A stretch of DNA of 32,000 nt. It comes from Polynucleobacter parvulilacunae. Lineage in GTDB: Bacteria; Pseudomonadota; Gammaproteobacteria; Burkholderiales; Burkholderiaceae. This document shows, piece after piece, positions 1 to 32,000 of this stretch. Position numbers and translations under genes: made by a program. How positions within the stretch are numbered: the first letter of the stretch is position 1; every line of letters starts with the position of its first letter. The DNA lies in the NCBI RefSeq assembly GCF_018881715.1, contig NZ_JACVPW010000001.1, positions 241,337 through 273,336 on the forward strand, in the 5' to 3' direction. The notes below the pieces were generated by a model, which worked only from the letters and a program-made list of their open reading frames with translations, made no database searches and was not told the origin of the DNA.

Positions 1-85
1 GACATTTTTCAGTATGGAACTGACCGGTCTTACCAGTAATACCTTGTGTAATGACTTTGGTGTTTTTATTGATCAAAATAGACAT
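1..85 (-). CDS. sucD: succinyl-CoA ligase alpha subunit, N-terminal 28 codons only (runs off the window)
   Basis: The reverse complement of 1..85 reads [28 protein letters not shown], a typical SucD N-terminus. It lies 15 bp downstream of sucC in the same orientation. Confidence 0.8.
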
Positions 86-100
86 ATCGAAATTCCTGGA

Positions 101-1270
101 TTATTTGTTTTTGGCAACAGCAGCAACTACCTTGGTAGCAGCTTCAGCCATTGAATCGGCGCTAATAATTGGCAAACCAGAGTCCGCAAGAATCTTCTTG
201 CCCAACTCTTCGTTTGTACCCTTCATGCGCACAACCAAAGGTACTGTGAGGTTTACTGCTTTACATGCAGTAACAACACCATCAGCGATCACGTCGCAAC
301 GCATAATGCCGCCGAAAATGTTAACCAAAATCGCTTCAACACTCTTGTTCTTCAACATGATCTTGAATGCTTCAGTTACTTTTTCTGCTGTAGCGCCGCC
401 ACCTACGTCCAAGAAGTTCGCAGGCTCGCCACCGAACAACTTAATAGTGTCCATAGTCGCCATCGCCAAGCCCGCACCGTTTACTAAACAGCCGATATTG
501 CCGTCCAATGAGATATAAGCTAGATCAAATTTTGACGCTTCAATTTCAGCAGCATCTTCTTCATCGATATCGCGGTAAGCAACGATTTCTGGATGACGAT
601 ACAAGGCATTTGGATCGAAATTGAACTTAGCATCTAATGCCTTGATCTTGCCGTTGCCTTCAAGAATTAATGGGTTGATTTCAACCAATGAGGCATCGGT
701 ATCCCAATAAGTCTTGTACAAGTTTTTAAATACGTCACGCGCCATTGGAATAGACGCTTCTGGAACGCCGATACCTTTAGCAACGATGTCGCAATCTGCA
801 TCTGTCAAACCAACCATTGGATCAACAAATACTTTGATAATTTTTTCTGGGTGAGATTCTGCAACTTCCTCAATATCCATACCGCCTTCGCTAGAAGCCA
901 TGATCACATTCTTCTGTGTTCCGCGGTCTGTAACGATACTGAAGTAGTACTCTTTTTTAATATCAGCGCCATCTTCAATGAGGAGGCGATTAACTTTTTG
1001 ACCTTCTGGTCCAGTTTGATGCGTCTTGAGCTGCATGCCCAAAATTTCTGAAGCATATTTCTTCACTTCGTCCATGCTTCTTGCTAATTTTACGCCGCCG
1101 CCTTTACCGCGACCACCAGCATGAATCTGCGCCTTCACAACCCACACCGGGCCACCGAGTTTTTCAGCAGCTTTCACTGCCTCATCAACACTAAATGCAG
1201 GAATGCCATTAGGAACTGGCACATTAAATTGGCGAAGAAGTTCTTTGCCTTGGTACTCGTGAATTTTCAT
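101..1270 (-). CDS. sucC: succinyl-CoA ligase (ADP-forming) beta subunit
   Basis: 389-aa ORF starting [12 protein letters not shown]..., with ATP-grasp motifs such as [17 protein letters not shown]. The sucC-sucD order is canonical. Confidence 0.97.
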
Positions 1271-1458
1271 AATTACTCCGAAACGGTATCTTTTTTAGCA
1301 AGCGATGAGGATTAGTAAAACCGATGTCGCCACAATCTCATACTTACTCTAGAACTGGCTATAAATGCCAAATTTGAATAAATGCGAACGGCTTGACCGA
1401 CTCCATAAGTCTATCATGCTGCAATGCCGCAAATAGCGTTTAGGCATCCGTAATTGCC

Positions 1459-1992
1459 CTAATCAGGGCTTTGACCACCCAGCACTTTACCCACAACTTC
1501 TGAACTAAAACCCTTGGAAGCTAAAAACCGATATTGCCTGGCTTTCTCTTTTTGGTCCTGAGCTCGGACACCATATTTTCTTGTCCAGAGGTCAAAAGCC
1601 CGCTGAAATTCAGTTTCCTTGAGGGCACCAAGAAGTTTGGCTGACTGCTTGGAATCCACGCCTGCCCGCTCGAGCTCATCAGCAATCTTTCGCATGCCGT
1701 AGCGCTCACTGCGTCGACGGACCAAGGATTCAGCAAAACGTTCGTCCGAGAGCCAGCCCCTGGACTCAAAATCATCCAAAACTGCCTCAATCTGAGAATT
1801 TCTGGATTCCGGAGTCTGTTCCGCCTGATCGCCTCCTAGCTTGCTCCACCTAGCCTCGGATTCAGCCAGTTTTGCAGCCAGGCCTTTGCGGCTATATTCC
1901 CGCAGCGACAAAAGGCGCAAAGCCCGAGCTTTGAGACTCGGGCTTTGTTTGACCTTCTTATTGCTACTTAATTCTGACATTGAGTTATTCAA
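1459..1992 (-). CDS. recX: recombination regulator RecX
   Basis: 177-aa ORF beginning 5 bp after the recA stop. It shows a RecX-like helical-repeat pattern (ALRLLSLREYSRKGLAAKL ...). Confidence 0.85.
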   Translation of the reverse strand: MNNSMSELSSNKKVKQSPSLKARALRLLSLREYSRKGLAAKLAESEARWSKLGGDQAEQTPESRNSQIEAVLDDFESRGWLSDERFAESLVRRRSERYGMRKIADELERAGVDSKQSAKLLGALKETEFQRAFDLWTRKYGVRAQDQKEKARQYRFLASKGFSSEVVGKVLGGQSPD

Positions 1993-1997
1993 CGCGC

Positions 1998-3086
1998 TTA
2001 TTCGACTTCCTCTTCGCTCAGCACATCAGTCACTACCGCTGAACCAGACTTGACGCCCAACTTTTGACGAATTTTTGCTTCGATATCTTTAGCAATGGCT
2101 GGATTCTCTTTCAAGAACTCACGCACATTATCTTTACCCTGACCAATACGATCGCCGTTATAGCTGTACCAAGAGCCAGACTTTTCAACGAGGTCAGCTT
2201 CAACACCCATATCAATGATTTCGCCTTCTCTAGAAATACCAGCGCCATACATAATGTCAAAGATGGCTTCGCGGAAAGGAGGAGACACTTTGTTCTTCAC
2301 AACCTTCACGCGGGTTTCATTACCAACAACCTCATCACCTTTTTTGATGCTGCCGATACGGCGGATATCTAAACGCATAGAAGCGTAGAACTTCAGCGCA
2401 TTGCCGCCAGTAGTGGTTTCTGGGGAACCAAACATCACACCAATCTTCATACGAATCTGGTTAATGAAGATCACGGTAGTGTTCGTACGCTTGATCGCGC
2501 CAGTTAACTTACGCAAGGCTTGGCTCATCAAACGCGCCTGCAAGCCAGGCAATGAATCCCCCATATCGCCTTCGATCTCTGCACGTGGAACCAATGCGGC
2601 CACTGAGTCGATTACGATCAAATCAATAGAGCCAGAGCGCACCAATGCGTCTGCAATTTCTAAAGCTTGTTCGCCGGTATCGGGCTGAGAGATTAAAAGA
2701 TTATTTACATCTACACCGAGACGTGATGCGTACTGCACATCTAAAGCATGCTCCGCATCAATAAATGCGCAAGTGCCGCCAAGCTTTTGCATTTCTGCAA
2801 TCGCGTGCAAGGTTAAGGTTGTTTTACCTGAAGATTCTGGGCCGTAGATCTCAATCACACGACCACGTGCAAGACCACCAACTCCAAGTGCGATATCTAA
2901 TCCGAGTGAACCGCTAGAAACCACTCCAATATCTTCGCTAATTTCAGCATCGCCCAATCTCATGATTGAACCTTTGCCAAACTGTTTCTCAATTTGCGCC
3001 AGTGCTGCAGTTAATGCTTTTTGCTTGTCTCCGCTCATTCCTTCAAATTCTGAAGAGGCTGATTGCTTTTTGTTATCCAAGGCCAT
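1998..3086 (-). CDS. recA: recombinase RecA
   Basis: 362-aa ORF with Walker [10 protein letters not shown], the [10 protein letters not shown] motif and L1/L2 loop regions. This is an unmistakable RecA. Confidence 0.98.
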
Positions 3087-3159
3087 TTTTTAATTCCTTT
3101 TCGCTATGTACTGGGCTTTTTCCCGAAGTTTTATCTACTGTGTAACAACTTAGGAGCTA

Positions 3160-3175
3160 CTGTATATAAAAACAG
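3160..3175. promoter_or_regulatory. LexA (SOS) box upstream of recA
   Basis: CTGTATATAAAAACAG matches the proteobacterial CTGT-N8-ACAG consensus. It lies 74-89 bp upstream of the recA start and overlaps a TTGCAA...TATACA promoter-like region on the minus strand. Confidence 0.7.
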
Positions 3176-3194
3176 TGGTCTTTGCAAGCGACTT

Positions 3195-3737
3195 TTAAAC
3201 TGAATTTACAGATTCTTTACTAGGCTGGGCTTGATTAGCTCGGTCCCAATAGAAAAAGAGGGGTATAGCCACAGCCCAAACCACCCCTACCAAGATAAAT
3301 CCAGTGATTTGACCGCCCGGAGCCCATCCGCCAGCCCCCATCCGAATACCAGCCTCGTAGGACATTGGACCAGCAATACCTCCCAAAACGGTCCCTAAAA
3401 CAGGCCTACCACGCAACCAAGTCAATGAGCCATTAATCGTGGTTGCCACCAATACCCATAAAACCCACATCCAGAGAGGAGATAAATAAGGCGATGGCCA
3501 ATCATCCCCAAAATTTAGGTATCCCAAATGCATGATGAGGGTGTCAGCGACCAAGCCAAAGATAAAGGCTTTCAATAAAAGGCTTATTTCTGTTTTAGGA
3601 GAAGGTGAACGCCAGGCATGGAAGGCGATATAAGCCAGAGTAGCAATCACCGCCCAAAGCACGTTCTGATTGGCTGCGCCCAGGACACAGGCAAACCAAC
3701 CAAGCTGGAAAATTACAAAGTTCCAAAATTTAGCCAT
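3195..3737 (-). CDS. polytopic inner-membrane protein (DUF2878-like)
   Basis: The ORF is hydrophobic throughout. I moved the start to MAKFWNF (ATG at 3735..3737) because the 5' extension in the ORF track overlaps the tRNA terminator hairpin. Confidence 0.6.
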   Translation of the reverse strand: MAKFWNFVIFQLGWFACVLGAANQNVLWAVIATLAYIAFHAWRSPSPKTEISLLLKAFIFGLVADTLIMHLGYLNFGDDWPSPYLSPLWMWVLWVLVATTINGSLTWLRGRPVLGTVLGGIAGPMSYEAGIRMGAGGWAPGGQITGFILVGVVWAVAIPLFFYWDRANQAQPSKESVNSV

Positions 3738-3753
3738 TACCAAGCACCCTAAG

Positions 3754-3785
3754 AAAAAGGCCACTGCCGAGGGGCAATGGCCTTT
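3754..3785 (-). terminator. rho-independent terminator downstream of the tRNA
   Basis: 13-bp stem 3756..3768 / 3773..3785 with loop GAGG. The single mismatch becomes a G-U pair only in the minus-strand transcript. The stem is followed on the minus strand by TTTTTCTT. Confidence 0.6.
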
Positions 3786-3790
3786 AGATT

Positions 3791-3867
3791 TGGTGGCGAA
3801 TCAGGGATTTGAACCCCGGACCTGCGGATTATGATTCCGTCGCTCTAACCAGCTGAGCTAATTCGCC
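3791..3867 (-). tRNA. tRNA with anticodon CAU (elongator Met or lysidine-modified Ile2), CCA encoded
   Basis: The reverse complement folds as a cloverleaf: GGCGAAT TA GCTC AGCTGGTTA GAGC G ACGGA ATCATAA TCCGC AGGTC CGGGG TTCAAAT CCCTG ATTCGCC ACCA. It is not an initiator, since 1-72 is paired and there is no GGG/CCC anticodon stem. Confidence 0.9.
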
Positions 3868-3874
3868 GAACTCG
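3829..3874. repeat. island direct repeat, left copy (attL core), part of the intact tRNA
   Basis: Identical to 30199..30244. The match continues to 3879/30249 with one mismatch. It covers the tRNA 5' end through the whole anticodon loop plus 7 nt of leader. Confidence 0.9.
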
Positions 3875-3987
3875 TTATTTTAGCGTAATTTAGCCTAGAG
3901 AGCTATTTCGAGCCGCCTAAACTCTTCTTCTCTTAAAAAACGGTGTTTTTACGGTAAATCTACGGTACACACCTTGTTTACAGAATT

Positions 3988-4004
3988 TGTCGTTTTAAAC
4001 GACA
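3988..4004. repeat. palindrome S1 TGTCGTTTTAAACGACA (17/17)
   Basis: Exact 17-bp palindrome, 121 bp from the tRNA 5' end, just inside the left island border. Confidence 0.9.
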
Positions 4005-4379
4005 GTTTTACCCTTGAAATCTATAAACGAAACTAGCTAGAATGAAAGCGCCCATTTCGGGTTAATTAGAAAGGTGATTTATGTCACAGTTTTTGTTAGC
4101 CCCATCTCAATACACATCCACTAGTGTGAGAGCTTAACTAAAAGGGGTAACGAGGAAACAACGCAAAAAGTTGGCGCTTTGTAATAAAGCGAGCTACTTC
4201 CAGTGCTTGATAGTGGTCATAACTGGGACCGAAAGGTGTAATGCGGGAAGTTGTTAGTTAAGCCTGCCAACCTTCATACCACTTAGGTGGAGACTATGAA
4301 GCAGAAGTTGATATTGAGGCAGCTTCCGTTTCCGCCTACCGCAGCATTCTTTTAAAAAATATGAAATGCAAAAAAATTC

Positions 4380-4622
4380 ATGGCCAAACCAACTTTAGCT
4401 GCTGATCAAATTCAAGCTGAACTCCAACAGCAAGTAAACAACATACAAGAAATTCGCGAAGATAATGCCACCGCTATTGTTCCACTTCCCTACCTGCATG
4501 AAAGAGATGAATTAGGATGCAACTGGAATATATCTTCCATTAGAGGTGGCAATGGATACATGGGCGCAATTGGCAGAATAGTTTCCAACTATAGGATGCA
4601 GGTTGACCTAGCCCATGACTAG
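4380..4622 (+). CDS. hypothetical protein (80 aa)
   Basis: The ORF overlaps the next gene by 8 bp, which suggests coupling. I recognise no motif and the ribosome-binding site is weak. Confidence 0.4.
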   Translation: MAKPTLAADQIQAELQQQVNNIQEIREDNATAIVPLPYLHERDELGCNWNISSIRGGNGYMGAIGRIVSNYRMQVDLAHD

Positions 4623-5238
4623 TTACTGGTGGATTCTGATTCCCATTGCGGGATTACTTGGCTACTCGGCCAAAACTTATCGCGCCTATCAATTTCAAAA
4701 TCTTGGTGAAACCCTAGTTCGCAGAGCTTTAACTGGATACCTACCATCACATTCATGGCATCTTTTAAATAATGTCACATTACAAACTCCTGACGGAACT
4801 ACCCAAATTGACCATGTTTTAGTTTCACGCTTTGGGGTTTTTGTAATTGAGACCAAACATTACAGGGGTTGGATTTTTGGTGACGGCAAATCTAAAGAGT
4901 GGACGCAGGTTGTATGGGGTCGAAAGTATCGATTCCAAAACCCTCTTCACCAAAACTACAGACACCTTAAAGCAATAACTTCCACGCTCGATTTCTTAAC
5001 CCCAGAGCAGATTTTTGGCGTTGTAGTATTTACTGGTGCAGCTGAATTTAAAACAGAACAGCCTTCGAACGTTTATTCGCTTGAAGGCCTCTTATCTCAC
5101 CTAAAAAATCTAAATCAGGAACTTATCACCGAAAATAGAATGCAGTTTTGCGTAGGAAGGTTAGAGTGCATACGTCTCGCCTTGACCCAAGAGACGGACA
5201 TTGAACATCGAATCAATCTAGCCAAGAAATATCGATAG
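4615..5238 (+). CDS. NERD (nuclease-related domain) protein with N-terminal TM helix
   Basis: The pattern IDHVLVSRFGVFVIETKHYRGWIFG is the D..(D/E).K-type NERD core. It is preceded by a hydrophobic helix, WWILIPIAGLLGY. Confidence 0.75.
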   Translation: MTSYWWILIPIAGLLGYSAKTYRAYQFQNLGETLVRRALTGYLPSHSWHLLNNVTLQTPDGTTQIDHVLVSRFGVFVIETKHYRGWIFGDGKSKEWTQVVWGRKYRFQNPLHQNYRHLKAITSTLDFLTPEQIFGVVVFTGAAEFKTEQPSNVYSLEGLLSHLKNLNQELITENRMQFCVGRLECIRLALTQETDIEHRINLAKKYR

Positions 5239-5240
5239 GT

Positions 5241-5633
5241 CTATAAGTTTTTTGTAGCAATATCAACTTCACTACAAAATCTATTTTTCTCTTCAAAACC
5301 CCACTGACATTGCCATACCCGCCCATCAAGGCTGTCAGTTAAAAGAAAATTCCACATATTATCTGTAGCAGTCAAATAGAAACGGCCATCTACTTCTTTA
5401 TCTGTCAGAATTTTTGAGGAAAGCACGGTTGGCCCACTATACCCATCTTTAATTGAATATTGCTCTTGCCATATACGCCCATTGCGGGAATCGAGAAGCA
5501 AGAAATTCCACATGTTCTGCGTTTTATACAAAACAAATCTTTTAACCTCAATCTTTGAAGAGGCAAAGGGGGATCCGTCACATCCAACTAAGAATAAGCA
5601 AAGAATAAAACCAATCAAAATACTCTTTTTCAT
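5241..5633 (-). CDS. lipoprotein with an internal tandem duplication
   Basis: Signal peptide plus lipobox MKKSILIGFILCLFLVGC and a strong SD (GGAGGAAAG ATG). Two copies of an NMWNFLL.DS..GR.WQ.Q motif are present. Confidence 0.6.
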   Translation of the reverse strand: MKKSILIGFILCLFLVGCDGSPFASSKIEVKRFVLYKTQNMWNFLLLDSRNGRIWQEQYSIKDGYSGPTVLSSKILTDKEVDGRFYLTATDNMWNFLLTDSLDGRVWQCQWGFEEKNRFCSEVDIATKNL

Positions 5634-5654
5634 CTTTCCTCCGAATATTGATAT

Positions 5655-7640
5655 TTAAATTTCTTCAATTCCACAGCCTTTAAGGAATCGATAGGTTTGG
5701 TCATAAAAATCTTTTTGTCGTGTTGGATCAGAATCATCACCCTCTGGAACAAATATCACAACCCCCTGTCTTCCACGAGTTAGCAGTACCCGATAAGAGT
5801 TAGCAATATATTTTTGTTTTTCTAAGCCATGTACTGTTTGCCACTTAGAGCCGGAGAAGTTATAGGTGACCCACTTACCATCTTCAATTCTGAAGTTCGC
5901 ATCCCAGCAAACGCCAACCCAATCAATTTCCAGGCCCTGCACATCAAACTCTGTTGCCACATCCTCTAAATAGTGTGATGAGCGAATATCACTCTTGCCC
6001 TTAAGGAACCAAAGTGTCGGGTCTATTTCACCCTTCACAAATATTCCCGATGGTTTAAGCCTTATTGCATTTGATGAAGCAACGAGTCCAATGCGCTCAG
6101 TCCCTCTAGCCCAGTCCTTCAATCTATCTTTTGCCCTATCTAGTTTGCGTGTCAAATAAATTGGATAGCTATTTATATGCTGCTTTATCTCTCTTGCCTT
6201 ATTTGAATCCCCAGAAATTAGAGCGCCAACAAAAGCTGATAATTTCTCCGCCCTAAACGAGCGCAGGGAAACAGACAGATTTAGATCTGGCTCAATATGC
6301 AAATTGAGTGGACCTTGATCCTCAAGCCACTCTTTACTCAAAGCGTAATCAGACTTAAATATTTCGTCTGAGAAATGTATTTCCCAGTCTTGATAGTGCT
6401 CTTTTAATGCTGTGATCCACTCTGTAATTCCAGCTTCACCAGTATTAATTTCTTGACCGCCTCCAATCAAACAAACGACCACACACCAATCCTTGTGACG
6501 GTTCATTACAGAAAGCAAGAAATCAGGTTCGGACATGGAAAAGTTATCTTGTCCACGCTTACGCTTCATAAATGATGAAGCCTGCTCCTTATTCCAAGCT
6601 CGCTGCGCTTCATCAAATATCACGACTTTTTCAACAGGTGGCGCATCGGACGCTAAATTGTCATCCCGGAAGTGGTGAATATTTTGAATGAAAGCTGCAG
6701 CCTTTTGTTCGGCTGGCTTTCTTTTAATTCTTTCTTCTTTTGGCAAAAAATCATTCTCAGCCAATTGATCCTGCACTAATGCTTCGCGCAATACGGCCAC
6801 CAATGGTCCATTGCCCGATAAGAAGACAGCATGTTCATTTTCAAGATATCGCATACGTTCAATAGCAATATTCAGCCCAGCCAAACTTTTCCCAGCGCCA
6901 GGTGCGCCCGTGATTAGGCAAATTACTTTTTTGTTATTTGCTTTTGCGTCATCAATAACTTTTGATACATGGCCGCATGTCTTGGTTAGATTTATTGCTC
7001 CAGCATCAGATCGCGATATTTCATCTACTTTATGGCCTTTATACAAAGCCTGAGCAGCTTCAACAATAGTAGGGGTTGGATGATAGGTAGAGCTTATCCA
7101 AATACCAGGATCTAAGTCTACCTTTGGTAAAGAGATTGATACAAGATTAAGAGCATCCAATAAATTATTAGAGTTTGCCAGGACGGGGCTTGCTACACCA
7201 TCATTCCCAATCACTAATTTCTGCGCTTTTCCTGGAGCATCTGTAGCCACCAAAATTGGAATGATGTTTAAGTGATGGCTAGCCTTATGAAAATTCTTTA
7301 AATCCAAAGCGTAGTCATGGGCTTGATCTATTGAGATGGTGTCATACGACTTGGCGCCAACCTTGTACTCCAAAACTACAATAGAGCCATCTAATATGAG
7401 AATGGCATCAACACGCTTGCCAATCCTGGGTATCTCAAATTCAAGCAATAAGGTTGCCTTTGGAAATCCAACCAAGATCTGCTTAAGTTCAATAATTTGC
7501 CTACGCCAAGCATTAATTTGCTGTTGCTCTAATTGCCTGAATTTATGTTGATTTGTTAGCTGACCCAAGATTTCATCATCTTGAGTGGTACGGAAGCTAC
7601 TTACTTCCGCTTTATAGGCAAAACGATTAGATAAATTCAT
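5655..7640 (-). CDS. DUF2075-type protein: N-terminal PD-(D/E)xK-like nuclease module plus P-loop NTPase/helicase-like domain
   Basis: N-terminus RIGKRVDAILILDGSIVVLEYKVG, Walker A GAPGAGKS, Walker B VVIFDEAQ, and the C-terminal YRVLLTRGRQGVVIF typical of this family. Confidence 0.75.
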   Translation of the reverse strand: MNLSNRFAYKAEVSSFRTTQDDEILGQLTNQHKFRQLEQQQINAWRRQIIELKQILVGFPKATLLLEFEIPRIGKRVDAILILDGSIVVLEYKVGAKSYDTISIDQAHDYALDLKNFHKASHHLNIIPILVATDAPGKAQKLVIGNDGVASPVLANSNNLLDALNLVSISLPKVDLDPGIWISSTYHPTPTIVEAAQALYKGHKVDEISRSDAGAINLTKTCGHVSKVIDDAKANNKKVICLITGAPGAGKSLAGLNIAIERMRYLENEHAVFLSGNGPLVAVLREALVQDQLAENDFLPKEERIKRKPAEQKAAAFIQNIHHFRDDNLASDAPPVEKVVIFDEAQRAWNKEQASSFMKRKRGQDNFSMSEPDFLLSVMNRHKDWCVVVCLIGGGQEINTGEAGITEWITALKEHYQDWEIHFSDEIFKSDYALSKEWLEDQGPLNLHIEPDLNLSVSLRSFRAEKLSAFVGALISGDSNKAREIKQHINSYPIYLTRKLDRAKDRLKDWARGTERIGLVASSNAIRLKPSGIFVKGEIDPTLWFLKGKSDIRSSHYLEDVATEFDVQGLEIDWVGVCWDANFRIEDGKWVTYNFSGSKWQTVHGLEKQKYIANSYRVLLTRGRQGVVIFVPEGDDSDPTRQKDFYDQTYRFLKGCGIEEI

Positions 7641-7678
7641 TTATACATTTTGACATGAGTTCGTGAGATCAAATCATT

Positions 7679-7695
7679 TTTCGTTTTAAACGACA
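7679..7695. repeat. palindrome S2 (16/17)
   Basis: TTTCGTTTTAAACGACA, ending 59 bp upstream of the integrase ATG. Confidence 0.85.
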
Positions 7696-7754
7696 TTTTC
7701 AGGTTGCCCAAAGCTACACACCGAAATTAAGCTATGTTTTTCAGCTAGAGAAAC

Positions 7755-9026
7755 ATGCCCAAAGAAACAGAAGTGCTTGCCCTTTTCTTTCAAAGCACCT
7801 CTACCCCTGAAAAATCACCCCAACTTAAATATCTAGAAAACCTTGCTACTGGCAAGCTAGTGCATATGAGAGATGGCAACATTACCTTATATAAGCGTGA
7901 GCGTAGCAAGCAATGGCAAATGCGCTTTAGGCTTTATGACAAGAAGTGGCACAGAGTCAGTACTGGCTACGAGGATCTGGAATATGCCAAAAAGAAAGCG
8001 GGTGATATTTACGATAGAGCCCGCTTTATGGAGGAGCTGGGATTACCGCCCTTAAACAAACGCTTTGATTCAGCGGCAGAAGCAACCAAAGTAGAACTAC
8101 AAAGCGATTTAGATAATGGCGTGGGCAAGAAAATCTATGTGGATTACATAGCTGTACTTGATAACTACCTGATTCCATTCTTTGGCAAGAAATTCCTAAC
8201 CAATATCAATCACCAAGATATTGCCGAGTACGAACTATGGCGAGCAGAGAAGATGAAACGCAAACTCATGCACTCAACCATGATGACGCACTTCTCTGCC
8301 TACAACAGGGTATTTGATTCAGCAATCAAGCGAGGATGGCTAAGCGATAAACACCCAGTTCCAAGGCTAGGCACTAAAGGCGAAAAGAGTACGCCAAGAC
8401 CCGCATTTACTAGAAAAGAGATTGATTACCTATTTGTCTTTATGAAAACTTGGAGTGAAGGCGGCAAAACAGAGGAAGCACATAACGGCAGATTGCTACT
8501 TAGGGACTACATAGAGATACTCATGGCAACAGGTATGCGCCATGGCACTGAAGCAAAGAACATTCAGTGGAAACACTTGGAGTGGCATACAGACAAGAGC
8601 ATTCGATATCTACGCATATGGGTAAGTGGCAAAACCGGTCCACGCTGGCTAATTGCAAGGCATGAAGCAGTACCCGTCATTGAGCGCCTCAAACAACGCT
8701 TTACTGAATGGGATCACTTAACGCTAGATCAACTCATAGAAGAAAAGCATGAAGAGTATTTGTGGCGGCATCCTAATGGCGAGCGCCCTTATGATTTTGT
8801 CAGTAGCTTTAAGTGGCTTATGAAGGATTCGGGCTTACTGCTATCAACTAACGGCTTAAAACGCACTTTGTACAGCTTTAGACACACCTACGCTACGTTT
8901 AGCTTAGTGGAGTGGAATATGGACATTCATACGCTAGCAAAGCAAATGGGCACGTCTGTACAAATGCTAGAACGCTTTTATAGCAAGCTCACAGCTACGC
9001 TAGCTGCAGAGAAATTAGCGGGATGA
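7755..9026 (+). CDS. tyrosine-type site-specific integrase (423 aa)
   Basis: C-terminal catalytic signature: ATGMRHGTE (Arg), SFRHTYAT (H-x-x-R), ...MGTSVQMLERFYSK (Tyr). The N-terminal arm-binding-like region is ITLYKRERSKQWQMRFRL. Confidence 0.9.
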   Translation: MPKETEVLALFFQSTSTPEKSPQLKYLENLATGKLVHMRDGNITLYKRERSKQWQMRFRLYDKKWHRVSTGYEDLEYAKKKAGDIYDRARFMEELGLPPLNKRFDSAAEATKVELQSDLDNGVGKKIYVDYIAVLDNYLIPFFGKKFLTNINHQDIAEYELWRAEKMKRKLMHSTMMTHFSAYNRVFDSAIKRGWLSDKHPVPRLGTKGEKSTPRPAFTRKEIDYLFVFMKTWSEGGKTEEAHNGRLLLRDYIEILMATGMRHGTEAKNIQWKHLEWHTDKSIRYLRIWVSGKTGPRWLIARHEAVPVIERLKQRFTEWDHLTLDQLIEEKHEEYLWRHPNGERPYDFVSSFKWLMKDSGLLLSTNGLKRTLYSFRHTYATFSLVEWNMDIHTLAKQMGTSVQMLERFYSKLTATLAAEKLAG

Positions 9027-9031
9027 ATATG

Positions 9032-9048
9032 TGTCGTTTTAAACGACT
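9032..9048. repeat. palindrome S3 (16/17)
   Basis: TGTCGTTTTAAACGACT, starting 6 bp after the integrase stop codon. Confidence 0.85.
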
Positions 9049-9479
9049 CGCTCATGGGTTGATGTAATGAACGCAAAGAAACTAAAAACTACCTCGGTTG
9101 ATTCCAAGCTGCCTGCACAAGTTAGATTTGAGCAAAGCCTACAAAATGCCATTCATTGTCAGGAGTCCATCTTAAGCATTGGCTATTTGCAATACGTAGC
9201 TGAATATAAAACCCATAACCCCATTAGTCATTCACGCATCACCTACAAAGTGATCCATAGAAATACAGGATGCTCTGTACTCATCAAATTAACCAGGGTT
9301 TTAAATGCTGGCTCAGGACTACGCAAACGCCAAAGAATCAACAGAACTACAAAACGAATATCAGTGAAATGGATGCCAAGACTCAAGACGAGGTATTGAT
9401 TTACGCATTACCTGTCAGCCAGACAATCTGTCAACCTATTAAAAGAGTAATCACCAGATCAAACCGCGATTTTGAATCG

Positions 9480-9875
9480 TTAGAGCGGTTTGGGCGTTTC
9501 GCCTCTTAAGTAGTCCCGAAACATTTTTAAGTCTTGAGGCGATTTAGTGGTGATTGTGGGTCCTGTTGTAGCCGGCGACTTAGGTTGCAAAGGCGCAATC
9601 GTTTTAGCTTGAGCAACGGGCTTAGCTACTTTTTGCTGTGCAGCCTGTACTGGCCTAGCAACCGGGACAGGTATTGCTCTTTGCGGCAAACTCACCGCCT
9701 TGGGTTTAAGTGTCTTTGGGGCTTTGGGTGTCTTACTCTTGGGCTTACTGGCTTGCGCCGCCTTTTGTTTAGCCTGTGCGCTTGCTTGCTGGCTAATGGC
9801 ACTCCAGGTGTTATTCATAATGACTCGCAATAATCCTAGCTGATCTTCTGCATTGGCAATCTCATACATTCTCAT
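9480..9875 (-). CDS. hypothetical protein with a Lys/Pro/Ala/Gln-rich low-complexity centre
   Basis: 131-aa ORF with a good SD (GGAAAGGAGAAGGCC ATG). No domain is recognisable. Confidence 0.5.
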   Translation of the reverse strand: MRMYEIANAEDQLGLLRVIMNNTWSAISQQASAQAKQKAAQASKPKSKTPKAPKTLKPKAVSLPQRAIPVPVARPVQAAQQKVAKPVAQAKTIAPLQPKSPATTGPTITTKSPQDLKMFRDYLRGETPKPL

Positions 9876-9930
9876 GGCCTTCTCCTTTCCTTATATTTAT
9901 CGAATCGTCTAGGATTTAGACGATCCCCAC

Positions 9931-10080
9931 CTAAACTTCTGTCGGCAAATGCACCACATTGTTTGCACCATACTGCCCTTGCAATAGGAAATAAGCGGCT
10001 TGACTGTTATCGGCTACTACTTGAGTTTGTACTACCCAGCCCTGCGGCTGTATGCGTACATAGGCTACATATGTTTTCAT
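9931..10080 (-). CDS. possible small protein (49 aa), not in the ORF track
   Basis: Reads MKTYVAYVRIQPQGWVVQTQVVADNSQAAYFLLQGQYGANNVVHLPTEV. It fills the gap between two co-oriented genes. There is no further support. Confidence 0.25.
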   Translation of the reverse strand: MKTYVAYVRIQPQGWVVQTQVVADNSQAAYFLLQGQYGANNVVHLPTEV

Positions 10081-10136
10081 CTAATCTATCCATAGAAGAA
10101 GCACTAATACTATGATCAGTATTAGTGCTTGGCTGT

Positions 10137-10574
10137 TCACTTACCAAACCCAGCACGTACAGCGCCGCTAGCTTGCTCTATTTGGGTGTCTAACTCTCCC
10201 GCCTCCACCGCACCCTTAATGATCTCTAAGGCTTTGATAAGCTCATCTGCAGTAGCAACTTCAACAGCCGTTTTGCCTTTTGCAAACTCAATTACGCGAC
10301 TTCCATAGCGCACGTTTAAACAAACCTTGCCGTCACTAGACACAAACCACCACTGACGTACACGCTTTTGATGCTCTACGGTTTTACGTGACCCGTCATA
10401 GTCTTTCACTGATTTAAATTTCTTCACAGTAAAAGTATTGCCTTCGCGCTGGGCTTTAGCTAACTGGATCTGTTCCCATACTTTTGTAGAGAGCTTATTG
10501 CGTCGCTGCAAAATGGGTGGAATAGACGTTGGCTTTTTGGAATTAACCATTTTCAAACTGTTTAATGTGCTCAT
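10137..10574 (-). CDS. hypothetical protein (145 aa)
   Basis: ORF with SD (AGGAGAAATGAA ATG). It is basic at the N-terminus and I recognise no motif. Confidence 0.55.
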   Translation of the reverse strand: MSTLNSLKMVNSKKPTSIPPILQRRNKLSTKVWEQIQLAKAQREGNTFTVKKFKSVKDYDGSRKTVEHQKRVRQWWFVSSDGKVCLNVRYGSRVIEFAKGKTAVEVATADELIKALEIIKGAVEAGELDTQIEQASGAVRAGFGK

Positions 10575-10719
10575 TTCATTTCTCCTTTGTAGTTAATGGG
10601 CACACTTAATTTATGGTCAGAGTTTTTGGTTGGACAACCTCTTTTTGCCAATATCTGCCAGAACCAAAGGATTTATGCCAGATCTACTCTTCTTTTATTA
10701 GGTTTTGCTAAATACTTTC

Positions 10720-11103
10720 ATGAACTACAAGAAGAAACGATTAACTGACGCACAATTTAAGATTAATAACGATCAAAAATATGACTCGAAAATCACTGAT
10801 AACTTCTTAAGGGAGTGCGGACTAAACCCGCAAACCTTTACAACCATGGCAAAAGAGTTAGTTCAGGCTCGCTTAGCGGCAGTGGATTTACTCAAAAATT
10901 ACTCTAATTTTTTAAACAAACATCAAACCAAGGCACTCAATAAATTCAAAGGCAAAACCGCTAACAAAAAGAAATGCAATCAACTTAGCCCTACTTTGGC
11001 TTATCCAATACTAAATCTAGCTACCAAAATCAAAAGACAGGCTCATAAACAAGAACTGCAAGCAAGGCAAACTATTCAGGAACTAAGGTACAACCAACCT
11101 TAA
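10720..11103 (+). CDS. hypothetical basic protein
   Basis: The ORF track starts at a TTG at 10705. The first ATG in frame (MNYKKK) is at 10720. I recognise no motif. Confidence 0.4.
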   Translation: MNYKKKRLTDAQFKINNDQKYDSKITDNFLRECGLNPQTFTTMAKELVQARLAAVDLLKNYSNFLNKHQTKALNKFKGKTANKKKCNQLSPTLAYPILNLATKIKRQAHKQELQARQTIQELRYNQP

Positions 11104-11789
11104 CAAACAGGTACAAACGCGGGTTGTAATACGTCGGCTAATGAGCCCGCACTTGGCATAACTGCTCTAAAGGTTATGCGCTACAAGTAGGCCGCAGGAT
11201 TCCTAGGTTTTCTAGGTTTGAAGTTTTAATTCATCTGTCTTCAATAAATCTTTTTAGAGTCGTGTTGCTGGGGAATACTTAGTACCAATCTACACGTAGC
11301 GGCGGCTATAGTACTTTTATAGTGCTATAGCCGTCGTTTGACAGAAGAATCTATTGCCCAATCAGCTAAAAGACAAAATGTGTGAGCGAAAGCGAAACAC
11401 AGGACGAATGCAGTTCGTCCTTATATGTGCTCTAGCAATATGGGGTATAGACGCAAAATCACCACCATGAATCTGTAAGTACTTCATATAAATTTTCCGC
11501 AGCTCTATTTTTACAGGGCACAGGACCCATTCGGATATCAAATCATTCGTTTAAGCAGCGATCTACTTCACTCGCATACATGGGTAGTCGAGTGCTAAAT
11601 ATATGTGCTTATACGAAGGATTTAGCCGTGGCATTTAAGCCACGAAATGTAATAGAAGTATGAAACTATTACATTTAGAGCTAAGTCATTGATTAATGGA
11701 AAGATATTTGTAGGCAGATTTCGGTTGCTCAAACCAAACCTAAGAAAACATACTGTAGTTGCTTATTTATTACATTTTGGGAGCTACAT

Positions 11790-12356
11790 ATGTCACAAGC
11801 AAAAACATTAAACACAATAGAACTACGTAGAGTGCTAGATCACATCGCTACACGCAAGCATTCAGCCCGCAATCGATGTGCCCTGCTTTTAACTCATCTC
11901 TCGGGGATGCGTGTCGGCGAGGTTGCCGCCCTACGTATTTGTGACGTTTTAAACGACAGCGGAACGATTAAAGATGAAATCCGCTTAAAGCCAGAGCAAA
12001 CTAAAGGCAAATATGCCAGGACTGTTTATATCAATGCCCGTATGCAAAAAGAAATAGCTCAGTACATCAAGCTAATCCGCATTACAGATACCAATAAGCC
12101 CTTGTTCTACACCCAAAAACGAGCTGGGTTTTCAGCAAATACACTTACACAGTACTTTCACTTCTTATATAGACGAGCTGGACTTGAGGGTTGTAGCTCA
12201 CATTCGGGAAGAAGATCGTTCTTAACTTCGTTGGCGAATAAAGGTACAGCTATACATATATTGAAATCCCTCGCGGGACATCGCAACATTAGTACGACCG
12301 CTGGATATCTGTACTCCAGCCCAGATCAGATGAAAGCTGCCGTAGAGTTAGTTTAA
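11790..12356 (+). CDS. small tyrosine recombinase, catalytic domain only (188 aa)
   Basis: The catalytic set is complete: GMRVGE (Arg), TKGKYARTV (Lys), HSGRRSF (H-x-x-R), GHRNISTT (His), AGYLY (Tyr). There is no N-terminal core- or arm-binding domain. Its size resembles FimB/FimE-type invertases. Confidence 0.85.
   Translation: MSQAKTLNTIELRRVLDHIATRKHSARNRCALLLTHLSGMRVGEVAALRICDVLNDSGTIKDEIRLKPEQTKGKYARTVYINARMQKEIAQYIKLIRITDTNKPLFYTQKRAGFSANTLTQYFHFLYRRAGLEGCSSHSGRRSFLTSLANKGTAIHILKSLAGHRNISTTAGYLYSSPDQMKAAVELV
11942..11958. repeat. palindrome S4 (16/17) inside the small recombinase CDS
   Basis: TGACGTTTTAAACGACA, read in frame as C-D-V-L-N-D-S. Confidence 0.8.
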
Positions 12357-13130
12357 TAACTCCCTTGCTTCTGGAAGATAGTCGCTAGTGTCTGGAAATC
12401 TACCAACTGTTGCATTAGCGATTAACTTTTTTGTATTTTCTAGGCTATACATCAACGCACCATGCAACTTAGATCTATCGGCATCTGTCACTCTATTTGT
12501 TACCTCAGGGCTACCCAACAGCCCATGCTTCTGAGCAAACTGATAGGCAATAAAATCCTCTTCAACTGATTCGGTTTGATAATCAGAATAAATTTCAAGG
12601 TCTTTTTTAATAACCTCATATCCAAACTTTTGTCCCAGTTGGAATATCTTTGCATTGGCAGTAGTGTTATCAAAGATGCTAAATTTTCTACGCTCCTGGT
12701 AAGCCTCTTGCATTCTTAATACTTCATCAAACTGTCTTCTCAATATTTTGATATCCAAGTGCAATGGCACCTCGAGTAAAAGTGTTGGTGGCTCATTAGG
12801 ATCTTTGGACTGTTTTAATTTGTAATCCAAGGTAACTGGCTTAATTTCAGTAAAGGGAATTCTCTCCTTGAAAATTTTGTAGCCAGTAGCCTTCCACCAC
12901 TTCTCAAAAGTCAAGTTACTTAGATCACCAAACAGTTTAAAAGTATCGGCAATTGCCTGATTCTTGAACTCTTTAGTCTTCTGAGCTTCAACATACCAAG
13001 GCGATGCTTTAAGCACATCAAACCATGACTCATATATGGAGTGCTTGGCCTTAGAAGCCGCTACTTCAAGGCTAAAGCCGTAGATATCGTCTTCTACTGG
13101 AAAGCCTTTATAAAAGTGTAACTCGTCCAT
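12348..13130 (-). CDS. hypothetical protein (260 aa)
   Basis: Long ORF convergent with the small recombinase, with a 9-bp overlap at the 3' ends. I recognise no motif. Confidence 0.55.
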   Translation of the reverse strand: MDELHFYKGFPVEDDIYGFSLEVAASKAKHSIYESWFDVLKASPWYVEAQKTKEFKNQAIADTFKLFGDLSNLTFEKWWKATGYKIFKERIPFTEIKPVTLDYKLKQSKDPNEPPTLLLEVPLHLDIKILRRQFDEVLRMQEAYQERRKFSIFDNTTANAKIFQLGQKFGYEVIKKDLEIYSDYQTESVEEDFIAYQFAQKHGLLGSPEVTNRVTDADRSKLHGALMYSLENTKKLIANATVGRFPDTSDYLPEARELLN

Positions 13131-13274
13131 AAATCCCTTCAGAAATTGCTTATTGAGGCGAATTCTGAAGTCGATTGCCTTGAATAACCCACCTCAAAAA
13201 TTCGAAACTGTCGTTAGGCGATACAACCGCATTACAACTTTTTAATCCGTATCGCTACAACGAAAGGAAATAAC

Positions 13275-14078
13275 ATGGAAATTCTAGCAAACGAAGCAAT
13301 CGAAGTAAAAATTTCATCCATTGCATCTAATGATGACAATACGGTTGGTAATGCTGTAGAGCATAAGCCAGCTACTACATTGCATTATTCAGTAGCAGCA
13401 CTTAAGGATATGGAAGCAGCTCGCATTAACTGGGAGCAAGGCTCATTCCGCAAAAGCAATGAAGAGCTCTATGCAGTCTTGCAACAATGCAAAGCATTCT
13501 GTGGCGACTTACTACCAGCCGATGCAAAACAACGTTCAGCCGCTTTAGAGAAGTTCTACAAAGAGCGTGGCTGGCGCTACAACAAAGAAACACCGATCGA
13601 GACTCGCGTTCTTCGCGCTGTCTTTGGCATGGAAAACCGCCGTCGCGTGAGCAGCTACTCCTTGGTGCTACGTGAAGCAAAGAAACAACGTGTTGGTATT
13701 TCAAGCCTAGCGACATGGATTGAGGACCAAGGAGGCATCCAAGAGATTCGTCTTAGCCAAAGCAAGACGTTTATTTCGCCAGCTGAGAAAGCTGAAATTA
13801 TGAAAGAGCGTTTTGCTTCACGTAAGTTTTTTATTGGCTACGCTAAATCCGAGCTTCTCTCGCATTGTGCAGATGCAGAGTATATGGATGATGACTGCGT
13901 ACTACTAAGTAAGCAACTCTCAGATGGCTCGTTTGGCATCTACACAATCCTTCGCTCCTCAGGCGTTATGAACGCATCTTATGTTGCAGCTTATGCCAAA
14001 GCTGAGGAGATCGAAGCGCAAGCCAAGAAGGAAATTGAGGCTGCTAATGATGCGGATGGACAGCCTGTAGCGGCATAA
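13275..14078 (+). CDS. hypothetical protein (267 aa), possible DNA-binding protein
   Basis: ORF with SD (AAAGGAAATAAC ATG). The acidic C-terminus and a possible HTH near RVGISSLATWIEDQGG give only weak support. Confidence 0.55.
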   Translation: MEILANEAIEVKISSIASNDDNTVGNAVEHKPATTLHYSVAALKDMEAARINWEQGSFRKSNEELYAVLQQCKAFCGDLLPADAKQRSAALEKFYKERGWRYNKETPIETRVLRAVFGMENRRRVSSYSLVLREAKKQRVGISSLATWIEDQGGIQEIRLSQSKTFISPAEKAEIMKERFASRKFFIGYAKSELLSHCADAEYMDDDCVLLSKQLSDGSFGIYTILRSSGVMNASYVAAYAKAEEIEAQAKKEIEAANDADGQPVAA

Positions 14079-14085
14079 CCAACCT

Positions 14086-14111
14086 GGTGGCAACTGCTAC
14101 AGGTTGCCACC
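14086..14111 (+). other. GC-rich 9-bp stem-loop between two co-oriented genes
   Basis: GGTGGCAAC-tgctacag-GTTGCCACC with no T-tract. This argues that the next CDS starts at 14132 rather than 14087. Confidence 0.4.
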
Positions 14112-14131
14112 AACTATTACAAGGAAAAGAC

Positions 14132-14803
14132 ATGTTTAATGAAGATCAAATCAAGCCAAAAACTGTAAACGACTTTATTTACAGCAACAAAGAATCACGT
14201 TTACGTATAGAAGATGTCGTAACCGGTGCACAACCTTTGCCATATGCTGGCAAGAGTGGTGTTTTACTATACGGCGTCTATGGCACAGGCAAAACCACTC
14301 TAGCCAATATCTTGCCAAACGCAATTGAAGTAGGCACCACAGGCCATGTTCAGGCACTACCTGAGTACTACATTGGATGTCGCCAAGGTTTAAATGGGGT
14401 TCAAGTATCGCAAACGATCGATAAGATTCTTGCCACACAAGCACTAAATGCTAGCGGTAAGCACTACATCATTCTTGATGAGGTTGATGTACTTACAAAG
14501 CAAGCGCAGGAAAGCCTTAAGTCATCACTTAATACCACTCGTGGTGTATTTGTTTTAACGACCAACAGCGTATCTAAGTTAGACAAGGGCTTACTTGATC
14601 GTTGCGTACTCGTTGAGATGAATGCAGCTGATCCAGAAGCCTATCTACCACTAGCTCACAAGATCACTGCGGCTCATGATGTCGTTTTAAACGACGAAGA
14701 TCTAATCCCAACCATCAAAGGGGCCAATGGATCACTACGTAATGTCATTAATAACGTGGCTCGCCAAGCTCGTCGTTCTAAATCAACCCAATCAGCCATC
14801 TAA
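14132..14803 (+). CDS. AAA+ ATPase, clamp-loader (RFC/DnaX)-like
   Basis: Walker A GVYGTGKTT, Walker B ILDEVDVL, sensor-1 VFVLTTN, an SRC-like LLDRC motif and the GSLRNVINNV helix typical of clamp-loader small subunits. Start chosen at the ATG after SD AAGGAAAAG. Confidence 0.75.
   Translation: MFNEDQIKPKTVNDFIYSNKESRLRIEDVVTGAQPLPYAGKSGVLLYGVYGTGKTTLANILPNAIEVGTTGHVQALPEYYIGCRQGLNGVQVSQTIDKILATQALNASGKHYIILDEVDVLTKQAQESLKSSLNTTRGVFVLTTNSVSKLDKGLLDRCVLVEMNAADPEAYLPLAHKITAAHDVVLNDEDLIPTIKGANGSLRNVINNVARQARRSKSTQSAI
14680..14696. repeat. palindrome S5 (16/17) inside the AAA+ CDS
   Basis: TGTCGTTTTAAACGACG, read in frame as D-V-V-L-N-D-E. Confidence 0.8.
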
Positions 14804-14813
14804 GGAGAAAACC

Positions 14814-15110
14814 ATGCCATCACCACACACACGTAATACAGCCACTGCAACTGAGCATATTCAGGTTGCCAACGCTTACGCTATTCGCGTGGCCAATGCG
14901 AAGTACCGCTCAGCAACTATCAACGGCGTTTTGCAGCTTGCCAATGGCAAGAACTCATTCCACGTACTTGGACAAGAACTATGTGCCAAAGCAAAACTCG
15001 CCTGGTTTGATATGGAATTTAAGAATGGATTCCGCTCAATTAACTTGAGCGATGCACAAGTTCAAATTTTGCCTAATTACACAGGCGAAGTTATTTCTAA
15101 ATATGGTTGA
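14814..15110 (+). CDS. hypothetical protein (98 aa)
   Basis: ATG preceded by TAAGGAGAAAACC, 11 bp after the AAA+ stop codon, so probably in the same operon. Confidence 0.45.
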   Translation: MPSPHTRNTATATEHIQVANAYAIRVANAKYRSATINGVLQLANGKNSFHVLGQELCAKAKLAWFDMEFKNGFRSINLSDAQVQILPNYTGEVISKYG

Positions 15111-15120
15111 GGGAATGACC

Positions 15121-15462
15121 ATGAAAAATCAATCCAACGTTGAGCAAGATGCCAACTTTGAAAATCTTGTATTGGTTAAGGGTTTTGATCTATTTTTTGA
15201 TGGTATTTGCGAAGATGACCTTAAAAAAGTTGCTTTAGACCTTGGTGGCAATTCTAGCTTTGACTTTGAAAGCCAGAAGGCAACTTATATGTTTAGCAAA
15301 GCCATCTACATTAACTTAGATAAGATTCATGAAGGCCATCGCATTGCTGATGCTACAGGGAAATATTACTCCTGTATGTATGACTGTAATTATGTGGTAA
15401 GTGAGTTATATCTGAACGTGTCTGCAAAACAATTCAATTTACTTAAAAAAGGATGGTCTTGA
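15121..15462 (+). CDS. hypothetical protein (113 aa)
   Basis: ATG after GAGGGAATGACC (alternative ATG at 15115). It is the last gene before a strong terminator. Confidence 0.45.
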   Translation: MKNQSNVEQDANFENLVLVKGFDLFFDGICEDDLKKVALDLGGNSSFDFESQKATYMFSKAIYINLDKIHEGHRIADATGKYYSCMYDCNYVVSELYLNVSAKQFNLLKKGWS

Positions 15463-15477
15463 TTATGCGACTATCTT

Positions 15478-15509
15478 AGAAATACTCCACTTCACAATGG
15501 AGTATTTCT
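15478..15509 (+). terminator. stem-loop terminator of the plus-strand operon
   Basis: Perfect 12-bp stem AGAAATACTCCA / TGGAGTATTTCT with an 8-nt loop, followed by ATATAT. It ends 4 bp before the 97-bp element R6. Confidence 0.55.
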
Positions 15510-15512
15510 ATA

Positions 15513-15609
15513 TATCGTTTAAAACGACACTTCATTACACACTTACCAAACATTGCTCTAGCCTTTTGAATTTTCTACAGAAAATATTAGTGCGATCTAT
15601 TACCACTCC
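15513..15609 (+). repeat. 97-bp composite repeat R6 (includes palindrome S6, 15513..15529, A-centred)
   Basis: TATCGTTTAAAACGACACTTCATTACACAC - 38-nt variable middle - AAAATATTAGTGCGATCTATTACCACTCC. It has the same length and end blocks as R8 and R9. Confidence 0.85.
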
Positions 15610-15655
15610 GAGCAGGTTAATTCAAGATTCTGCCCAGTAACTAAAGATTCCAAGG

Positions 15656-16033
15656 CTAACGAGCTATCTTTGAAATTGCTGGCTTTGGTAAGCTACAAGC
15701 AGTCTTACCGATTAAATCTGCTCTAGAACTGCCACTTACCACCCAAGTCTGAGCCTCTTGCTCAAAATCCTTAATCTGAATTGAGCCTCCAAAGTCACCG
15801 CAAGTCGCAATAAATTGAGCCATGCTGTTCTTAATTCCATTATCAAAACCATAGACAACGCCCTGAACTACTTTTTTACCACTCCGAGATTTAATTTCAA
15901 TGGAGTCAGTTGACAGCGCAAGATCACCCACATCATCAATCATGATTAGGTCGGCCTTGACTGGAAATGAAAGTACAAATACCGCCAAAAAAATGGCTTG
16001 CTTAAACATATTAATCAAAGTCCCAAATTTCAT
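15656..16033 (-). CDS. secreted protein of unknown function, last gene of the efflux operon
   Basis: Carries a signal peptide (FLAVFVLSFPVKA). An alternative ATG at 16009 lies 1 nt after the OMF stop codon. Confidence 0.5.
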   Translation of the reverse strand: MKFGTLINMFKQAIFLAVFVLSFPVKADLIMIDDVGDLALSTDSIEIKSRSGKKVVQGVVYGFDNGIKNSMAQFIATCGDFGGSIQIKDFEQEAQTWVVSGSSRADLIGKTACSLPKPAISKIAR

Positions 16034-17240
16034 GAAGATCTAGGCGCATACGGTAGTAAGACTCCAGGGCATCCAAACGCATTAAATCAGCTGATAGCTG
16101 GTTCTCATTAGCAGCCTTTCTTGCGGCAATTAAGTCCGAAATAGTGCCTTCGCCTAGTACATAGGCCTTTTCAGCTGCCTGCGCCGCATCATTCTGGCTT
16201 TTTGCAGAACTCAACAATGTTTCTGCTGCCGCTTTTCTGCTCATCATCTGCGACCATAAGCGCTCAAACTCAACACTGATGCGTTGCTCTGTTTCGATCA
16301 CTCTTTGGCGACTAATTTCCGCTTCAGATGCTGCCGCAGAAGCATTAGAAAAACGAGCGCTACCGGATATTGGAAACGATAAACTGACGCCATTAATCCT
16401 TTCGGCACCACCAAACTCATTGGCGGTATATAGGCCAACCGTTGGATCCGGGAACCTGTCTAAGCTACTGCGTTTAGCTTGCAAATCAAATCGATCGGCA
16501 TCTGATTTGGCTAGCTTTAATTCATGACTGCGCTCTAGAAATTGTTGACGTAGTAATTCTTTCCTGGTTTGAAGATTAGGAATTGCATCCCATTTAAAGT
16601 TCTTGATTAATGCGATGCCTTGATATCTCTGCGTGACCGATTCACCGCTTGCGCTTTCTTGGGCCTTAGCTAGTTCCAAGAAGGCCTTGAGCCTACCTTG
16701 CTCCGCTGTTGCTAATTGAGCATCTAATCTAGCTACATCCCCAACCTTGTAGCGCACTTGGGCAATACGGCCAATCTGATCACCTAGTTGGCTATTTTTC
16801 TCGGCAACAATTCTTGATTGAAGCGCCTTTAGGTAAGCAAACCAGGTTGCTAATAAATCCTTGCTAGTTTCATGCATAGTATCGGCATACTCAATTCCAG
16901 CAAATGACTTGGTGGCATCAGAAATCCTCTCATCAACACCCCCTTTACCCCAAAAGCGAATTGGACGCTCAATGCCCGCCCAGTATTCTTGATAATTTGT
17001 GGCTCCCGGTATATTTGTTACCTTTCGACTTTGTCTAGAGCCCCTGACAACAAACTCTTGCGAACCCGAGGCGATGGCATCAGCCCTGTAATTTAAGGAG
17101 TCCTTTCTCGCATCCGCAGCTCCAATCTTAGGGTTGGAATACAGAGCATTTTTTACCTGGTCATCAGTTGGCAATAAATTATTAGCTAATGCTGAAGAAC
17201 AAACTCCAATAAATGCAGCAAATAGAATCAATTTTTTCAT
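16011..17240 (-). CDS. outer-membrane efflux factor (TolC/CzcC/CusC family)
   Basis: 409 aa with a signal peptide and the two-repeat coiled-coil pattern typical of OMFs. It shares a 4-bp ATGA overlap with the RND gene. Confidence 0.85.
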   Translation of the reverse strand: MKKLILFAAFIGVCSSALANNLLPTDDQVKNALYSNPKIGAADARKDSLNYRADAIASGSQEFVVRGSRQSRKVTNIPGATNYQEYWAGIERPIRFWGKGGVDERISDATKSFAGIEYADTMHETSKDLLATWFAYLKALQSRIVAEKNSQLGDQIGRIAQVRYKVGDVARLDAQLATAEQGRLKAFLELAKAQESASGESVTQRYQGIALIKNFKWDAIPNLQTRKELLRQQFLERSHELKLAKSDADRFDLQAKRSSLDRFPDPTVGLYTANEFGGAERINGVSLSFPISGSARFSNASAAASEAEISRQRVIETEQRISVEFERLWSQMMSRKAAAETLLSSAKSQNDAAQAAEKAYVLGEGTISDLIAARKAANENQLSADLMRLDALESYYRMRLDLHEIWDFD

Positions 17241-20200
17241 TTCTTGATCCTCTTAATAAGTTCAATTAAACGATCAAAGTGAATTTCTTCTTTAAGCTCA
17301 CCCCAATTATTTAATGCCCCGAACCGCTCATAGAGTTTGGGCAAAAGTAGCAAGGTTAATAAAGTTGATGTAATCAATCCACCAATCACCACAATCGCTA
17401 AGGGACGCTGAATTTCAGAACCTGGCCCCGTGGCAAAAAGAAGTGGAATCATTCCAAGGGCGGTAATAACTGCCGTCATCAGTACGGGGCGTAAACGCCT
17501 TTCAGTACCAAAGTGAATGACATCAGACATAGAGTCGCCTTTAACCAGACGCTCATTAAAGTGAGTGACCATCACCACCCCATTAAGGACGGCAATACCA
17601 AGTAATGCAATAAATCCGACCGATGCTGGCACAGAGAGGTATTGACCAGTTATGGTTAAAGCAACCACACCGCCAACCAATGCAAATGGGATATTAAGGA
17701 ATATGATCCCAGCCTGTATTGCCGAGCCAAAGGTCACCATCAGTATGGCGAAGATTAATCCCAATGCAATTGGGATCACAATAGCTAGCCTTGCAGCAGC
17801 CCTTTGTTGATTTTCAAACTGCCCTCCCCAAACCACATTGATAGTTTTAGGCAAGCTCAACGCAATCACTGCCGCCTGAGCATCCTTTACAAATCCTGCT
17901 AGATCTCTGCCATCAACTGACACTTGAATGCTAGCAAAGCGACTTGATTGCTCATGGTCAATCCGAATAGGTCCATCGATTTGCTTAATTTCAGCTAGTG
18001 ATGCTAATGGCCATGATTTGCCATCAGGCGCAGATATTAGCAAGTCGCTAAATGCTTCTGGGCTTGTACGAATGTAATCATTACCTCGAAGCACCAATGG
18101 CGTTCTGATGACACCATCTAAAACCACTCCAAGATTTTCACCCTCAATTTGATTACGTAATCGCTGCTGCAAGTCTTCAATCGAGAATCCAGCCTGCCCA
18201 GCCACGGTACGGTTAATCTTTAGGCTTAAGTACTGCATTCCTTCAGCACGAGGTGCAATTACCTCAGCCGCACCCTTAACATTCCGAACTGAGCCAGCTA
18301 TAGCTTGTGCAGCCTTATTAATTTCAACCAAATCACCGCCGAAAATTTTGATTGCCACATCACCGCGGGTTCCCGTAAGCATCTCGGAGACACGCATTTC
18401 AATGGGTTGGGTGAATCCATATACTAATCCAGGGAAATTCTCTAAGGTAGTCCTTAGCTTATTGGCAATATCGTCCTTGTTGCCAGACCATTCACTTTTA
18501 GGCTTGAGCACTAAAAACATATCCGTTTCATTTAAGCCCATAGGATCTAAACCCAAATCATCTGAACCTGCTCTGGCAACAATGGATTTGATCTCAGGAA
18601 CTTCTTTTAAAAATAACTGCTCCACCTGAGAATCAATGATGAGTGATTCATTTAAGGATATTGATGGGAGCTTTTGCAGCTGAACCAAGATGTCTCCTTC
18701 ATCTAGAGTAGGCATAAAGGTTTTTCCCACAATCATATAAAGAATTACCATCACACCCAACCCAATGCCAGAAGCCCTGTAAAGCCACTTGGTATTGCCC
18801 CAAACCTGATTGCGCCACTCAACATATTTCTCTGAAATCTTGCGCATGAACTTTGTCTCTTCATCTGCTTTACGCTCTAAAACAAATGAGGCTAAAGCGG
18901 GAATGACAGTAAATGCAATTAATAAGGATGAGGCGAGCGCCATAACAATTGTTAGCGCTACAGGTGAAAAGAGCTTGCCCTCCAAACCTTCAAGACTGAG
19001 CAATGGAAGAAAAACTACAGCAATAATCAATACACCAGCTACGACCGGCTTAACAACCTCATGAGTAGCAATGGAAATGATTTCCGTCTTACTTAATGCT
19101 TTTGATGTATTGGGATCAGCAAAGGCTGTTTCTACATTTTCAACCACCACCACCGCAGCATCAACCAACATACCAATAGCAATGGCTAATCCGCCCAAGC
19201 TCATCAAGTTGGCCGTTAGGCCGAATGCCTTCATTAAGATGAATGTAGAAAGTATTGAGAGCGGAAGGACAGCGGCAACCACCAGAGCGGCACGATACCC
19301 CCCTAAAAATAGATACAAAGTGATGCATACCAAAACGGTAGCTTCAAGCAAAGCCTTTGTTACAGTACCTGCTGCACGGGACACTAATTCACCACGGTTA
19401 TAGAAAGTATTTACGGTCATGCCTTTTGGCAACCTTGGTGCAATCTCAACTAGTTTTTGCTCAACCGAATCAACTAGAAGGCGAGCATTAGCGCCGCGCA
19501 AACCTAAGACCAAACCTTCTACTGCCTCTCCTTTTCCATCTTTAGTAACGGCGCCATAGCGAGTGGCCGACCCTAGGTGGACTGTAGCCACCTCATCGAG
19601 CATGACTGAGCCACCATTTGCTTTAGGGATCTGGATCTTTTTGACATCGTCCAGTTTTTTAACCGCTCCCTCAACACGAACTACTAACGTCTCCTCGCCT
19701 TGATCAATACGCCCAGCACCATCATTACTATTGTTAGTCATTACCGCTTTACGAAGATCTACCATCGTAATTCCACGAGCAGCCAATCGGGATGGATCCG
19801 GTATCACCTCATAAGTCAAAATCTCTCCGCCCAAGACATTGACTTCAGCCACACCAGGAATGGTTCGGAGCTCAGGCCGAATGATCCAGTCCAACACGGT
19901 GCGTTTATCTCTTAAGCTAAAGCCCTCACCCTCAAGAGTGAACATATAAATTTCACTTAAAGGGGTGGTAATTGGCGCCAGCCCACCAGTAGCGCCAGGC
20001 GGAAGGTCTTTTGTAAATGCATTCAAACGTTCCGAGATTTGCTGACGAGCCCAATAAATATCAGTACCATCGTCAAAATCAATCGTGATATCAGCAATGC
20101 CGTATTTAGATACCGATCTTACAATCCGCTTCTTAGGAATACTAAGCATTTCAATTTCAATCGGACGAACTACCCTCTGCTCAACCTCTTCAGGCGTCAT

Positions 20201-20365
20201 TCCCGGAATTTTCAGAATAATTTTGACTTGGGTTGGCGAGATATCCGGGAAGGCATCAATTGGCAGCGTCATCCATGCATGGATACCAAAAAGCACTAAT
20301 GCAATAGCCATTGCCAATACGAGCTTGCGAAAATGCAAACTCGCATCAATTAATTTAGTAAACAT
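17237..20365 (-). CDS. heavy-metal-efflux (HME) RND permease, CusA/CzcA family
   Basis: 1042 aa with an N-terminus (LPIDAFPDISPTQV ... YGIADITIDFDDGTDIYWARQQISERL) typical of CzcA/CusA. The TM4 motif GMLVDAAVVVVEN is closer to the CusA type. Confidence 0.95.
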   Translation of the reverse strand: MFTKLIDASLHFRKLVLAMAIALVLFGIHAWMTLPIDAFPDISPTQVKIILKIPGMTPEEVEQRVVRPIEIEMLSIPKKRIVRSVSKYGIADITIDFDDGTDIYWARQQISERLNAFTKDLPPGATGGLAPITTPLSEIYMFTLEGEGFSLRDKRTVLDWIIRPELRTIPGVAEVNVLGGEILTYEVIPDPSRLAARGITMVDLRKAVMTNNSNDGAGRIDQGEETLVVRVEGAVKKLDDVKKIQIPKANGGSVMLDEVATVHLGSATRYGAVTKDGKGEAVEGLVLGLRGANARLLVDSVEQKLVEIAPRLPKGMTVNTFYNRGELVSRAAGTVTKALLEATVLVCITLYLFLGGYRAALVVAAVLPLSILSTFILMKAFGLTANLMSLGGLAIAIGMLVDAAVVVVENVETAFADPNTSKALSKTEIISIATHEVVKPVVAGVLIIAVVFLPLLSLEGLEGKLFSPVALTIVMALASSLLIAFTVIPALASFVLERKADEETKFMRKISEKYVEWRNQVWGNTKWLYRASGIGLGVMVILYMIVGKTFMPTLDEGDILVQLQKLPSISLNESLIIDSQVEQLFLKEVPEIKSIVARAGSDDLGLDPMGLNETDMFLVLKPKSEWSGNKDDIANKLRTTLENFPGLVYGFTQPIEMRVSEMLTGTRGDVAIKIFGGDLVEINKAAQAIAGSVRNVKGAAEVIAPRAEGMQYLSLKINRTVAGQAGFSIEDLQQRLRNQIEGENLGVVLDGVIRTPLVLRGNDYIRTSPEAFSDLLISAPDGKSWPLASLAEIKQIDGPIRIDHEQSSRFASIQVSVDGRDLAGFVKDAQAAVIALSLPKTINVVWGGQFENQQRAAARLAIVIPIALGLIFAILMVTFGSAIQAGIIFLNIPFALVGGVVALTITGQYLSVPASVGFIALLGIAVLNGVVMVTHFNERLVKGDSMSDVIHFGTERRLRPVLMTAVITALGMIPLLFATGPGSEIQRPLAIVVIGGLITSTLLTLLLLPKLYERFGALNNWGELKEEIHFDRLIELIKRIKK

Positions 20366-21471
20366 TACTCGTCCTTCTGCGCAAGGGCTTTCAGAGAGGC
20401 AATACCCGTTACGGCGACTTTGACTCCATTTGAAAGTGGAGCTTGAATTGAGGCTAAGTCGTCGTCGCTTGAGATAACTGATACAGGCTGAAGAACAACG
20501 CCAGTACTAGATAGAATAAAAATAGCACTTTGACCTTTCCAACTAGTGATTGCTCTAGAAGGAACTTGCCATAAGGTTTTATCCTGCACTTTAGGCTTCA
20601 TCTTGGTCTGGATAGTTGCAGTAACAACCTCACCCATTTGCAATGTTCCGCGGTCCTCAACAACCGCCCTAACTCTAGCGGATTGAGATGCACTCACCGC
20701 CTGAGATACCCCAGTAACTTTTGCCTTTGCATTACGCGAAGCAATTACGATCTCGTCACCAGGCTGAATACCCATAGCTTTAAAGCCAGATGTATTAATT
20801 TCTAAATTGAGAGTTGAGATGTCGGCAATTCTAAATAGCAAGGTTCCAGTATCAACACGTTGACCGATTAAATTGTGAGCCTCTATTACAGTACCTGGGA
20901 TAGGAGACTTCAGAGCGCCGGTAGCATAAGAGTTAAAGGCCTCTTTGTTCTTAGGATCATCAAAGTTAATGCCTGCTGCCTTCAATTCAGATTGCCTTGC
21001 CATCAACATTGCATTAGCGTTCTCTGACTTTGCCTTAGTTATATTAAGACGAGACTGAGGAATAATGCCCTCTTTAAATAGCTCGTTGTCACGTACCAAA
21101 GCCTCTTTAGCCAAACGTGCATCAGATGTCGCCTCTAACAACATCCTTCTAGAATCACCCATCTGAGGACTTGTGAAATAAGCCAGTGGTGATCCCAACT
21201 TCACGATATCACCAATGCCCACAACCATTTGACTTAGTTGTCCAGGATAAGGGGCGGACAGGATTGCCTGCTTTTCGGGAGGCACTGTAACGGATGCGCT
21301 AACCAATACAGATCCAGCATCAACCGAAATTGCTGAGTAGAAATTAACGCCCATGGCAGCCTGTTGGCTAGCAGTTAGTTTTAATGCCTTGGGGGTAAAT
21401 TCTTGAGCAGAGAGATTTCCGCTCAATACAAGTGAACAAAGGAAAAGGGTAACAATACGAAATCGAAACAT
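20365..21471 (-). CDS. RND membrane-fusion (periplasmic adaptor) protein
   Basis: 368 aa with a signal peptide and lipoyl/hairpin/beta-barrel patterning. It overlaps the RND start by 1 nt. Confidence 0.85.
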   Translation of the reverse strand: MFRFRIVTLFLCSLVLSGNLSAQEFTPKALKLTASQQAAMGVNFYSAISVDAGSVLVSASVTVPPEKQAILSAPYPGQLSQMVVGIGDIVKLGSPLAYFTSPQMGDSRRMLLEATSDARLAKEALVRDNELFKEGIIPQSRLNITKAKSENANAMLMARQSELKAAGINFDDPKNKEAFNSYATGALKSPIPGTVIEAHNLIGQRVDTGTLLFRIADISTLNLEINTSGFKAMGIQPGDEIVIASRNAKAKVTGVSQAVSASQSARVRAVVEDRGTLQMGEVVTATIQTKMKPKVQDKTLWQVPSRAITSWKGQSAIFILSSTGVVLQPVSVISSDDDLASIQAPLSNGVKVAVTGIASLKALAQKDE

Positions 21472-21534
21472 AACAACCTCTAGAAACAGTACTAACTAAA
21501 TCCAAGAAACGTGAGCAAGTCACGCCAGAGAAAT

Positions 21535-21945
21535 TTAGAGGTCTAGAGGCGGAGCCAAAGAAAGGGGTGGTGAACTTTGGGCGTGCCTTTGAAAAGCGAA
21601 TCTATCAACGCTACAAAAATAGTAAATTTGTTTTAGACAACTGACTGCATAAACCAAGGCAAACAGGGTTAAAGCATAAAAACTTAGGATGAGGAGATCA
21701 AATTTTTCACTTTGACGAGAAGCGGGAACGCCTACCTCAGGAGATTCTTCCGTGGTACTCGTGAAAAAAACTTTGGCAGACTCAGATGCGGCGGAAGATT
21801 CAAAACCAGTACTGGCTACATGAAGGTGAAGACCGAACTGACTTGAGGCACCAGTATGAGCATGTAGAAATGGTGTCAATACCTGCAAAACTACTGCCAG
21901 CAGAAATATGACAACAAGAAGAGGCTTAGACCGCAATAAAGACAT
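21535..21945 (-). CDS. small membrane protein with a His-rich segment, first gene of the efflux operon
   Basis: N-terminal TM helix followed by FLHAHTGASSQFGLHLHV, then a second TM helix. Function unknown. Confidence 0.45.
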   Translation of the reverse strand: MSLLRSKPLLVVIFLLAVVLQVLTPFLHAHTGASSQFGLHLHVASTGFESSAASESAKVFFTSTTEESPEVGVPASRQSEKFDLLILSFYALTLFALVYAVSCLKQIYYFCSVDRFAFQRHAQSSPPLSLAPPLDL

Positions 21946-22143
21946 ACTTTAATTCTACACCCCTAACATTTCACTTTAAAGACCAATCAACAAATAAAAG
22001 CGGTCCTTAATTTTATAGATAAATCAATAATGAGAACCATTCGTAAAAAGATATTAGGCTCATCATTATTTTTTACCCCATGCAAGAATAGACACTTCGG
22101 ATTGAATGGAAACAACACTTAATTTATACGAGGAAAAATAATT

Positions 22144-22380
22144 ATGATGACTTCCTTTGCACTTCTTCTATTTTCGCTTGCTATCTTAGCGCTGGTTTCA
22201 TTGTTTGGTGGGTGCAGATCCAGAAGGCGTTACCTTATTGATTCTTATGGATTAGATATCATCAAACTTAAAGCATTAAGCTGCTTAGAGCTAAAAGAGC
22301 TTCACGACAAAGTTCATGCTCTTCAAAAACATGAAGATGCAATTGCGATTAGTACATTATTAAAATTTTATAGGGCATAA
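22144..22380 (+). CDS. hypothetical small membrane protein (78 aa)
   Basis: ORF with an N-terminal TM helix and an upstream GAGGAAAAATAATT. This is weak support. Confidence 0.3.
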   Translation: MMTSFALLLFSLAILALVSLFGGCRSRRRYLIDSYGLDIIKLKALSCLELKELHDKVHALQKHEDAIAISTLLKFYRA

Positions 22381-22406
22381 CTTTAATTAAAAAAGTAAAC
22401 GAACAA

Positions 22407-23588
22407 TCAATTCCTAAATGTCCTACCCTTGTACACCCAAGTAGCCATCAATAGGAAAGCCACCAAGGCGCAGCTACCTGAAAATAAGAATGCATATAAC
22501 GGAGAAATAGATTCGTATACCCAACCAAAGATAAATGAAGCTGGAAATAACATTAATCCAGTAATTAAATTGAACCAACCAAAGGCTGTGCCAGCCAACC
22601 CTTTAGGAGCCATGTCTGCCACCAAGGCTTTCTCAACACCTTCAGTAGCTGCTTTAAATAATCCATAGATTCCAAAGAGCGCAAATATTTGATAGACAGA
22701 TATACCAGGCAAACCCATCGCGATATAGAAAAAAGCAAAAGCAATCCAAGCAATCAAAATAAACCGCTTACGGCCAAAGGTGTCTGATAGTGCCGACAAG
22801 GGGGTACCGAACAAGGTCGTAATTAAGGAGATTGCCGCCCATAAGAGTGGAATTTGTTCTTGTGGAACTCCCGCTTCTCTTGCCCTTAATAACAAAAACA
22901 TGTCGGATGAATTAGCCAAAGCAAAAATGCCCGCCACCACAAGATATCTTTTAAATTGATCTGGCATACCTTCAAGCGACCAGCTAAATTTACTTGCTTG
23001 TGGGGCCGCCTCTCGCTTTGGCTCTTTGATACACAAAGCAAGGGTAATAGTGATTACAGCTGGAACAATGGCCCATAGAAAGATATCTTTGAGGGGTACA
23101 CCCATAGATAAAAACATAGCGGCCAGCAGTGGGCCGATGACTGCTCCGGCGTTATCCATTGACCTATGTAGGCCATAGGTAACACCTCGTTGATTCTCAT
23201 TTACGCTCTCAGCCAAAAGAGCGTCACGGGGAGAGCTTCGAAGACCTTTACCCATGCGATCAGTAAAGCGAATTGCTAACACCCATAGCCATGAATTCGC
23301 AATAGCAATAAGCGGTCGCCCAATGCCCGCTAATGTGTAGCCCAACACAATCCAAGGCTTGGCTTTCTTAGTGCGATCAACAATGACGCCCGAAACTAAT
23401 TTGAAAATACTTGAAGTAGCTTCAGCAATGCCCTCAATAATGCCTAGTGCTTTGGGTCCGGCCATCAAGACTGAGGCTAGATATAAAGGCATTAATGGAT
23501 ACAGCATTTCGCTGGCCGAATCATTTACCAGGCTAATGAGACCAATGAGCCAAACGGTGCGAGGAAGAGCAAGAATTGTTTTAAACAT
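22407..23588 (-). CDS. MFS transporter
   Basis: 393 aa with about 12 hydrophobic segments and the MFS loop motif DRMGKGLRSSPRDA. Confidence 0.85.
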   Translation of the reverse strand: MFKTILALPRTVWLIGLISLVNDSASEMLYPLMPLYLASVLMAGPKALGIIEGIAEATSSIFKLVSGVIVDRTKKAKPWIVLGYTLAGIGRPLIAIANSWLWVLAIRFTDRMGKGLRSSPRDALLAESVNENQRGVTYGLHRSMDNAGAVIGPLLAAMFLSMGVPLKDIFLWAIVPAVITITLALCIKEPKREAAPQASKFSWSLEGMPDQFKRYLVVAGIFALANSSDMFLLLRAREAGVPQEQIPLLWAAISLITTLFGTPLSALSDTFGRKRFILIAWIAFAFFYIAMGLPGISVYQIFALFGIYGLFKAATEGVEKALVADMAPKGLAGTAFGWFNLITGLMLFPASFIFGWVYESISPLYAFLFSGSCALVAFLLMATWVYKGRTFRN

Positions 23589-23612
23589 TACAAGCTCAAT
23601 TTACTCTTGTTT

Positions 23613-23629
23613 TGTCGTTTTAAACGACA
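23613..23629. repeat. palindrome S7 (17/17)
   Basis: Exact copy between the MarR-like stop (23694) and the MFS start (23588), ending 24 bp upstream of the MFS ATG. Confidence 0.9.
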
Positions 23630-23693
23630 TGGACTGCGTAGGGACGGAGAATTGATTTTGCCCTTTTAAAGAGCAACTCTTGATGAGTTCCGC

Positions 23694-24047
23694 CTAACTC
23701 CCTTTTATTGCTTTTTCCAAGCAAACCGATAATTGCTCGTAATATTTGAATGCTTTTGCTGTGGGAGCTACGCACTTCTTTCGGCCATCGGTTTTATCTT
23801 CAGTTAACTTCACATAACCCATCGCAACGAGATTCTTTAGGCGACCATGGAGTGTAGCTTGAGAGCCAAATTGGCTCAGCTGAATTAAGTCACCTACTAA
23901 AAGCTCTTTATCCCGCGAAGCTGATAAAGAGATGTGATTTAAGAGTTGCTCTTCGGTAGAATCCAGTTTCTTACCTGGGTTCATGCAATCTAGAGCATTC
24001 AAGCAATTCAAAAAACGAATATAAGGAGATGATTTGATAGATTTCAT
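23694..24047 (-). CDS. winged-helix transcriptional regulator, MarR-like
   Basis: 117 aa. The segment LLVGDLIQLSQFGSQATLHGRLKNLVAMGYVKLTEDKTDGRKK fits an HTH plus wing. Confidence 0.6.
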   Translation of the reverse strand: MKSIKSSPYIRFLNCLNALDCMNPGKKLDSTEEQLLNHISLSASRDKELLVGDLIQLSQFGSQATLHGRLKNLVAMGYVKLTEDKTDGRKKCVAPTAKAFKYYEQLSVCLEKAIKGS

Positions 24048-24174
24048 CTATAGATTTTAATCGCACGAGTATTGCTTTTGCATTTCTAAGATGGCTCAGG
24101 CCAGAATCGACCCGCCACAGGCACTTTCAATTCCCGCCTCTGCCAACAGTAATTTGCCGATAGCCGCCATACGA

Positions 24175-24271
24175 TGTCGTTCAAAACGACACTTCATTAC
24201 ACGCTCATTTAAATCATTTGCAACCGCTTAAATTACTTGCTGAAATTATTAGTGCGATCTATTACTACTCC
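24175..24271 (+). repeat. 97-bp composite repeat R8 (includes palindrome S8, 24175..24191, A-centred, 16/17)
   Basis: TGTCGTTCAAAACGACACTTCATTACACGC - 38-nt variable middle - AAATTATTAGTGCGATCTATTACTACTCC. Confidence 0.85.
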
Positions 24272-24320
24272 TAGGCTCTATTTAACGGCCGCTTAAGACC
24301 CAAAGAGCGGCCATAACAAG

Positions 24321-24341
24321 AAAAACCGCCCGAAGGCGGTT
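24321..24341 (-). terminator. rho-independent terminator
   Basis: The minus strand reads ACCGCC-TTCG-GGCGGT followed by TTTTT, 20 bp after the stop codon of the Met-rich membrane protein gene. Confidence 0.75.
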
Positions 24342-24361
24342 TAGATTCGACGCAAATTTGA

Positions 24362-25066
24362 TTAATGGTTATGCCCTGAATTACCCATAGGCATATTTTG
24401 TTGCATCTGCTGGGGCATTTGTCCGCTGCCCATTGGCATATTCCCACCATTCATAGGCATTTGCTTTTGCATCTGCTTAATTTGTGCAGGAGTCATGTTG
24501 CCCATCATCTGTTGGTGCATTTGCATCATTTGTGAATGCATTGAAGGATCGCATTGCTCATACCTTGAATTGCCACTCATTTGATGGGTATCAGCACCTT
24601 TATAGCCAAGTAATGATGGGTCCAGCATTCCTGAAATCATAGCGATATGCCCAAATACTAGGAATAAGGCAACGCAGATTGCATGAATCTTTAACTTACC
24701 TATTTGGTCTAGCTTTTGATTCACAAAACCAAACTCTTGCAAGGCAATCCAAATTAATGGCAAGCCACCAATGAGGTAACTGCCAACGGCAACTACATCA
24801 ATTACCGTTCTCCATTCACCACCCTTAGTAATAGGAACAACTGCGGTAGTCATCAAATAGGCAATGATGCCAATAAAGTACAGTCCAACCGTTGTGCCTG
24901 AAAAGCGGTTGAGGTGATACACAAAGCCATCAAACTTACGAGTAAAGAGGATATACAGCTCAGTGATTGCCAATGTCTCAGCAAGTACTATCGGTATAGC
25001 CATAAAGATGAGCAGATTCCAGGGCTGGTTGTCTGCCAATAACTGCATATAGTGAGTCATATTCAT
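24362..25066 (-). CDS. polytopic membrane protein with a Met/Gln/His-rich C-terminal tail (putative Cu(I)-handling)
   Basis: Start moved to MNMTHY (ATG at 25064..25066, preceded by GGAGATTTAGTA). The ORF-track start at 25114 is a TTG. The roughly 60-aa tail reads MHSQMMQMHQQMMGNM...MPMGSGQMPQQMQQNMPMGNSGHNH. Confidence 0.65.
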   Translation of the reverse strand: MNMTHYMQLLADNQPWNLLIFMAIPIVLAETLAITELYILFTRKFDGFVYHLNRFSGTTVGLYFIGIIAYLMTTAVVPITKGGEWRTVIDVVAVGSYLIGGLPLIWIALQEFGFVNQKLDQIGKLKIHAICVALFLVFGHIAMISGMLDPSLLGYKGADTHQMSGNSRYEQCDPSMHSQMMQMHQQMMGNMTPAQIKQMQKQMPMNGGNMPMGSGQMPQQMQQNMPMGNSGHNH

Positions 25067-25124
25067 TACTAAATCTCCAAAACATAAATTATCAAAACGA
25101 CAAAAGTCGTCCAATCAGAAGTGA

Positions 25125-25460
25125 TTACAGATATTGTTTTGGTGGCTTGTAGATCGATTCAGTAATATTGGAAATAGACTTGGGTGTTTCACCAAGCAAA
25201 TAGACGTCAGATGATTCGTTAAGTGCAAAAGTAACTGGGTTATTTAAAACCGCAATAGATGAACAGCAATAGTGGCTAACACTTAACTTGCTAACTGGCT
25301 GAGATTCATCATGAGATGCAGAAGCAACAGCCTCCTCGCAGTGACTATGAGAAGCAGTCTGCATGGCATGGGAAGATTCTCCTGATGCAATAGGCATTGT
25401 GCTGGCATTAACCATGCCAACTATGAAACTCAGAAAGAGCATTACTGCAATCTTCTTCAT
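25125..25460 (-). CDS. secreted His/Cys-rich protein
   Basis: Signal peptide MKKIAVMLFLSFIVGMVNA, then ESSHAMQTASHSHCEE...SHYCCSS. Confidence 0.5.
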   Translation of the reverse strand: MKKIAVMLFLSFIVGMVNASTMPIASGESSHAMQTASHSHCEEAVASASHDESQPVSKLSVSHYCCSSIAVLNNPVTFALNESSDVYLLGETPKSISNITESIYKPPKQYL

Positions 25461-25500
25461 ATACCTATTTTAAGCCCTTATAGCCAATTAAGCTTGGGGA

Positions 25501-25764
25501 TCAGCCACAGCAGCAGCCACCACTGTTTTTCTGGGCGGGAGCAGCAGATTGTTCATCCAAGTCTAAGCTAGATGGGTAGCCCTCTTCATCCAAGGCATGG
25601 ATAAGGTCACCAGATTGATCTGTCGTTCTACCAACTTGCACACGACCAGACTGTAAATCCACATGAACACTTTCAACACCATCCAACACTTCAAGAGCTT
25701 TGGTTACATGCTTTACACATGAACCACAAGTCATACCCTGCACACTTAAATTGATTTGAGGCAT
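25501..25764 (-). CDS. heavy-metal-associated (HMA) domain protein, CopZ/MerP-like, with a C-terminal Cys cluster
   Basis: GMTCGSCVKHV metal-binding loop within a ferredoxin-like fold pattern. The tail ends in GGCCCG. Confidence 0.85.
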   Translation of the reverse strand: MPQINLSVQGMTCGSCVKHVTKALEVLDGVESVHVDLQSGRVQVGRTTDQSGDLIHALDEEGYPSSLDLDEQSAAPAQKNSGGCCCG

Positions 25765-25800
25765 AGCACTCTCCCTTACTTTATCTATACCTATATATGG

Positions 25801-25923
25801 TTACTTTTTTGTAAAAAACAAGTACTTACATAGGGCTGCTATCGAAAGAATGAGGGCAATTAAGACCAAAACCCCGACCAATCCCATTCCACCCATCATT
25901 GAGCCATCCATGAATTGATTCAT
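25801..25923 (-). CDS. possible 40-aa Met-rich single-TM peptide, not in the ORF track
   Basis: MNQFMDGSMMGGMGLVGVLVLIALILSIAALCKYLFFTKK, preceded by a strong SD (GGAGG, 5-nt spacer). Confidence 0.4.
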   Translation of the reverse strand: MNQFMDGSMMGGMGLVGVLVLIALILSIAALCKYLFFTKK

Positions 25924-26018
25924 ATCAACCTCCATTAGGCTAAGTGCCTAGTTTCATCCTATGCCTATCTAGGCAGCATGTCTAGGTTTCATTTAAGTGA
26001 GTTTGCGAAAATCAGGGG

Positions 26019-26264
26019 TTATGCGAAACCTGAAGTTCTTATCAGAAGATTGGCTAAACGATCAACCACTTCACACCAGTCAGAATCCTCTGCTTTTGCC
26101 TCAATCAAAAAAGTCCTTTGGTCAGGAGCCCAAAAAATTGCATCTTCTAAGATTGAACCTGGCTTCATTTGATGTTTTTCAATGAACCGCCCCATATGAA
26201 TCTTTTGAGAGGACAGTCCAAGTTGCTCAAACAATTCTTCAAGGGTTCTAGTGTTGGCATTCAT
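26019..26264 (-). CDS. small cytoplasmic protein (DUF2789-like)
   Basis: 81 aa. The pattern LFEQLGL...FIEKH....L.DA.FW...Q..FL.EA...DS.W.EVVD.L is as I remember this family. Confidence 0.5.
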   Translation of the reverse strand: MNANTRTLEELFEQLGLSSQKIHMGRFIEKHQMKPGSILEDAIFWAPDQRTFLIEAKAEDSDWCEVVDRLANLLIRTSGFA

Positions 26265-26285
26265 GAAAGCCTCCTTTTTGAGCTT

Positions 26286-26900
26286 TTATTCCATCCTACA
26301 AAAGCAATATAAGAATTGTTGGGTAGTGCCCATTGGTGTTTTATGGGTTTCAGTTGAACTATTAATGAGCTTAAAAGTCTTGCCAAACTGTCCATGGAGA
26401 TTCTCTGAGTCATAGCGAACGACATCCAACCCACTACATTTCTCAGGGCCATCTGGACCAAAAGTGGACATAATCACATAACCACCATGCTTAACAGAGC
26501 GCATCACTTGCTCTACATATCTGGCTCGCTGAGCTTCTTCCGTTAAAAAGTGAAATACAGCTCTGTCGTGCCAAACATCAAAATAATTCTGAGGAAGCGT
26601 TGCCTGAGTAATATCAGCACAATACCAATGTACTTCTTCTGCTGACTTTCCCAGCCTTTCTCTAGCGACATCAATTGCTTTCTGAGAAATATCTAAAACA
26701 CTGATGTCTTGGTAACCCTCAAATAAAAGGTCGTCAACTAAAGTAGCTTCGCCGCCACCGATGTCAATAATCGCGGCATCTTTATTGGCTGTTGCTTTAT
26801 GAATGAGATTTAAGGAAGTTTCAAGATGGGGCGTATACCAACTGACAGCATCTGGTGCCTTAGTGCCGTAGACTTTTTCCCAGTGTTCTTTGTTATCCAT
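26286..26900 (-). CDS. class I SAM-dependent methyltransferase
   Basis: Motif I IIDIGGGEATL followed by the acidic loop VLDIS, in a 204-aa Rossmann-type protein. Confidence 0.8.
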   Translation of the reverse strand: MDNKEHWEKVYGTKAPDAVSWYTPHLETSLNLIHKATANKDAAIIDIGGGEATLVDDLLFEGYQDISVLDISQKAIDVARERLGKSAEEVHWYCADITQATLPQNYFDVWHDRAVFHFLTEEAQRARYVEQVMRSVKHGGYVIMSTFGPDGPEKCSGLDVVRYDSENLHGQFGKTFKLINSSTETHKTPMGTTQQFLYCFCRME

Positions 26901-26951
26901 AATTACCTTTCACATAATTATTTGATTCATTCTATGCTCATTAGAGCAGTT

Positions 26952-27048
26952 TGTCGTTTTAAACGACACTTCATTGCACACCCACTTTAATCATTCTTAA
27001 GCACTTGAATTGACTAAAGAAATTATTAGTGCGATCTATTACCGCTCC
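26952..27048 (+). repeat. 97-bp composite repeat R9 (includes palindrome S9, 26952..26968, 17/17)
   Basis: TGTCGTTTTAAACGACACTTCATTGCACAC - 38-nt variable middle - AAATTATTAGTGCGATCTATTACCGCTCC. Confidence 0.85.
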
Positions 27049-27079
27049 GTGAACTCGCTAGGACTGAAATTTTTATTTG

Positions 27080-28018
27080 CTAATTTTTACGATTCTTACT
27101 ACCTATCTCGTCCATGCCATCAAGATAGTCTGAGAGCAGGTTTCGATCTGCAAGTACTCTAAATATATTACGTTGAGCAGCATGCTCTCTATGCGAGTCC
27201 TCTATTCGACACCATGAACACAGCTCTAAACCTGATACAAGTGGCTCCTTGCATGATCTACAAGTCTTCGAAGATTTAATAATTTCGACATCATTGAAAC
27301 TTAGGATATTACCCTCTAGATCAGAAAAAAATGGTTCTACAGACCCTTTTCCGATTTTCATTTCGTAATAATTACACCCGAGTTCTTGTGCATTTTTTCG
27401 CACTTTTTTAATGGTCTCTGTATTGGCCTTTGGTCCACATATAAGAGCTTTTATGCAATCTTTTGGCACATCTATCAACATAGAACTCTCATCAGACAAC
27501 CTTATTGCAGAGTCATTTACCACCATTCTACGTTCATGCTCATAACTCCAAGATGTTGCTTTTGAAAAATACGCAGCACTAAAAACTGAATTTTGAAGAA
27601 AATAAATGTATCTAGGCTTTCCTATTACAGATGCGTGATGGAGCCATTCAAATGTATCTTCATTTGGCGTATCTCGGTATTCAATATCATTGAATATACT
27701 GTTAGGAAAGTGCTCCGATAAACAGTTTTCATCAAACTCTATTACGAACCCTTGCATAGACTGGGCATAATGGGCCCACATGGGAATAACCGTCGGAGAG
27801 CGTGAAAAACAAGTAGTAGGTCGTTGAGGCAACTCGCCAATTACATCACTGTAAAAAGCCAAGTGATTTGGCTCAATCTTTGAATCAACTGCCAAGAAGA
27901 GCTCATATGGATCATTGAAATCTTTGGGATAAGAGCATTTCAACGTGACAAGATTCGCACTAGCAAATACATCATTAATATATTCAGGACTTACATACTT
28001 ATATAGATTTCTTCCCAT
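27080..28018 (-). CDS. DUF2971-like protein with a C-terminal Cys4 zinc-ribbon-like motif
   Basis: N-terminus LYKYVSPEYINDVFASANLVTLKCSYPKDFNDPYE fits the DUF2971 signature. The C-terminus reads CRSCKEPLVSGLELCSWC. Confidence 0.6.
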   Translation of the reverse strand: MGRNLYKYVSPEYINDVFASANLVTLKCSYPKDFNDPYELFLAVDSKIEPNHLAFYSDVIGELPQRPTTCFSRSPTVIPMWAHYAQSMQGFVIEFDENCLSEHFPNSIFNDIEYRDTPNEDTFEWLHHASVIGKPRYIYFLQNSVFSAAYFSKATSWSYEHERRMVVNDSAIRLSDESSMLIDVPKDCIKALICGPKANTETIKKVRKNAQELGCNYYEMKIGKGSVEPFFSDLEGNILSFNDVEIIKSSKTCRSCKEPLVSGLELCSWCRIEDSHREHAAQRNIFRVLADRNLLSDYLDGMDEIGSKNRKN

Positions 28019-28133
28019 AGCTTCCGCACCAATCTGAATGCATTAAATATTGATTAATACTAACAAGATAAGGAGCTACTTATTTGCTTGACCTATAATC
28101 AAAATAACCAATTGCCCAATTTGGAGCGTTTAG

Positions 28134-28937
28134 ATGTCCATAGAAGTTCTCGACTCATCAGCTTGGCGTGAATTTCGCGGCACACTAAGTAACTCGGGCA
28201 TCAATAAAACAACTCATTTAGCAAAAATTGCTGACATCTCAGGGAAACTTCGAGATTGCGTAGTAAAGCTACTACCCTTGAATTACCCCTCTCTTCTCGG
28301 AGAAGCAATTGGCTGGGAACTAGCCCAATCATCCGGGCTCTCTTGTGCACCATTTGCTGCAATAGTTATGGTTCCGATTTCCAGCCTACGCGAGTGCATG
28401 GACCTTCCTTCTGAATTTGATGGTATGAATGAATGCCCTGCTTGGTGCTGCGAACTTGTCGCAGGTAAGTCTGTTCGACAAGTTCACAAATGGCTGTTTT
28501 GGCTGGCCCGCCAGCAATGTCTTATGAGCAAAGATGCACGAAAAATAGCATCATTTGATTTATGGACTGACCTAATGGATCGAAATTATGGAAACGTAAT
28601 TCGAGTATCAAATAGCACCTACATCTCTATTGATCACGAGACAATTCTTCACGATTTGCTTTGGAAACCAACTGGGAAAACTTTTGAACAAAGAAGTTTG
28701 CTTTTAGAAGCCAAACAGAAACTGTCGCCAAGTAACCTTCTTCGCTTTCAAATGGATATGGCCAATGCATCAACAAAACACGCAGATGCAATATCAACCA
28801 AACAAAATGAGCTTTCTCAAATTATCGCAATGATTTATCCTCATATGGCGAGCACACTAATACCTTTGACTATGAGCACATTAACTCAGCGATCCCAATC
28901 TGGATGGCTTGCAAATACCTTAGGGGTCATAGCATGA
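28134..28937 (+). CDS. kinase-fold protein, HipA-like (putative)
   Basis: SD GGAGCGTTTAG ATG. The catalytic-loop-like FDLWTDLMDRNYGNVI followed by SIDHE resembles HipA/PI3K-type D-x-x-x-x-N ... D motifs. Confidence 0.5.
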   Translation: MSIEVLDSSAWREFRGTLSNSGINKTTHLAKIADISGKLRDCVVKLLPLNYPSLLGEAIGWELAQSSGLSCAPFAAIVMVPISSLRECMDLPSEFDGMNECPAWCCELVAGKSVRQVHKWLFWLARQQCLMSKDARKIASFDLWTDLMDRNYGNVIRVSNSTYISIDHETILHDLLWKPTGKTFEQRSLLLEAKQKLSPSNLLRFQMDMANASTKHADAISTKQNELSQIIAMIYPHMASTLIPLTMSTLTQRSQSGWLANTLGVIA

Positions 28938-29851
28938 GCAAAAATAAAATTCAGTTTGATGAGGATTTCTCTCATCTACAACGTCTCGCCAAAAAACCCC
29001 CTAAAGCCCTATTTAATGGGGCTTGGAGCACTTTAGAGCTCCAACCAGATGCATTTTCTCCACAACGCTTCACAATTGGAGTTGTCGTTCAGACTCCAGG
29101 CGAACGTTTGCATTTTAAATTACTAGATGATTTCAAAAAATTTGAATGCATATACAGAGATAGCTTTCCTCAAAAATCAATCCGAGAAATAATGACTTAT
29201 GCTGAGGAGCTTTTAAGAAAATGTGTACATAACAAAACTAGCATTCCAGAAATTGAATTTAGTACTAATTGCCTTAGTCTCTCTAAACCACTCTTCATAT
29301 CTGGAGATAATTGGGAAACAACTATAGAGCGACTATTTAAAGAGGTTGTAGCTATGGCTCCAAGTACTGCCTCAAAATCCTATGGATTCGAGTCTATTGA
29401 CACGCCACATGCAAGAAAAATCGTTAACGATGAATTAAAACGTATAGCAAACTTGGACTACGATCGGATTGTTAATCAAAATAGTCAAGGGGTTTTGCTC
29501 GAAGAAGCTGGGGAGTTCCATCATTTAGACCTAAACCTCATCACTACACGAGCATGTGGAAGCGTGATTTCTGCCGTCTATAAGTCAACCCAAAGCGTTG
29601 AGCTAAACCTTCTTAAATCCAGCCGAGATCTGACTACCTATTCCCGAGTTAAGGATCTTAAACATGTTGGCCTCTTTCTCCTCACTCCAGACCCTGATTC
29701 CATAGACTCAAAAGATTTCAAAAAAATTGAAAATGTTATTGATGAGTATGAGTGGAAGTTAGAACAAGATGGCTTTCAAGTTGTAAGCCTTCCATCACCC
29801 ATAGATTTGGCAACAGAGATTTACAACTGGGCTAAGCCCACTTTTGCATAA
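28934..29851 (+). CDS. DUF3037-like protein (305 aa)
   Basis: The start shares an ATGA overlap with the upstream stop codon. The N-terminal LELQPDAFSPQRFTIGVVVQTPGERLHFKLLDD resembles the DUF3037 signature. Confidence 0.5.
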   Translation: MSKNKIQFDEDFSHLQRLAKKPPKALFNGAWSTLELQPDAFSPQRFTIGVVVQTPGERLHFKLLDDFKKFECIYRDSFPQKSIREIMTYAEELLRKCVHNKTSIPEIEFSTNCLSLSKPLFISGDNWETTIERLFKEVVAMAPSTASKSYGFESIDTPHARKIVNDELKRIANLDYDRIVNQNSQGVLLEEAGEFHHLDLNLITTRACGSVISAVYKSTQSVELNLLKSSRDLTTYSRVKDLKHVGLFLLTPDPDSIDSKDFKKIENVIDEYEWKLEQDGFQVVSLPSPIDLATEIYNWAKPTFA

Positions 29852-29949
29852 AGCTAAAGCGATGGCGCCCAACAAGCAATTAAAAATCCTTCAAAAGGCC
29901 TTAAACGGGCCTTTACGAGCATATCCAATATCACCTAAGACAAACCCTC

Positions 29950-29966
29950 TGTCGTTTTAAACGACA
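29950..29966. repeat. palindrome S10 (17/17)
   Basis: Exact copy 233 bp inside the right island border. The following roughly 78 nt end in CCGCTCC at 30044, so this may be a degenerate 95-bp relative of the 97-bp element. Confidence 0.9.
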
Positions 29967-30198
29967 CCTTTGAATGCCCGTTAATGGCAGGCTGATCTGC
30001 ACAGCTAGAAAATCATCCGTTCCCCGACCACTACCCTCCGCTCCAAGCCATATGCTAGAACGCTTTTGTCCAGCAAAACCTTATTCTTTAGTACTTTGCG
30101 GGTGGTGTGTCACACGGTGTGTGCTACGGTGAAAACCTTGGGTTTGTAAGTCGTTGAATTTATTGACTTTTAGGGTCGGACAACCTGGACGCTGTGCT

Positions 30199-30244
30199 TT
30201 ATGATTCCGTCGCTCTAACCAGCTGAGCTAATTCGCCGAACTCG
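30199..30244. repeat. island direct repeat, right copy (attR core): orphan tRNA 5' half
   Basis: Identical to 3829..3874. The adjacent 30171..30198 is only weakly similar to the tRNA 3' half and cannot form anticodon or T stems. Confidence 0.9.
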
Positions 30245-30246
30245 CT

Positions 30247-30275
30247 ATTGTAAATGATCAGAGCCTATCTGTCTA
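30247..30275 (-). promoter_or_regulatory. putative ancestral tRNA promoter, now in front of the orphan tRNA 5' half
   Basis: The minus strand reads TAGACA-17 nt-TACAAT, ending 9 nt before the position of the tRNA 5' end. The island-side copy keeps only TAAAAT, at 3877..3882. Confidence 0.35.
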
Positions 30276-30316
30276 AAGGAAGCGGGGATCCTAACCTTAG
30301 ACCCCCACTTCGGCCC

Positions 30317-30751
30317 CTATTTAATCTGGAATGTGCTCATAGCCTCGTCTCGGCCATAAAGGACGTTAAATTCAATTTTCTTGGCTAAAAAGAGCTTTTT
30401 CAGCACTTCATCCTTATTTTCAAAAACAATGGCTGTTTGCTCAGGGTAGCGAGAAAAGGGGTCGCTATTCACATCTACCACCACCCCATCAATCTTGATC
30501 TGCTTAATGGAGCGCTTATAAAACTTATCAGGACGTATAAAAATGAGACGCTTTACATACTTATCGAGCACGAGCTTCTGACCCTGCTCATTAGTCTTGT
30601 AGTAATAGACCAGCTCTTCTTTGCCGTTGGTAGTCATGTCACGCTCTTCATCCCACTTGGCATAAACGCTTTGACTCACCATGGCAGAAAAAATGAGCAG
30701 AGCCAGCTGACTAAGTGTGACAACTATTTTCATTTGAGGAAAATTCATCAT
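30317..30751 (-). CDS. secreted protein of unknown function
   Basis: 144-aa ORF with a signal peptide (LALLIFSAMVSQSVYA). Confidence 0.5.
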   Translation of the reverse strand: MMNFPQMKIVVTLSQLALLIFSAMVSQSVYAKWDEERDMTTNGKEELVYYYKTNEQGQKLVLDKYVKRLIFIRPDKFYKRSIKQIKIDGVVVDVNSDPFSRYPEQTAIVFENKDEVLKKLFLAKKIEFNVLYGRDEAMSTFQIK

Positions 30752-30805
30752 AGGTTCATATTAGCTTAAGGTGCATACAAAAATCAGAAAGCGTAATATT
30801 CCCGA

Positions 30806-31126
30806 ATGAATCTATTCCTTTCTCGACTTCGCAGCGCCCTTATATTAAGCCTCTGCTTTCCGGTATGCGCATCTGCAGCACAAATCTTCGTTACCAATTA
30901 CCCCTCTGAGGCCAATGCCAAAGTCTTTGTCACCAAATACCAATCAGAGGCGAACTGTATTGTCTATGACACCCAATACTCTAGCGACAATGAACCTGGC
31001 GTTTGGTTCTACACAAAGTACAAAAGCGATGCACGCGCAGTGATTTATTACACCCAATACAAGTCCGACGCTGATCTTATTGTTTACTTCACTAAGTACA
31101 AGAGTGATGCCCGCTGCCGTTACTAA
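30806..31126 (+). CDS. secreted periodic-repeat protein
   Basis: A signal peptide followed by six units of about 13 aa fitting (I/V)(F/Y)(V/Y/F)T(N/K/Q)Y(P/Q/K/S)S(E/D)(A/N)(N/R/D). Confidence 0.55.
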   Translation: MNLFLSRLRSALILSLCFPVCASAAQIFVTNYPSEANAKVFVTKYQSEANCIVYDTQYSSDNEPGVWFYTKYKSDARAVIYYTQYKSDADLIVYFTKYKSDARCRY

Positions 31127-31167
31127 TCAATACCCCTTAACAAATATCCTTTAAGCACCCCTCTCCC

Positions 31168-31779
31168 ATGAGACTTCTCTCCATATCGGCCGGCAAAGTG
31201 GTTTCTTTGTTTGGCAATCATCATCCGAATTACAAGTCCGTTGCTTCGGCGATTCATAAGAGGAGTATCAGCAATTTAGAAAGTCCTGCACCGATTGAAA
31301 TCACTTCGCTTGGTGTTAAAGGCGATGAGCAGGCCGATCTGTCTGTACATGGTGGCATGGAAAAGGCGATTTATGTTTATCCAGCAGAACACTACACTTT
31401 CTGGAATGAATTACTCAGTAGAGAGACCAAGCGCACTGTTAATTTAAAGCATGGCGCCATCGGCGAAAACTTTACCATCGAGGGCTTATTGGAAACTGAA
31501 GTGTTTGTTGGGGATAAATTGATTATTGACGAGCTCGAGTTCGCTGTCGTAAAACTCCGTGAACCTTGTTTCAAATTCAACGCCGCTGTTGGCTACAAAG
31601 GCGCAAGCAAGGCAATGCTGCAATCTGGCTTTAGTGGCTGGTATTTACGAGTACTAAAAACTGGGGCCCTTAGTGCTGGCGCTGAAATTACCCTAGTTCC
31701 TGGATCACGCAATATTTCTATCGCCCAGCAAAATCAAAAACTCTTAAACAATCGCAATCAAAAAGATTTGTGGGAATAA
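31168..31779 (+). CDS. MOSC domain protein (YiiM-like)
   Basis: The pattern SAGKV...KSAIHK....I...G..GDEQADLSVHGGMEKAIYVYPAEHY.FW is typical of YiiM/MOSC proteins. Confidence 0.8.
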   Translation: MRLLSISAGKVVSLFGNHHPNYKSVASAIHKRSISNLESPAPIEITSLGVKGDEQADLSVHGGMEKAIYVYPAEHYTFWNELLSRETKRTVNLKHGAIGENFTIEGLLETEVFVGDKLIIDELEFAVVKLREPCFKFNAAVGYKGASKAMLQSGFSGWYLRVLKTGALSAGAEITLVPGSRNISIAQQNQKLLNNRNQKDLWE

Positions 31780-31845
31780 AAAAACCCGACCATTTCTGAT
31801 CGGGCTTCTTATTTGAAGCTAACTAAAGAAGCTTATTGAATCTTC

Positions 31846-32000
31846 TTAGTCACGTGCGTAGATATCTACGTCTTTGGTTTCTTTAACAAACAGTGTACCG
31901 ATTACCAATGTCATCGCAGCGATGATGATTGGGTACCAGAGACCGTAGTAAATGTTACCGTTTTGCGCTACCAAGGCGAAGGAGATCGTTGGCAACAAGC
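31846..32000 (-). CDS. C-terminal end of a membrane transporter (MFS-like), partial
   Basis: The reverse complement reads ...LLPTISFALVAQNGNIYYGLWYPIIIAAMTLVIGTLFVKETKDVDIYARD*. The gene continues beyond the window. Confidence 0.5.
   Translation of the reverse strand, partial: LLPTISFALVAQNGNIYYGLWYPIIIAAMTLVIGTLFVKETKDVDIYARD

Follow-up and report, generated by a model that had tools for sequence, protein, structure and literature searches.

The 32,000-nt stretch of DNA analysed here (the window) harbours an 'additive' island of Polynucleobacter whose insertion point is the anticodon loop of a tRNA-Met gene. The integration target, tRNA-Met (CAT), remains intact at the left island end (3791..3867, minus strand; ARAGORN; Rfam, 67 bits). 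Its 5′ half as far as the anticodon loop, together with ~15 nt upstream, forms the attL copy (3822..3882) of a 61-nt direct repeat, found by direct-repeat search, that recurs with 92% identity as a displaced tRNA-Met 5′ half at attR (30192..30252); attL/attR identity begins at TTATGAT, within the anticodon loop. On the evidence of the tRNA gene and the repeat, the island limits given in the original prediction are real. Whereas usual tRNA islands supply the 3′ half of the tRNA, the present island supplies the 5′ half. Phased ACGGT direct repeats are present in both att arms, and the three (T)ACGGT(G/A) copies of the attL-side arm (3940..3975, plus strand), partly kept in a syntenic island (L121), are candidate classical arm-type sites.

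The island is punctuated by a 17-bp palindrome. A scan of the window with TGTCGTTTTAAACGACA, allowing up to two mismatches, returned ten matches and no more (S1–S10, starting at 3988, 7679, 9032, 11942, 14680, 15513, 23613, 24175, 26952 and 29950), confirming all ten predicted sites and their coordinates; on the better strand, four match at 17/17 positions and six at 16/17. One hundred dinucleotide shuffles of the window yielded 0 matches, which bears out the claim that the repetition is not due to chance, and every match falls within 3988–29966, leaving the rest of the window, including 5.6 kb of flanking core DNA, free of sites as predicted; relaxing the tolerance to four mismatches revealed no extra site of the same type. 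The dyad has the general form TGTC-N9-GACA, here TGTCGTTTWAAACGACA, with constraint on all 17 positions, only a weak A/T preference outside them, and no −10 element at a fixed distance. Of 285 sites compared, 200 share one and the same central heptamer. In the window the central base is A in S6 and S8 and T in the other eight, again as predicted, and the S8 heptamer deviates (TTCAAAA). Eight of the ten sites are intergenic, S4 and S5 lying within genes, and all except S1 and S10 are internal to the island.

S1 (3988..4004) and S10 (29950..29966, window scan) bracket the att repeat of tRNA-Met, each on the inner edge of its arm (attL side for S1, attR side for S10). S1 has an equivalent at position 2716 of L121, and the attR arm (30028–30242) is homologous to L121 18936–19150, the start of which adjoins a palindrome. 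In the att arms that belong to the island itself, no conserved element lies further out than S1 and S10, one dyad closing each arm.

L121 has the same backbone and backbone sites as the window but entirely different cargo. The conserved backbone that travels with the palindrome consists of a 423-aa integrase, a DUF6641 protein, a 188-aa recombinase, a 267-aa protein and a clamp-loader-like ATPase, and L121 also keeps an 80-aa ORF (4380..4622, plus strand; 94% aa identity). The tyrosine integrase (7755..9026, plus strand) matches the PHROG integrase profile (E = 1e-30), conserves RHTY-type catalytic motifs in alignment, and is ordered as an N-terminal beta-rich domain, arm-binding-like by sequence pattern, then a SAM-like and a catalytic domain. 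It lies between S2 (7679..7695), in the divergent region upstream, where L121 homology resumes exactly (HSP start 7681), and S3 (9032..9048), 6 nt past its stop codon, a position kept in more than 20 related loci. Beyond the DUF6641 gene (10137..10574, minus strand) is REC188 (11790..12356, plus strand), a 188-aa Xer-like tyrosine recombinase comprising the catalytic domain only. S4 (11942..11958) lies inside its gene and encodes DVLND; although the site is present where predicted, it is mostly explained as conserved coding sequence (GAC-GTT-TTA-AAC, giving the DVLN motif of the recombinase family). There follow a 260-aa hypervariable backbone protein (12348..13130, minus strand), the 267-aa protein p267 (13275..14078, plus strand), for which no domain or fold match was found, and a 238-aa clamp-loader/RFC-like AAA+ ATPase (14087..14803, plus strand). 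S5 (14680..14696), which encodes VVLND, falls within the 3′ portion of the ATPase gene and precedes the following ORF by 31 nt. S2, S3 and S5 all have counterparts at matching backbone positions in L121. In most relatives the 5′ coding end of the p267 gene carries an in-frame palindrome, absent in the window, and the hypervariable, disordered p267 N-terminus keeps only VVLND, the palindrome read in frame; this retention suggests selection on the palindrome at the DNA level.

At the cargo seams, S6, S8 and S9 are each joined to a ~100-nt att-arm remnant (minus strand): S6 (15513..15612, direct-repeat search) at the end of an RND/MFS efflux module, S8 (24175..24274) at the end of a DUF6803/HMA/DUF2789/methyltransferase module, and S9 (26952..27051) where a 99%-identical stretch common to the window and Polynucleobacter sp. 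31A-FELB has its end precisely on the palindrome's outer edge. Structural support for this ~100-nt arm is weak; in L121 a terminator and a tRNA-Phe 3′ fragment stand ahead of it. S7, together with a degenerate second palindrome (23659–23675), is the remnant of a two-palindrome, tRNA-proximal arm (23613..23675) that leads to a tRNA 3′ end in 29 other loci. Because these remnants elsewhere adjoin tRNA-Phe fragments, S6–S9 look like the ends of accreted cargo modules. An internal att core copy lies between modules in L121 (13472–13496), and such copies occur also at tRNA-Phe hotspots. Within the island of the window, neither a tRNA-Met nor a tRNA-Phe core copy was found at an internal position, so that accretion at its internal seams is inferred from arm remnants only. 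Of the three readings originally offered, serial accretion is the best supported for the cargo seams, given S1 and S10 as arm ends and S6–S9 as arm remnants, but leaves S2, S3 and S5 unexplained, as their positions are kept in diverged islands. The predicted placement of sites at seams needs correcting in that sites do not mark all seams between unrelated blocks: the left edge (~4635) of the swapped NERD/helicase block is site-less. This variable cargo slot A (4615..7640) contains a NERD protein, a 130-aa ORF and a Schlafen-like helicase (PADLOC PDC-S41), with unrelated genes in L121.

The exact 17-mer occurs in more than 119 genome loci, mainly from Polynucleobacter and freshwater Betaproteobacteria, often in 2–4 copies per 8 kb, and co-occurs with integrase, DUF6641, REC188, p267 and ATPase homologs. 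Chromosome-wide spread had been named as a sign against the prediction; among the exact matches listed in Mb-scale Polynucleobacter contigs, the motif is instead clustered, lying in one or two adjacent 8-kb blocks. The largest family of flanks (30 members, S7 included) reads palindrome, 29 nt, TGTCCTTTTAAAGGACA, ~80 nt, terminator, tRNA 3′ end. In the opposite arm a palindrome is followed by ~215 nt and the tRNA-Phe 3′ half. Sites in arms on both sides of the core are represented by flank families 0, 2, 3, 8 and 9. At the tRNA-Phe hotspot of many genomes the order is dyad, arm, att core, terminator, arm, dyad(s), then cargo. In sister lineages a symmetric variant, GTCC...GGAC, occupies equivalent backbone positions in four loci (L004, L122, L190, L193) belonging to one integrase clade, and further dyad variants occur in L151, L191 and L196/198/201. 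Distant relatives possess a 17-bp dyad of their own, restricted to a single copy near either end of the element.

We suggest, with a probability of about one half, that the dyad is a putative recognition site of an island-encoded DNA-binding protein, built into the att arms and module joints. A dimeric protein would bind the dyad, the candidates being, in order, the arm-binding-like N-terminal domain of the integrase, p267 and another small backbone protein. The copies at cargo seams would have come as the arm ends of integrase-less modules accreted into islands or exchanged between them, and the dyads, as the only identical stretches across otherwise diverged or unrelated DNA, may double as preferred joints for exchange. 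The arm-type sites of lambda-family attP offer an analogy for possible binding by the integrase: like them, the dyads lie in both arms, 100–230 bp from the crossover, at the outer limit of the conserved att region, the integrase has an N-terminal beta-rich domain, and the site variant follows one integrase clade. However, lambda-family arm sites are short direct repeats, whereas here there are 17-bp perfect dyads in addition to ACGGT direct repeats, and the phased ACGGT repeats resemble classical arm-type sites more than the dyad does. Such sites are also not normally scattered, while 8 of the 10 dyads are internal here, though in distant relatives they are confined to the ends. Other points weigh against this explanation. 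The apparent covariation of integrase and site variant involves one lineage only and is confounded by linkage, and GTCG-type sites accompany very different integrase N-domains. Positions within genes or between convergent genes do not fit the prediction of a simple operator model, and sharp breakpoints at dyad edges suggest some active or preferred recombination, for which binding alone would be insufficient.

These breakpoints bear on a second explanation, which we regard as possible but on balance unlikely: that the palindrome is the crossover (core-type) site of REC188, with 5-bp inverted arms and a 7-bp overlap (TGTCG-TTTWAAA-CGACA), so that recombination between palindromes excises, inserts, inverts or swaps blocks as multi-gene cassettes, comparable to those of integrons and pdif modules. 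Homology breaks exactly at palindrome edges at S9 between the window and L103, at S2 between the window and L121, and around the integrase gene in L190, L193, L122 and L004. Among motif-selected loci, a site is no more than 5 nt away from 35 of the 240 segment ends, where 2.4 were expected, but much of this strong signal comes from conserved arm units, and in an integrase-selected sample only 4 of 212 fall within that distance, a weak enrichment. Thus the alignment of related islands proposed earlier as a check does place breakpoints at palindromes, although with strong enrichment in the motif-selected loci only. Backbones are mosaic with a site at almost every gene boundary, the integrase module is site-flanked in two different positions and orientations, and REC188 is conserved without another assigned role. 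The 5-7-5 geometry is that of the anticodon-arm core sites of these integrases, the central heptamer is recurrent, and all intragenic sites share one reading frame, so exchange between homologous positions would preserve the frame. Against this, REC188 is ~90% identical between GTCG-type and GTCC-type elements and does not covary with the site variant, it occurs in many relatives without dispersed dyads, some sites lie within backbone genes, a near-symmetric site would confer no directionality, the S8 heptamer differs, and close relatives show no inversion or deletion with palindrome junctions. The original suggestion of recombinase core sites therefore gains from the breakpoints and loses from their weak enrichment in the integrase-selected sample and from the distribution of REC188.

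As with integron attC and Acinetobacter pdif sites, unrelated gene blocks are each bounded by copies of a single recombination-type repeat, a given module recurs in different contexts with its junction at the repeat, and modules end with a ~100-nt conserved element that contains a variable hairpin. But attC is a 57–141-nt imperfect palindrome serving single-ORF, promoterless cassettes in one orientation, in contrast to a 17-bp perfect dyad and modules that are multi-gene, in both orientations and equipped with their own terminators; pdif is a 28-bp site (11-bp XerC arm, 6-bp spacer, 11-bp XerD arm), and the 17-bp symmetric dyad has no 11-6-11 structure. An IntI-type integrase is rejected (REC188 against TIGR02249, 38.7 bits, cut-off 265; the 423-aa integrase, no match). 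FimB/FimE invertases are of the same size class as REC188, with little beyond a catalytic domain, but membership is likewise rejected, REC188 matching PRK09870 only weakly (42 bits, cut-off 221) and being closer to Xer-type catalytic domains, and no invertible segment was observed.

Less probable still is that p267 and the adjacent AAA+ ATPase use the dyads as scattered operators or centromere-like sites in the style of KorB and its OB sites, for global silencing, partition or compaction and with no direct att role, with the breakpoints arising from homologous recombination that resolves within 17 identical bases. At least two dyads accompany 25 of the 31 loci with a p267 profile match, the five such loci without this dyad all hold one of another form, and p267 groups the two GTCC-type elements (71% vs 55–60%). 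In most lineages the p267 gene has a dyad at its own 5′ end, which resembles autoregulation, and, as for KorB OB (IncP-1) or dispersed parS, there are about ten copies of a short palindrome in promoter, intergenic and intragenic positions, one of them inside a backbone gene. While this dispersed pattern suits the KorB/ParB-style reading of the original prediction, no ParB/KorB, ParBc, HTH or ParA domain was found among the island ORFs, p267 has no fold match, its own gene in the window lacks the 5′ site, and profile searches of the dyad-rich contigs L146 and L187 found no p267. Unlike OB and parS sites, moreover, these lie at att arms and module joints, and dyads closing both att arms, including those of integrase-less tRNA-Phe arrays, would be unexplained. 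Lastly, it is very improbable that the palindrome is a generic, REP-like repeat of the host, a transcription terminator or an RNA hairpin with no bearing on island biology, for although copies are frequent just past stop codons (S3; after REC188 and DUF6641 in relatives), a 7-bp hairpin is possible and T is weakly preferred immediately downstream, this is already largely refuted by the palindrome-free flanks, the island clustering among the matches listed and, unlike REP/BIME with RAYT, the lack of a RAYT-type (Y1 HUH) transposase among the island ORFs, as well as by the lack of an Rfam family match, a short, AT-rich stem without a T-run, and copies upstream of genes, between divergent genes and within genes.

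The reading of the dyad as a protein-bound element of att arms and module joints places it in a setting that is partly familiar. Additive tRNA islands with gene cassettes, including a heavy-metal cassette, are known from the literature for Polynucleobacter. As in these islands and in CIME accretion, the present element has a tRNA hotspot, an att direct repeat at both ends, an encoded tyrosine integrase, cargo cassettes that vary in number, are unrelated to one another (metal efflux, defence) and recur across species, internal att-arm remnants with partial tRNA copies between modules in relatives, and one backbone whose cargo differs between strains (the window vs L121). It differs in lacking att core copies at internal seams and in the conserved 17-bp dyad that closes every arm and flanks backbone genes, an arrangement built on a single dyad for which no description was found in the searchable literature. 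The claim of an undescribed architecture hence holds within that literature, but not for the additive tRNA island type itself. The palindrome is the mark of a large and so far undescribed family of islands that insert at tRNA genes in freshwater Polynucleobacter.

The ten copies of a 17-bp palindrome attributed to this island by the original prediction are exactly the sites recovered when the window is searched with TGTCGTTTTAAACGACA allowing up to two mismatches: S1 (3988), S2 (7679), S3 (9032), S4 (11942), S5 (14680), S6 (15513), S7 (23613), S8 (24175), S9 (26952) and S10 (29950). On the better strand four sites are perfect and six carry one mismatch, and 100 shuffles of the window gave no match to TGTCGTTTTAAACGACA. 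The flanks had been described as free of the palindrome, as indeed they are: no site lies beyond 3988–29966, and a tolerance of up to four mismatches added no further site of the same type in the window. The palindrome set is real and specific. The island borders are likewise confirmed, with a tRNA-Met gene at 3791–3867 on the minus strand and a 61-nt direct repeat at 3822–3882 and 30192–30252, their mutual identity setting in at TTATGAT, within the anticodon loop. This repeat spans the 5′ half of the tRNA (to the anticodon loop) and about 15 nt upstream, so that the island provides the 5′ half and promoter-proximal DNA of the intact gene, an unusual polarity, as it is usually the 3′ half that is supplied. 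Both att arms contain phased direct repeats of (T)ACGGT(G/A) that look like classical integrase arm-type sites: three copies on the attL side (3940–3975) and two on the attR side (30113–30135).

Between these borders a conserved backbone is interspersed with cargo. The left flank carries recX, recA and a DUF2878 gene (assigned by homology to L121, a syntenic island); an att arm lies between attL and S1, a conserved 80-aa ORF comes next, and the variable cargo of slot A (4615..7640) comprises a NERD protein, a 130-aa ORF and a Schlafen-like helicase that is a full-length match to PADLOC PDC-S41. The 423-aa integrase occupies the interval from S2 to S3, followed by the rest of the backbone in the order small ORFs, DUF6641, the 188-aa recombinase REC188 (which holds S4), a 260-aa protein (p260), a 267-aa protein (p267), a 238-aa ATPase (which holds S5) and two small ORFs. 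RND/MFP/OMP efflux genes and an MFS transporter lie between S6 and S7, a MarR-like protein between S7 and S8, DUF6803, HMA, DUF2789 and methyltransferase genes between S8 and S9, and DUF2971 (PDC-S31), a HipA-like kinase and a 315-aa protein between S9 and S10, beyond which an att arm leads to attR. The PDC-S41 helicase (5655–7640), beside the NERD protein, and the PDC-S31 gene (27080–28018) are candidate anti-phage cargo, and the integrase-adjacent slot of related islands also holds defence-like genes (restriction-modification genes, a DUF4011 helicase, DUF4379). Among the small ORFs, a 131-aa frame at 9480–9875 (99% identical in metagenome contig L001) has a long Ala/Lys/Pro/Gln-rich low-complexity stretch recalling histone-H1-like DNA-binding tails, and a strong hairpin at 10561–10609 (GTGCTCAT...ATGGGCAC) lies directly upstream of the DUF6641 gene start; its match to the potC RNA family is at chance level (25 bits, gathering score 44).

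The syntenic island L121 (Polynucleobacter sp. MWH-UH25E, CP061286.1) is inserted in the same tRNA-Met beside recA and has the same backbone, together with cargo entirely unlike that of the window. Its palindromes occupy the window's backbone positions: following the tRNA, in the integrase upstream region, 6 nt past the integrase stop codon, within REC188 at offset 152, 107 nt ahead of the ATPase stop codon, and following the last backbone ORF. The (T)ACGGT(G/A) repeats of both arms are partly conserved there, and the attR arm (30028–30242) is homologous to L121 18936–19150, whose start adjoins a palindrome. The proposal that the palindromes sit at seams between blocks holds in part, as homology to L121 restarts precisely at S2 (7681), past the swapped slot A, but the left edge of that slot (~4635) has no palindrome.

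The original prediction had allowed that the motif might prove to be a REP-like element spread over the chromosome. An exact search for the 17-mer in a 596-Gb genome collection (a single run, the counts being of matches listed) found it in more than 119 loci among the matches listed, most of them Polynucleobacter or freshwater betaproteobacterial MAGs (Limnohabitans, Comamonadaceae, Methylophilaceae), many with two to four exact copies per 8 kb and more when mismatches are allowed. In Polynucleobacter contigs of 0.3–2.1 Mb the listed matches are grouped in a single 8-kb block or in an adjoining pair of such blocks, the reverse of chromosome-wide dispersal. Backbone homologs recur in the listed motif-bearing loci (integrase in 9, DUF6641 in 12, REC188 in 14, all full length, and the ATPase in 8, with p267 also present). 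The palindrome is the dyad by which a large family of additive islands integrating at tRNA genes can be recognised. In P. paneuropaeus (L122) two backbone sets lie within 20 kb, with two REC188 genes (12–578 and 10001–10567) and two integrases, and are tandem elements of this family. Isolated single matches in unrelated phyla are close to the chance expectation for a 17-mer in 596 Gb. Eight Pelagibacteraceae genomes (L035, L055, L062, L073, L075, L099, L109, L116) share a conserved locus with one exact copy of the 17-mer; since neither a second copy nor island genes were found close by, this is probably chance in AT-rich DNA.

The anatomy of the sites emerged when all flanks were clustered with the palindrome oriented outward. 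In the largest family (n = 30, including the right flank of S7), 29 nt separate TGTCGTTTTAAACGACA from TGTCCTTTTAAAGGACA; after roughly 80 nt more come a terminator and then either the tRNA gene's 3′ end or a partial copy of ~25 nt. Another family has three consecutive dyads ahead of the tRNA. Family 2 represents the opposite arm, in which the palindrome is followed by about 215 nt and the 3′ half of tRNA-Phe (anticodon loop to CCA). The repeating unit at a tRNA-Phe hotspot is therefore dyad, arm, att core, terminator, arm, dyad(s) and cargo. The attP-like region has dyads as its outer bounds, a role that S1 and S10 fill at the tRNA-Met site of the window. A further element of ~100 nt lies beside S6 (15530–15612), S8 (24192–24274) and S9 (26969–27051), has three copies in L121 and occurs in three other genomes. 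Its conserved parts are two boxes, GGTAATAGATCGCACTAATAAT and GTGTGTAATGAAG, which enclose a variable hairpin showing some compensatory changes (weak support, from ten related copies); it matched no Rfam family. In L121 a terminator and a tRNA-Phe 3′ fragment precede it; a search of the window for a tRNA-Phe fragment found none.

All 17 positions of the dyad (general form TGTC-N9-GACA) are constrained; 200 of the 285 distinct sites share TTTWAAA as central heptamer, position 5/13 alternates between G/C and C/G, and beyond the 17-mer A/T is only weakly preferred. Such a pattern fits a protein-bound dyad and a 5-7-5 crossover site equally well; the lambda operators, 17 bp with a central base pair, are comparable protein-bound dyads. 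Lineages differ in their form of the dyad, with TGTCGTGCAACACGACA, TGTCGGGTCAAACCGACA and GTCTTTTCAAAAAGAC as further variants, and a distant family (integrase ~46% identical) has CGTAAAAATAATTTACG once near each element end and nowhere else, so that the general condition seems to be a single dyad in each arm, with the interior copies as an elaboration of the Polynucleobacter lineage. Other distant relatives have single 17-bp palindromes, AGCGAACTGCGTTCGCT or ACACAACGCAGTTGTGT (L162 7901, L171 15384, L187 5189, L168 4496/4581), which in the three loci mapped (L162, L171, L187) lie in the divergent region between REC188 and DUF6641. Intragenic copies are read as GTC-GTT-TTA-AAC-GAC, encoding VVLND. 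The ATPase has VVLND at S5, and in most lineages (the window's excepted) VVLND is nearly invariant within the first ~40 residues of p267, which are otherwise hypervariable and predicted to be disordered; this constancy argues for selection on the DNA. REC188 has DVLND at S4, which we reject as an independent site as it is mostly DVLN(D), a family-wide REC188 coding motif.

We favour, at a probability of about 0.5, a reading in which the palindrome is a putative protein-binding element of att arms and module joints, and in which the dyads at cargo seams would have come with accreted or exchanged modules. As a route to the binder, covariation was set aside. The GTCC...GGAC form is a symmetric change found in four elements (L004, L122, L190, L193) at backbone positions that elsewhere have GTCG...CGAC. 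The integrases of these four group as a single clade (N-terminal beta region WHCRF...WHRQTT), 80–84% identical to a GTCG-using sister clade, and p267 likewise unites these elements (71% versus 55–60%), as REC188, the ATPase and p260 do not. This covariation is only a hint, because it is effectively one lineage; GTCG-type sites accompany many different integrase N-domains. The N-terminal domain of the integrase is arm-binding-like, but its candidacy is weakened because both arms also carry the phased ACGGT repeats. Co-occurrence of p267 with the dyad is strong: two or more dyads are present in 25 of the 31 loci with a p267 profile match, and five p267-positive loci without the standard dyad (L162, L163, L171, L191, L198) all have another form of it; in two dyad-rich contigs p267 was not found. 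The p267 gene (13275–14078) always precedes that of a clamp-loader-like AAA+ ATPase (14087–14803), and an exhaustive profile search gave about 1000 clusters at 50% identity. No match to p267 was found in Pfam, NCBIfam, PHROGs or PADLOC, nor for its AlphaFold model (pLDDT 75) by Foldseek in PDB or BFVD; ten longer family members have no Pfam domain, and phage and plasmid collections held no relatives.

Alternatively, and in our view less probably, the palindrome may be the crossover site of REC188 (11790–12356), an Xer-like tyrosine recombinase reduced to its catalytic domain. REC188 homologs number more than 6000, with lengths that are almost always ~188 aa (the nearest, at 97%, in MWH-UH25E); the protein always adjoins DUF6641 and an integrase, and also occurs in many relatives without dispersed dyads. 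Breakpoints at palindromes, which the original prediction proposed to look for, are strongly evident in motif-selected loci, where a palindrome is found within 5 nt of 35 of the 240 unique non-edge high-identity segment ends (expected 2.4; maximum of 1000 permutations 10), but only weakly in an unbiased sample of 80 integrase-selected metagenome loci (4 of 212 ends within 5 nt versus 1.1 expected; 11 within 20 nt versus 2–3 expected, a rough estimate from site density). Much of the former signal thus comes from conserved arm units ending at the dyad, and we do not claim that all palindromes are recombination points. Individual junctions can be sharp: a stretch 99% identical to Polynucleobacter sp. 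31A-FELB takes in the methyltransferase gene with its 52-nt leader as well as S9, and identity stops precisely at the outer edge of S9. Clear cases also surround the integrase gene (L190/L193, L190/L122, L193/L122, L004/L122), and incongruent identities of backbone proteins between elements indicate that the backbones are mosaic. Inversions or deletions with palindrome junctions were sought among close relatives and none was found. Less probable again is the fuller version in which the palindromes are REC188 crossover sites and the island family would be an integron-like platform for capturing and shuffling entire multi-gene modules, and even for in-frame swaps within its own backbone genes, at a symmetric site of 17 bp, with p267 and the ATPase as accessory proteins.

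Three other roles were rejected: a structured RNA (in the window, Rfam models at E ≤ 1 matched only the tRNA, apart from two chance-level hits), a generic REP or terminator (from distribution and anatomy), and a fixed promoter element as the general role, as no -10-like hexamer at a fixed offset was found in 311 non-redundant flanks. At S9 the right half-site could be a -35 element, with TAGAAT 17 nt downstream.

The 17-mer was not found in the literature searched, and the impression that the architecture is undescribed was borne out, nothing relevant on Polynucleobacter palindromes or islands appearing in the searchable literature (which excludes the 2017 AEM paper on P. asymbioticus islands). 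Islands of this type are already known; that literature describes neither the backbone proteins nor a dispersed dyad that varies by lineage. Polynucleobacter is among the most abundant freshwater bacteria, and strain-level ecological differences within it are ascribed to cross-species island exchange. A single searchable 17-bp signature marking island arms and joints is a practical aid for defining module limits, for following module exchange through genomes and metagenomes, and for finding the assembly proteins, and it accompanies a widespread, uncharacterised conserved backbone of minimal tyrosine recombinase, 267-aa family and clamp-loader-like ATPase. Were the dyad a recombination site, it would represent a new cassette-exchange mechanism; as an arm or regulatory site, it would still be an unusual att-arm element, palindromic and variable between lineages, and spread through the island interior.

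Follow-up and report, generated by a model that had tools for sequence, protein, structure and literature searches.

In integrons, one attC site occupies each joint of an array of exchangeable blocks. All sites share one orientation, have conserved ends and a block-specific variable centre, and are usually found directly behind a gene's 3' end. Beside a conserved platform lies a terminal site of a different kind, and the cargo is accessory. The attC sites vary in length (57-141 bp) and have the core consensus GTTRRRY at the cassette boundary. Their ends (R''/R', L''/L') are imperfectly inverted and pair in a folded single strand, and an IntI-type integrase, which has an extra domain, is encoded with the array.

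The lambda attL site combines a core, an IHF bend and the arm sites P'1-3, and lambda has one attL and one attR. A lambda-type core has inverted binding sites to either side of an overlap of 6-8 bp, in which strand exchange occurs. On Acinetobacter plasmids, XerC/XerD sites flank discrete gene modules, called pdif modules, which carry for example resistance or toxin-antitoxin genes. The pdif sites are 28 bp long, dif-like, alternate in orientation and use the host Xer proteins.

In the island PAISt of Streptomyces turgidiscabies, a tyrosine recombinase acts on internal and flanking palindromic repeats, which leads to modular excision (PMC4057263). The core is an 8-bp palindrome without a long extension, present in three copies that delimit large modules, and the island itself is an actinobacterial conjugative element that integrates at bacA (PMC4057263). 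Tycheposons and other additive tRNA-linked islands are seeded at tRNA genes (tRNA-Met is a known target), carry a tyrosine recombinase and have a full tRNA at one end and a partial one at the other; their cargo accumulates as one integration follows another, and their host is abundant, planktonic and streamlined (bioRxiv 10.1101/2020.12.28.424599; PMC10872708).

Here we analyse a repeat of 97 bp in a stretch of 32,000 nucleotides from Polynucleobacter parvulilacunae (the window). Sequence comparison bears the repeat out and places it where swappable gene blocks meet in a mobile island within a tRNA-Met gene. Polynucleobacter is among the most abundant freshwater bacterial genera. Its strains differ chiefly by genomic islands that are able to cross species boundaries (PMC5644125).

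The island and its recombinases

The island is about 26 kb long and inserted in the 5' half of the Polynucleobacter tRNA-Met gene. Its cargo is accessory and comprises metal efflux, oxidative stress and candidate defence genes. The island ends and the recombinase genes are the following (compared sequences are given below by L numbers):

3791..3867, minus strand: intact tRNA-Met gene, in which the 5' half (3822-3867), extended by flanking sequence up to 3882, forms the left-hand att repeat
3883..3987, no strand: tRNA-proximal island arm; it contains three direct repeats of ACGGT(G/A) as well as a TACACAC box
7755..9026, plus strand: tyrosine integrase, 423 aa, three domains, lambda-Int-like
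11790..12356, plus strand: small tyrosine recombinase, 188 aa, catalytic domain only
29950..30044, plus strand: terminal-type site (S10), consisting of the palindrome, 62 nt and CACTACCCTCCGCTCC
30045..30191, no strand: conserved island-end arm with ACGGTG direct repeats, adjoining the tRNA fragment
30192..30252, minus strand: right-hand att repeat, 61 bp, a copy of the tRNA-Met 5' half plus 15 nt upstream

The right-hand att repeat (30192-30252) is 92% identical to 3822-3882 in a repeat search, and an empty site that aligns with the att repeats is seen in L036. Both arms are conserved: the tRNA-proximal arm is 91-96% identical in L025 and L018, the island-end arm 76-91% identical in L005, L006 and L007.

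The integrase matches Pfam models weakly and NCBIfam models not at all (E ≤ 0.01), and it matches the integrase family phrog_1 with E = 1e-30. Its AlphaFold model (pLDDT 84) has an N-terminal domain of beta-sheet plus helix: four strands and a helix at residues 35-94, before the core-binding and catalytic domains. A separate N-terminal domain of this kind is what a lambda-type integrase has. The top Foldseek matches of the model are XerH, Tn1549 Int and full-length lambda Int, and the alignment with full-length lambda Int extends over 401-423 columns. With this predicted lambda Int architecture, the integrase could use arm sites. The small recombinase matches Pfam Phage_integrase (7.7e-25), and its Xer-like and invertase-like NCBIfam matches are far under the cut-offs.

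A palindrome at the joints

The palindrome is a perfect dyad of 17 bp, in which the inverted half-sites TGTCG and CGACA surround the A/T-rich centre TTTWAAA. With up to two mismatches, its sequence GTCGTTTWAAACGAC occurs at 10 sites in the window (0.01 expected). All of these lie in the 26-kb island, none in the 5.5 kb of core flanks that the window also contains. Seven of the 10 lack the 80-bp extension that makes up the rest of the 97-bp repeat; among the eight intergenic palindromes of the window just three have it. Apart from the repeat copies and the terminal site, the palindromes are:

3988..4004, no strand: bare palindrome of 17 bp closing the tRNA-proximal att arm on its distal side
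7679..7695, no strand: bare palindrome that precedes the integrase gene by 60 nt
9032..9048, no strand: bare palindrome 6 nt past the integrase stop codon, kept in L018 (11279) and L008 (4481)
11942..11958, no strand: palindrome within the small recombinase gene, read in frame as D-V-L-N-D
14680..14696, no strand: palindrome within a clamp-loader-like AAA gene, with a counterpart at 9943 in L008
23613..23629, no strand: bare palindrome, with the MarR stop codon on one side and the MFS start codon on the other

Strains lose homology to one another at bare palindromes. Homology to P. necessarius L025 and to L018 stops at the outer edge of the palindrome 3988..4004. Homology with L008, L018 and L037 begins at the palindrome 7679..7695 (break at 7680), and the L018 counterpart keeps the right half-site alone, with the break at the palindrome centre.

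The palindrome directly precedes the integrase gene and in most relatives directly follows it as well. It is also present inside the partner small recombinase gene, even in L019-L024, where the integrase is 65% identical and the palindrome brackets a methylase/helicase block. At 11942..11958 an identical stretch of 16 nt is found in L008, L018 and L020, in genes that are otherwise 71-86% identical.

In the relatives, palindrome counts cover the loci around recA. The palindrome is absent from 21 kb of P. arcticus and 20 kb of JS-Polo-80-F4 (core), and absent outside the tRNA-Met locus in L025, L026 and L037. We reject a REP/BIME or a DNA uptake sequence as explanation of the palindrome, since there is no genome-wide over-representation in the recA-region loci and the 10 sites are confined to the island.

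Structure of the 97-bp unit

Three copies of the unit lie in the window:

15513..15609, plus strand: junction repeat copy R6, 97 bp, where the integrase/AAA backbone module gives way to the czc-MFS block
24175..24271, plus strand: junction repeat copy R8, 97 bp, with the MarR gene on one side and a DUF6803-HMA-DUF2789-methyltransferase block on the other
26952..27048, plus strand: junction repeat copy R9, 97 bp, separating the methyltransferase block from the DUF2971 / HipA-like block

The copies are ungapped, 97 nt each, and 73-78% identical to the reference in a repeat search of the window. Each consists of a left block of 30 bp that opens with the palindrome TGTCGTTTWAAACGACA, a variable middle of 38 bp and a near-invariant right block of 29 bp. 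Pairwise identity among R6, R8 and R9 is 26-27 of 30 positions in the left block (1-30), 17-23 of 38 in the middle (31-68) and 27 of 29 in the right block (69-97). The repeat search and the block identities hence confirm the original prediction of three copies in the same orientation with conserved ends and a variable middle. The predicted distance of 31-90 bp to a stop codon also holds: the nearest minus-strand ORFs (15656.., 24362.. and 27080..) leave gaps of 46, 90 and 31 nt to R6, R8 and R9. Because the sequences flanking the three copies are mutually unrelated, the copies are not parts of a longer duplication; the recent duplication that had been considered alongside the repeat is thus not what we see.

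The right block is composed of TTATTAG-TGCGAT-CTATTAC plus CYRMTCC. Its TATTAG and TATTAC are spaced 13 bp, and its centre lies about 72 bp (seven helical turns) from the palindrome centre. The ACGGT(G/A) repeats of the island's tRNA-side arm differ from TATTAG/TATTAC. A CACAC box lies 15 bp from the palindrome dyad. The longer TACACAC occurs three times in the window, always at most 30 bp from a palindrome centre and once within the 97-bp repeat.

A folded RNA or DNA and a protein scaffold had both been offered as reasons for the constant length. Of the two, the protein scaffold fits best, as two conserved blocks are held at a fixed distance over a spacer of constant length and variable sequence. 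The fold option fares badly: the sole shared helix is the palindrome hairpin, no predicted pair on either strand shows a compensatory change, and most z-scores are unremarkable. The folds pair the palindrome with itself, in agreement with the earlier remark that neither end is an inverted repeat of the other. Except for the tRNA, the window has no Rfam 15 match at the gathering threshold, and around the three copies there is none at E ≤ 1. The copies share no ORF, no -35/-10 pair, no promoter and no terminator.

Two site types are rejected for the unit as a whole or in part. For a MITE or another non-autonomous transposon, one end (TGTCG..) bears no relation to the other (..CTCC), and at each copy the flanking pentamers are different. 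For a Xer/dif module site, the right block agrees by eye with 11 of the 22 arm positions of E. coli dif and is without the XerD arm TTATGTTAAAT.

S10 had been proposed as a degenerate fourth copy. A profile HMM of the eight copies matches only its palindrome (E = 0.14), so we assign it to a class of its own, made of the palindrome, 8-62 nt and CACTACCCTCCGCTCC. This terminal class shares with the 97-bp repeat only the palindrome and a TACC..CGCTCC-like end. It closes the array in the window, in L006 and in L007, where L006 and L007 have short versions (8 nt instead of 62); diverged versions exist in L005 and L026.

Copies outside the window

A search of related genomes, as had been suggested, yielded five further distinct copies in a MAG and in metagenome contigs, four of 97 bp and one of 96 bp:

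L001, L005, L006 (identical to L008 14728-14823), L007 and L008 10964-11060: distinct copies outside the window

The search pattern was the right block alone, and the palindrome and left block were found at equal distance in every outside copy. Over the eight distinct copies, the unit is thus 97 bp long in seven and 96 bp in one. Since the scans required the right-block core, its invariance in the five outside copies is in part a product of the selection; the 17-mer TTAGTGCGATCTATTAC is exact in all four copies that were not selected by it (R6, R8, R9 and L008 10964-11060). The unit is rare: scans of the whole collection for the exact core returned one genome contig and four metagenome contigs. 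The integrase-bearing relatives L018-L024 and L037 have no 97-bp unit, and their palindromes are bare or degenerate. Hence, the unit is not essential to the system.

All copies with a visible wider context lie in the same locus, between tRNA-Met and the conserved island-end arm, and L008 10964-11060 is the positional counterpart of R6, beyond the homologous backbone. These copies lie at block joints of this locus rather than scattered at random, the other outcome that had been considered. Orientation is constant in seven distinct copies (eight occurrences, one common to L006 and L008), with the tRNA-Met gene, the terminal site or the integrase backbone as landmark; the L001 contig is too short for a landmark and is placed solely through its 92% homology to L006. 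The original prediction also put the unit downstream of the last minus-strand gene of a block. This stands as a tendency, as a minus-strand ORF ends 6-90 nt ahead of the right block in seven of eight copies. It is not a rule, as blocks hold several genes and those of one L008 block (OsmC, katG) face the opposite way.

Divergence among copies is concentrated in the middle and not evenly spread. Between different unit types, 14-24 of the 38 middle positions are identical. L001 and L006 have orthologous right flanks and differing middles: identity is 92% in the adjacent gene and 84% at the 4-fold sites of that gene, and the middle agrees at only 24 of 38 positions (63%), near the value for unrelated pairs. 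R9 and the L005 copy, in turn, are 93% identical with 36 of 38 middle positions shared, in unrelated DNA on either side; homology breaks at both unit ends. From the fixed spacing and the variable middle it follows that spacer length is held and spacer sequence is free. In the copies compared, the middle diverges faster than neighbouring synonymous sites.

A putative recombination joint

We give an even chance to the following reading: the 97-bp unit is a DNA-level recombination joint of a cassette-accreting island, with a fixed spacer between its palindromic core and its accessory block, and is used by the lambda-Int-like integrase. Integrase action at the sites, the position of the crossover, the binder of the right block and the bending are all points that we infer. 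The palindrome would be the core site, with strand exchange in TTTWAAA between the half-sites TGTCG and CGACA. Its perfect dyad would suit a lambda-type core, as would the breakpoints at palindromes. In the 38-bp spacer, only the length and a few A/T positions would matter. The right block would complete a one-sided accessory arm, bound by the N-terminal domain of the integrase and/or by a partner protein, and the spacer would be bent between core and arm. The resulting complex may set directionality and partner choice during insertion, excision and swapping of blocks. Exchange would take place with a further copy of the unit, with a bare palindrome or with the terminal site.

The evidence is comparative throughout, and among the sequences compared we saw no circle, no empty joint and no hybrid site whose parent can be traced. 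If the integrase binds the ACGGTR arm sites, then something else must bind the right block. Furthermore, a model with one arm predicts that the 80-bp arm travels with the right-hand block, which two pairs of copies contradict: R9 and L005 have the unit in common and not the right-hand block, L001 and L006 the right-hand block and not the middle. To reconcile these pairs with the model, one has to postulate either a further exchange point in or close to the right block or frequent replacement through homologous exchange. The two blocks could also owe part of their conservation to gene conversion among copies instead of a binding constraint.

On the best reading, the unit works like an attC or attL site, yet it is a member of neither family. 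Of the earlier comparison with attC, the layout survives: the units are joint sites of exchangeable blocks, one per array joint and in a single orientation (the window, L005, L006, L007 and L008), although some array joints carry a bare palindrome only. As in integrons, the unit has conserved ends and a block-specific variable centre, usually lies just past the 3' end of a gene, and is accompanied by a distinct terminal site that adjoins a conserved platform and by accessory cargo. Membership in the attC family does not survive. An IntI-type integrase is absent, as already stated in the original prediction; the island has a tyrosine recombinase of another kind, and the 188-aa protein reaches 38.7 bits with the integrase_gron model, at a cut-off of 265. 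The ends are unpaired and have no R''/R' or L''/L' boxes; left and right block pair only through 5-6 invariant bp on the minus strand. There is no GTTRRRY core, since the boundary reads GTTTWAAAC and the T at the fourth position violates R. In contrast to attC, the length is fixed, blocks contain several genes facing either way, many joints are the 17-bp palindrome only, and the whole array lies within a tRNA-integrated island.

Like lambda attL, the unit has a dyad core and a one-sided accessory region, which reaches to about +88 from the core centre, and the predicted integrase structure has a lambda-like N-terminal domain. A partly conserved A/T-rich patch lies mid-way and is loosely similar to WATCAANNNNTTR, the IHF consensus. 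Unlike in lambda, the right-block repeats (TATTAG/TATTAC) are not those of the island's own tRNA-side arms (ACGGTR), there are many copies per island, and the arm is not consistently linked to adjacent DNA.

PAISt resembles the locus as a tyrosine-recombinase island in which internal and flanking copies of a palindromic core allow modular excision, and differs in core, copy number, module size, target and type of element, as described above (PMC4057263). The island as a whole has the full tRNA, the partial tRNA and the tyrosine recombinase of a tycheposon. Seeding at a tRNA gene, stacked cargo and an abundant, streamlined planktonic host are further common features. However, internal joints are partial tRNA copies in tycheposons and a non-tRNA palindrome plus the 97-bp unit here, and the duplicated tRNA segment here is the 5' half. 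With pdif, the locus shares short recombinase sites that bracket small exchangeable modules; the missing XerD arm separates the two.

A wider reading, which we offer as a tentative possibility from the sequence, is an undescribed cassette capture system that is analogous to integrons, independent of them and run by an arm-binding, lambda-Int-like tyrosine integrase. Its sites would be the palindromes and the 97-bp unit; the unit would play the attC-like part on the cassette side, with the fixed spacer building the synaptic complex. The module of small recombinase and clamp-loader-like ATPase would possibly assist the integrase. Multi-gene blocks would be stacked and shuffled at 17-bp palindromic joints within the tRNA-Met islands of Polynucleobacter and related freshwater Betaproteobacteria.

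Alternative explanations

Alternatively, the unit could be a small mobile non-coding element or a site-specific passenger, either an 80-bp insertion beside palindromes or a 97-bp mini-cassette, with no recombination role of its own. Such an element could have moved into the unrelated surroundings of R9 and L005 with even its fast-evolving middle intact. It would likewise agree with the differing middles beside the orthologous right flanks of L001 and L006, and with an extension on only three of eight intergenic palindromes. However, the unit has neither terminal inverted repeats nor a target-site duplication, and no transposase-like gene was identified in the protein annotation of the window. 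Its divergence is mostly confined to the middle, unlike that of decaying copies, and its orientation and locus are strictly constant. We consider a mobile element unlikely.

Palindromes lie just upstream of the starts of the integrase, MFS, methyltransferase and MarR genes, and in front of the methyltransferase gene a single weak promoter-like match takes its -35 from the palindrome end. This would suit a cis-regulatory module, in which the palindrome is the operator of an island repressor or silencer, the right block binds a second factor and both together insulate or co-regulate neighbouring blocks, with breakpoints being secondary. A looped regulatory complex would also account for the fixed spacing of the two blocks. 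This explanation is quite improbable: R6, L006/L008 and L001 lie between convergent genes and have no downstream target, a common -35/-10 pair is lacking, two palindromes lie inside coding regions, and repeated homology breakpoints, including the one that leaves a half-site, are unexpected for an operator.

The unit could also be a passive homology anchor, whose blocks are kept alike by gene conversion and which serves RecA-dependent exchange after DNA uptake without a dedicated binder. Blocks of 29-30 bp are short for this, being at or under the usual minimum length for efficient RecA exchange. The strict spacer length, the perfect dyad, its conservation in and beside recombinase genes at 65% protein identity and the break at the palindrome centre would be left unexplained. 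Crossovers in both conserved blocks would, on the other hand, produce a middle that is unlinked from both flanks, and shuffling of cassettes by transformation is documented for chromosomal integrons (PMC12614218). All in all, we think that the chance of a mere anchor is small.

Least probable, and very unlikely, is a transcribed RNA element (a 3'-UTR or small RNA of the preceding minus-strand genes): minus-strand ORFs do end shortly before the right block in most copies (6-90 nt, seven of eight), the invariant 17-mer might act as a seed or as an RNA motif that a protein binds, and a CGCAC/GUGUG helix of 5-6 bp is possible on the minus strand only, but compensatory changes, an Rfam match and a common ORF are absent, the consensus energy is just -6 to -8 kcal/mol, RNA z-scores are -1.3 to +0.4 for six of eight copies, and an intrinsic terminator between gene and unit in R8 and L008a and nowhere else makes the architecture inconsistent.

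Implications

To our knowledge, how small gene blocks enter and leave genomic islands such as those of Polynucleobacter is mostly unexplained outside integrons. Should the sites be inactive relics, the 97-bp unit still serves as a useful marker for block limits in these islands. Its fixed-spacer design provides an experimental handle, as half and whole helical turns can be compared. If the sites are active, they would provide a concrete mechanism with a defined core, an accessory arm and a candidate enzyme, and would be a second, independently evolved answer to the cassette-array problem. Active sites would then explain how a streamlined planktonic bacterium shuffles its genes for metal resistance, oxidative stress and phage defence.

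Results

The 97-bp unit is real, non-random and conserved. A repeat search of the window confirms three 97-nt copies, which are ungapped, direct and 73–78% identical to the reference. Repeat search and sequence reading place these copies, and pairwise comparison among them characterizes the parts of the unit.

Copies of the unit in the window, and identity of its parts between pairs of R6, R8 and R9
Copy R6: 15513–15609
Copy R8: 24175–24271
Copy R9: 26952–27048
Left block, unit positions 1–30: 26–27 of 30 positions identical
Middle, unit positions 31–68: 17–23 of 38 positions identical
Right block, unit positions 69–97: 27 of 29 positions identical

The stop codon of the nearest minus-strand ORF lies 46, 90 and 31 nt from R6, R8 and R9, respectively. 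Because the flanks of the three copies are unrelated to each other, the unit is not a fragment of a longer duplication, an origin that the original prediction had already disfavored. The palindrome, a 17-bp dyad at the start of the left block, is not confined to the 97-bp repeat: seven further sites in the window have it, giving ten in total where 0.01 are expected, and all ten occurrences (at most one mismatch) are in the island described below. Nor is S10 (29950–30044) the suspected degenerate fourth copy, since the unit profile matches its palindrome only. S10 is the long form of the array-terminal site, which differs from the unit and consists of the palindrome, 8–62 nt and CACTACCCTCCGCTCC.

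Across 185,579 species-representative genomes, the right-block 19-mer core has one true match, on a MAG contig (L001); three further matches are due to chance and fall in pdxB-like coding sequence (our own reading) or in unrelated DNA. A metagenome scan with the right-block pattern returns four contigs (L005–L008), and L008 carries a second copy. The palindrome and the left block stand at a constant distance in every match, though they were absent from the search pattern. This brings the distinct copies to eight; all have 97 bp except one, which has 96 bp. Wherever the context is visible, all copies occupy a single locus in a single orientation, with the palindrome toward the tRNA-Met gene and the right block toward a conserved island-end arm (about 30045–30191 in the window) that adjoins a tRNA fragment. 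The L001 contig is too short for a landmark and is placed solely via its 92% homology to L006.

The unit has no match in about 300 kb of related loci around recA and integrase homologues, where the right-block 17-mer is either exact or missing, even with four mismatches allowed. In IMG/VR the right block has no match and the palindrome only seven single matches, which is chance level. On plasmids the unit is unmatched and relatives of the integrase are remote only. We reject a phage or plasmid origin, since neither search matched the unit. Exact look-ups of the RecA, DUF2878 and 144-aa proteins of the window and of protein P0004 gave no matches. The unit is apparently rare and lineage-restricted, within reach of exact-core scans.

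The copies lie in an island at tRNA-Met. RecA from the window has 98% identity with the Polynucleobacter necessarius protein and 96% with the P. arcticus protein. On its left edge the window has sucC, recX, recA, a DUF2878 gene and tRNA-Met (3791–3867), and on its right edge genes for a 144-aa, a DUF6150 and a MOSC protein. Three of these, the 144-aa gene, tRNA-Met and the DUF2878 gene, stand next to one another in Polynucleobacter sp. JS-Polo-80-F4. Alignment with this empty site reveals an insertion of about 26 kb, roughly 3883–30191, bordered by a 61-bp direct repeat (3822–3882 and 30192–30252) that comprises the 5′ half of tRNA-Met and 15 nt upstream.

Recombination and clamp-loader-like genes inside the island
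7755–9026: tyrosine integrase, 423 aa
11790–12356: recombinase, 188 aa, catalytic domain only
Also inside the island: clamp-loader-like AAA protein

The cargo includes NERD and Schlafen-type helicase genes (the latter PADLOC candidate PDC-S41), czcCBA-like efflux, MFS and MarR genes, HMA, DUF6803, DUF2789 and methyltransferase genes, a DUF2971 gene (PDC-S31) and a HipA-like gene. The unit sits at the joints of this cassette array, so the predicted placement was right. The array mixes defence candidates with metal-efflux genes. PDC-S41 is matched at E = 5.9e-280 (Schlafen-group helicase, 5655–7640) and PDC-S31 at E = 6.6e-27 (DUF2971, 27080–28018), and NERD and HipA-like genes are close by.

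The island occupies the 5′ half of tRNA-Met, a stretch that runs from the anticodon loop past the 5′ end into some 9–15 nt of upstream sequence (empty site L036, 10435–10643), whereas usually the 3′ half is used. The intact gene therefore retains the chromosomal 3′ half. The displaced tRNA-Met copy retains the original upstream region, now directed into the array. Both island-end arms contain ACGGT(G/A) direct repeats spaced 11–13 bp apart, three near tRNA-Met (3935–3972) and two near the tRNA fragment (30110–30135); they are candidate arm-type sites of the integrase that placed the island.

Polynucleobacter sp. P1-05-14 (L018, 6917–8534) has a second related integrase of 433 aa on the 3′ side of the same tRNA-Met, together with a DUF6641 gene and a small recombinase gene of its own, arranged as a mirror image; this tRNA-Met is therefore occupied on both sides. 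In a further Polynucleobacter population (L026, 10436–11300; also L027–L035) a single HAD-hydrolase gene separates tRNA-Met from the 144-aa gene. A terminal-type site, TGTCGTTTAAAACGCCA plus ATTGCACCACTCGCCGCC, bounds this gene, neither an integrase nor a tRNA fragment is present, and the arrangement has the look of a one-gene relic of this system.

Homology between islands breaks at the palindromes. L008, L018 and a further related locus, L037, are alignable with the window from exactly the palindrome at 7680, and to its left each of them has different genes. For L018 and L025 (P. necessarius) the match with the window starts at tRNA-Met, spans the arm and stops at the outer edge of the 3988–4004 palindrome, beyond which they diverge. 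The pre-integrase site of L018 keeps the right half only, TTCTAAACGAAA, so that the break falls at the dyad centre; at the L037 sites the right half is conserved and the left half degenerate.

The unit itself is unlinked from both of its neighbours, because R9 and the L005 copy share the unit but neither flank, and L001 and L006 share the right-hand gene but not the middle. R9 and the L005 copy are 93% identical (36 of 38 positions in the middle), with unrelated DNA and proteins on both sides. The right-hand genes of L001 and L006 are 94% identical in protein, 92% in DNA and 84% at 4-fold sites; the middles of their units agree at 24 of 38 positions, near the 14–23 of unrelated copies. Exchange would occur at or within both conserved blocks.

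The palindrome accompanies the recombinases. In the window and L018 one palindrome precedes the integrase gene by 60 nt and another follows its stop codon by 6 nt. In L019–L024 it precedes a 65%-identical integrase, and a second palindrome brackets a methylase/helicase block. It also lies within the 188-aa recombinase gene of the window, L008, L018 and L020, where the same 16 nt are kept in genes otherwise 71–86% identical. We found no palindrome in the core flanks of the window, in 21 kb around P. arcticus recA or in 20 kb of JS-Polo-80-F4, and in L025 and L026 it is confined to the tRNA-Met locus. Two palindromes within genes share a reading frame, which first raised the suspicion of a genome-wide uptake sequence or REP; we reject it, since the core loci of relatives that we examined are devoid of the palindrome. 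An origin from the tRNA D-arm region is likewise rejected: the best match, 10 of 17, is not significant, and 7% of random 105-nt windows reach at least 11 of 17.

Palindromes conserved at the level of nucleotides occur within the coding sequence of the 188-aa recombinase and clamp-loader-like AAA genes (window 11942–11958 and 14680–14696; L008 7185 and 9943; L018 13840; L020 9518). Both coding palindromes of the window are translated as (D/V)-V-L-N-D, and that of the recombinase gene keeps every synonymous position across the 71–86% identical homologues. These genes belong to a conserved four-gene module of the 188-aa recombinase, a 260–299-aa protein, a 257–267-aa protein and an AAA ATPase (window 11790–14803; L020 6554–9686; L023). 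The two mid-size proteins have no match in Pfam, NCBIfam, PHROG, PADLOC or PDB profiles. Relative to the large integrase gene, the module is oriented in L020 and L023 opposite to the window, L008 and L018, which suggests an invertible or separately mobile segment. In L018 two single-gene blocks (8655–8690, 9285–9320) are each preceded by the palindrome and a G-rich 16-mer, GGTGAGTGGGTAGGGG and GGCGAATGGATGGGGG, which could represent a further short extension class of joint.

The middle of the unit has diverged near saturation, faster than adjacent synonymous sites. Yet the eight copies differ by a single indel of 1 bp, and this pattern points to two putative recognition blocks with an obligatory fixed distance. 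The dyad centre of the palindrome lies at unit position 9, and that of an imperfect dyad, TTATTAG-TGCGAT-CTATTAC, at position 81.5. By arithmetic the centres are about 72 bp apart, near seven helical turns. Invariant in the middle are A38, A48, T55, A57, T59 and T60, which on the minus strand form a loose, putative match to the IHF consensus. The TACACAC motif of the left block is present three times in the window, each time within 30 bp of a palindrome centre. In the AlphaFold model (pLDDT 84) the integrase has an N-terminal domain of four strands plus a helix; the model aligns over its whole length with lambda Int, with matches also to XerH and Tn1549 Int. The modelled architecture is of the kind that bridges core and arm sites.

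Discussion

We propose that the unit is a recombination joint, in which a palindrome core and a one-sided accessory arm govern block exchange; we hold this detailed scheme at even balance. The 80-bp extension would be the accessory arm beside the palindromic core, on the scale of lambda attL. The arm would assemble a bent complex that controls insertion, excision or swapping of gene blocks. Comparison shows the anatomy, the fixed length, the placement at block joints, the island and integrase specificity and the breakpoints at sites; the acting enzyme, the crossover position, the binder of the right block and the bending are its putative steps. Three observations speak against it. The tRNA-side arms have ACGGT(G/A) repeats, whereas the right block has TATTAG/TATTAC; the unit is linked to neither adjacent block; and relatives with the integrase do without the unit.

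Alternatively, the unit could be a passenger mini-element. This is unlikely; a MITE in particular is rejected, as terminal inverted repeats and target duplication are both absent. That it is a regulatory module we consider slightly less probable. A sigma-70 promoter is rejected because the scan found no site common to the copies: the semi-conserved TTGAAT at 54–59 has no −10 element at 16–18 bp, and the minus-strand TGTAAT no −35 element. A terminator role is rejected too, as none is common to the copies: one lies between the upstream gene and the unit in R8 and in one of the L008 copies (L008a), none elsewhere. Immediately left of R6, between convergent genes, a hairpin with a 13-bp stem (15477–15510, TAGAAATACTCCA...TGGAGTATTTCTA) is likely a bidirectional terminator. 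A passive homology anchor is an improbable reading of the unit.

Least probable of all is an RNA element. The predicted option that a fold constrains the unit found no support: neither RNAalifold, run on both strands, nor single folds of the eight copies gave compensatory pairs. A structured RNA or ssDNA, or an attC-like hairpin, is rejected, since no helix is shared beyond the palindrome hairpin and 5–6 invariant pairs. RNA z-scores are −1.3 to +0.4 in six of the eight copies, and the middle hairpins vary in position and strength. Hairpins seen by eye at 44–49/63–68 were dropped because their registers differ between copies, and a known RNA family is rejected with no Rfam match. A coding role is rejected, as no ORF is common to the copies: R6, R8 and R9 have a short minus-strand frame opened by ATGAAGTGTCGT..., L007 has lost the ATG and end points differ among copies. 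The right block bears some likeness to the MOBQ motif TAAGTGCG|CCCT and to Rep-protein nonanucleotides (..TATTAC). We detected neither a relaxase nor a HUH protein, and reading the block as an oriT or HUH nick site is an unsupported lead.

How does the recombination joint compare with known systems? Like attC, the unit has conserved ends around a variable centre and stands at cassette-array joints in a single orientation. It differs from attC in integrase, end pairing and core sequence. That it marks an undescribed, integron-analogous cassette system is possible but doubtful. With integrase architecture as the point of comparison, its layout is nearest to a lambda-type core-plus-arm site. As in tRNA-seeded additive islands and tycheposons, the island as a whole has one full and one partial tRNA, encodes a tyrosine recombinase and stacks its cargo; tRNA-Met is among the known targets (bioRxiv 10.1101/2020.12.28.424599; PMC10872708). 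In contrast to these, tRNA fragments do not form the internal joints here, and the duplication covers the 5′ half of the tRNA. Excision of modules by a tyrosine recombinase acting on palindromic repeats inside an island has an experimental precedent in PAISt (PMC4057263). The two sequences have no match in the papers searched.

Most likely, the unit is a site-specific recombination joint in an accreting island. On the plus strand the central base of the palindrome is A in seven of the eight units and T in most bare palindromes, which have no 80-bp extension; at the homologous pre-integrase palindrome the window has T and L008 has A. Should the palindrome centre lie in the overlap region, the relative orientation of the sites would be set by this single position.

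What the first reader, a model, noticed from the sequence alone, without database searches (positions are those of the whole stretch)
27080..29851. A palindrome-delimited three-gene block (DUF2971-like / HipA-like kinase fold / DUF3037-like) is a candidate defence or abortive-infection system
The block is exactly bounded by R9 and S10. It has a divergent layout: a DUF2971-like protein with a C-terminal Cys4 ribbon on one strand, and a translationally coupled pair (ATGA overlap) on the other. That pair is a HipA-like kinase-fold protein (DRNYGN...IDHE) and a 305-aa protein with a DUF3037-like N-terminus.

HipA-type kinases are growth-arrest toxins, and DUF2971 and DUF3037 are uncharacterised families. 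The position in an island next to another defence-like block fits a phage-defence or toxin-antitoxin role. I know of no experimentally characterised system with this composition.
Basis: inference. Interest (0 to 1): 0.7.

Follow-up and report, generated by a model that had tools for sequence, protein, structure and literature searches.

The report
Two adjacent phage-defence-type gene modules
The three genes are best read as two separate, mobile anti-phage-type modules side by side: a lone predicted ADP-ribosyltransferase, and a kinase toxin with its partner protein. Relatives of both have recently been shown to defend bacteria against phages, so this is a divergent new example of known kinds rather than a new three-gene system.

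Summary
The three ORFs, the ATGA overlap, the DRNYGN/IDHE kinase motifs, the Cys4 ribbon and the flanking palindromes are all real. The window is from Polynucleobacter sp. Ross1-W9.

**Gene A (27080-28018, minus strand)** is a clear DUF2971 protein and matches PADLOC's single-gene candidate PDC-S31. DUF2971 is a predicted DarT-like ADP-ribosyltransferase, and one member, lactococcal Aristaios, defends alone.

**Genes B and C (28134-29851)** form a translationally coupled pair: a HipA_2-like kinase and a DUF3037-related protein.
- They are adjacent in 21 of 21 testable related loci.
- The pair also occurs on small ColE1 plasmids and directly downstream of cI in a temperate Pseudomonas phage.
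- It is a divergent sister of PDC-M66 / DS-6 ("HipAD"). There the kinase is needed for defence, and deleting the DUF3037 gene of a related pair is toxic.

**A is not a conserved partner of B-C.** It lies next to B-C only in one closely related metagenomic contig.

**The palindrome is not specific to this block.** It occurs 10 times in the window, all inside a tRNA-Met-bounded island. Synteny with related contigs breaks at these palindromes, so they may mark module junctions.

Verdict: a defence role is plausible, but this is not one system and not uncharacterised. New member of known kinds.

The parts
26952..27048 (.). A 97-nt repeated element. It begins with the 15-bp palindrome GTCGTTTTAAACGAC (26953-26967) and ends with AAATTATTAGTGCGATCTATTACCGCTCC. 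It lies just 3' of gene A.
   Evidence: other copies are at 15513 and 24175 in the window, and in L021, L033, L034 and L036. Similarity between the window and contig L021 starts exactly here.
27080..28018 (-). Gene A, 312 aa: a DUF2971 protein (predicted ADP-ribosyltransferase-like) with a C-terminal CxxC-x10-CxxC zinc ribbon. It is read here as a stand-alone single-gene defence candidate of the PDC-S31 / Aristaios type.
   Evidence: Pfam PF11185, 1.5e-10, above threshold. All five PADLOC PDC-S31 models hit, best 6.6e-27. Invariant Y159-E160-x-E162 and the four Cys. Homologues stand alone in varied contexts.
28019..28133 (.). Divergent A/B intergenic region. It contains a conserved TGACCTATAAT (a likely -10 element for the B-C operon) and a GGAG ribosome-binding site before B.
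   Evidence: Alignment with L021. The consensus promoter scan found no full sigma-70 match here, so the promoter assignment is an inference.
28134..28937 (+). Gene B, 267 aa: a minimal HipA_2-like (HipA / PI3-4-kinase-type) protein kinase and the predicted toxin. The predicted catalytic Asp is D149, with Mg-binding residues N154 and D167 and ATP-binding Lys K45.
   Evidence: HipA_2 in 43/48 homologues. (invariant residues). (pLDDT 86.5, pTM 0.86). (Foldseek hits to VPS34/PI3K, Ser/Thr kinases and HipA 3dnv_A). (D149 aligns with DS-6A D139, the residue whose mutation abolishes defence).
28934..29851 (+). Gene C, 305 aa: the two-domain partner and predicted antitoxin/sensor. The N-domain (about residues 25-140) is related to DUF3037. 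The C-domain (about residues 155-305) is alpha/beta and weakly resembles restriction-endonuclease / XPF-Mus81 folds. Its start overlaps the B stop (ATGA).
   Evidence: model and fold hits. (276 remote representatives; DUF3037 in 28/54; PDC-M66B in 21/54, N-domain only). (hhalign to the DS-6B N-domain, E 6e-5). (overlap conserved in 25/26 pairs).
29951..29965 (.). The right-hand copy of the 15-bp palindrome, 100 nt after the C stop.
3791..3882 (-). tRNA-Met gene (3791-3867) plus the left copy (3822-3882) of a 61-bp direct repeat. This is the proposed left end of the island that carries the block.
30192..30252 (-). The right copy of the 61-bp direct repeat (a partial tRNA-Met 5' part, 92% identical over the 61 bp). 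This is the proposed right end of the island, about 340 nt beyond gene C.

Best explanation
The interval holds two independent, horizontally mobile defence-type modules. They happen to lie next to each other at the distal end of a roughly 26-kb tRNA-Met-associated island of Polynucleobacter sp. Ross1-W9.

**Module 1, gene A.** A is a stand-alone DUF2971 protein: a predicted DarT/AbiGi-like ADP-ribosyltransferase core (ExE = E160/E162) fused to a zinc ribbon. By analogy with the lactococcal single-gene system Aristaios, it would ADP-ribosylate a nucleic-acid or protein target after infection and abort it.

**Module 2, the B-C operon.** This is a toxin-antitoxin-like pair.
- B is a minimal HipA_2-type kinase with catalytic Asp D149.
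- C is made in step with B through the ATGA stop/start overlap. It would hold B inactive, probably through its DUF3037-like N-domain.
- On infection C would be titrated, lost, or switched by a ligand sensed through its nuclease-fold-like C-domain. B would then phosphorylate an essential host factor and stop growth. By analogy with HipA and HipT, that factor would be an aminoacyl-tRNA synthetase.

**Status of each step.**
- Shown here: homology, conserved catalytic residues, strict pairing and coupling, mobility, and independence of A from B-C.
- Taken from published relatives: the kinase is required for defence, and loss of the DUF3037 partner is toxic.
- Inferred: the trigger, the substrate, and the role of the C-domain.
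For: **A is a recognised single-gene type.**
- Pfam DUF2971 is above threshold, and all five PDC-S31 models hit, best 6.6e-27.
- Published work describes DUF2971 as an ART-like HYE-clade domain with a conserved ExE motif, similar to DarT/AbiGi (PMC12522546). Aristaios is a 316-aa DUF2971 protein that defends alone with an abortive phenotype (PMC11381338).
- Homologues of A lie beside umuDC-like genes, a TIR operon, IS elements or helicases. None lies beside a B-C pair.

**B-C is an autonomous pair.**
- C directly follows B in 19 of 19 testable genome loci, plus L021 and L022.
- The stop/start overlap is present in 25 of 26 pairs.
- The other neighbours vary and are often defence-like: WYL plus SNF2/NOV_C helicase, Mrr, Fic.
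- Remote pairs lie on 3.4-6.4-kb ColE1 plasmids and directly downstream of cI in temperate phage vB_PaeS-D14P, and in a prophage-like contig.

**Link to the validated systems.**
- HipA_2 hits 43 of 48 B homologues, and B has a kinase fold.
- hhalign of the B family against DS-6A gives E 3.2e-5 and aligns D149 with D139.
- DUF3037 hits 28 of 54 and PDC-M66B hits 21 of 54 remote C homologues. hhalign against the DS-6B N-domain gives E 6e-5.
- DS-6A and DS-6B themselves hit PDC-M66A/B at about 1e-15, and they share the same gene order and 4-nt overlap.

**Function of the relatives.**
- The DS-6A catalytic mutant loses defence (PMC13092281).
- In the Retron-Sda1 operon, deleting the kinase abolishes defence and deleting DUF3037 is toxic (PMC12548924).

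**A-profile search.** The A-family profile finds a hit in only 1 of the 22 other B-C loci.
Against: - A-B-C are inherited together, at 74% nucleotide identity, in the one close relative available (L021). A functional link within this lineage is therefore not excluded.
- B and C themselves fail the curated Pfam and PADLOC thresholds. The link to PDC-M66/DS-6 rests on remote profile matches (hhalign probabilities 65-73%) and on intermediate sequences.
- The matches to PDC-M66B and DS-6B cover only the N-domain of C. The C-domain has only weak fold matches.
- No member of this sister family has been tested. Toxicity, neutralisation, trigger and substrate are all inferred.
- The best structural matches of B are lipid kinases (VPS34, TM about 0.5) as much as HipA (TM 0.45). 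A non-protein substrate cannot be excluded.
Confidence: 0.65

Rival explanations
1. This is the first reader's view: one integrated three-gene system. The DUF2971 protein and the kinase/DUF3037 pair would work together, sharing the divergent promoter region. For example, the ADP-ribosyltransferase could act as sensor or second effector.
For: - The layout is divergent with only 115 bp between A and B.
- The whole stretch from the palindrome through A, B and C is colinear at 74.4% nucleotide identity with contig L021, whose left-hand context differs.
Against: - None of the 20 genome loci, nor L022, has a DUF2971 gene near B-C.
- The five loci examined for three close A homologues, and two plasmid loci, have no B-C pair.
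- A matches a single-gene PADLOC candidate, and a DUF2971 protein defends alone.
- HipA/DUF3037 pairs defend alone.
- L021 carries the same palindrome and 97-nt element. Its synteny therefore looks like shared ancestry, not independent association.
Confidence: 0.1
2. B-C is a toxin-antitoxin addiction module. Its selected role would be to stabilise the island, plasmid or prophage that carries it, with no meaningful anti-phage activity.
For: - Some small ColE1-type plasmids carry little besides rop, an HTH gene and this pair.
- The pair sits at the edge of an island.
- Deleting the DUF3037 partner is toxic in a relative.
Against: - Two independent relatives protect against phage in a kinase-dependent way.
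- Neighbours are often defence-like.
- The two roles are not mutually exclusive.
Confidence: 0.15
3. B is not a toxin. It would be a small-molecule or lipid kinase, or a signalling kinase, with C as its regulatory or substrate-presenting partner in some housekeeping or stress pathway.
For: - The best Foldseek matches are PI3K/VPS34 and PI4K.
- Some databases name homologues 'PI3K/PI4K catalytic domain'.
- Sequence matches to HipA_2 are sub-threshold.
Against: - The pair has a patchy, mobile distribution on islands, small plasmids and phages, with variable neighbours.
- It is homologous, though remotely, to DS-6A, where the aligned Asp is required for defence.
- HipA itself is among the fold hits.
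Confidence: 0.07

Closest known systems
DS-6 / 'HipAD' of E. coli (DefensePredictor, PMC13092281; Brenes & Laub 2025, cited there as ref. 35) = PADLOC candidate PDC-M66
   Same: - It is a two-gene operon with a roughly 250-270-aa HipA-like kinase first and a roughly 275-305-aa DUF3037-type protein second, overlapping by 4 nt.
- The catalytic loop (N/M)DR...N and the IDH(E/N) motif align, and D149 aligns with the validated D139.
- The N-domain of C aligns with the DUF3037 domain of DS-6B.
- Both are mobile and prophage-associated.
   Different: - DS-6A and DS-6B hit PDC-M66A/B at about 1e-15, with DS-6B matching over its full length. B and C give no hit, and their relatives reach only 5e-5 to 6e-3, confined to the kinase core or the N-domain.
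- The C-terminal half of C does not align with DS-6B's DUF1829-annotated region.
- No member of the window's family has been tested.
HipA-like kinase / DUF3037 pair inside the Retron-Sda1 operon (PMC12548924)
   Same: It has the same two domain families in the same functional logic. Deleting the kinase abolishes defence, and deleting DUF3037 is toxic.
   Different: That pair is embedded in a retron operon, and its DUF3037 protein has a C-terminal region resembling the retron DNA-binding protein. Here there is no reverse transcriptase or ncRNA, and the C-domain is different.
Classical HipBA / HipBST type II toxin-antitoxin systems
   Same: The kinase catalytic core is HipA-type and a HipA structure is among the fold hits. 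The expected mode of toxicity is growth arrest through phosphorylation.
   Different: - B is about 170 aa shorter than HipA.
- There is no HipB-type HTH antitoxin upstream, and the partner gene follows the kinase rather than preceding it.
- The partner is unrelated to HipB or HipS.
Aristaios (Lactococcus plasmid single-gene defence) and PADLOC candidate PDC-S31; more distantly the DarT toxin of DarTG
   Same: - Gene A is a protein of about 310 aa dominated by DUF2971.
- The family is predicted to be ART-like with an ExE motif.
- It is autonomous and found in variable, mobile contexts.
   Different: - A's subfamily has an invariant C-terminal Cys4 zinc ribbon followed by a conserved helix.
- No direct sequence comparison with Aristaios was possible here.
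- There is no DarG-like antitoxin next to A.
- ART activity is predicted, not shown, and no model of A was made.

Membership tests
HipA-like kinase + DUF3037 defence pair (PDC-M66 / DS-6 / HipAD) | First protein is a HipA_2-type kinase with an intact catalytic loop. | tested here: met
   The kinase fold model has pTM 0.86. Foldseek hits kinases, including HipA. K45, E57, D149, R150, N154 and D167 are invariant. PF20613 hits 43 of 48 homologues, although the window protein scores 22.9 bits against a gathering score of 27.
HipA-like kinase + DUF3037 defence pair (PDC-M66 / DS-6 / HipAD) | Kinase matches the PADLOC PDC-M66A model. | tested here: not met
   B gives no hit at E<=1. Only 5 of 48 homologues hit, best 2.9e-4. 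The positive control DS-6A hits at 6e-15.
HipA-like kinase + DUF3037 defence pair (PDC-M66 / DS-6 / HipAD) | Second protein carries a DUF3037 domain. | tested here: inconclusive
   Neither C nor any of 46 close homologues hits. However, 28 of 54 remote full-length homologues hit, best 7e-9, and these match the C profile at 1e-14 to 1e-90. hhalign of that family against the DS-6B N-domain gives E 6e-5, probability 65%.
HipA-like kinase + DUF3037 defence pair (PDC-M66 / DS-6 / HipAD) | Second protein matches PDC-M66B over its full length, including the DUF1829-annotated C-terminal part. | tested here: not met
   C gives no hit. Relatives hit only profile positions 5-76 of 281, whereas DS-6B matches positions 6-271. 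Fold matches of the C-domain to XPF/Mus81 and to a DUF1828-annotated phage protein are weak.
HipA-like kinase + DUF3037 defence pair (PDC-M66 / DS-6 / HipAD) | The kinase gene comes first and the partner immediately follows, translationally coupled, and the pair is conserved as a unit. | tested here: met
   C follows B in 21 of 21 testable loci. The ATGA/GTGA overlap is present in 25 of 26 pairs. DS-6 has the same layout.
HipA-like kinase + DUF3037 defence pair (PDC-M66 / DS-6 / HipAD) | Phage defence depends on the kinase, and losing the partner is toxic. | not testable with these tools
   This is known only for relatives.
Classical HipBA toxin-antitoxin | A HipB-type HTH antitoxin is encoded upstream of, and co-transcribed with, the kinase. 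| tested here: not met
   The upstream gene is the divergent DUF2971 gene. No HTH family hit was found for A or C.
DUF2971 single-gene defence (PDC-S31 / Aristaios type) | DUF2971 domain above the curated threshold, and a PDC-S31 model match. | tested here: met
   PF11185 scores 42.7 bits against 22. All five PDC-S31 models hit, best 6.6e-27.
DUF2971 single-gene defence (PDC-S31 / Aristaios type) | Autonomous gene with no conserved partner. | tested here: met
   Neighbours differ in seven loci of close or plasmid-borne homologues. 514 plasmid records carry homologues.
DUF2971 single-gene defence (PDC-S31 / Aristaios type) | ART-like catalytic core with an ExE motif. | tested here: inconclusive
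   Y159-E160-x-E162-R-R is invariant in 40 homologues, which fits the published ExE motif. No structure of A was predicted, and no PDB relative was found by sequence.
DUF2971 single-gene defence (PDC-S31 / Aristaios type) | Abortive-infection phenotype. | not testable with these tools
   This has been shown only for Aristaios.
Integron gene cassette (considered for the 'palindrome-delimited' claim) | A cassette is bounded by an attC site of about 57-141 bp with R''/L''-L'/R' cores, next to an IntI integrase with attI and Pc. | tested here: not met
   The repeat core is a 15-bp perfect palindrome with no RYYYAAC/GTTRRRY cores (the attC definition is from general knowledge). The block holds three genes on both strands. 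The island's recombinase-like gene (7755..9026) hits Phage_integrase only weakly, and IntI identity was not tested.

The most novel reading that the evidence does not exclude
The 15-bp palindromes are junction or recombination sites of a non-integron cassette array. In this reading the tRNA-Met island of Polynucleobacter is assembled from modules, and [97-nt element + A + B + C] is one of them. Modules would be swapped at these palindromes, possibly by the island's own tyrosine recombinase, whose gene is itself flanked by two copies. The three-gene block would then be a mobile defence cassette in a previously undescribed module-exchange system.

The evidence does not exclude this:
- All 10 copies in the window lie inside the island.
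- A related island (L036) has 7 copies with different gene content between some of them.
- Three of 13 synteny breakpoints fall within 9 nt of a palindrome, against about 0.13 expected.
Probability: 0.15. Interest if true: 0.7.

Novelty: new member of a known kind. Interest (0 to 1): 0.3.

Why it matters
The kinase/partner pair belongs to a sizeable sister family of the recently validated HipA-DUF3037 defence systems. The family has 276 clusters at 50% identity and occurs on chromosomal islands, small plasmids and temperate phages. Current Pfam and PADLOC models miss it.

Recognising this family would extend defence-system catalogues. It would also give a second, diverged lineage for asking how a DUF3037 protein restrains and releases a HipA-like kinase.

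The adjacency with a DUF2971 gene is an example of defence genes clustering, not a new composite system.

The island-wide palindrome may be the more original lead, but it needs whole-genome and comparative data.

Tried and rejected
- **Direct family assignment of C.** Pfam, NCBIfam and PADLOC gave nothing for C or for 46 close homologues. The narrow-family profile against DS-6B also gave nothing. Only the broad family made the link.
- **Solved structures by sequence.** Searches with the A, B and C family profiles found no meaningful relatives.
- **Exact-sequence look-up of B.** It found no contig.
- **An apparent second A/B co-occurrence.** The equal contig length of 2519 for P0246 and P0024 is not a real co-occurrence. 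L022's upstream gene does not match the A-family (DUF2971) profile and is homologous to L004's upstream gene, which is chalcone-isomerase-like.
- **Integron attC reading of the palindrome.** Rejected on length and core motifs (see the membership test).
- **Palindrome as intrinsic terminator.** There is no T-run, and the terminator scan does not pick these sites.
- **Sigma-70 promoter between A and B.** No consensus match was found. Only a conserved TATAAT is present.
- **Rfam.** No RNA family was found in the block or in the 97-nt element at gathering thresholds.
- **The Brenes & Laub 2025 HipAD paper.** It is not held and could not be read.
Full report
**1. What is in the sequence**

The interval holds three ORFs:
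- A = 27080..28018 on the minus strand, 312 aa.
- B = 28134..28937 on the plus strand, 267 aa.
- C = 28934..29851 on the plus strand, 305 aa.

A and B are divergent across 115 bp. The B stop and the C start overlap as ATGA. The proteins are 100% identical to hypothetical proteins ICN18_01365 and ICN18_01370 of Polynucleobacter sp. Ross1-W9, so the window comes from that betaproteobacterium.

The palindrome GTCGTTTTAAACGAC lies 113 nt beyond the A stop and 100 nt beyond the C stop.

**2. Gene A**

- A matches Pfam DUF2971 above threshold (42.7 against 22 bits, residues 80-165). It also matches all five PADLOC models of the single-gene candidate PDC-S31, best 6.6e-27.
- An alignment of 40 homologues at 50-66% identity shows an invariant N-terminal region, residues 6-41. 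NCBI's gene model is 271 aa, so it starts 41 codons into the ORF and omits this region. By my reading of the sequence, residue 42 is a TTG codon.
- The same alignment shows an invariant Y159-E160-x-E162 and an invariant CxxC-x10-CxxC at C253, C256, C267 and C270.
- Published work assigns DUF2971 to the ADP-ribosyltransferase superfamily. It is placed in the HYE clade, has an ExE motif, and resembles DarT and AbiGi (PMC12522546). A 316-aa lactococcal DUF2971 protein, Aristaios, acts as a single-gene abortive-infection defence (PMC11381338).
- Close homologues of A stand alone in unrelated settings: next to umuDC-like genes, next to a TIR operon, in an integrase-bearing island, and beside IS elements on conjugative plasmids. 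In all, 514 plasmid records carry homologues.

**3. Gene B**

- The window protein hits Pfam HipA_2 (PF20613) below threshold, 22.9 against 27 bits. The same family is hit by 43 of 48 homologues.
- K45, E57, D149, R150, N154 and D167-H168-E169 are invariant.
- The AlphaFold model is confident (pLDDT 86.5, pTM 0.86). Its Foldseek matches are VPS34/PI3K/PI4K, Ser/Thr and Tyr kinases, and E. coli HipA (3dnv_A, TM 0.45).
- The kinase fold is therefore confirmed. The HipA_2 assignment is reasonable but remote.

**4. Gene C**

- No library recognises C or its 46 close homologues.
- A full HMMER search of 1.84 billion representatives with the family profile found 276 relatives, 187 of them at E<=1e-10. 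Most are full-length proteins of 280-300 aa.
- Of 54 such remote homologues, 28 hit DUF3037 (best 7e-9) and 21 hit PADLOC PDC-M66B (best 1.2e-7). The PDC-M66B matches cover only the N-terminal 70 or so profile positions.
- The model (pLDDT 80.8) has two domains, about residues 25-140 and 155-305.
- The C-domain has weak matches to XPF/Mus81-Eme1 nuclease folds.
- In the viral library, the whole protein matches two unnamed phage proteins (E 1e-12 and 2e-9) and a DUF1828-annotated protein (E 1.5e-4).

**5. Which genes belong together**

- A scan of one genome per species returned 20 loci with a B relative. C follows B in all 19 loci where the DNA continues, and also in the metagenomic loci L021 and L022.
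- The ATGA/GTGA overlap is present in 25 of 26 pairs examined, including remote ones.
- A profile of the A family finds a hit next to B-C only in L021.
- Elsewhere the neighbours vary: WYL plus an SNF2/NOV_C helicase (L003, L007), WYL plus a DUF499-like protein (L015), Mrr (L010, L018), Fic (L002), and ordinary genes.
- Remote C homologues also have a B-like kinase immediately upstream.
- The pair also occurs on 3.4-6.4-kb ColE1-type enterobacterial plasmids, where the kinase is annotated 'HipA family kinase'. It also lies directly downstream of cI in the temperate Pseudomonas phage vB_PaeS-D14P.
- B-C is therefore an autonomous, mobile two-gene module, and A is not part of it.

**6. Relation to known systems**

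Published relatives:
- HipA-like kinase plus DUF3037 is PADLOC candidate PDC-M66.
- In the Retron-Sda1 operon, deleting the kinase abolishes defence against Bas51. Deleting DUF3037 is toxic. The retron parts are dispensable (PMC12548924).
- E. coli DS-6, renamed HipAD, defends in a manner that requires a predicted catalytic residue of the kinase (D139A in the strain list). AlphaFold3 predicts an A-B complex and DNA binding by the partner (PMC13092281).

Comparison using the DS-6 sequences from that paper's supplement:
- DS-6A and DS-6B hit PDC-M66A/B at 6e-15 and 3.8e-16, and DS-6B matches over its full length.
- The B family aligns to DS-6A over the kinase core (hhalign E 3.2e-5, probability 73%). 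D149 falls on D139.
- The broad C family aligns to the DUF3037 domain of DS-6B (E 6e-5, probability 65%) but not to its C-terminal half.
- Gene order and the 4-nt overlap are the same.

I conclude that B-C is a divergent sister family of PDC-M66/DS-6. It has the same design and the same predicted logic, with the kinase as toxin and the DUF3037 protein as neutraliser. It lies outside the reach of current models and has not been tested.

**7. The palindromes and the island**

- The palindrome has 10 copies in the window against 0.01 expected. All lie between 3989 and 29965. That span sits inside an island bounded by tRNA-Met (3791-3867, minus strand) and a 61-bp direct repeat of its 5' part (3822-3882 and 30192-30252, 92% identical).
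- The island carries NERD, a Schlafen-type helicase, an integrase-like gene, an integrase fragment, an AAA ATPase, an MFS transporter and a MarR-like regulator. By length and sequence inspection only, not profile-tested, the large ORFs at 16011-21471 look like an RND efflux system, 25501..25764 like a CopZ-like metal-binding protein, and 26286..26900 like a SAM-dependent methyltransferase.
- Most copies lie between transcription units, often 20-130 nt upstream of a start codon.
- Three copies extend into a 97-nt element.
- The palindromes therefore do flank the block, but they flank nearly every unit of the island.

They are not irrelevant, however:
- Contig L021 is colinear with window 26952-29575 at 74.4% identity. 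The similarity starts exactly at the palindrome, and different genes lie to its left.
- A related island (L036; helicase and integrase 94% identical) has 7 copies, and different genes lie between some of them.
- Overall, 3 of 13 synteny ends fall within 9 nt of a palindrome, against about 0.13 expected.

The palindromes could be recombination or junction sites, or operators of an island regulator. I could not decide between these.

**8. Verdict**

- The defence interpretation is plausible for both modules by homology.
- The claim of a single three-gene system is not supported. The claim that no characterised counterpart exists is out of date.
- This is a new, divergent member of known kinds, of moderate to low interest.
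- The island-wide palindrome is a separate lead worth following.

Noticed in passing
window 3989, 7680, 9033, 11943, 14681, 15514, 23614, 24176, 26953, 29951; L036 (7 copies); L021 2443: A 15-bp palindrome, GTCGTTTTAAACGAC, occurs 10 times in the window (0.01 expected). All copies lie inside the tRNA-Met-bounded island, mostly between transcription units. Synteny with related contigs breaks at or within 9 nt of three copies (26952, 4006, 9024). It could be a module junction or recombination site, or an operator.
   Followed up: partly
window 15513-15609, 24175-24271, 26952-27048; L021 2442-2541; L033, L034, L036: A 97-nt repeated element: the palindrome plus ACTTCATTRCAC, a variable middle, then TTGAATTGACTAAAGAAATTATTAGTGCGATCTATTACCGCTCC. 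In the four copies examined (three in the window and one in L021) it lies just 3' of a minus-strand gene. It has no Rfam match and its function is unknown.
   Followed up: partly
window 3791-3882 and 30192-30252: A tRNA-Met gene and a 61-bp direct repeat (92% identical) bracket a mosaic island of about 26 kb. The repeat covers the 5' 46 nt of the tRNA plus 15 nt upstream. It is the 5' part of the tRNA that is duplicated, not the usual 3' part.
   Followed up: partly
window 23694-24047 (-), with palindromes at 23614 and 24176: A 117-aa MarR-like winged-helix gene is itself flanked on both sides by the palindrome. It is a candidate regulator that binds these sites.
   Followed up: no
window 7755-9026 (+), with palindromes at 7680 and 9033: A 423-aa integrase-like gene with weak, sub-threshold Phage_integrase hits is flanked by two palindromes. 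It is 94% identical at the nucleotide level to L036, together with the neighbouring Schlafen-type helicase (5655-7640). NERD (4615-5238) is replaced by other genes in L036.
   Followed up: partly
window 11943-11957 inside ORF 11790-12356; L036 5011: A one-mismatch palindrome variant lies inside an integrase-fragment ORF. The equivalent position in the related island L036 also carries a one-mismatch copy.
   Followed up: no
window 27896-28018 (the first 41 codons of gene A): The NCBI protein for gene A is 271 aa, so its model starts 41 codons into the 312-aa ORF (residue 42 reads as TTG). The omitted 41 residues include 13 positions that are invariant across 40 homologues (for example KCSYPKDFNDPYELF). 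The longer ORF is therefore likely to be correct.
   Followed up: partly
L038 (Pseudomonas phage vB_PaeS-D14P 30065-31818); L037 (Klebsiella plasmid NZ_AP022141.1): Homologues of the B-C pair lie directly downstream of the cI repressor of a temperate phage. They are also the main cargo of 3.4-6.4-kb ColE1-type plasmids.
   Followed up: yes
L003 5365-9877, L007 5382-9834, L015 6192-9893: A WYL-domain gene lies divergently upstream of B-C in three unrelated genomes. It is accompanied by a large SNF2/NOV_C helicase in L003 and L007, and by a DUF499-like protein in L015. This may be another defence module that tends to sit next to the pair.
   Followed up: partly
window 12348-15462: This block has two ORFs with no Pfam hit (12348-13130 on the minus strand, 13275-14078), an AAA ATPase (14087-14803) and two small ORFs that were not scanned. 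It is partly conserved in L036 at 68-69% identity.
   Followed up: no
L012 10886-11320; L013 10001-10750: In two Caballeronia genomes the pair looks decayed. C is truncated in L012. B is truncated in L013, which has also lost the overlap.
   Followed up: no
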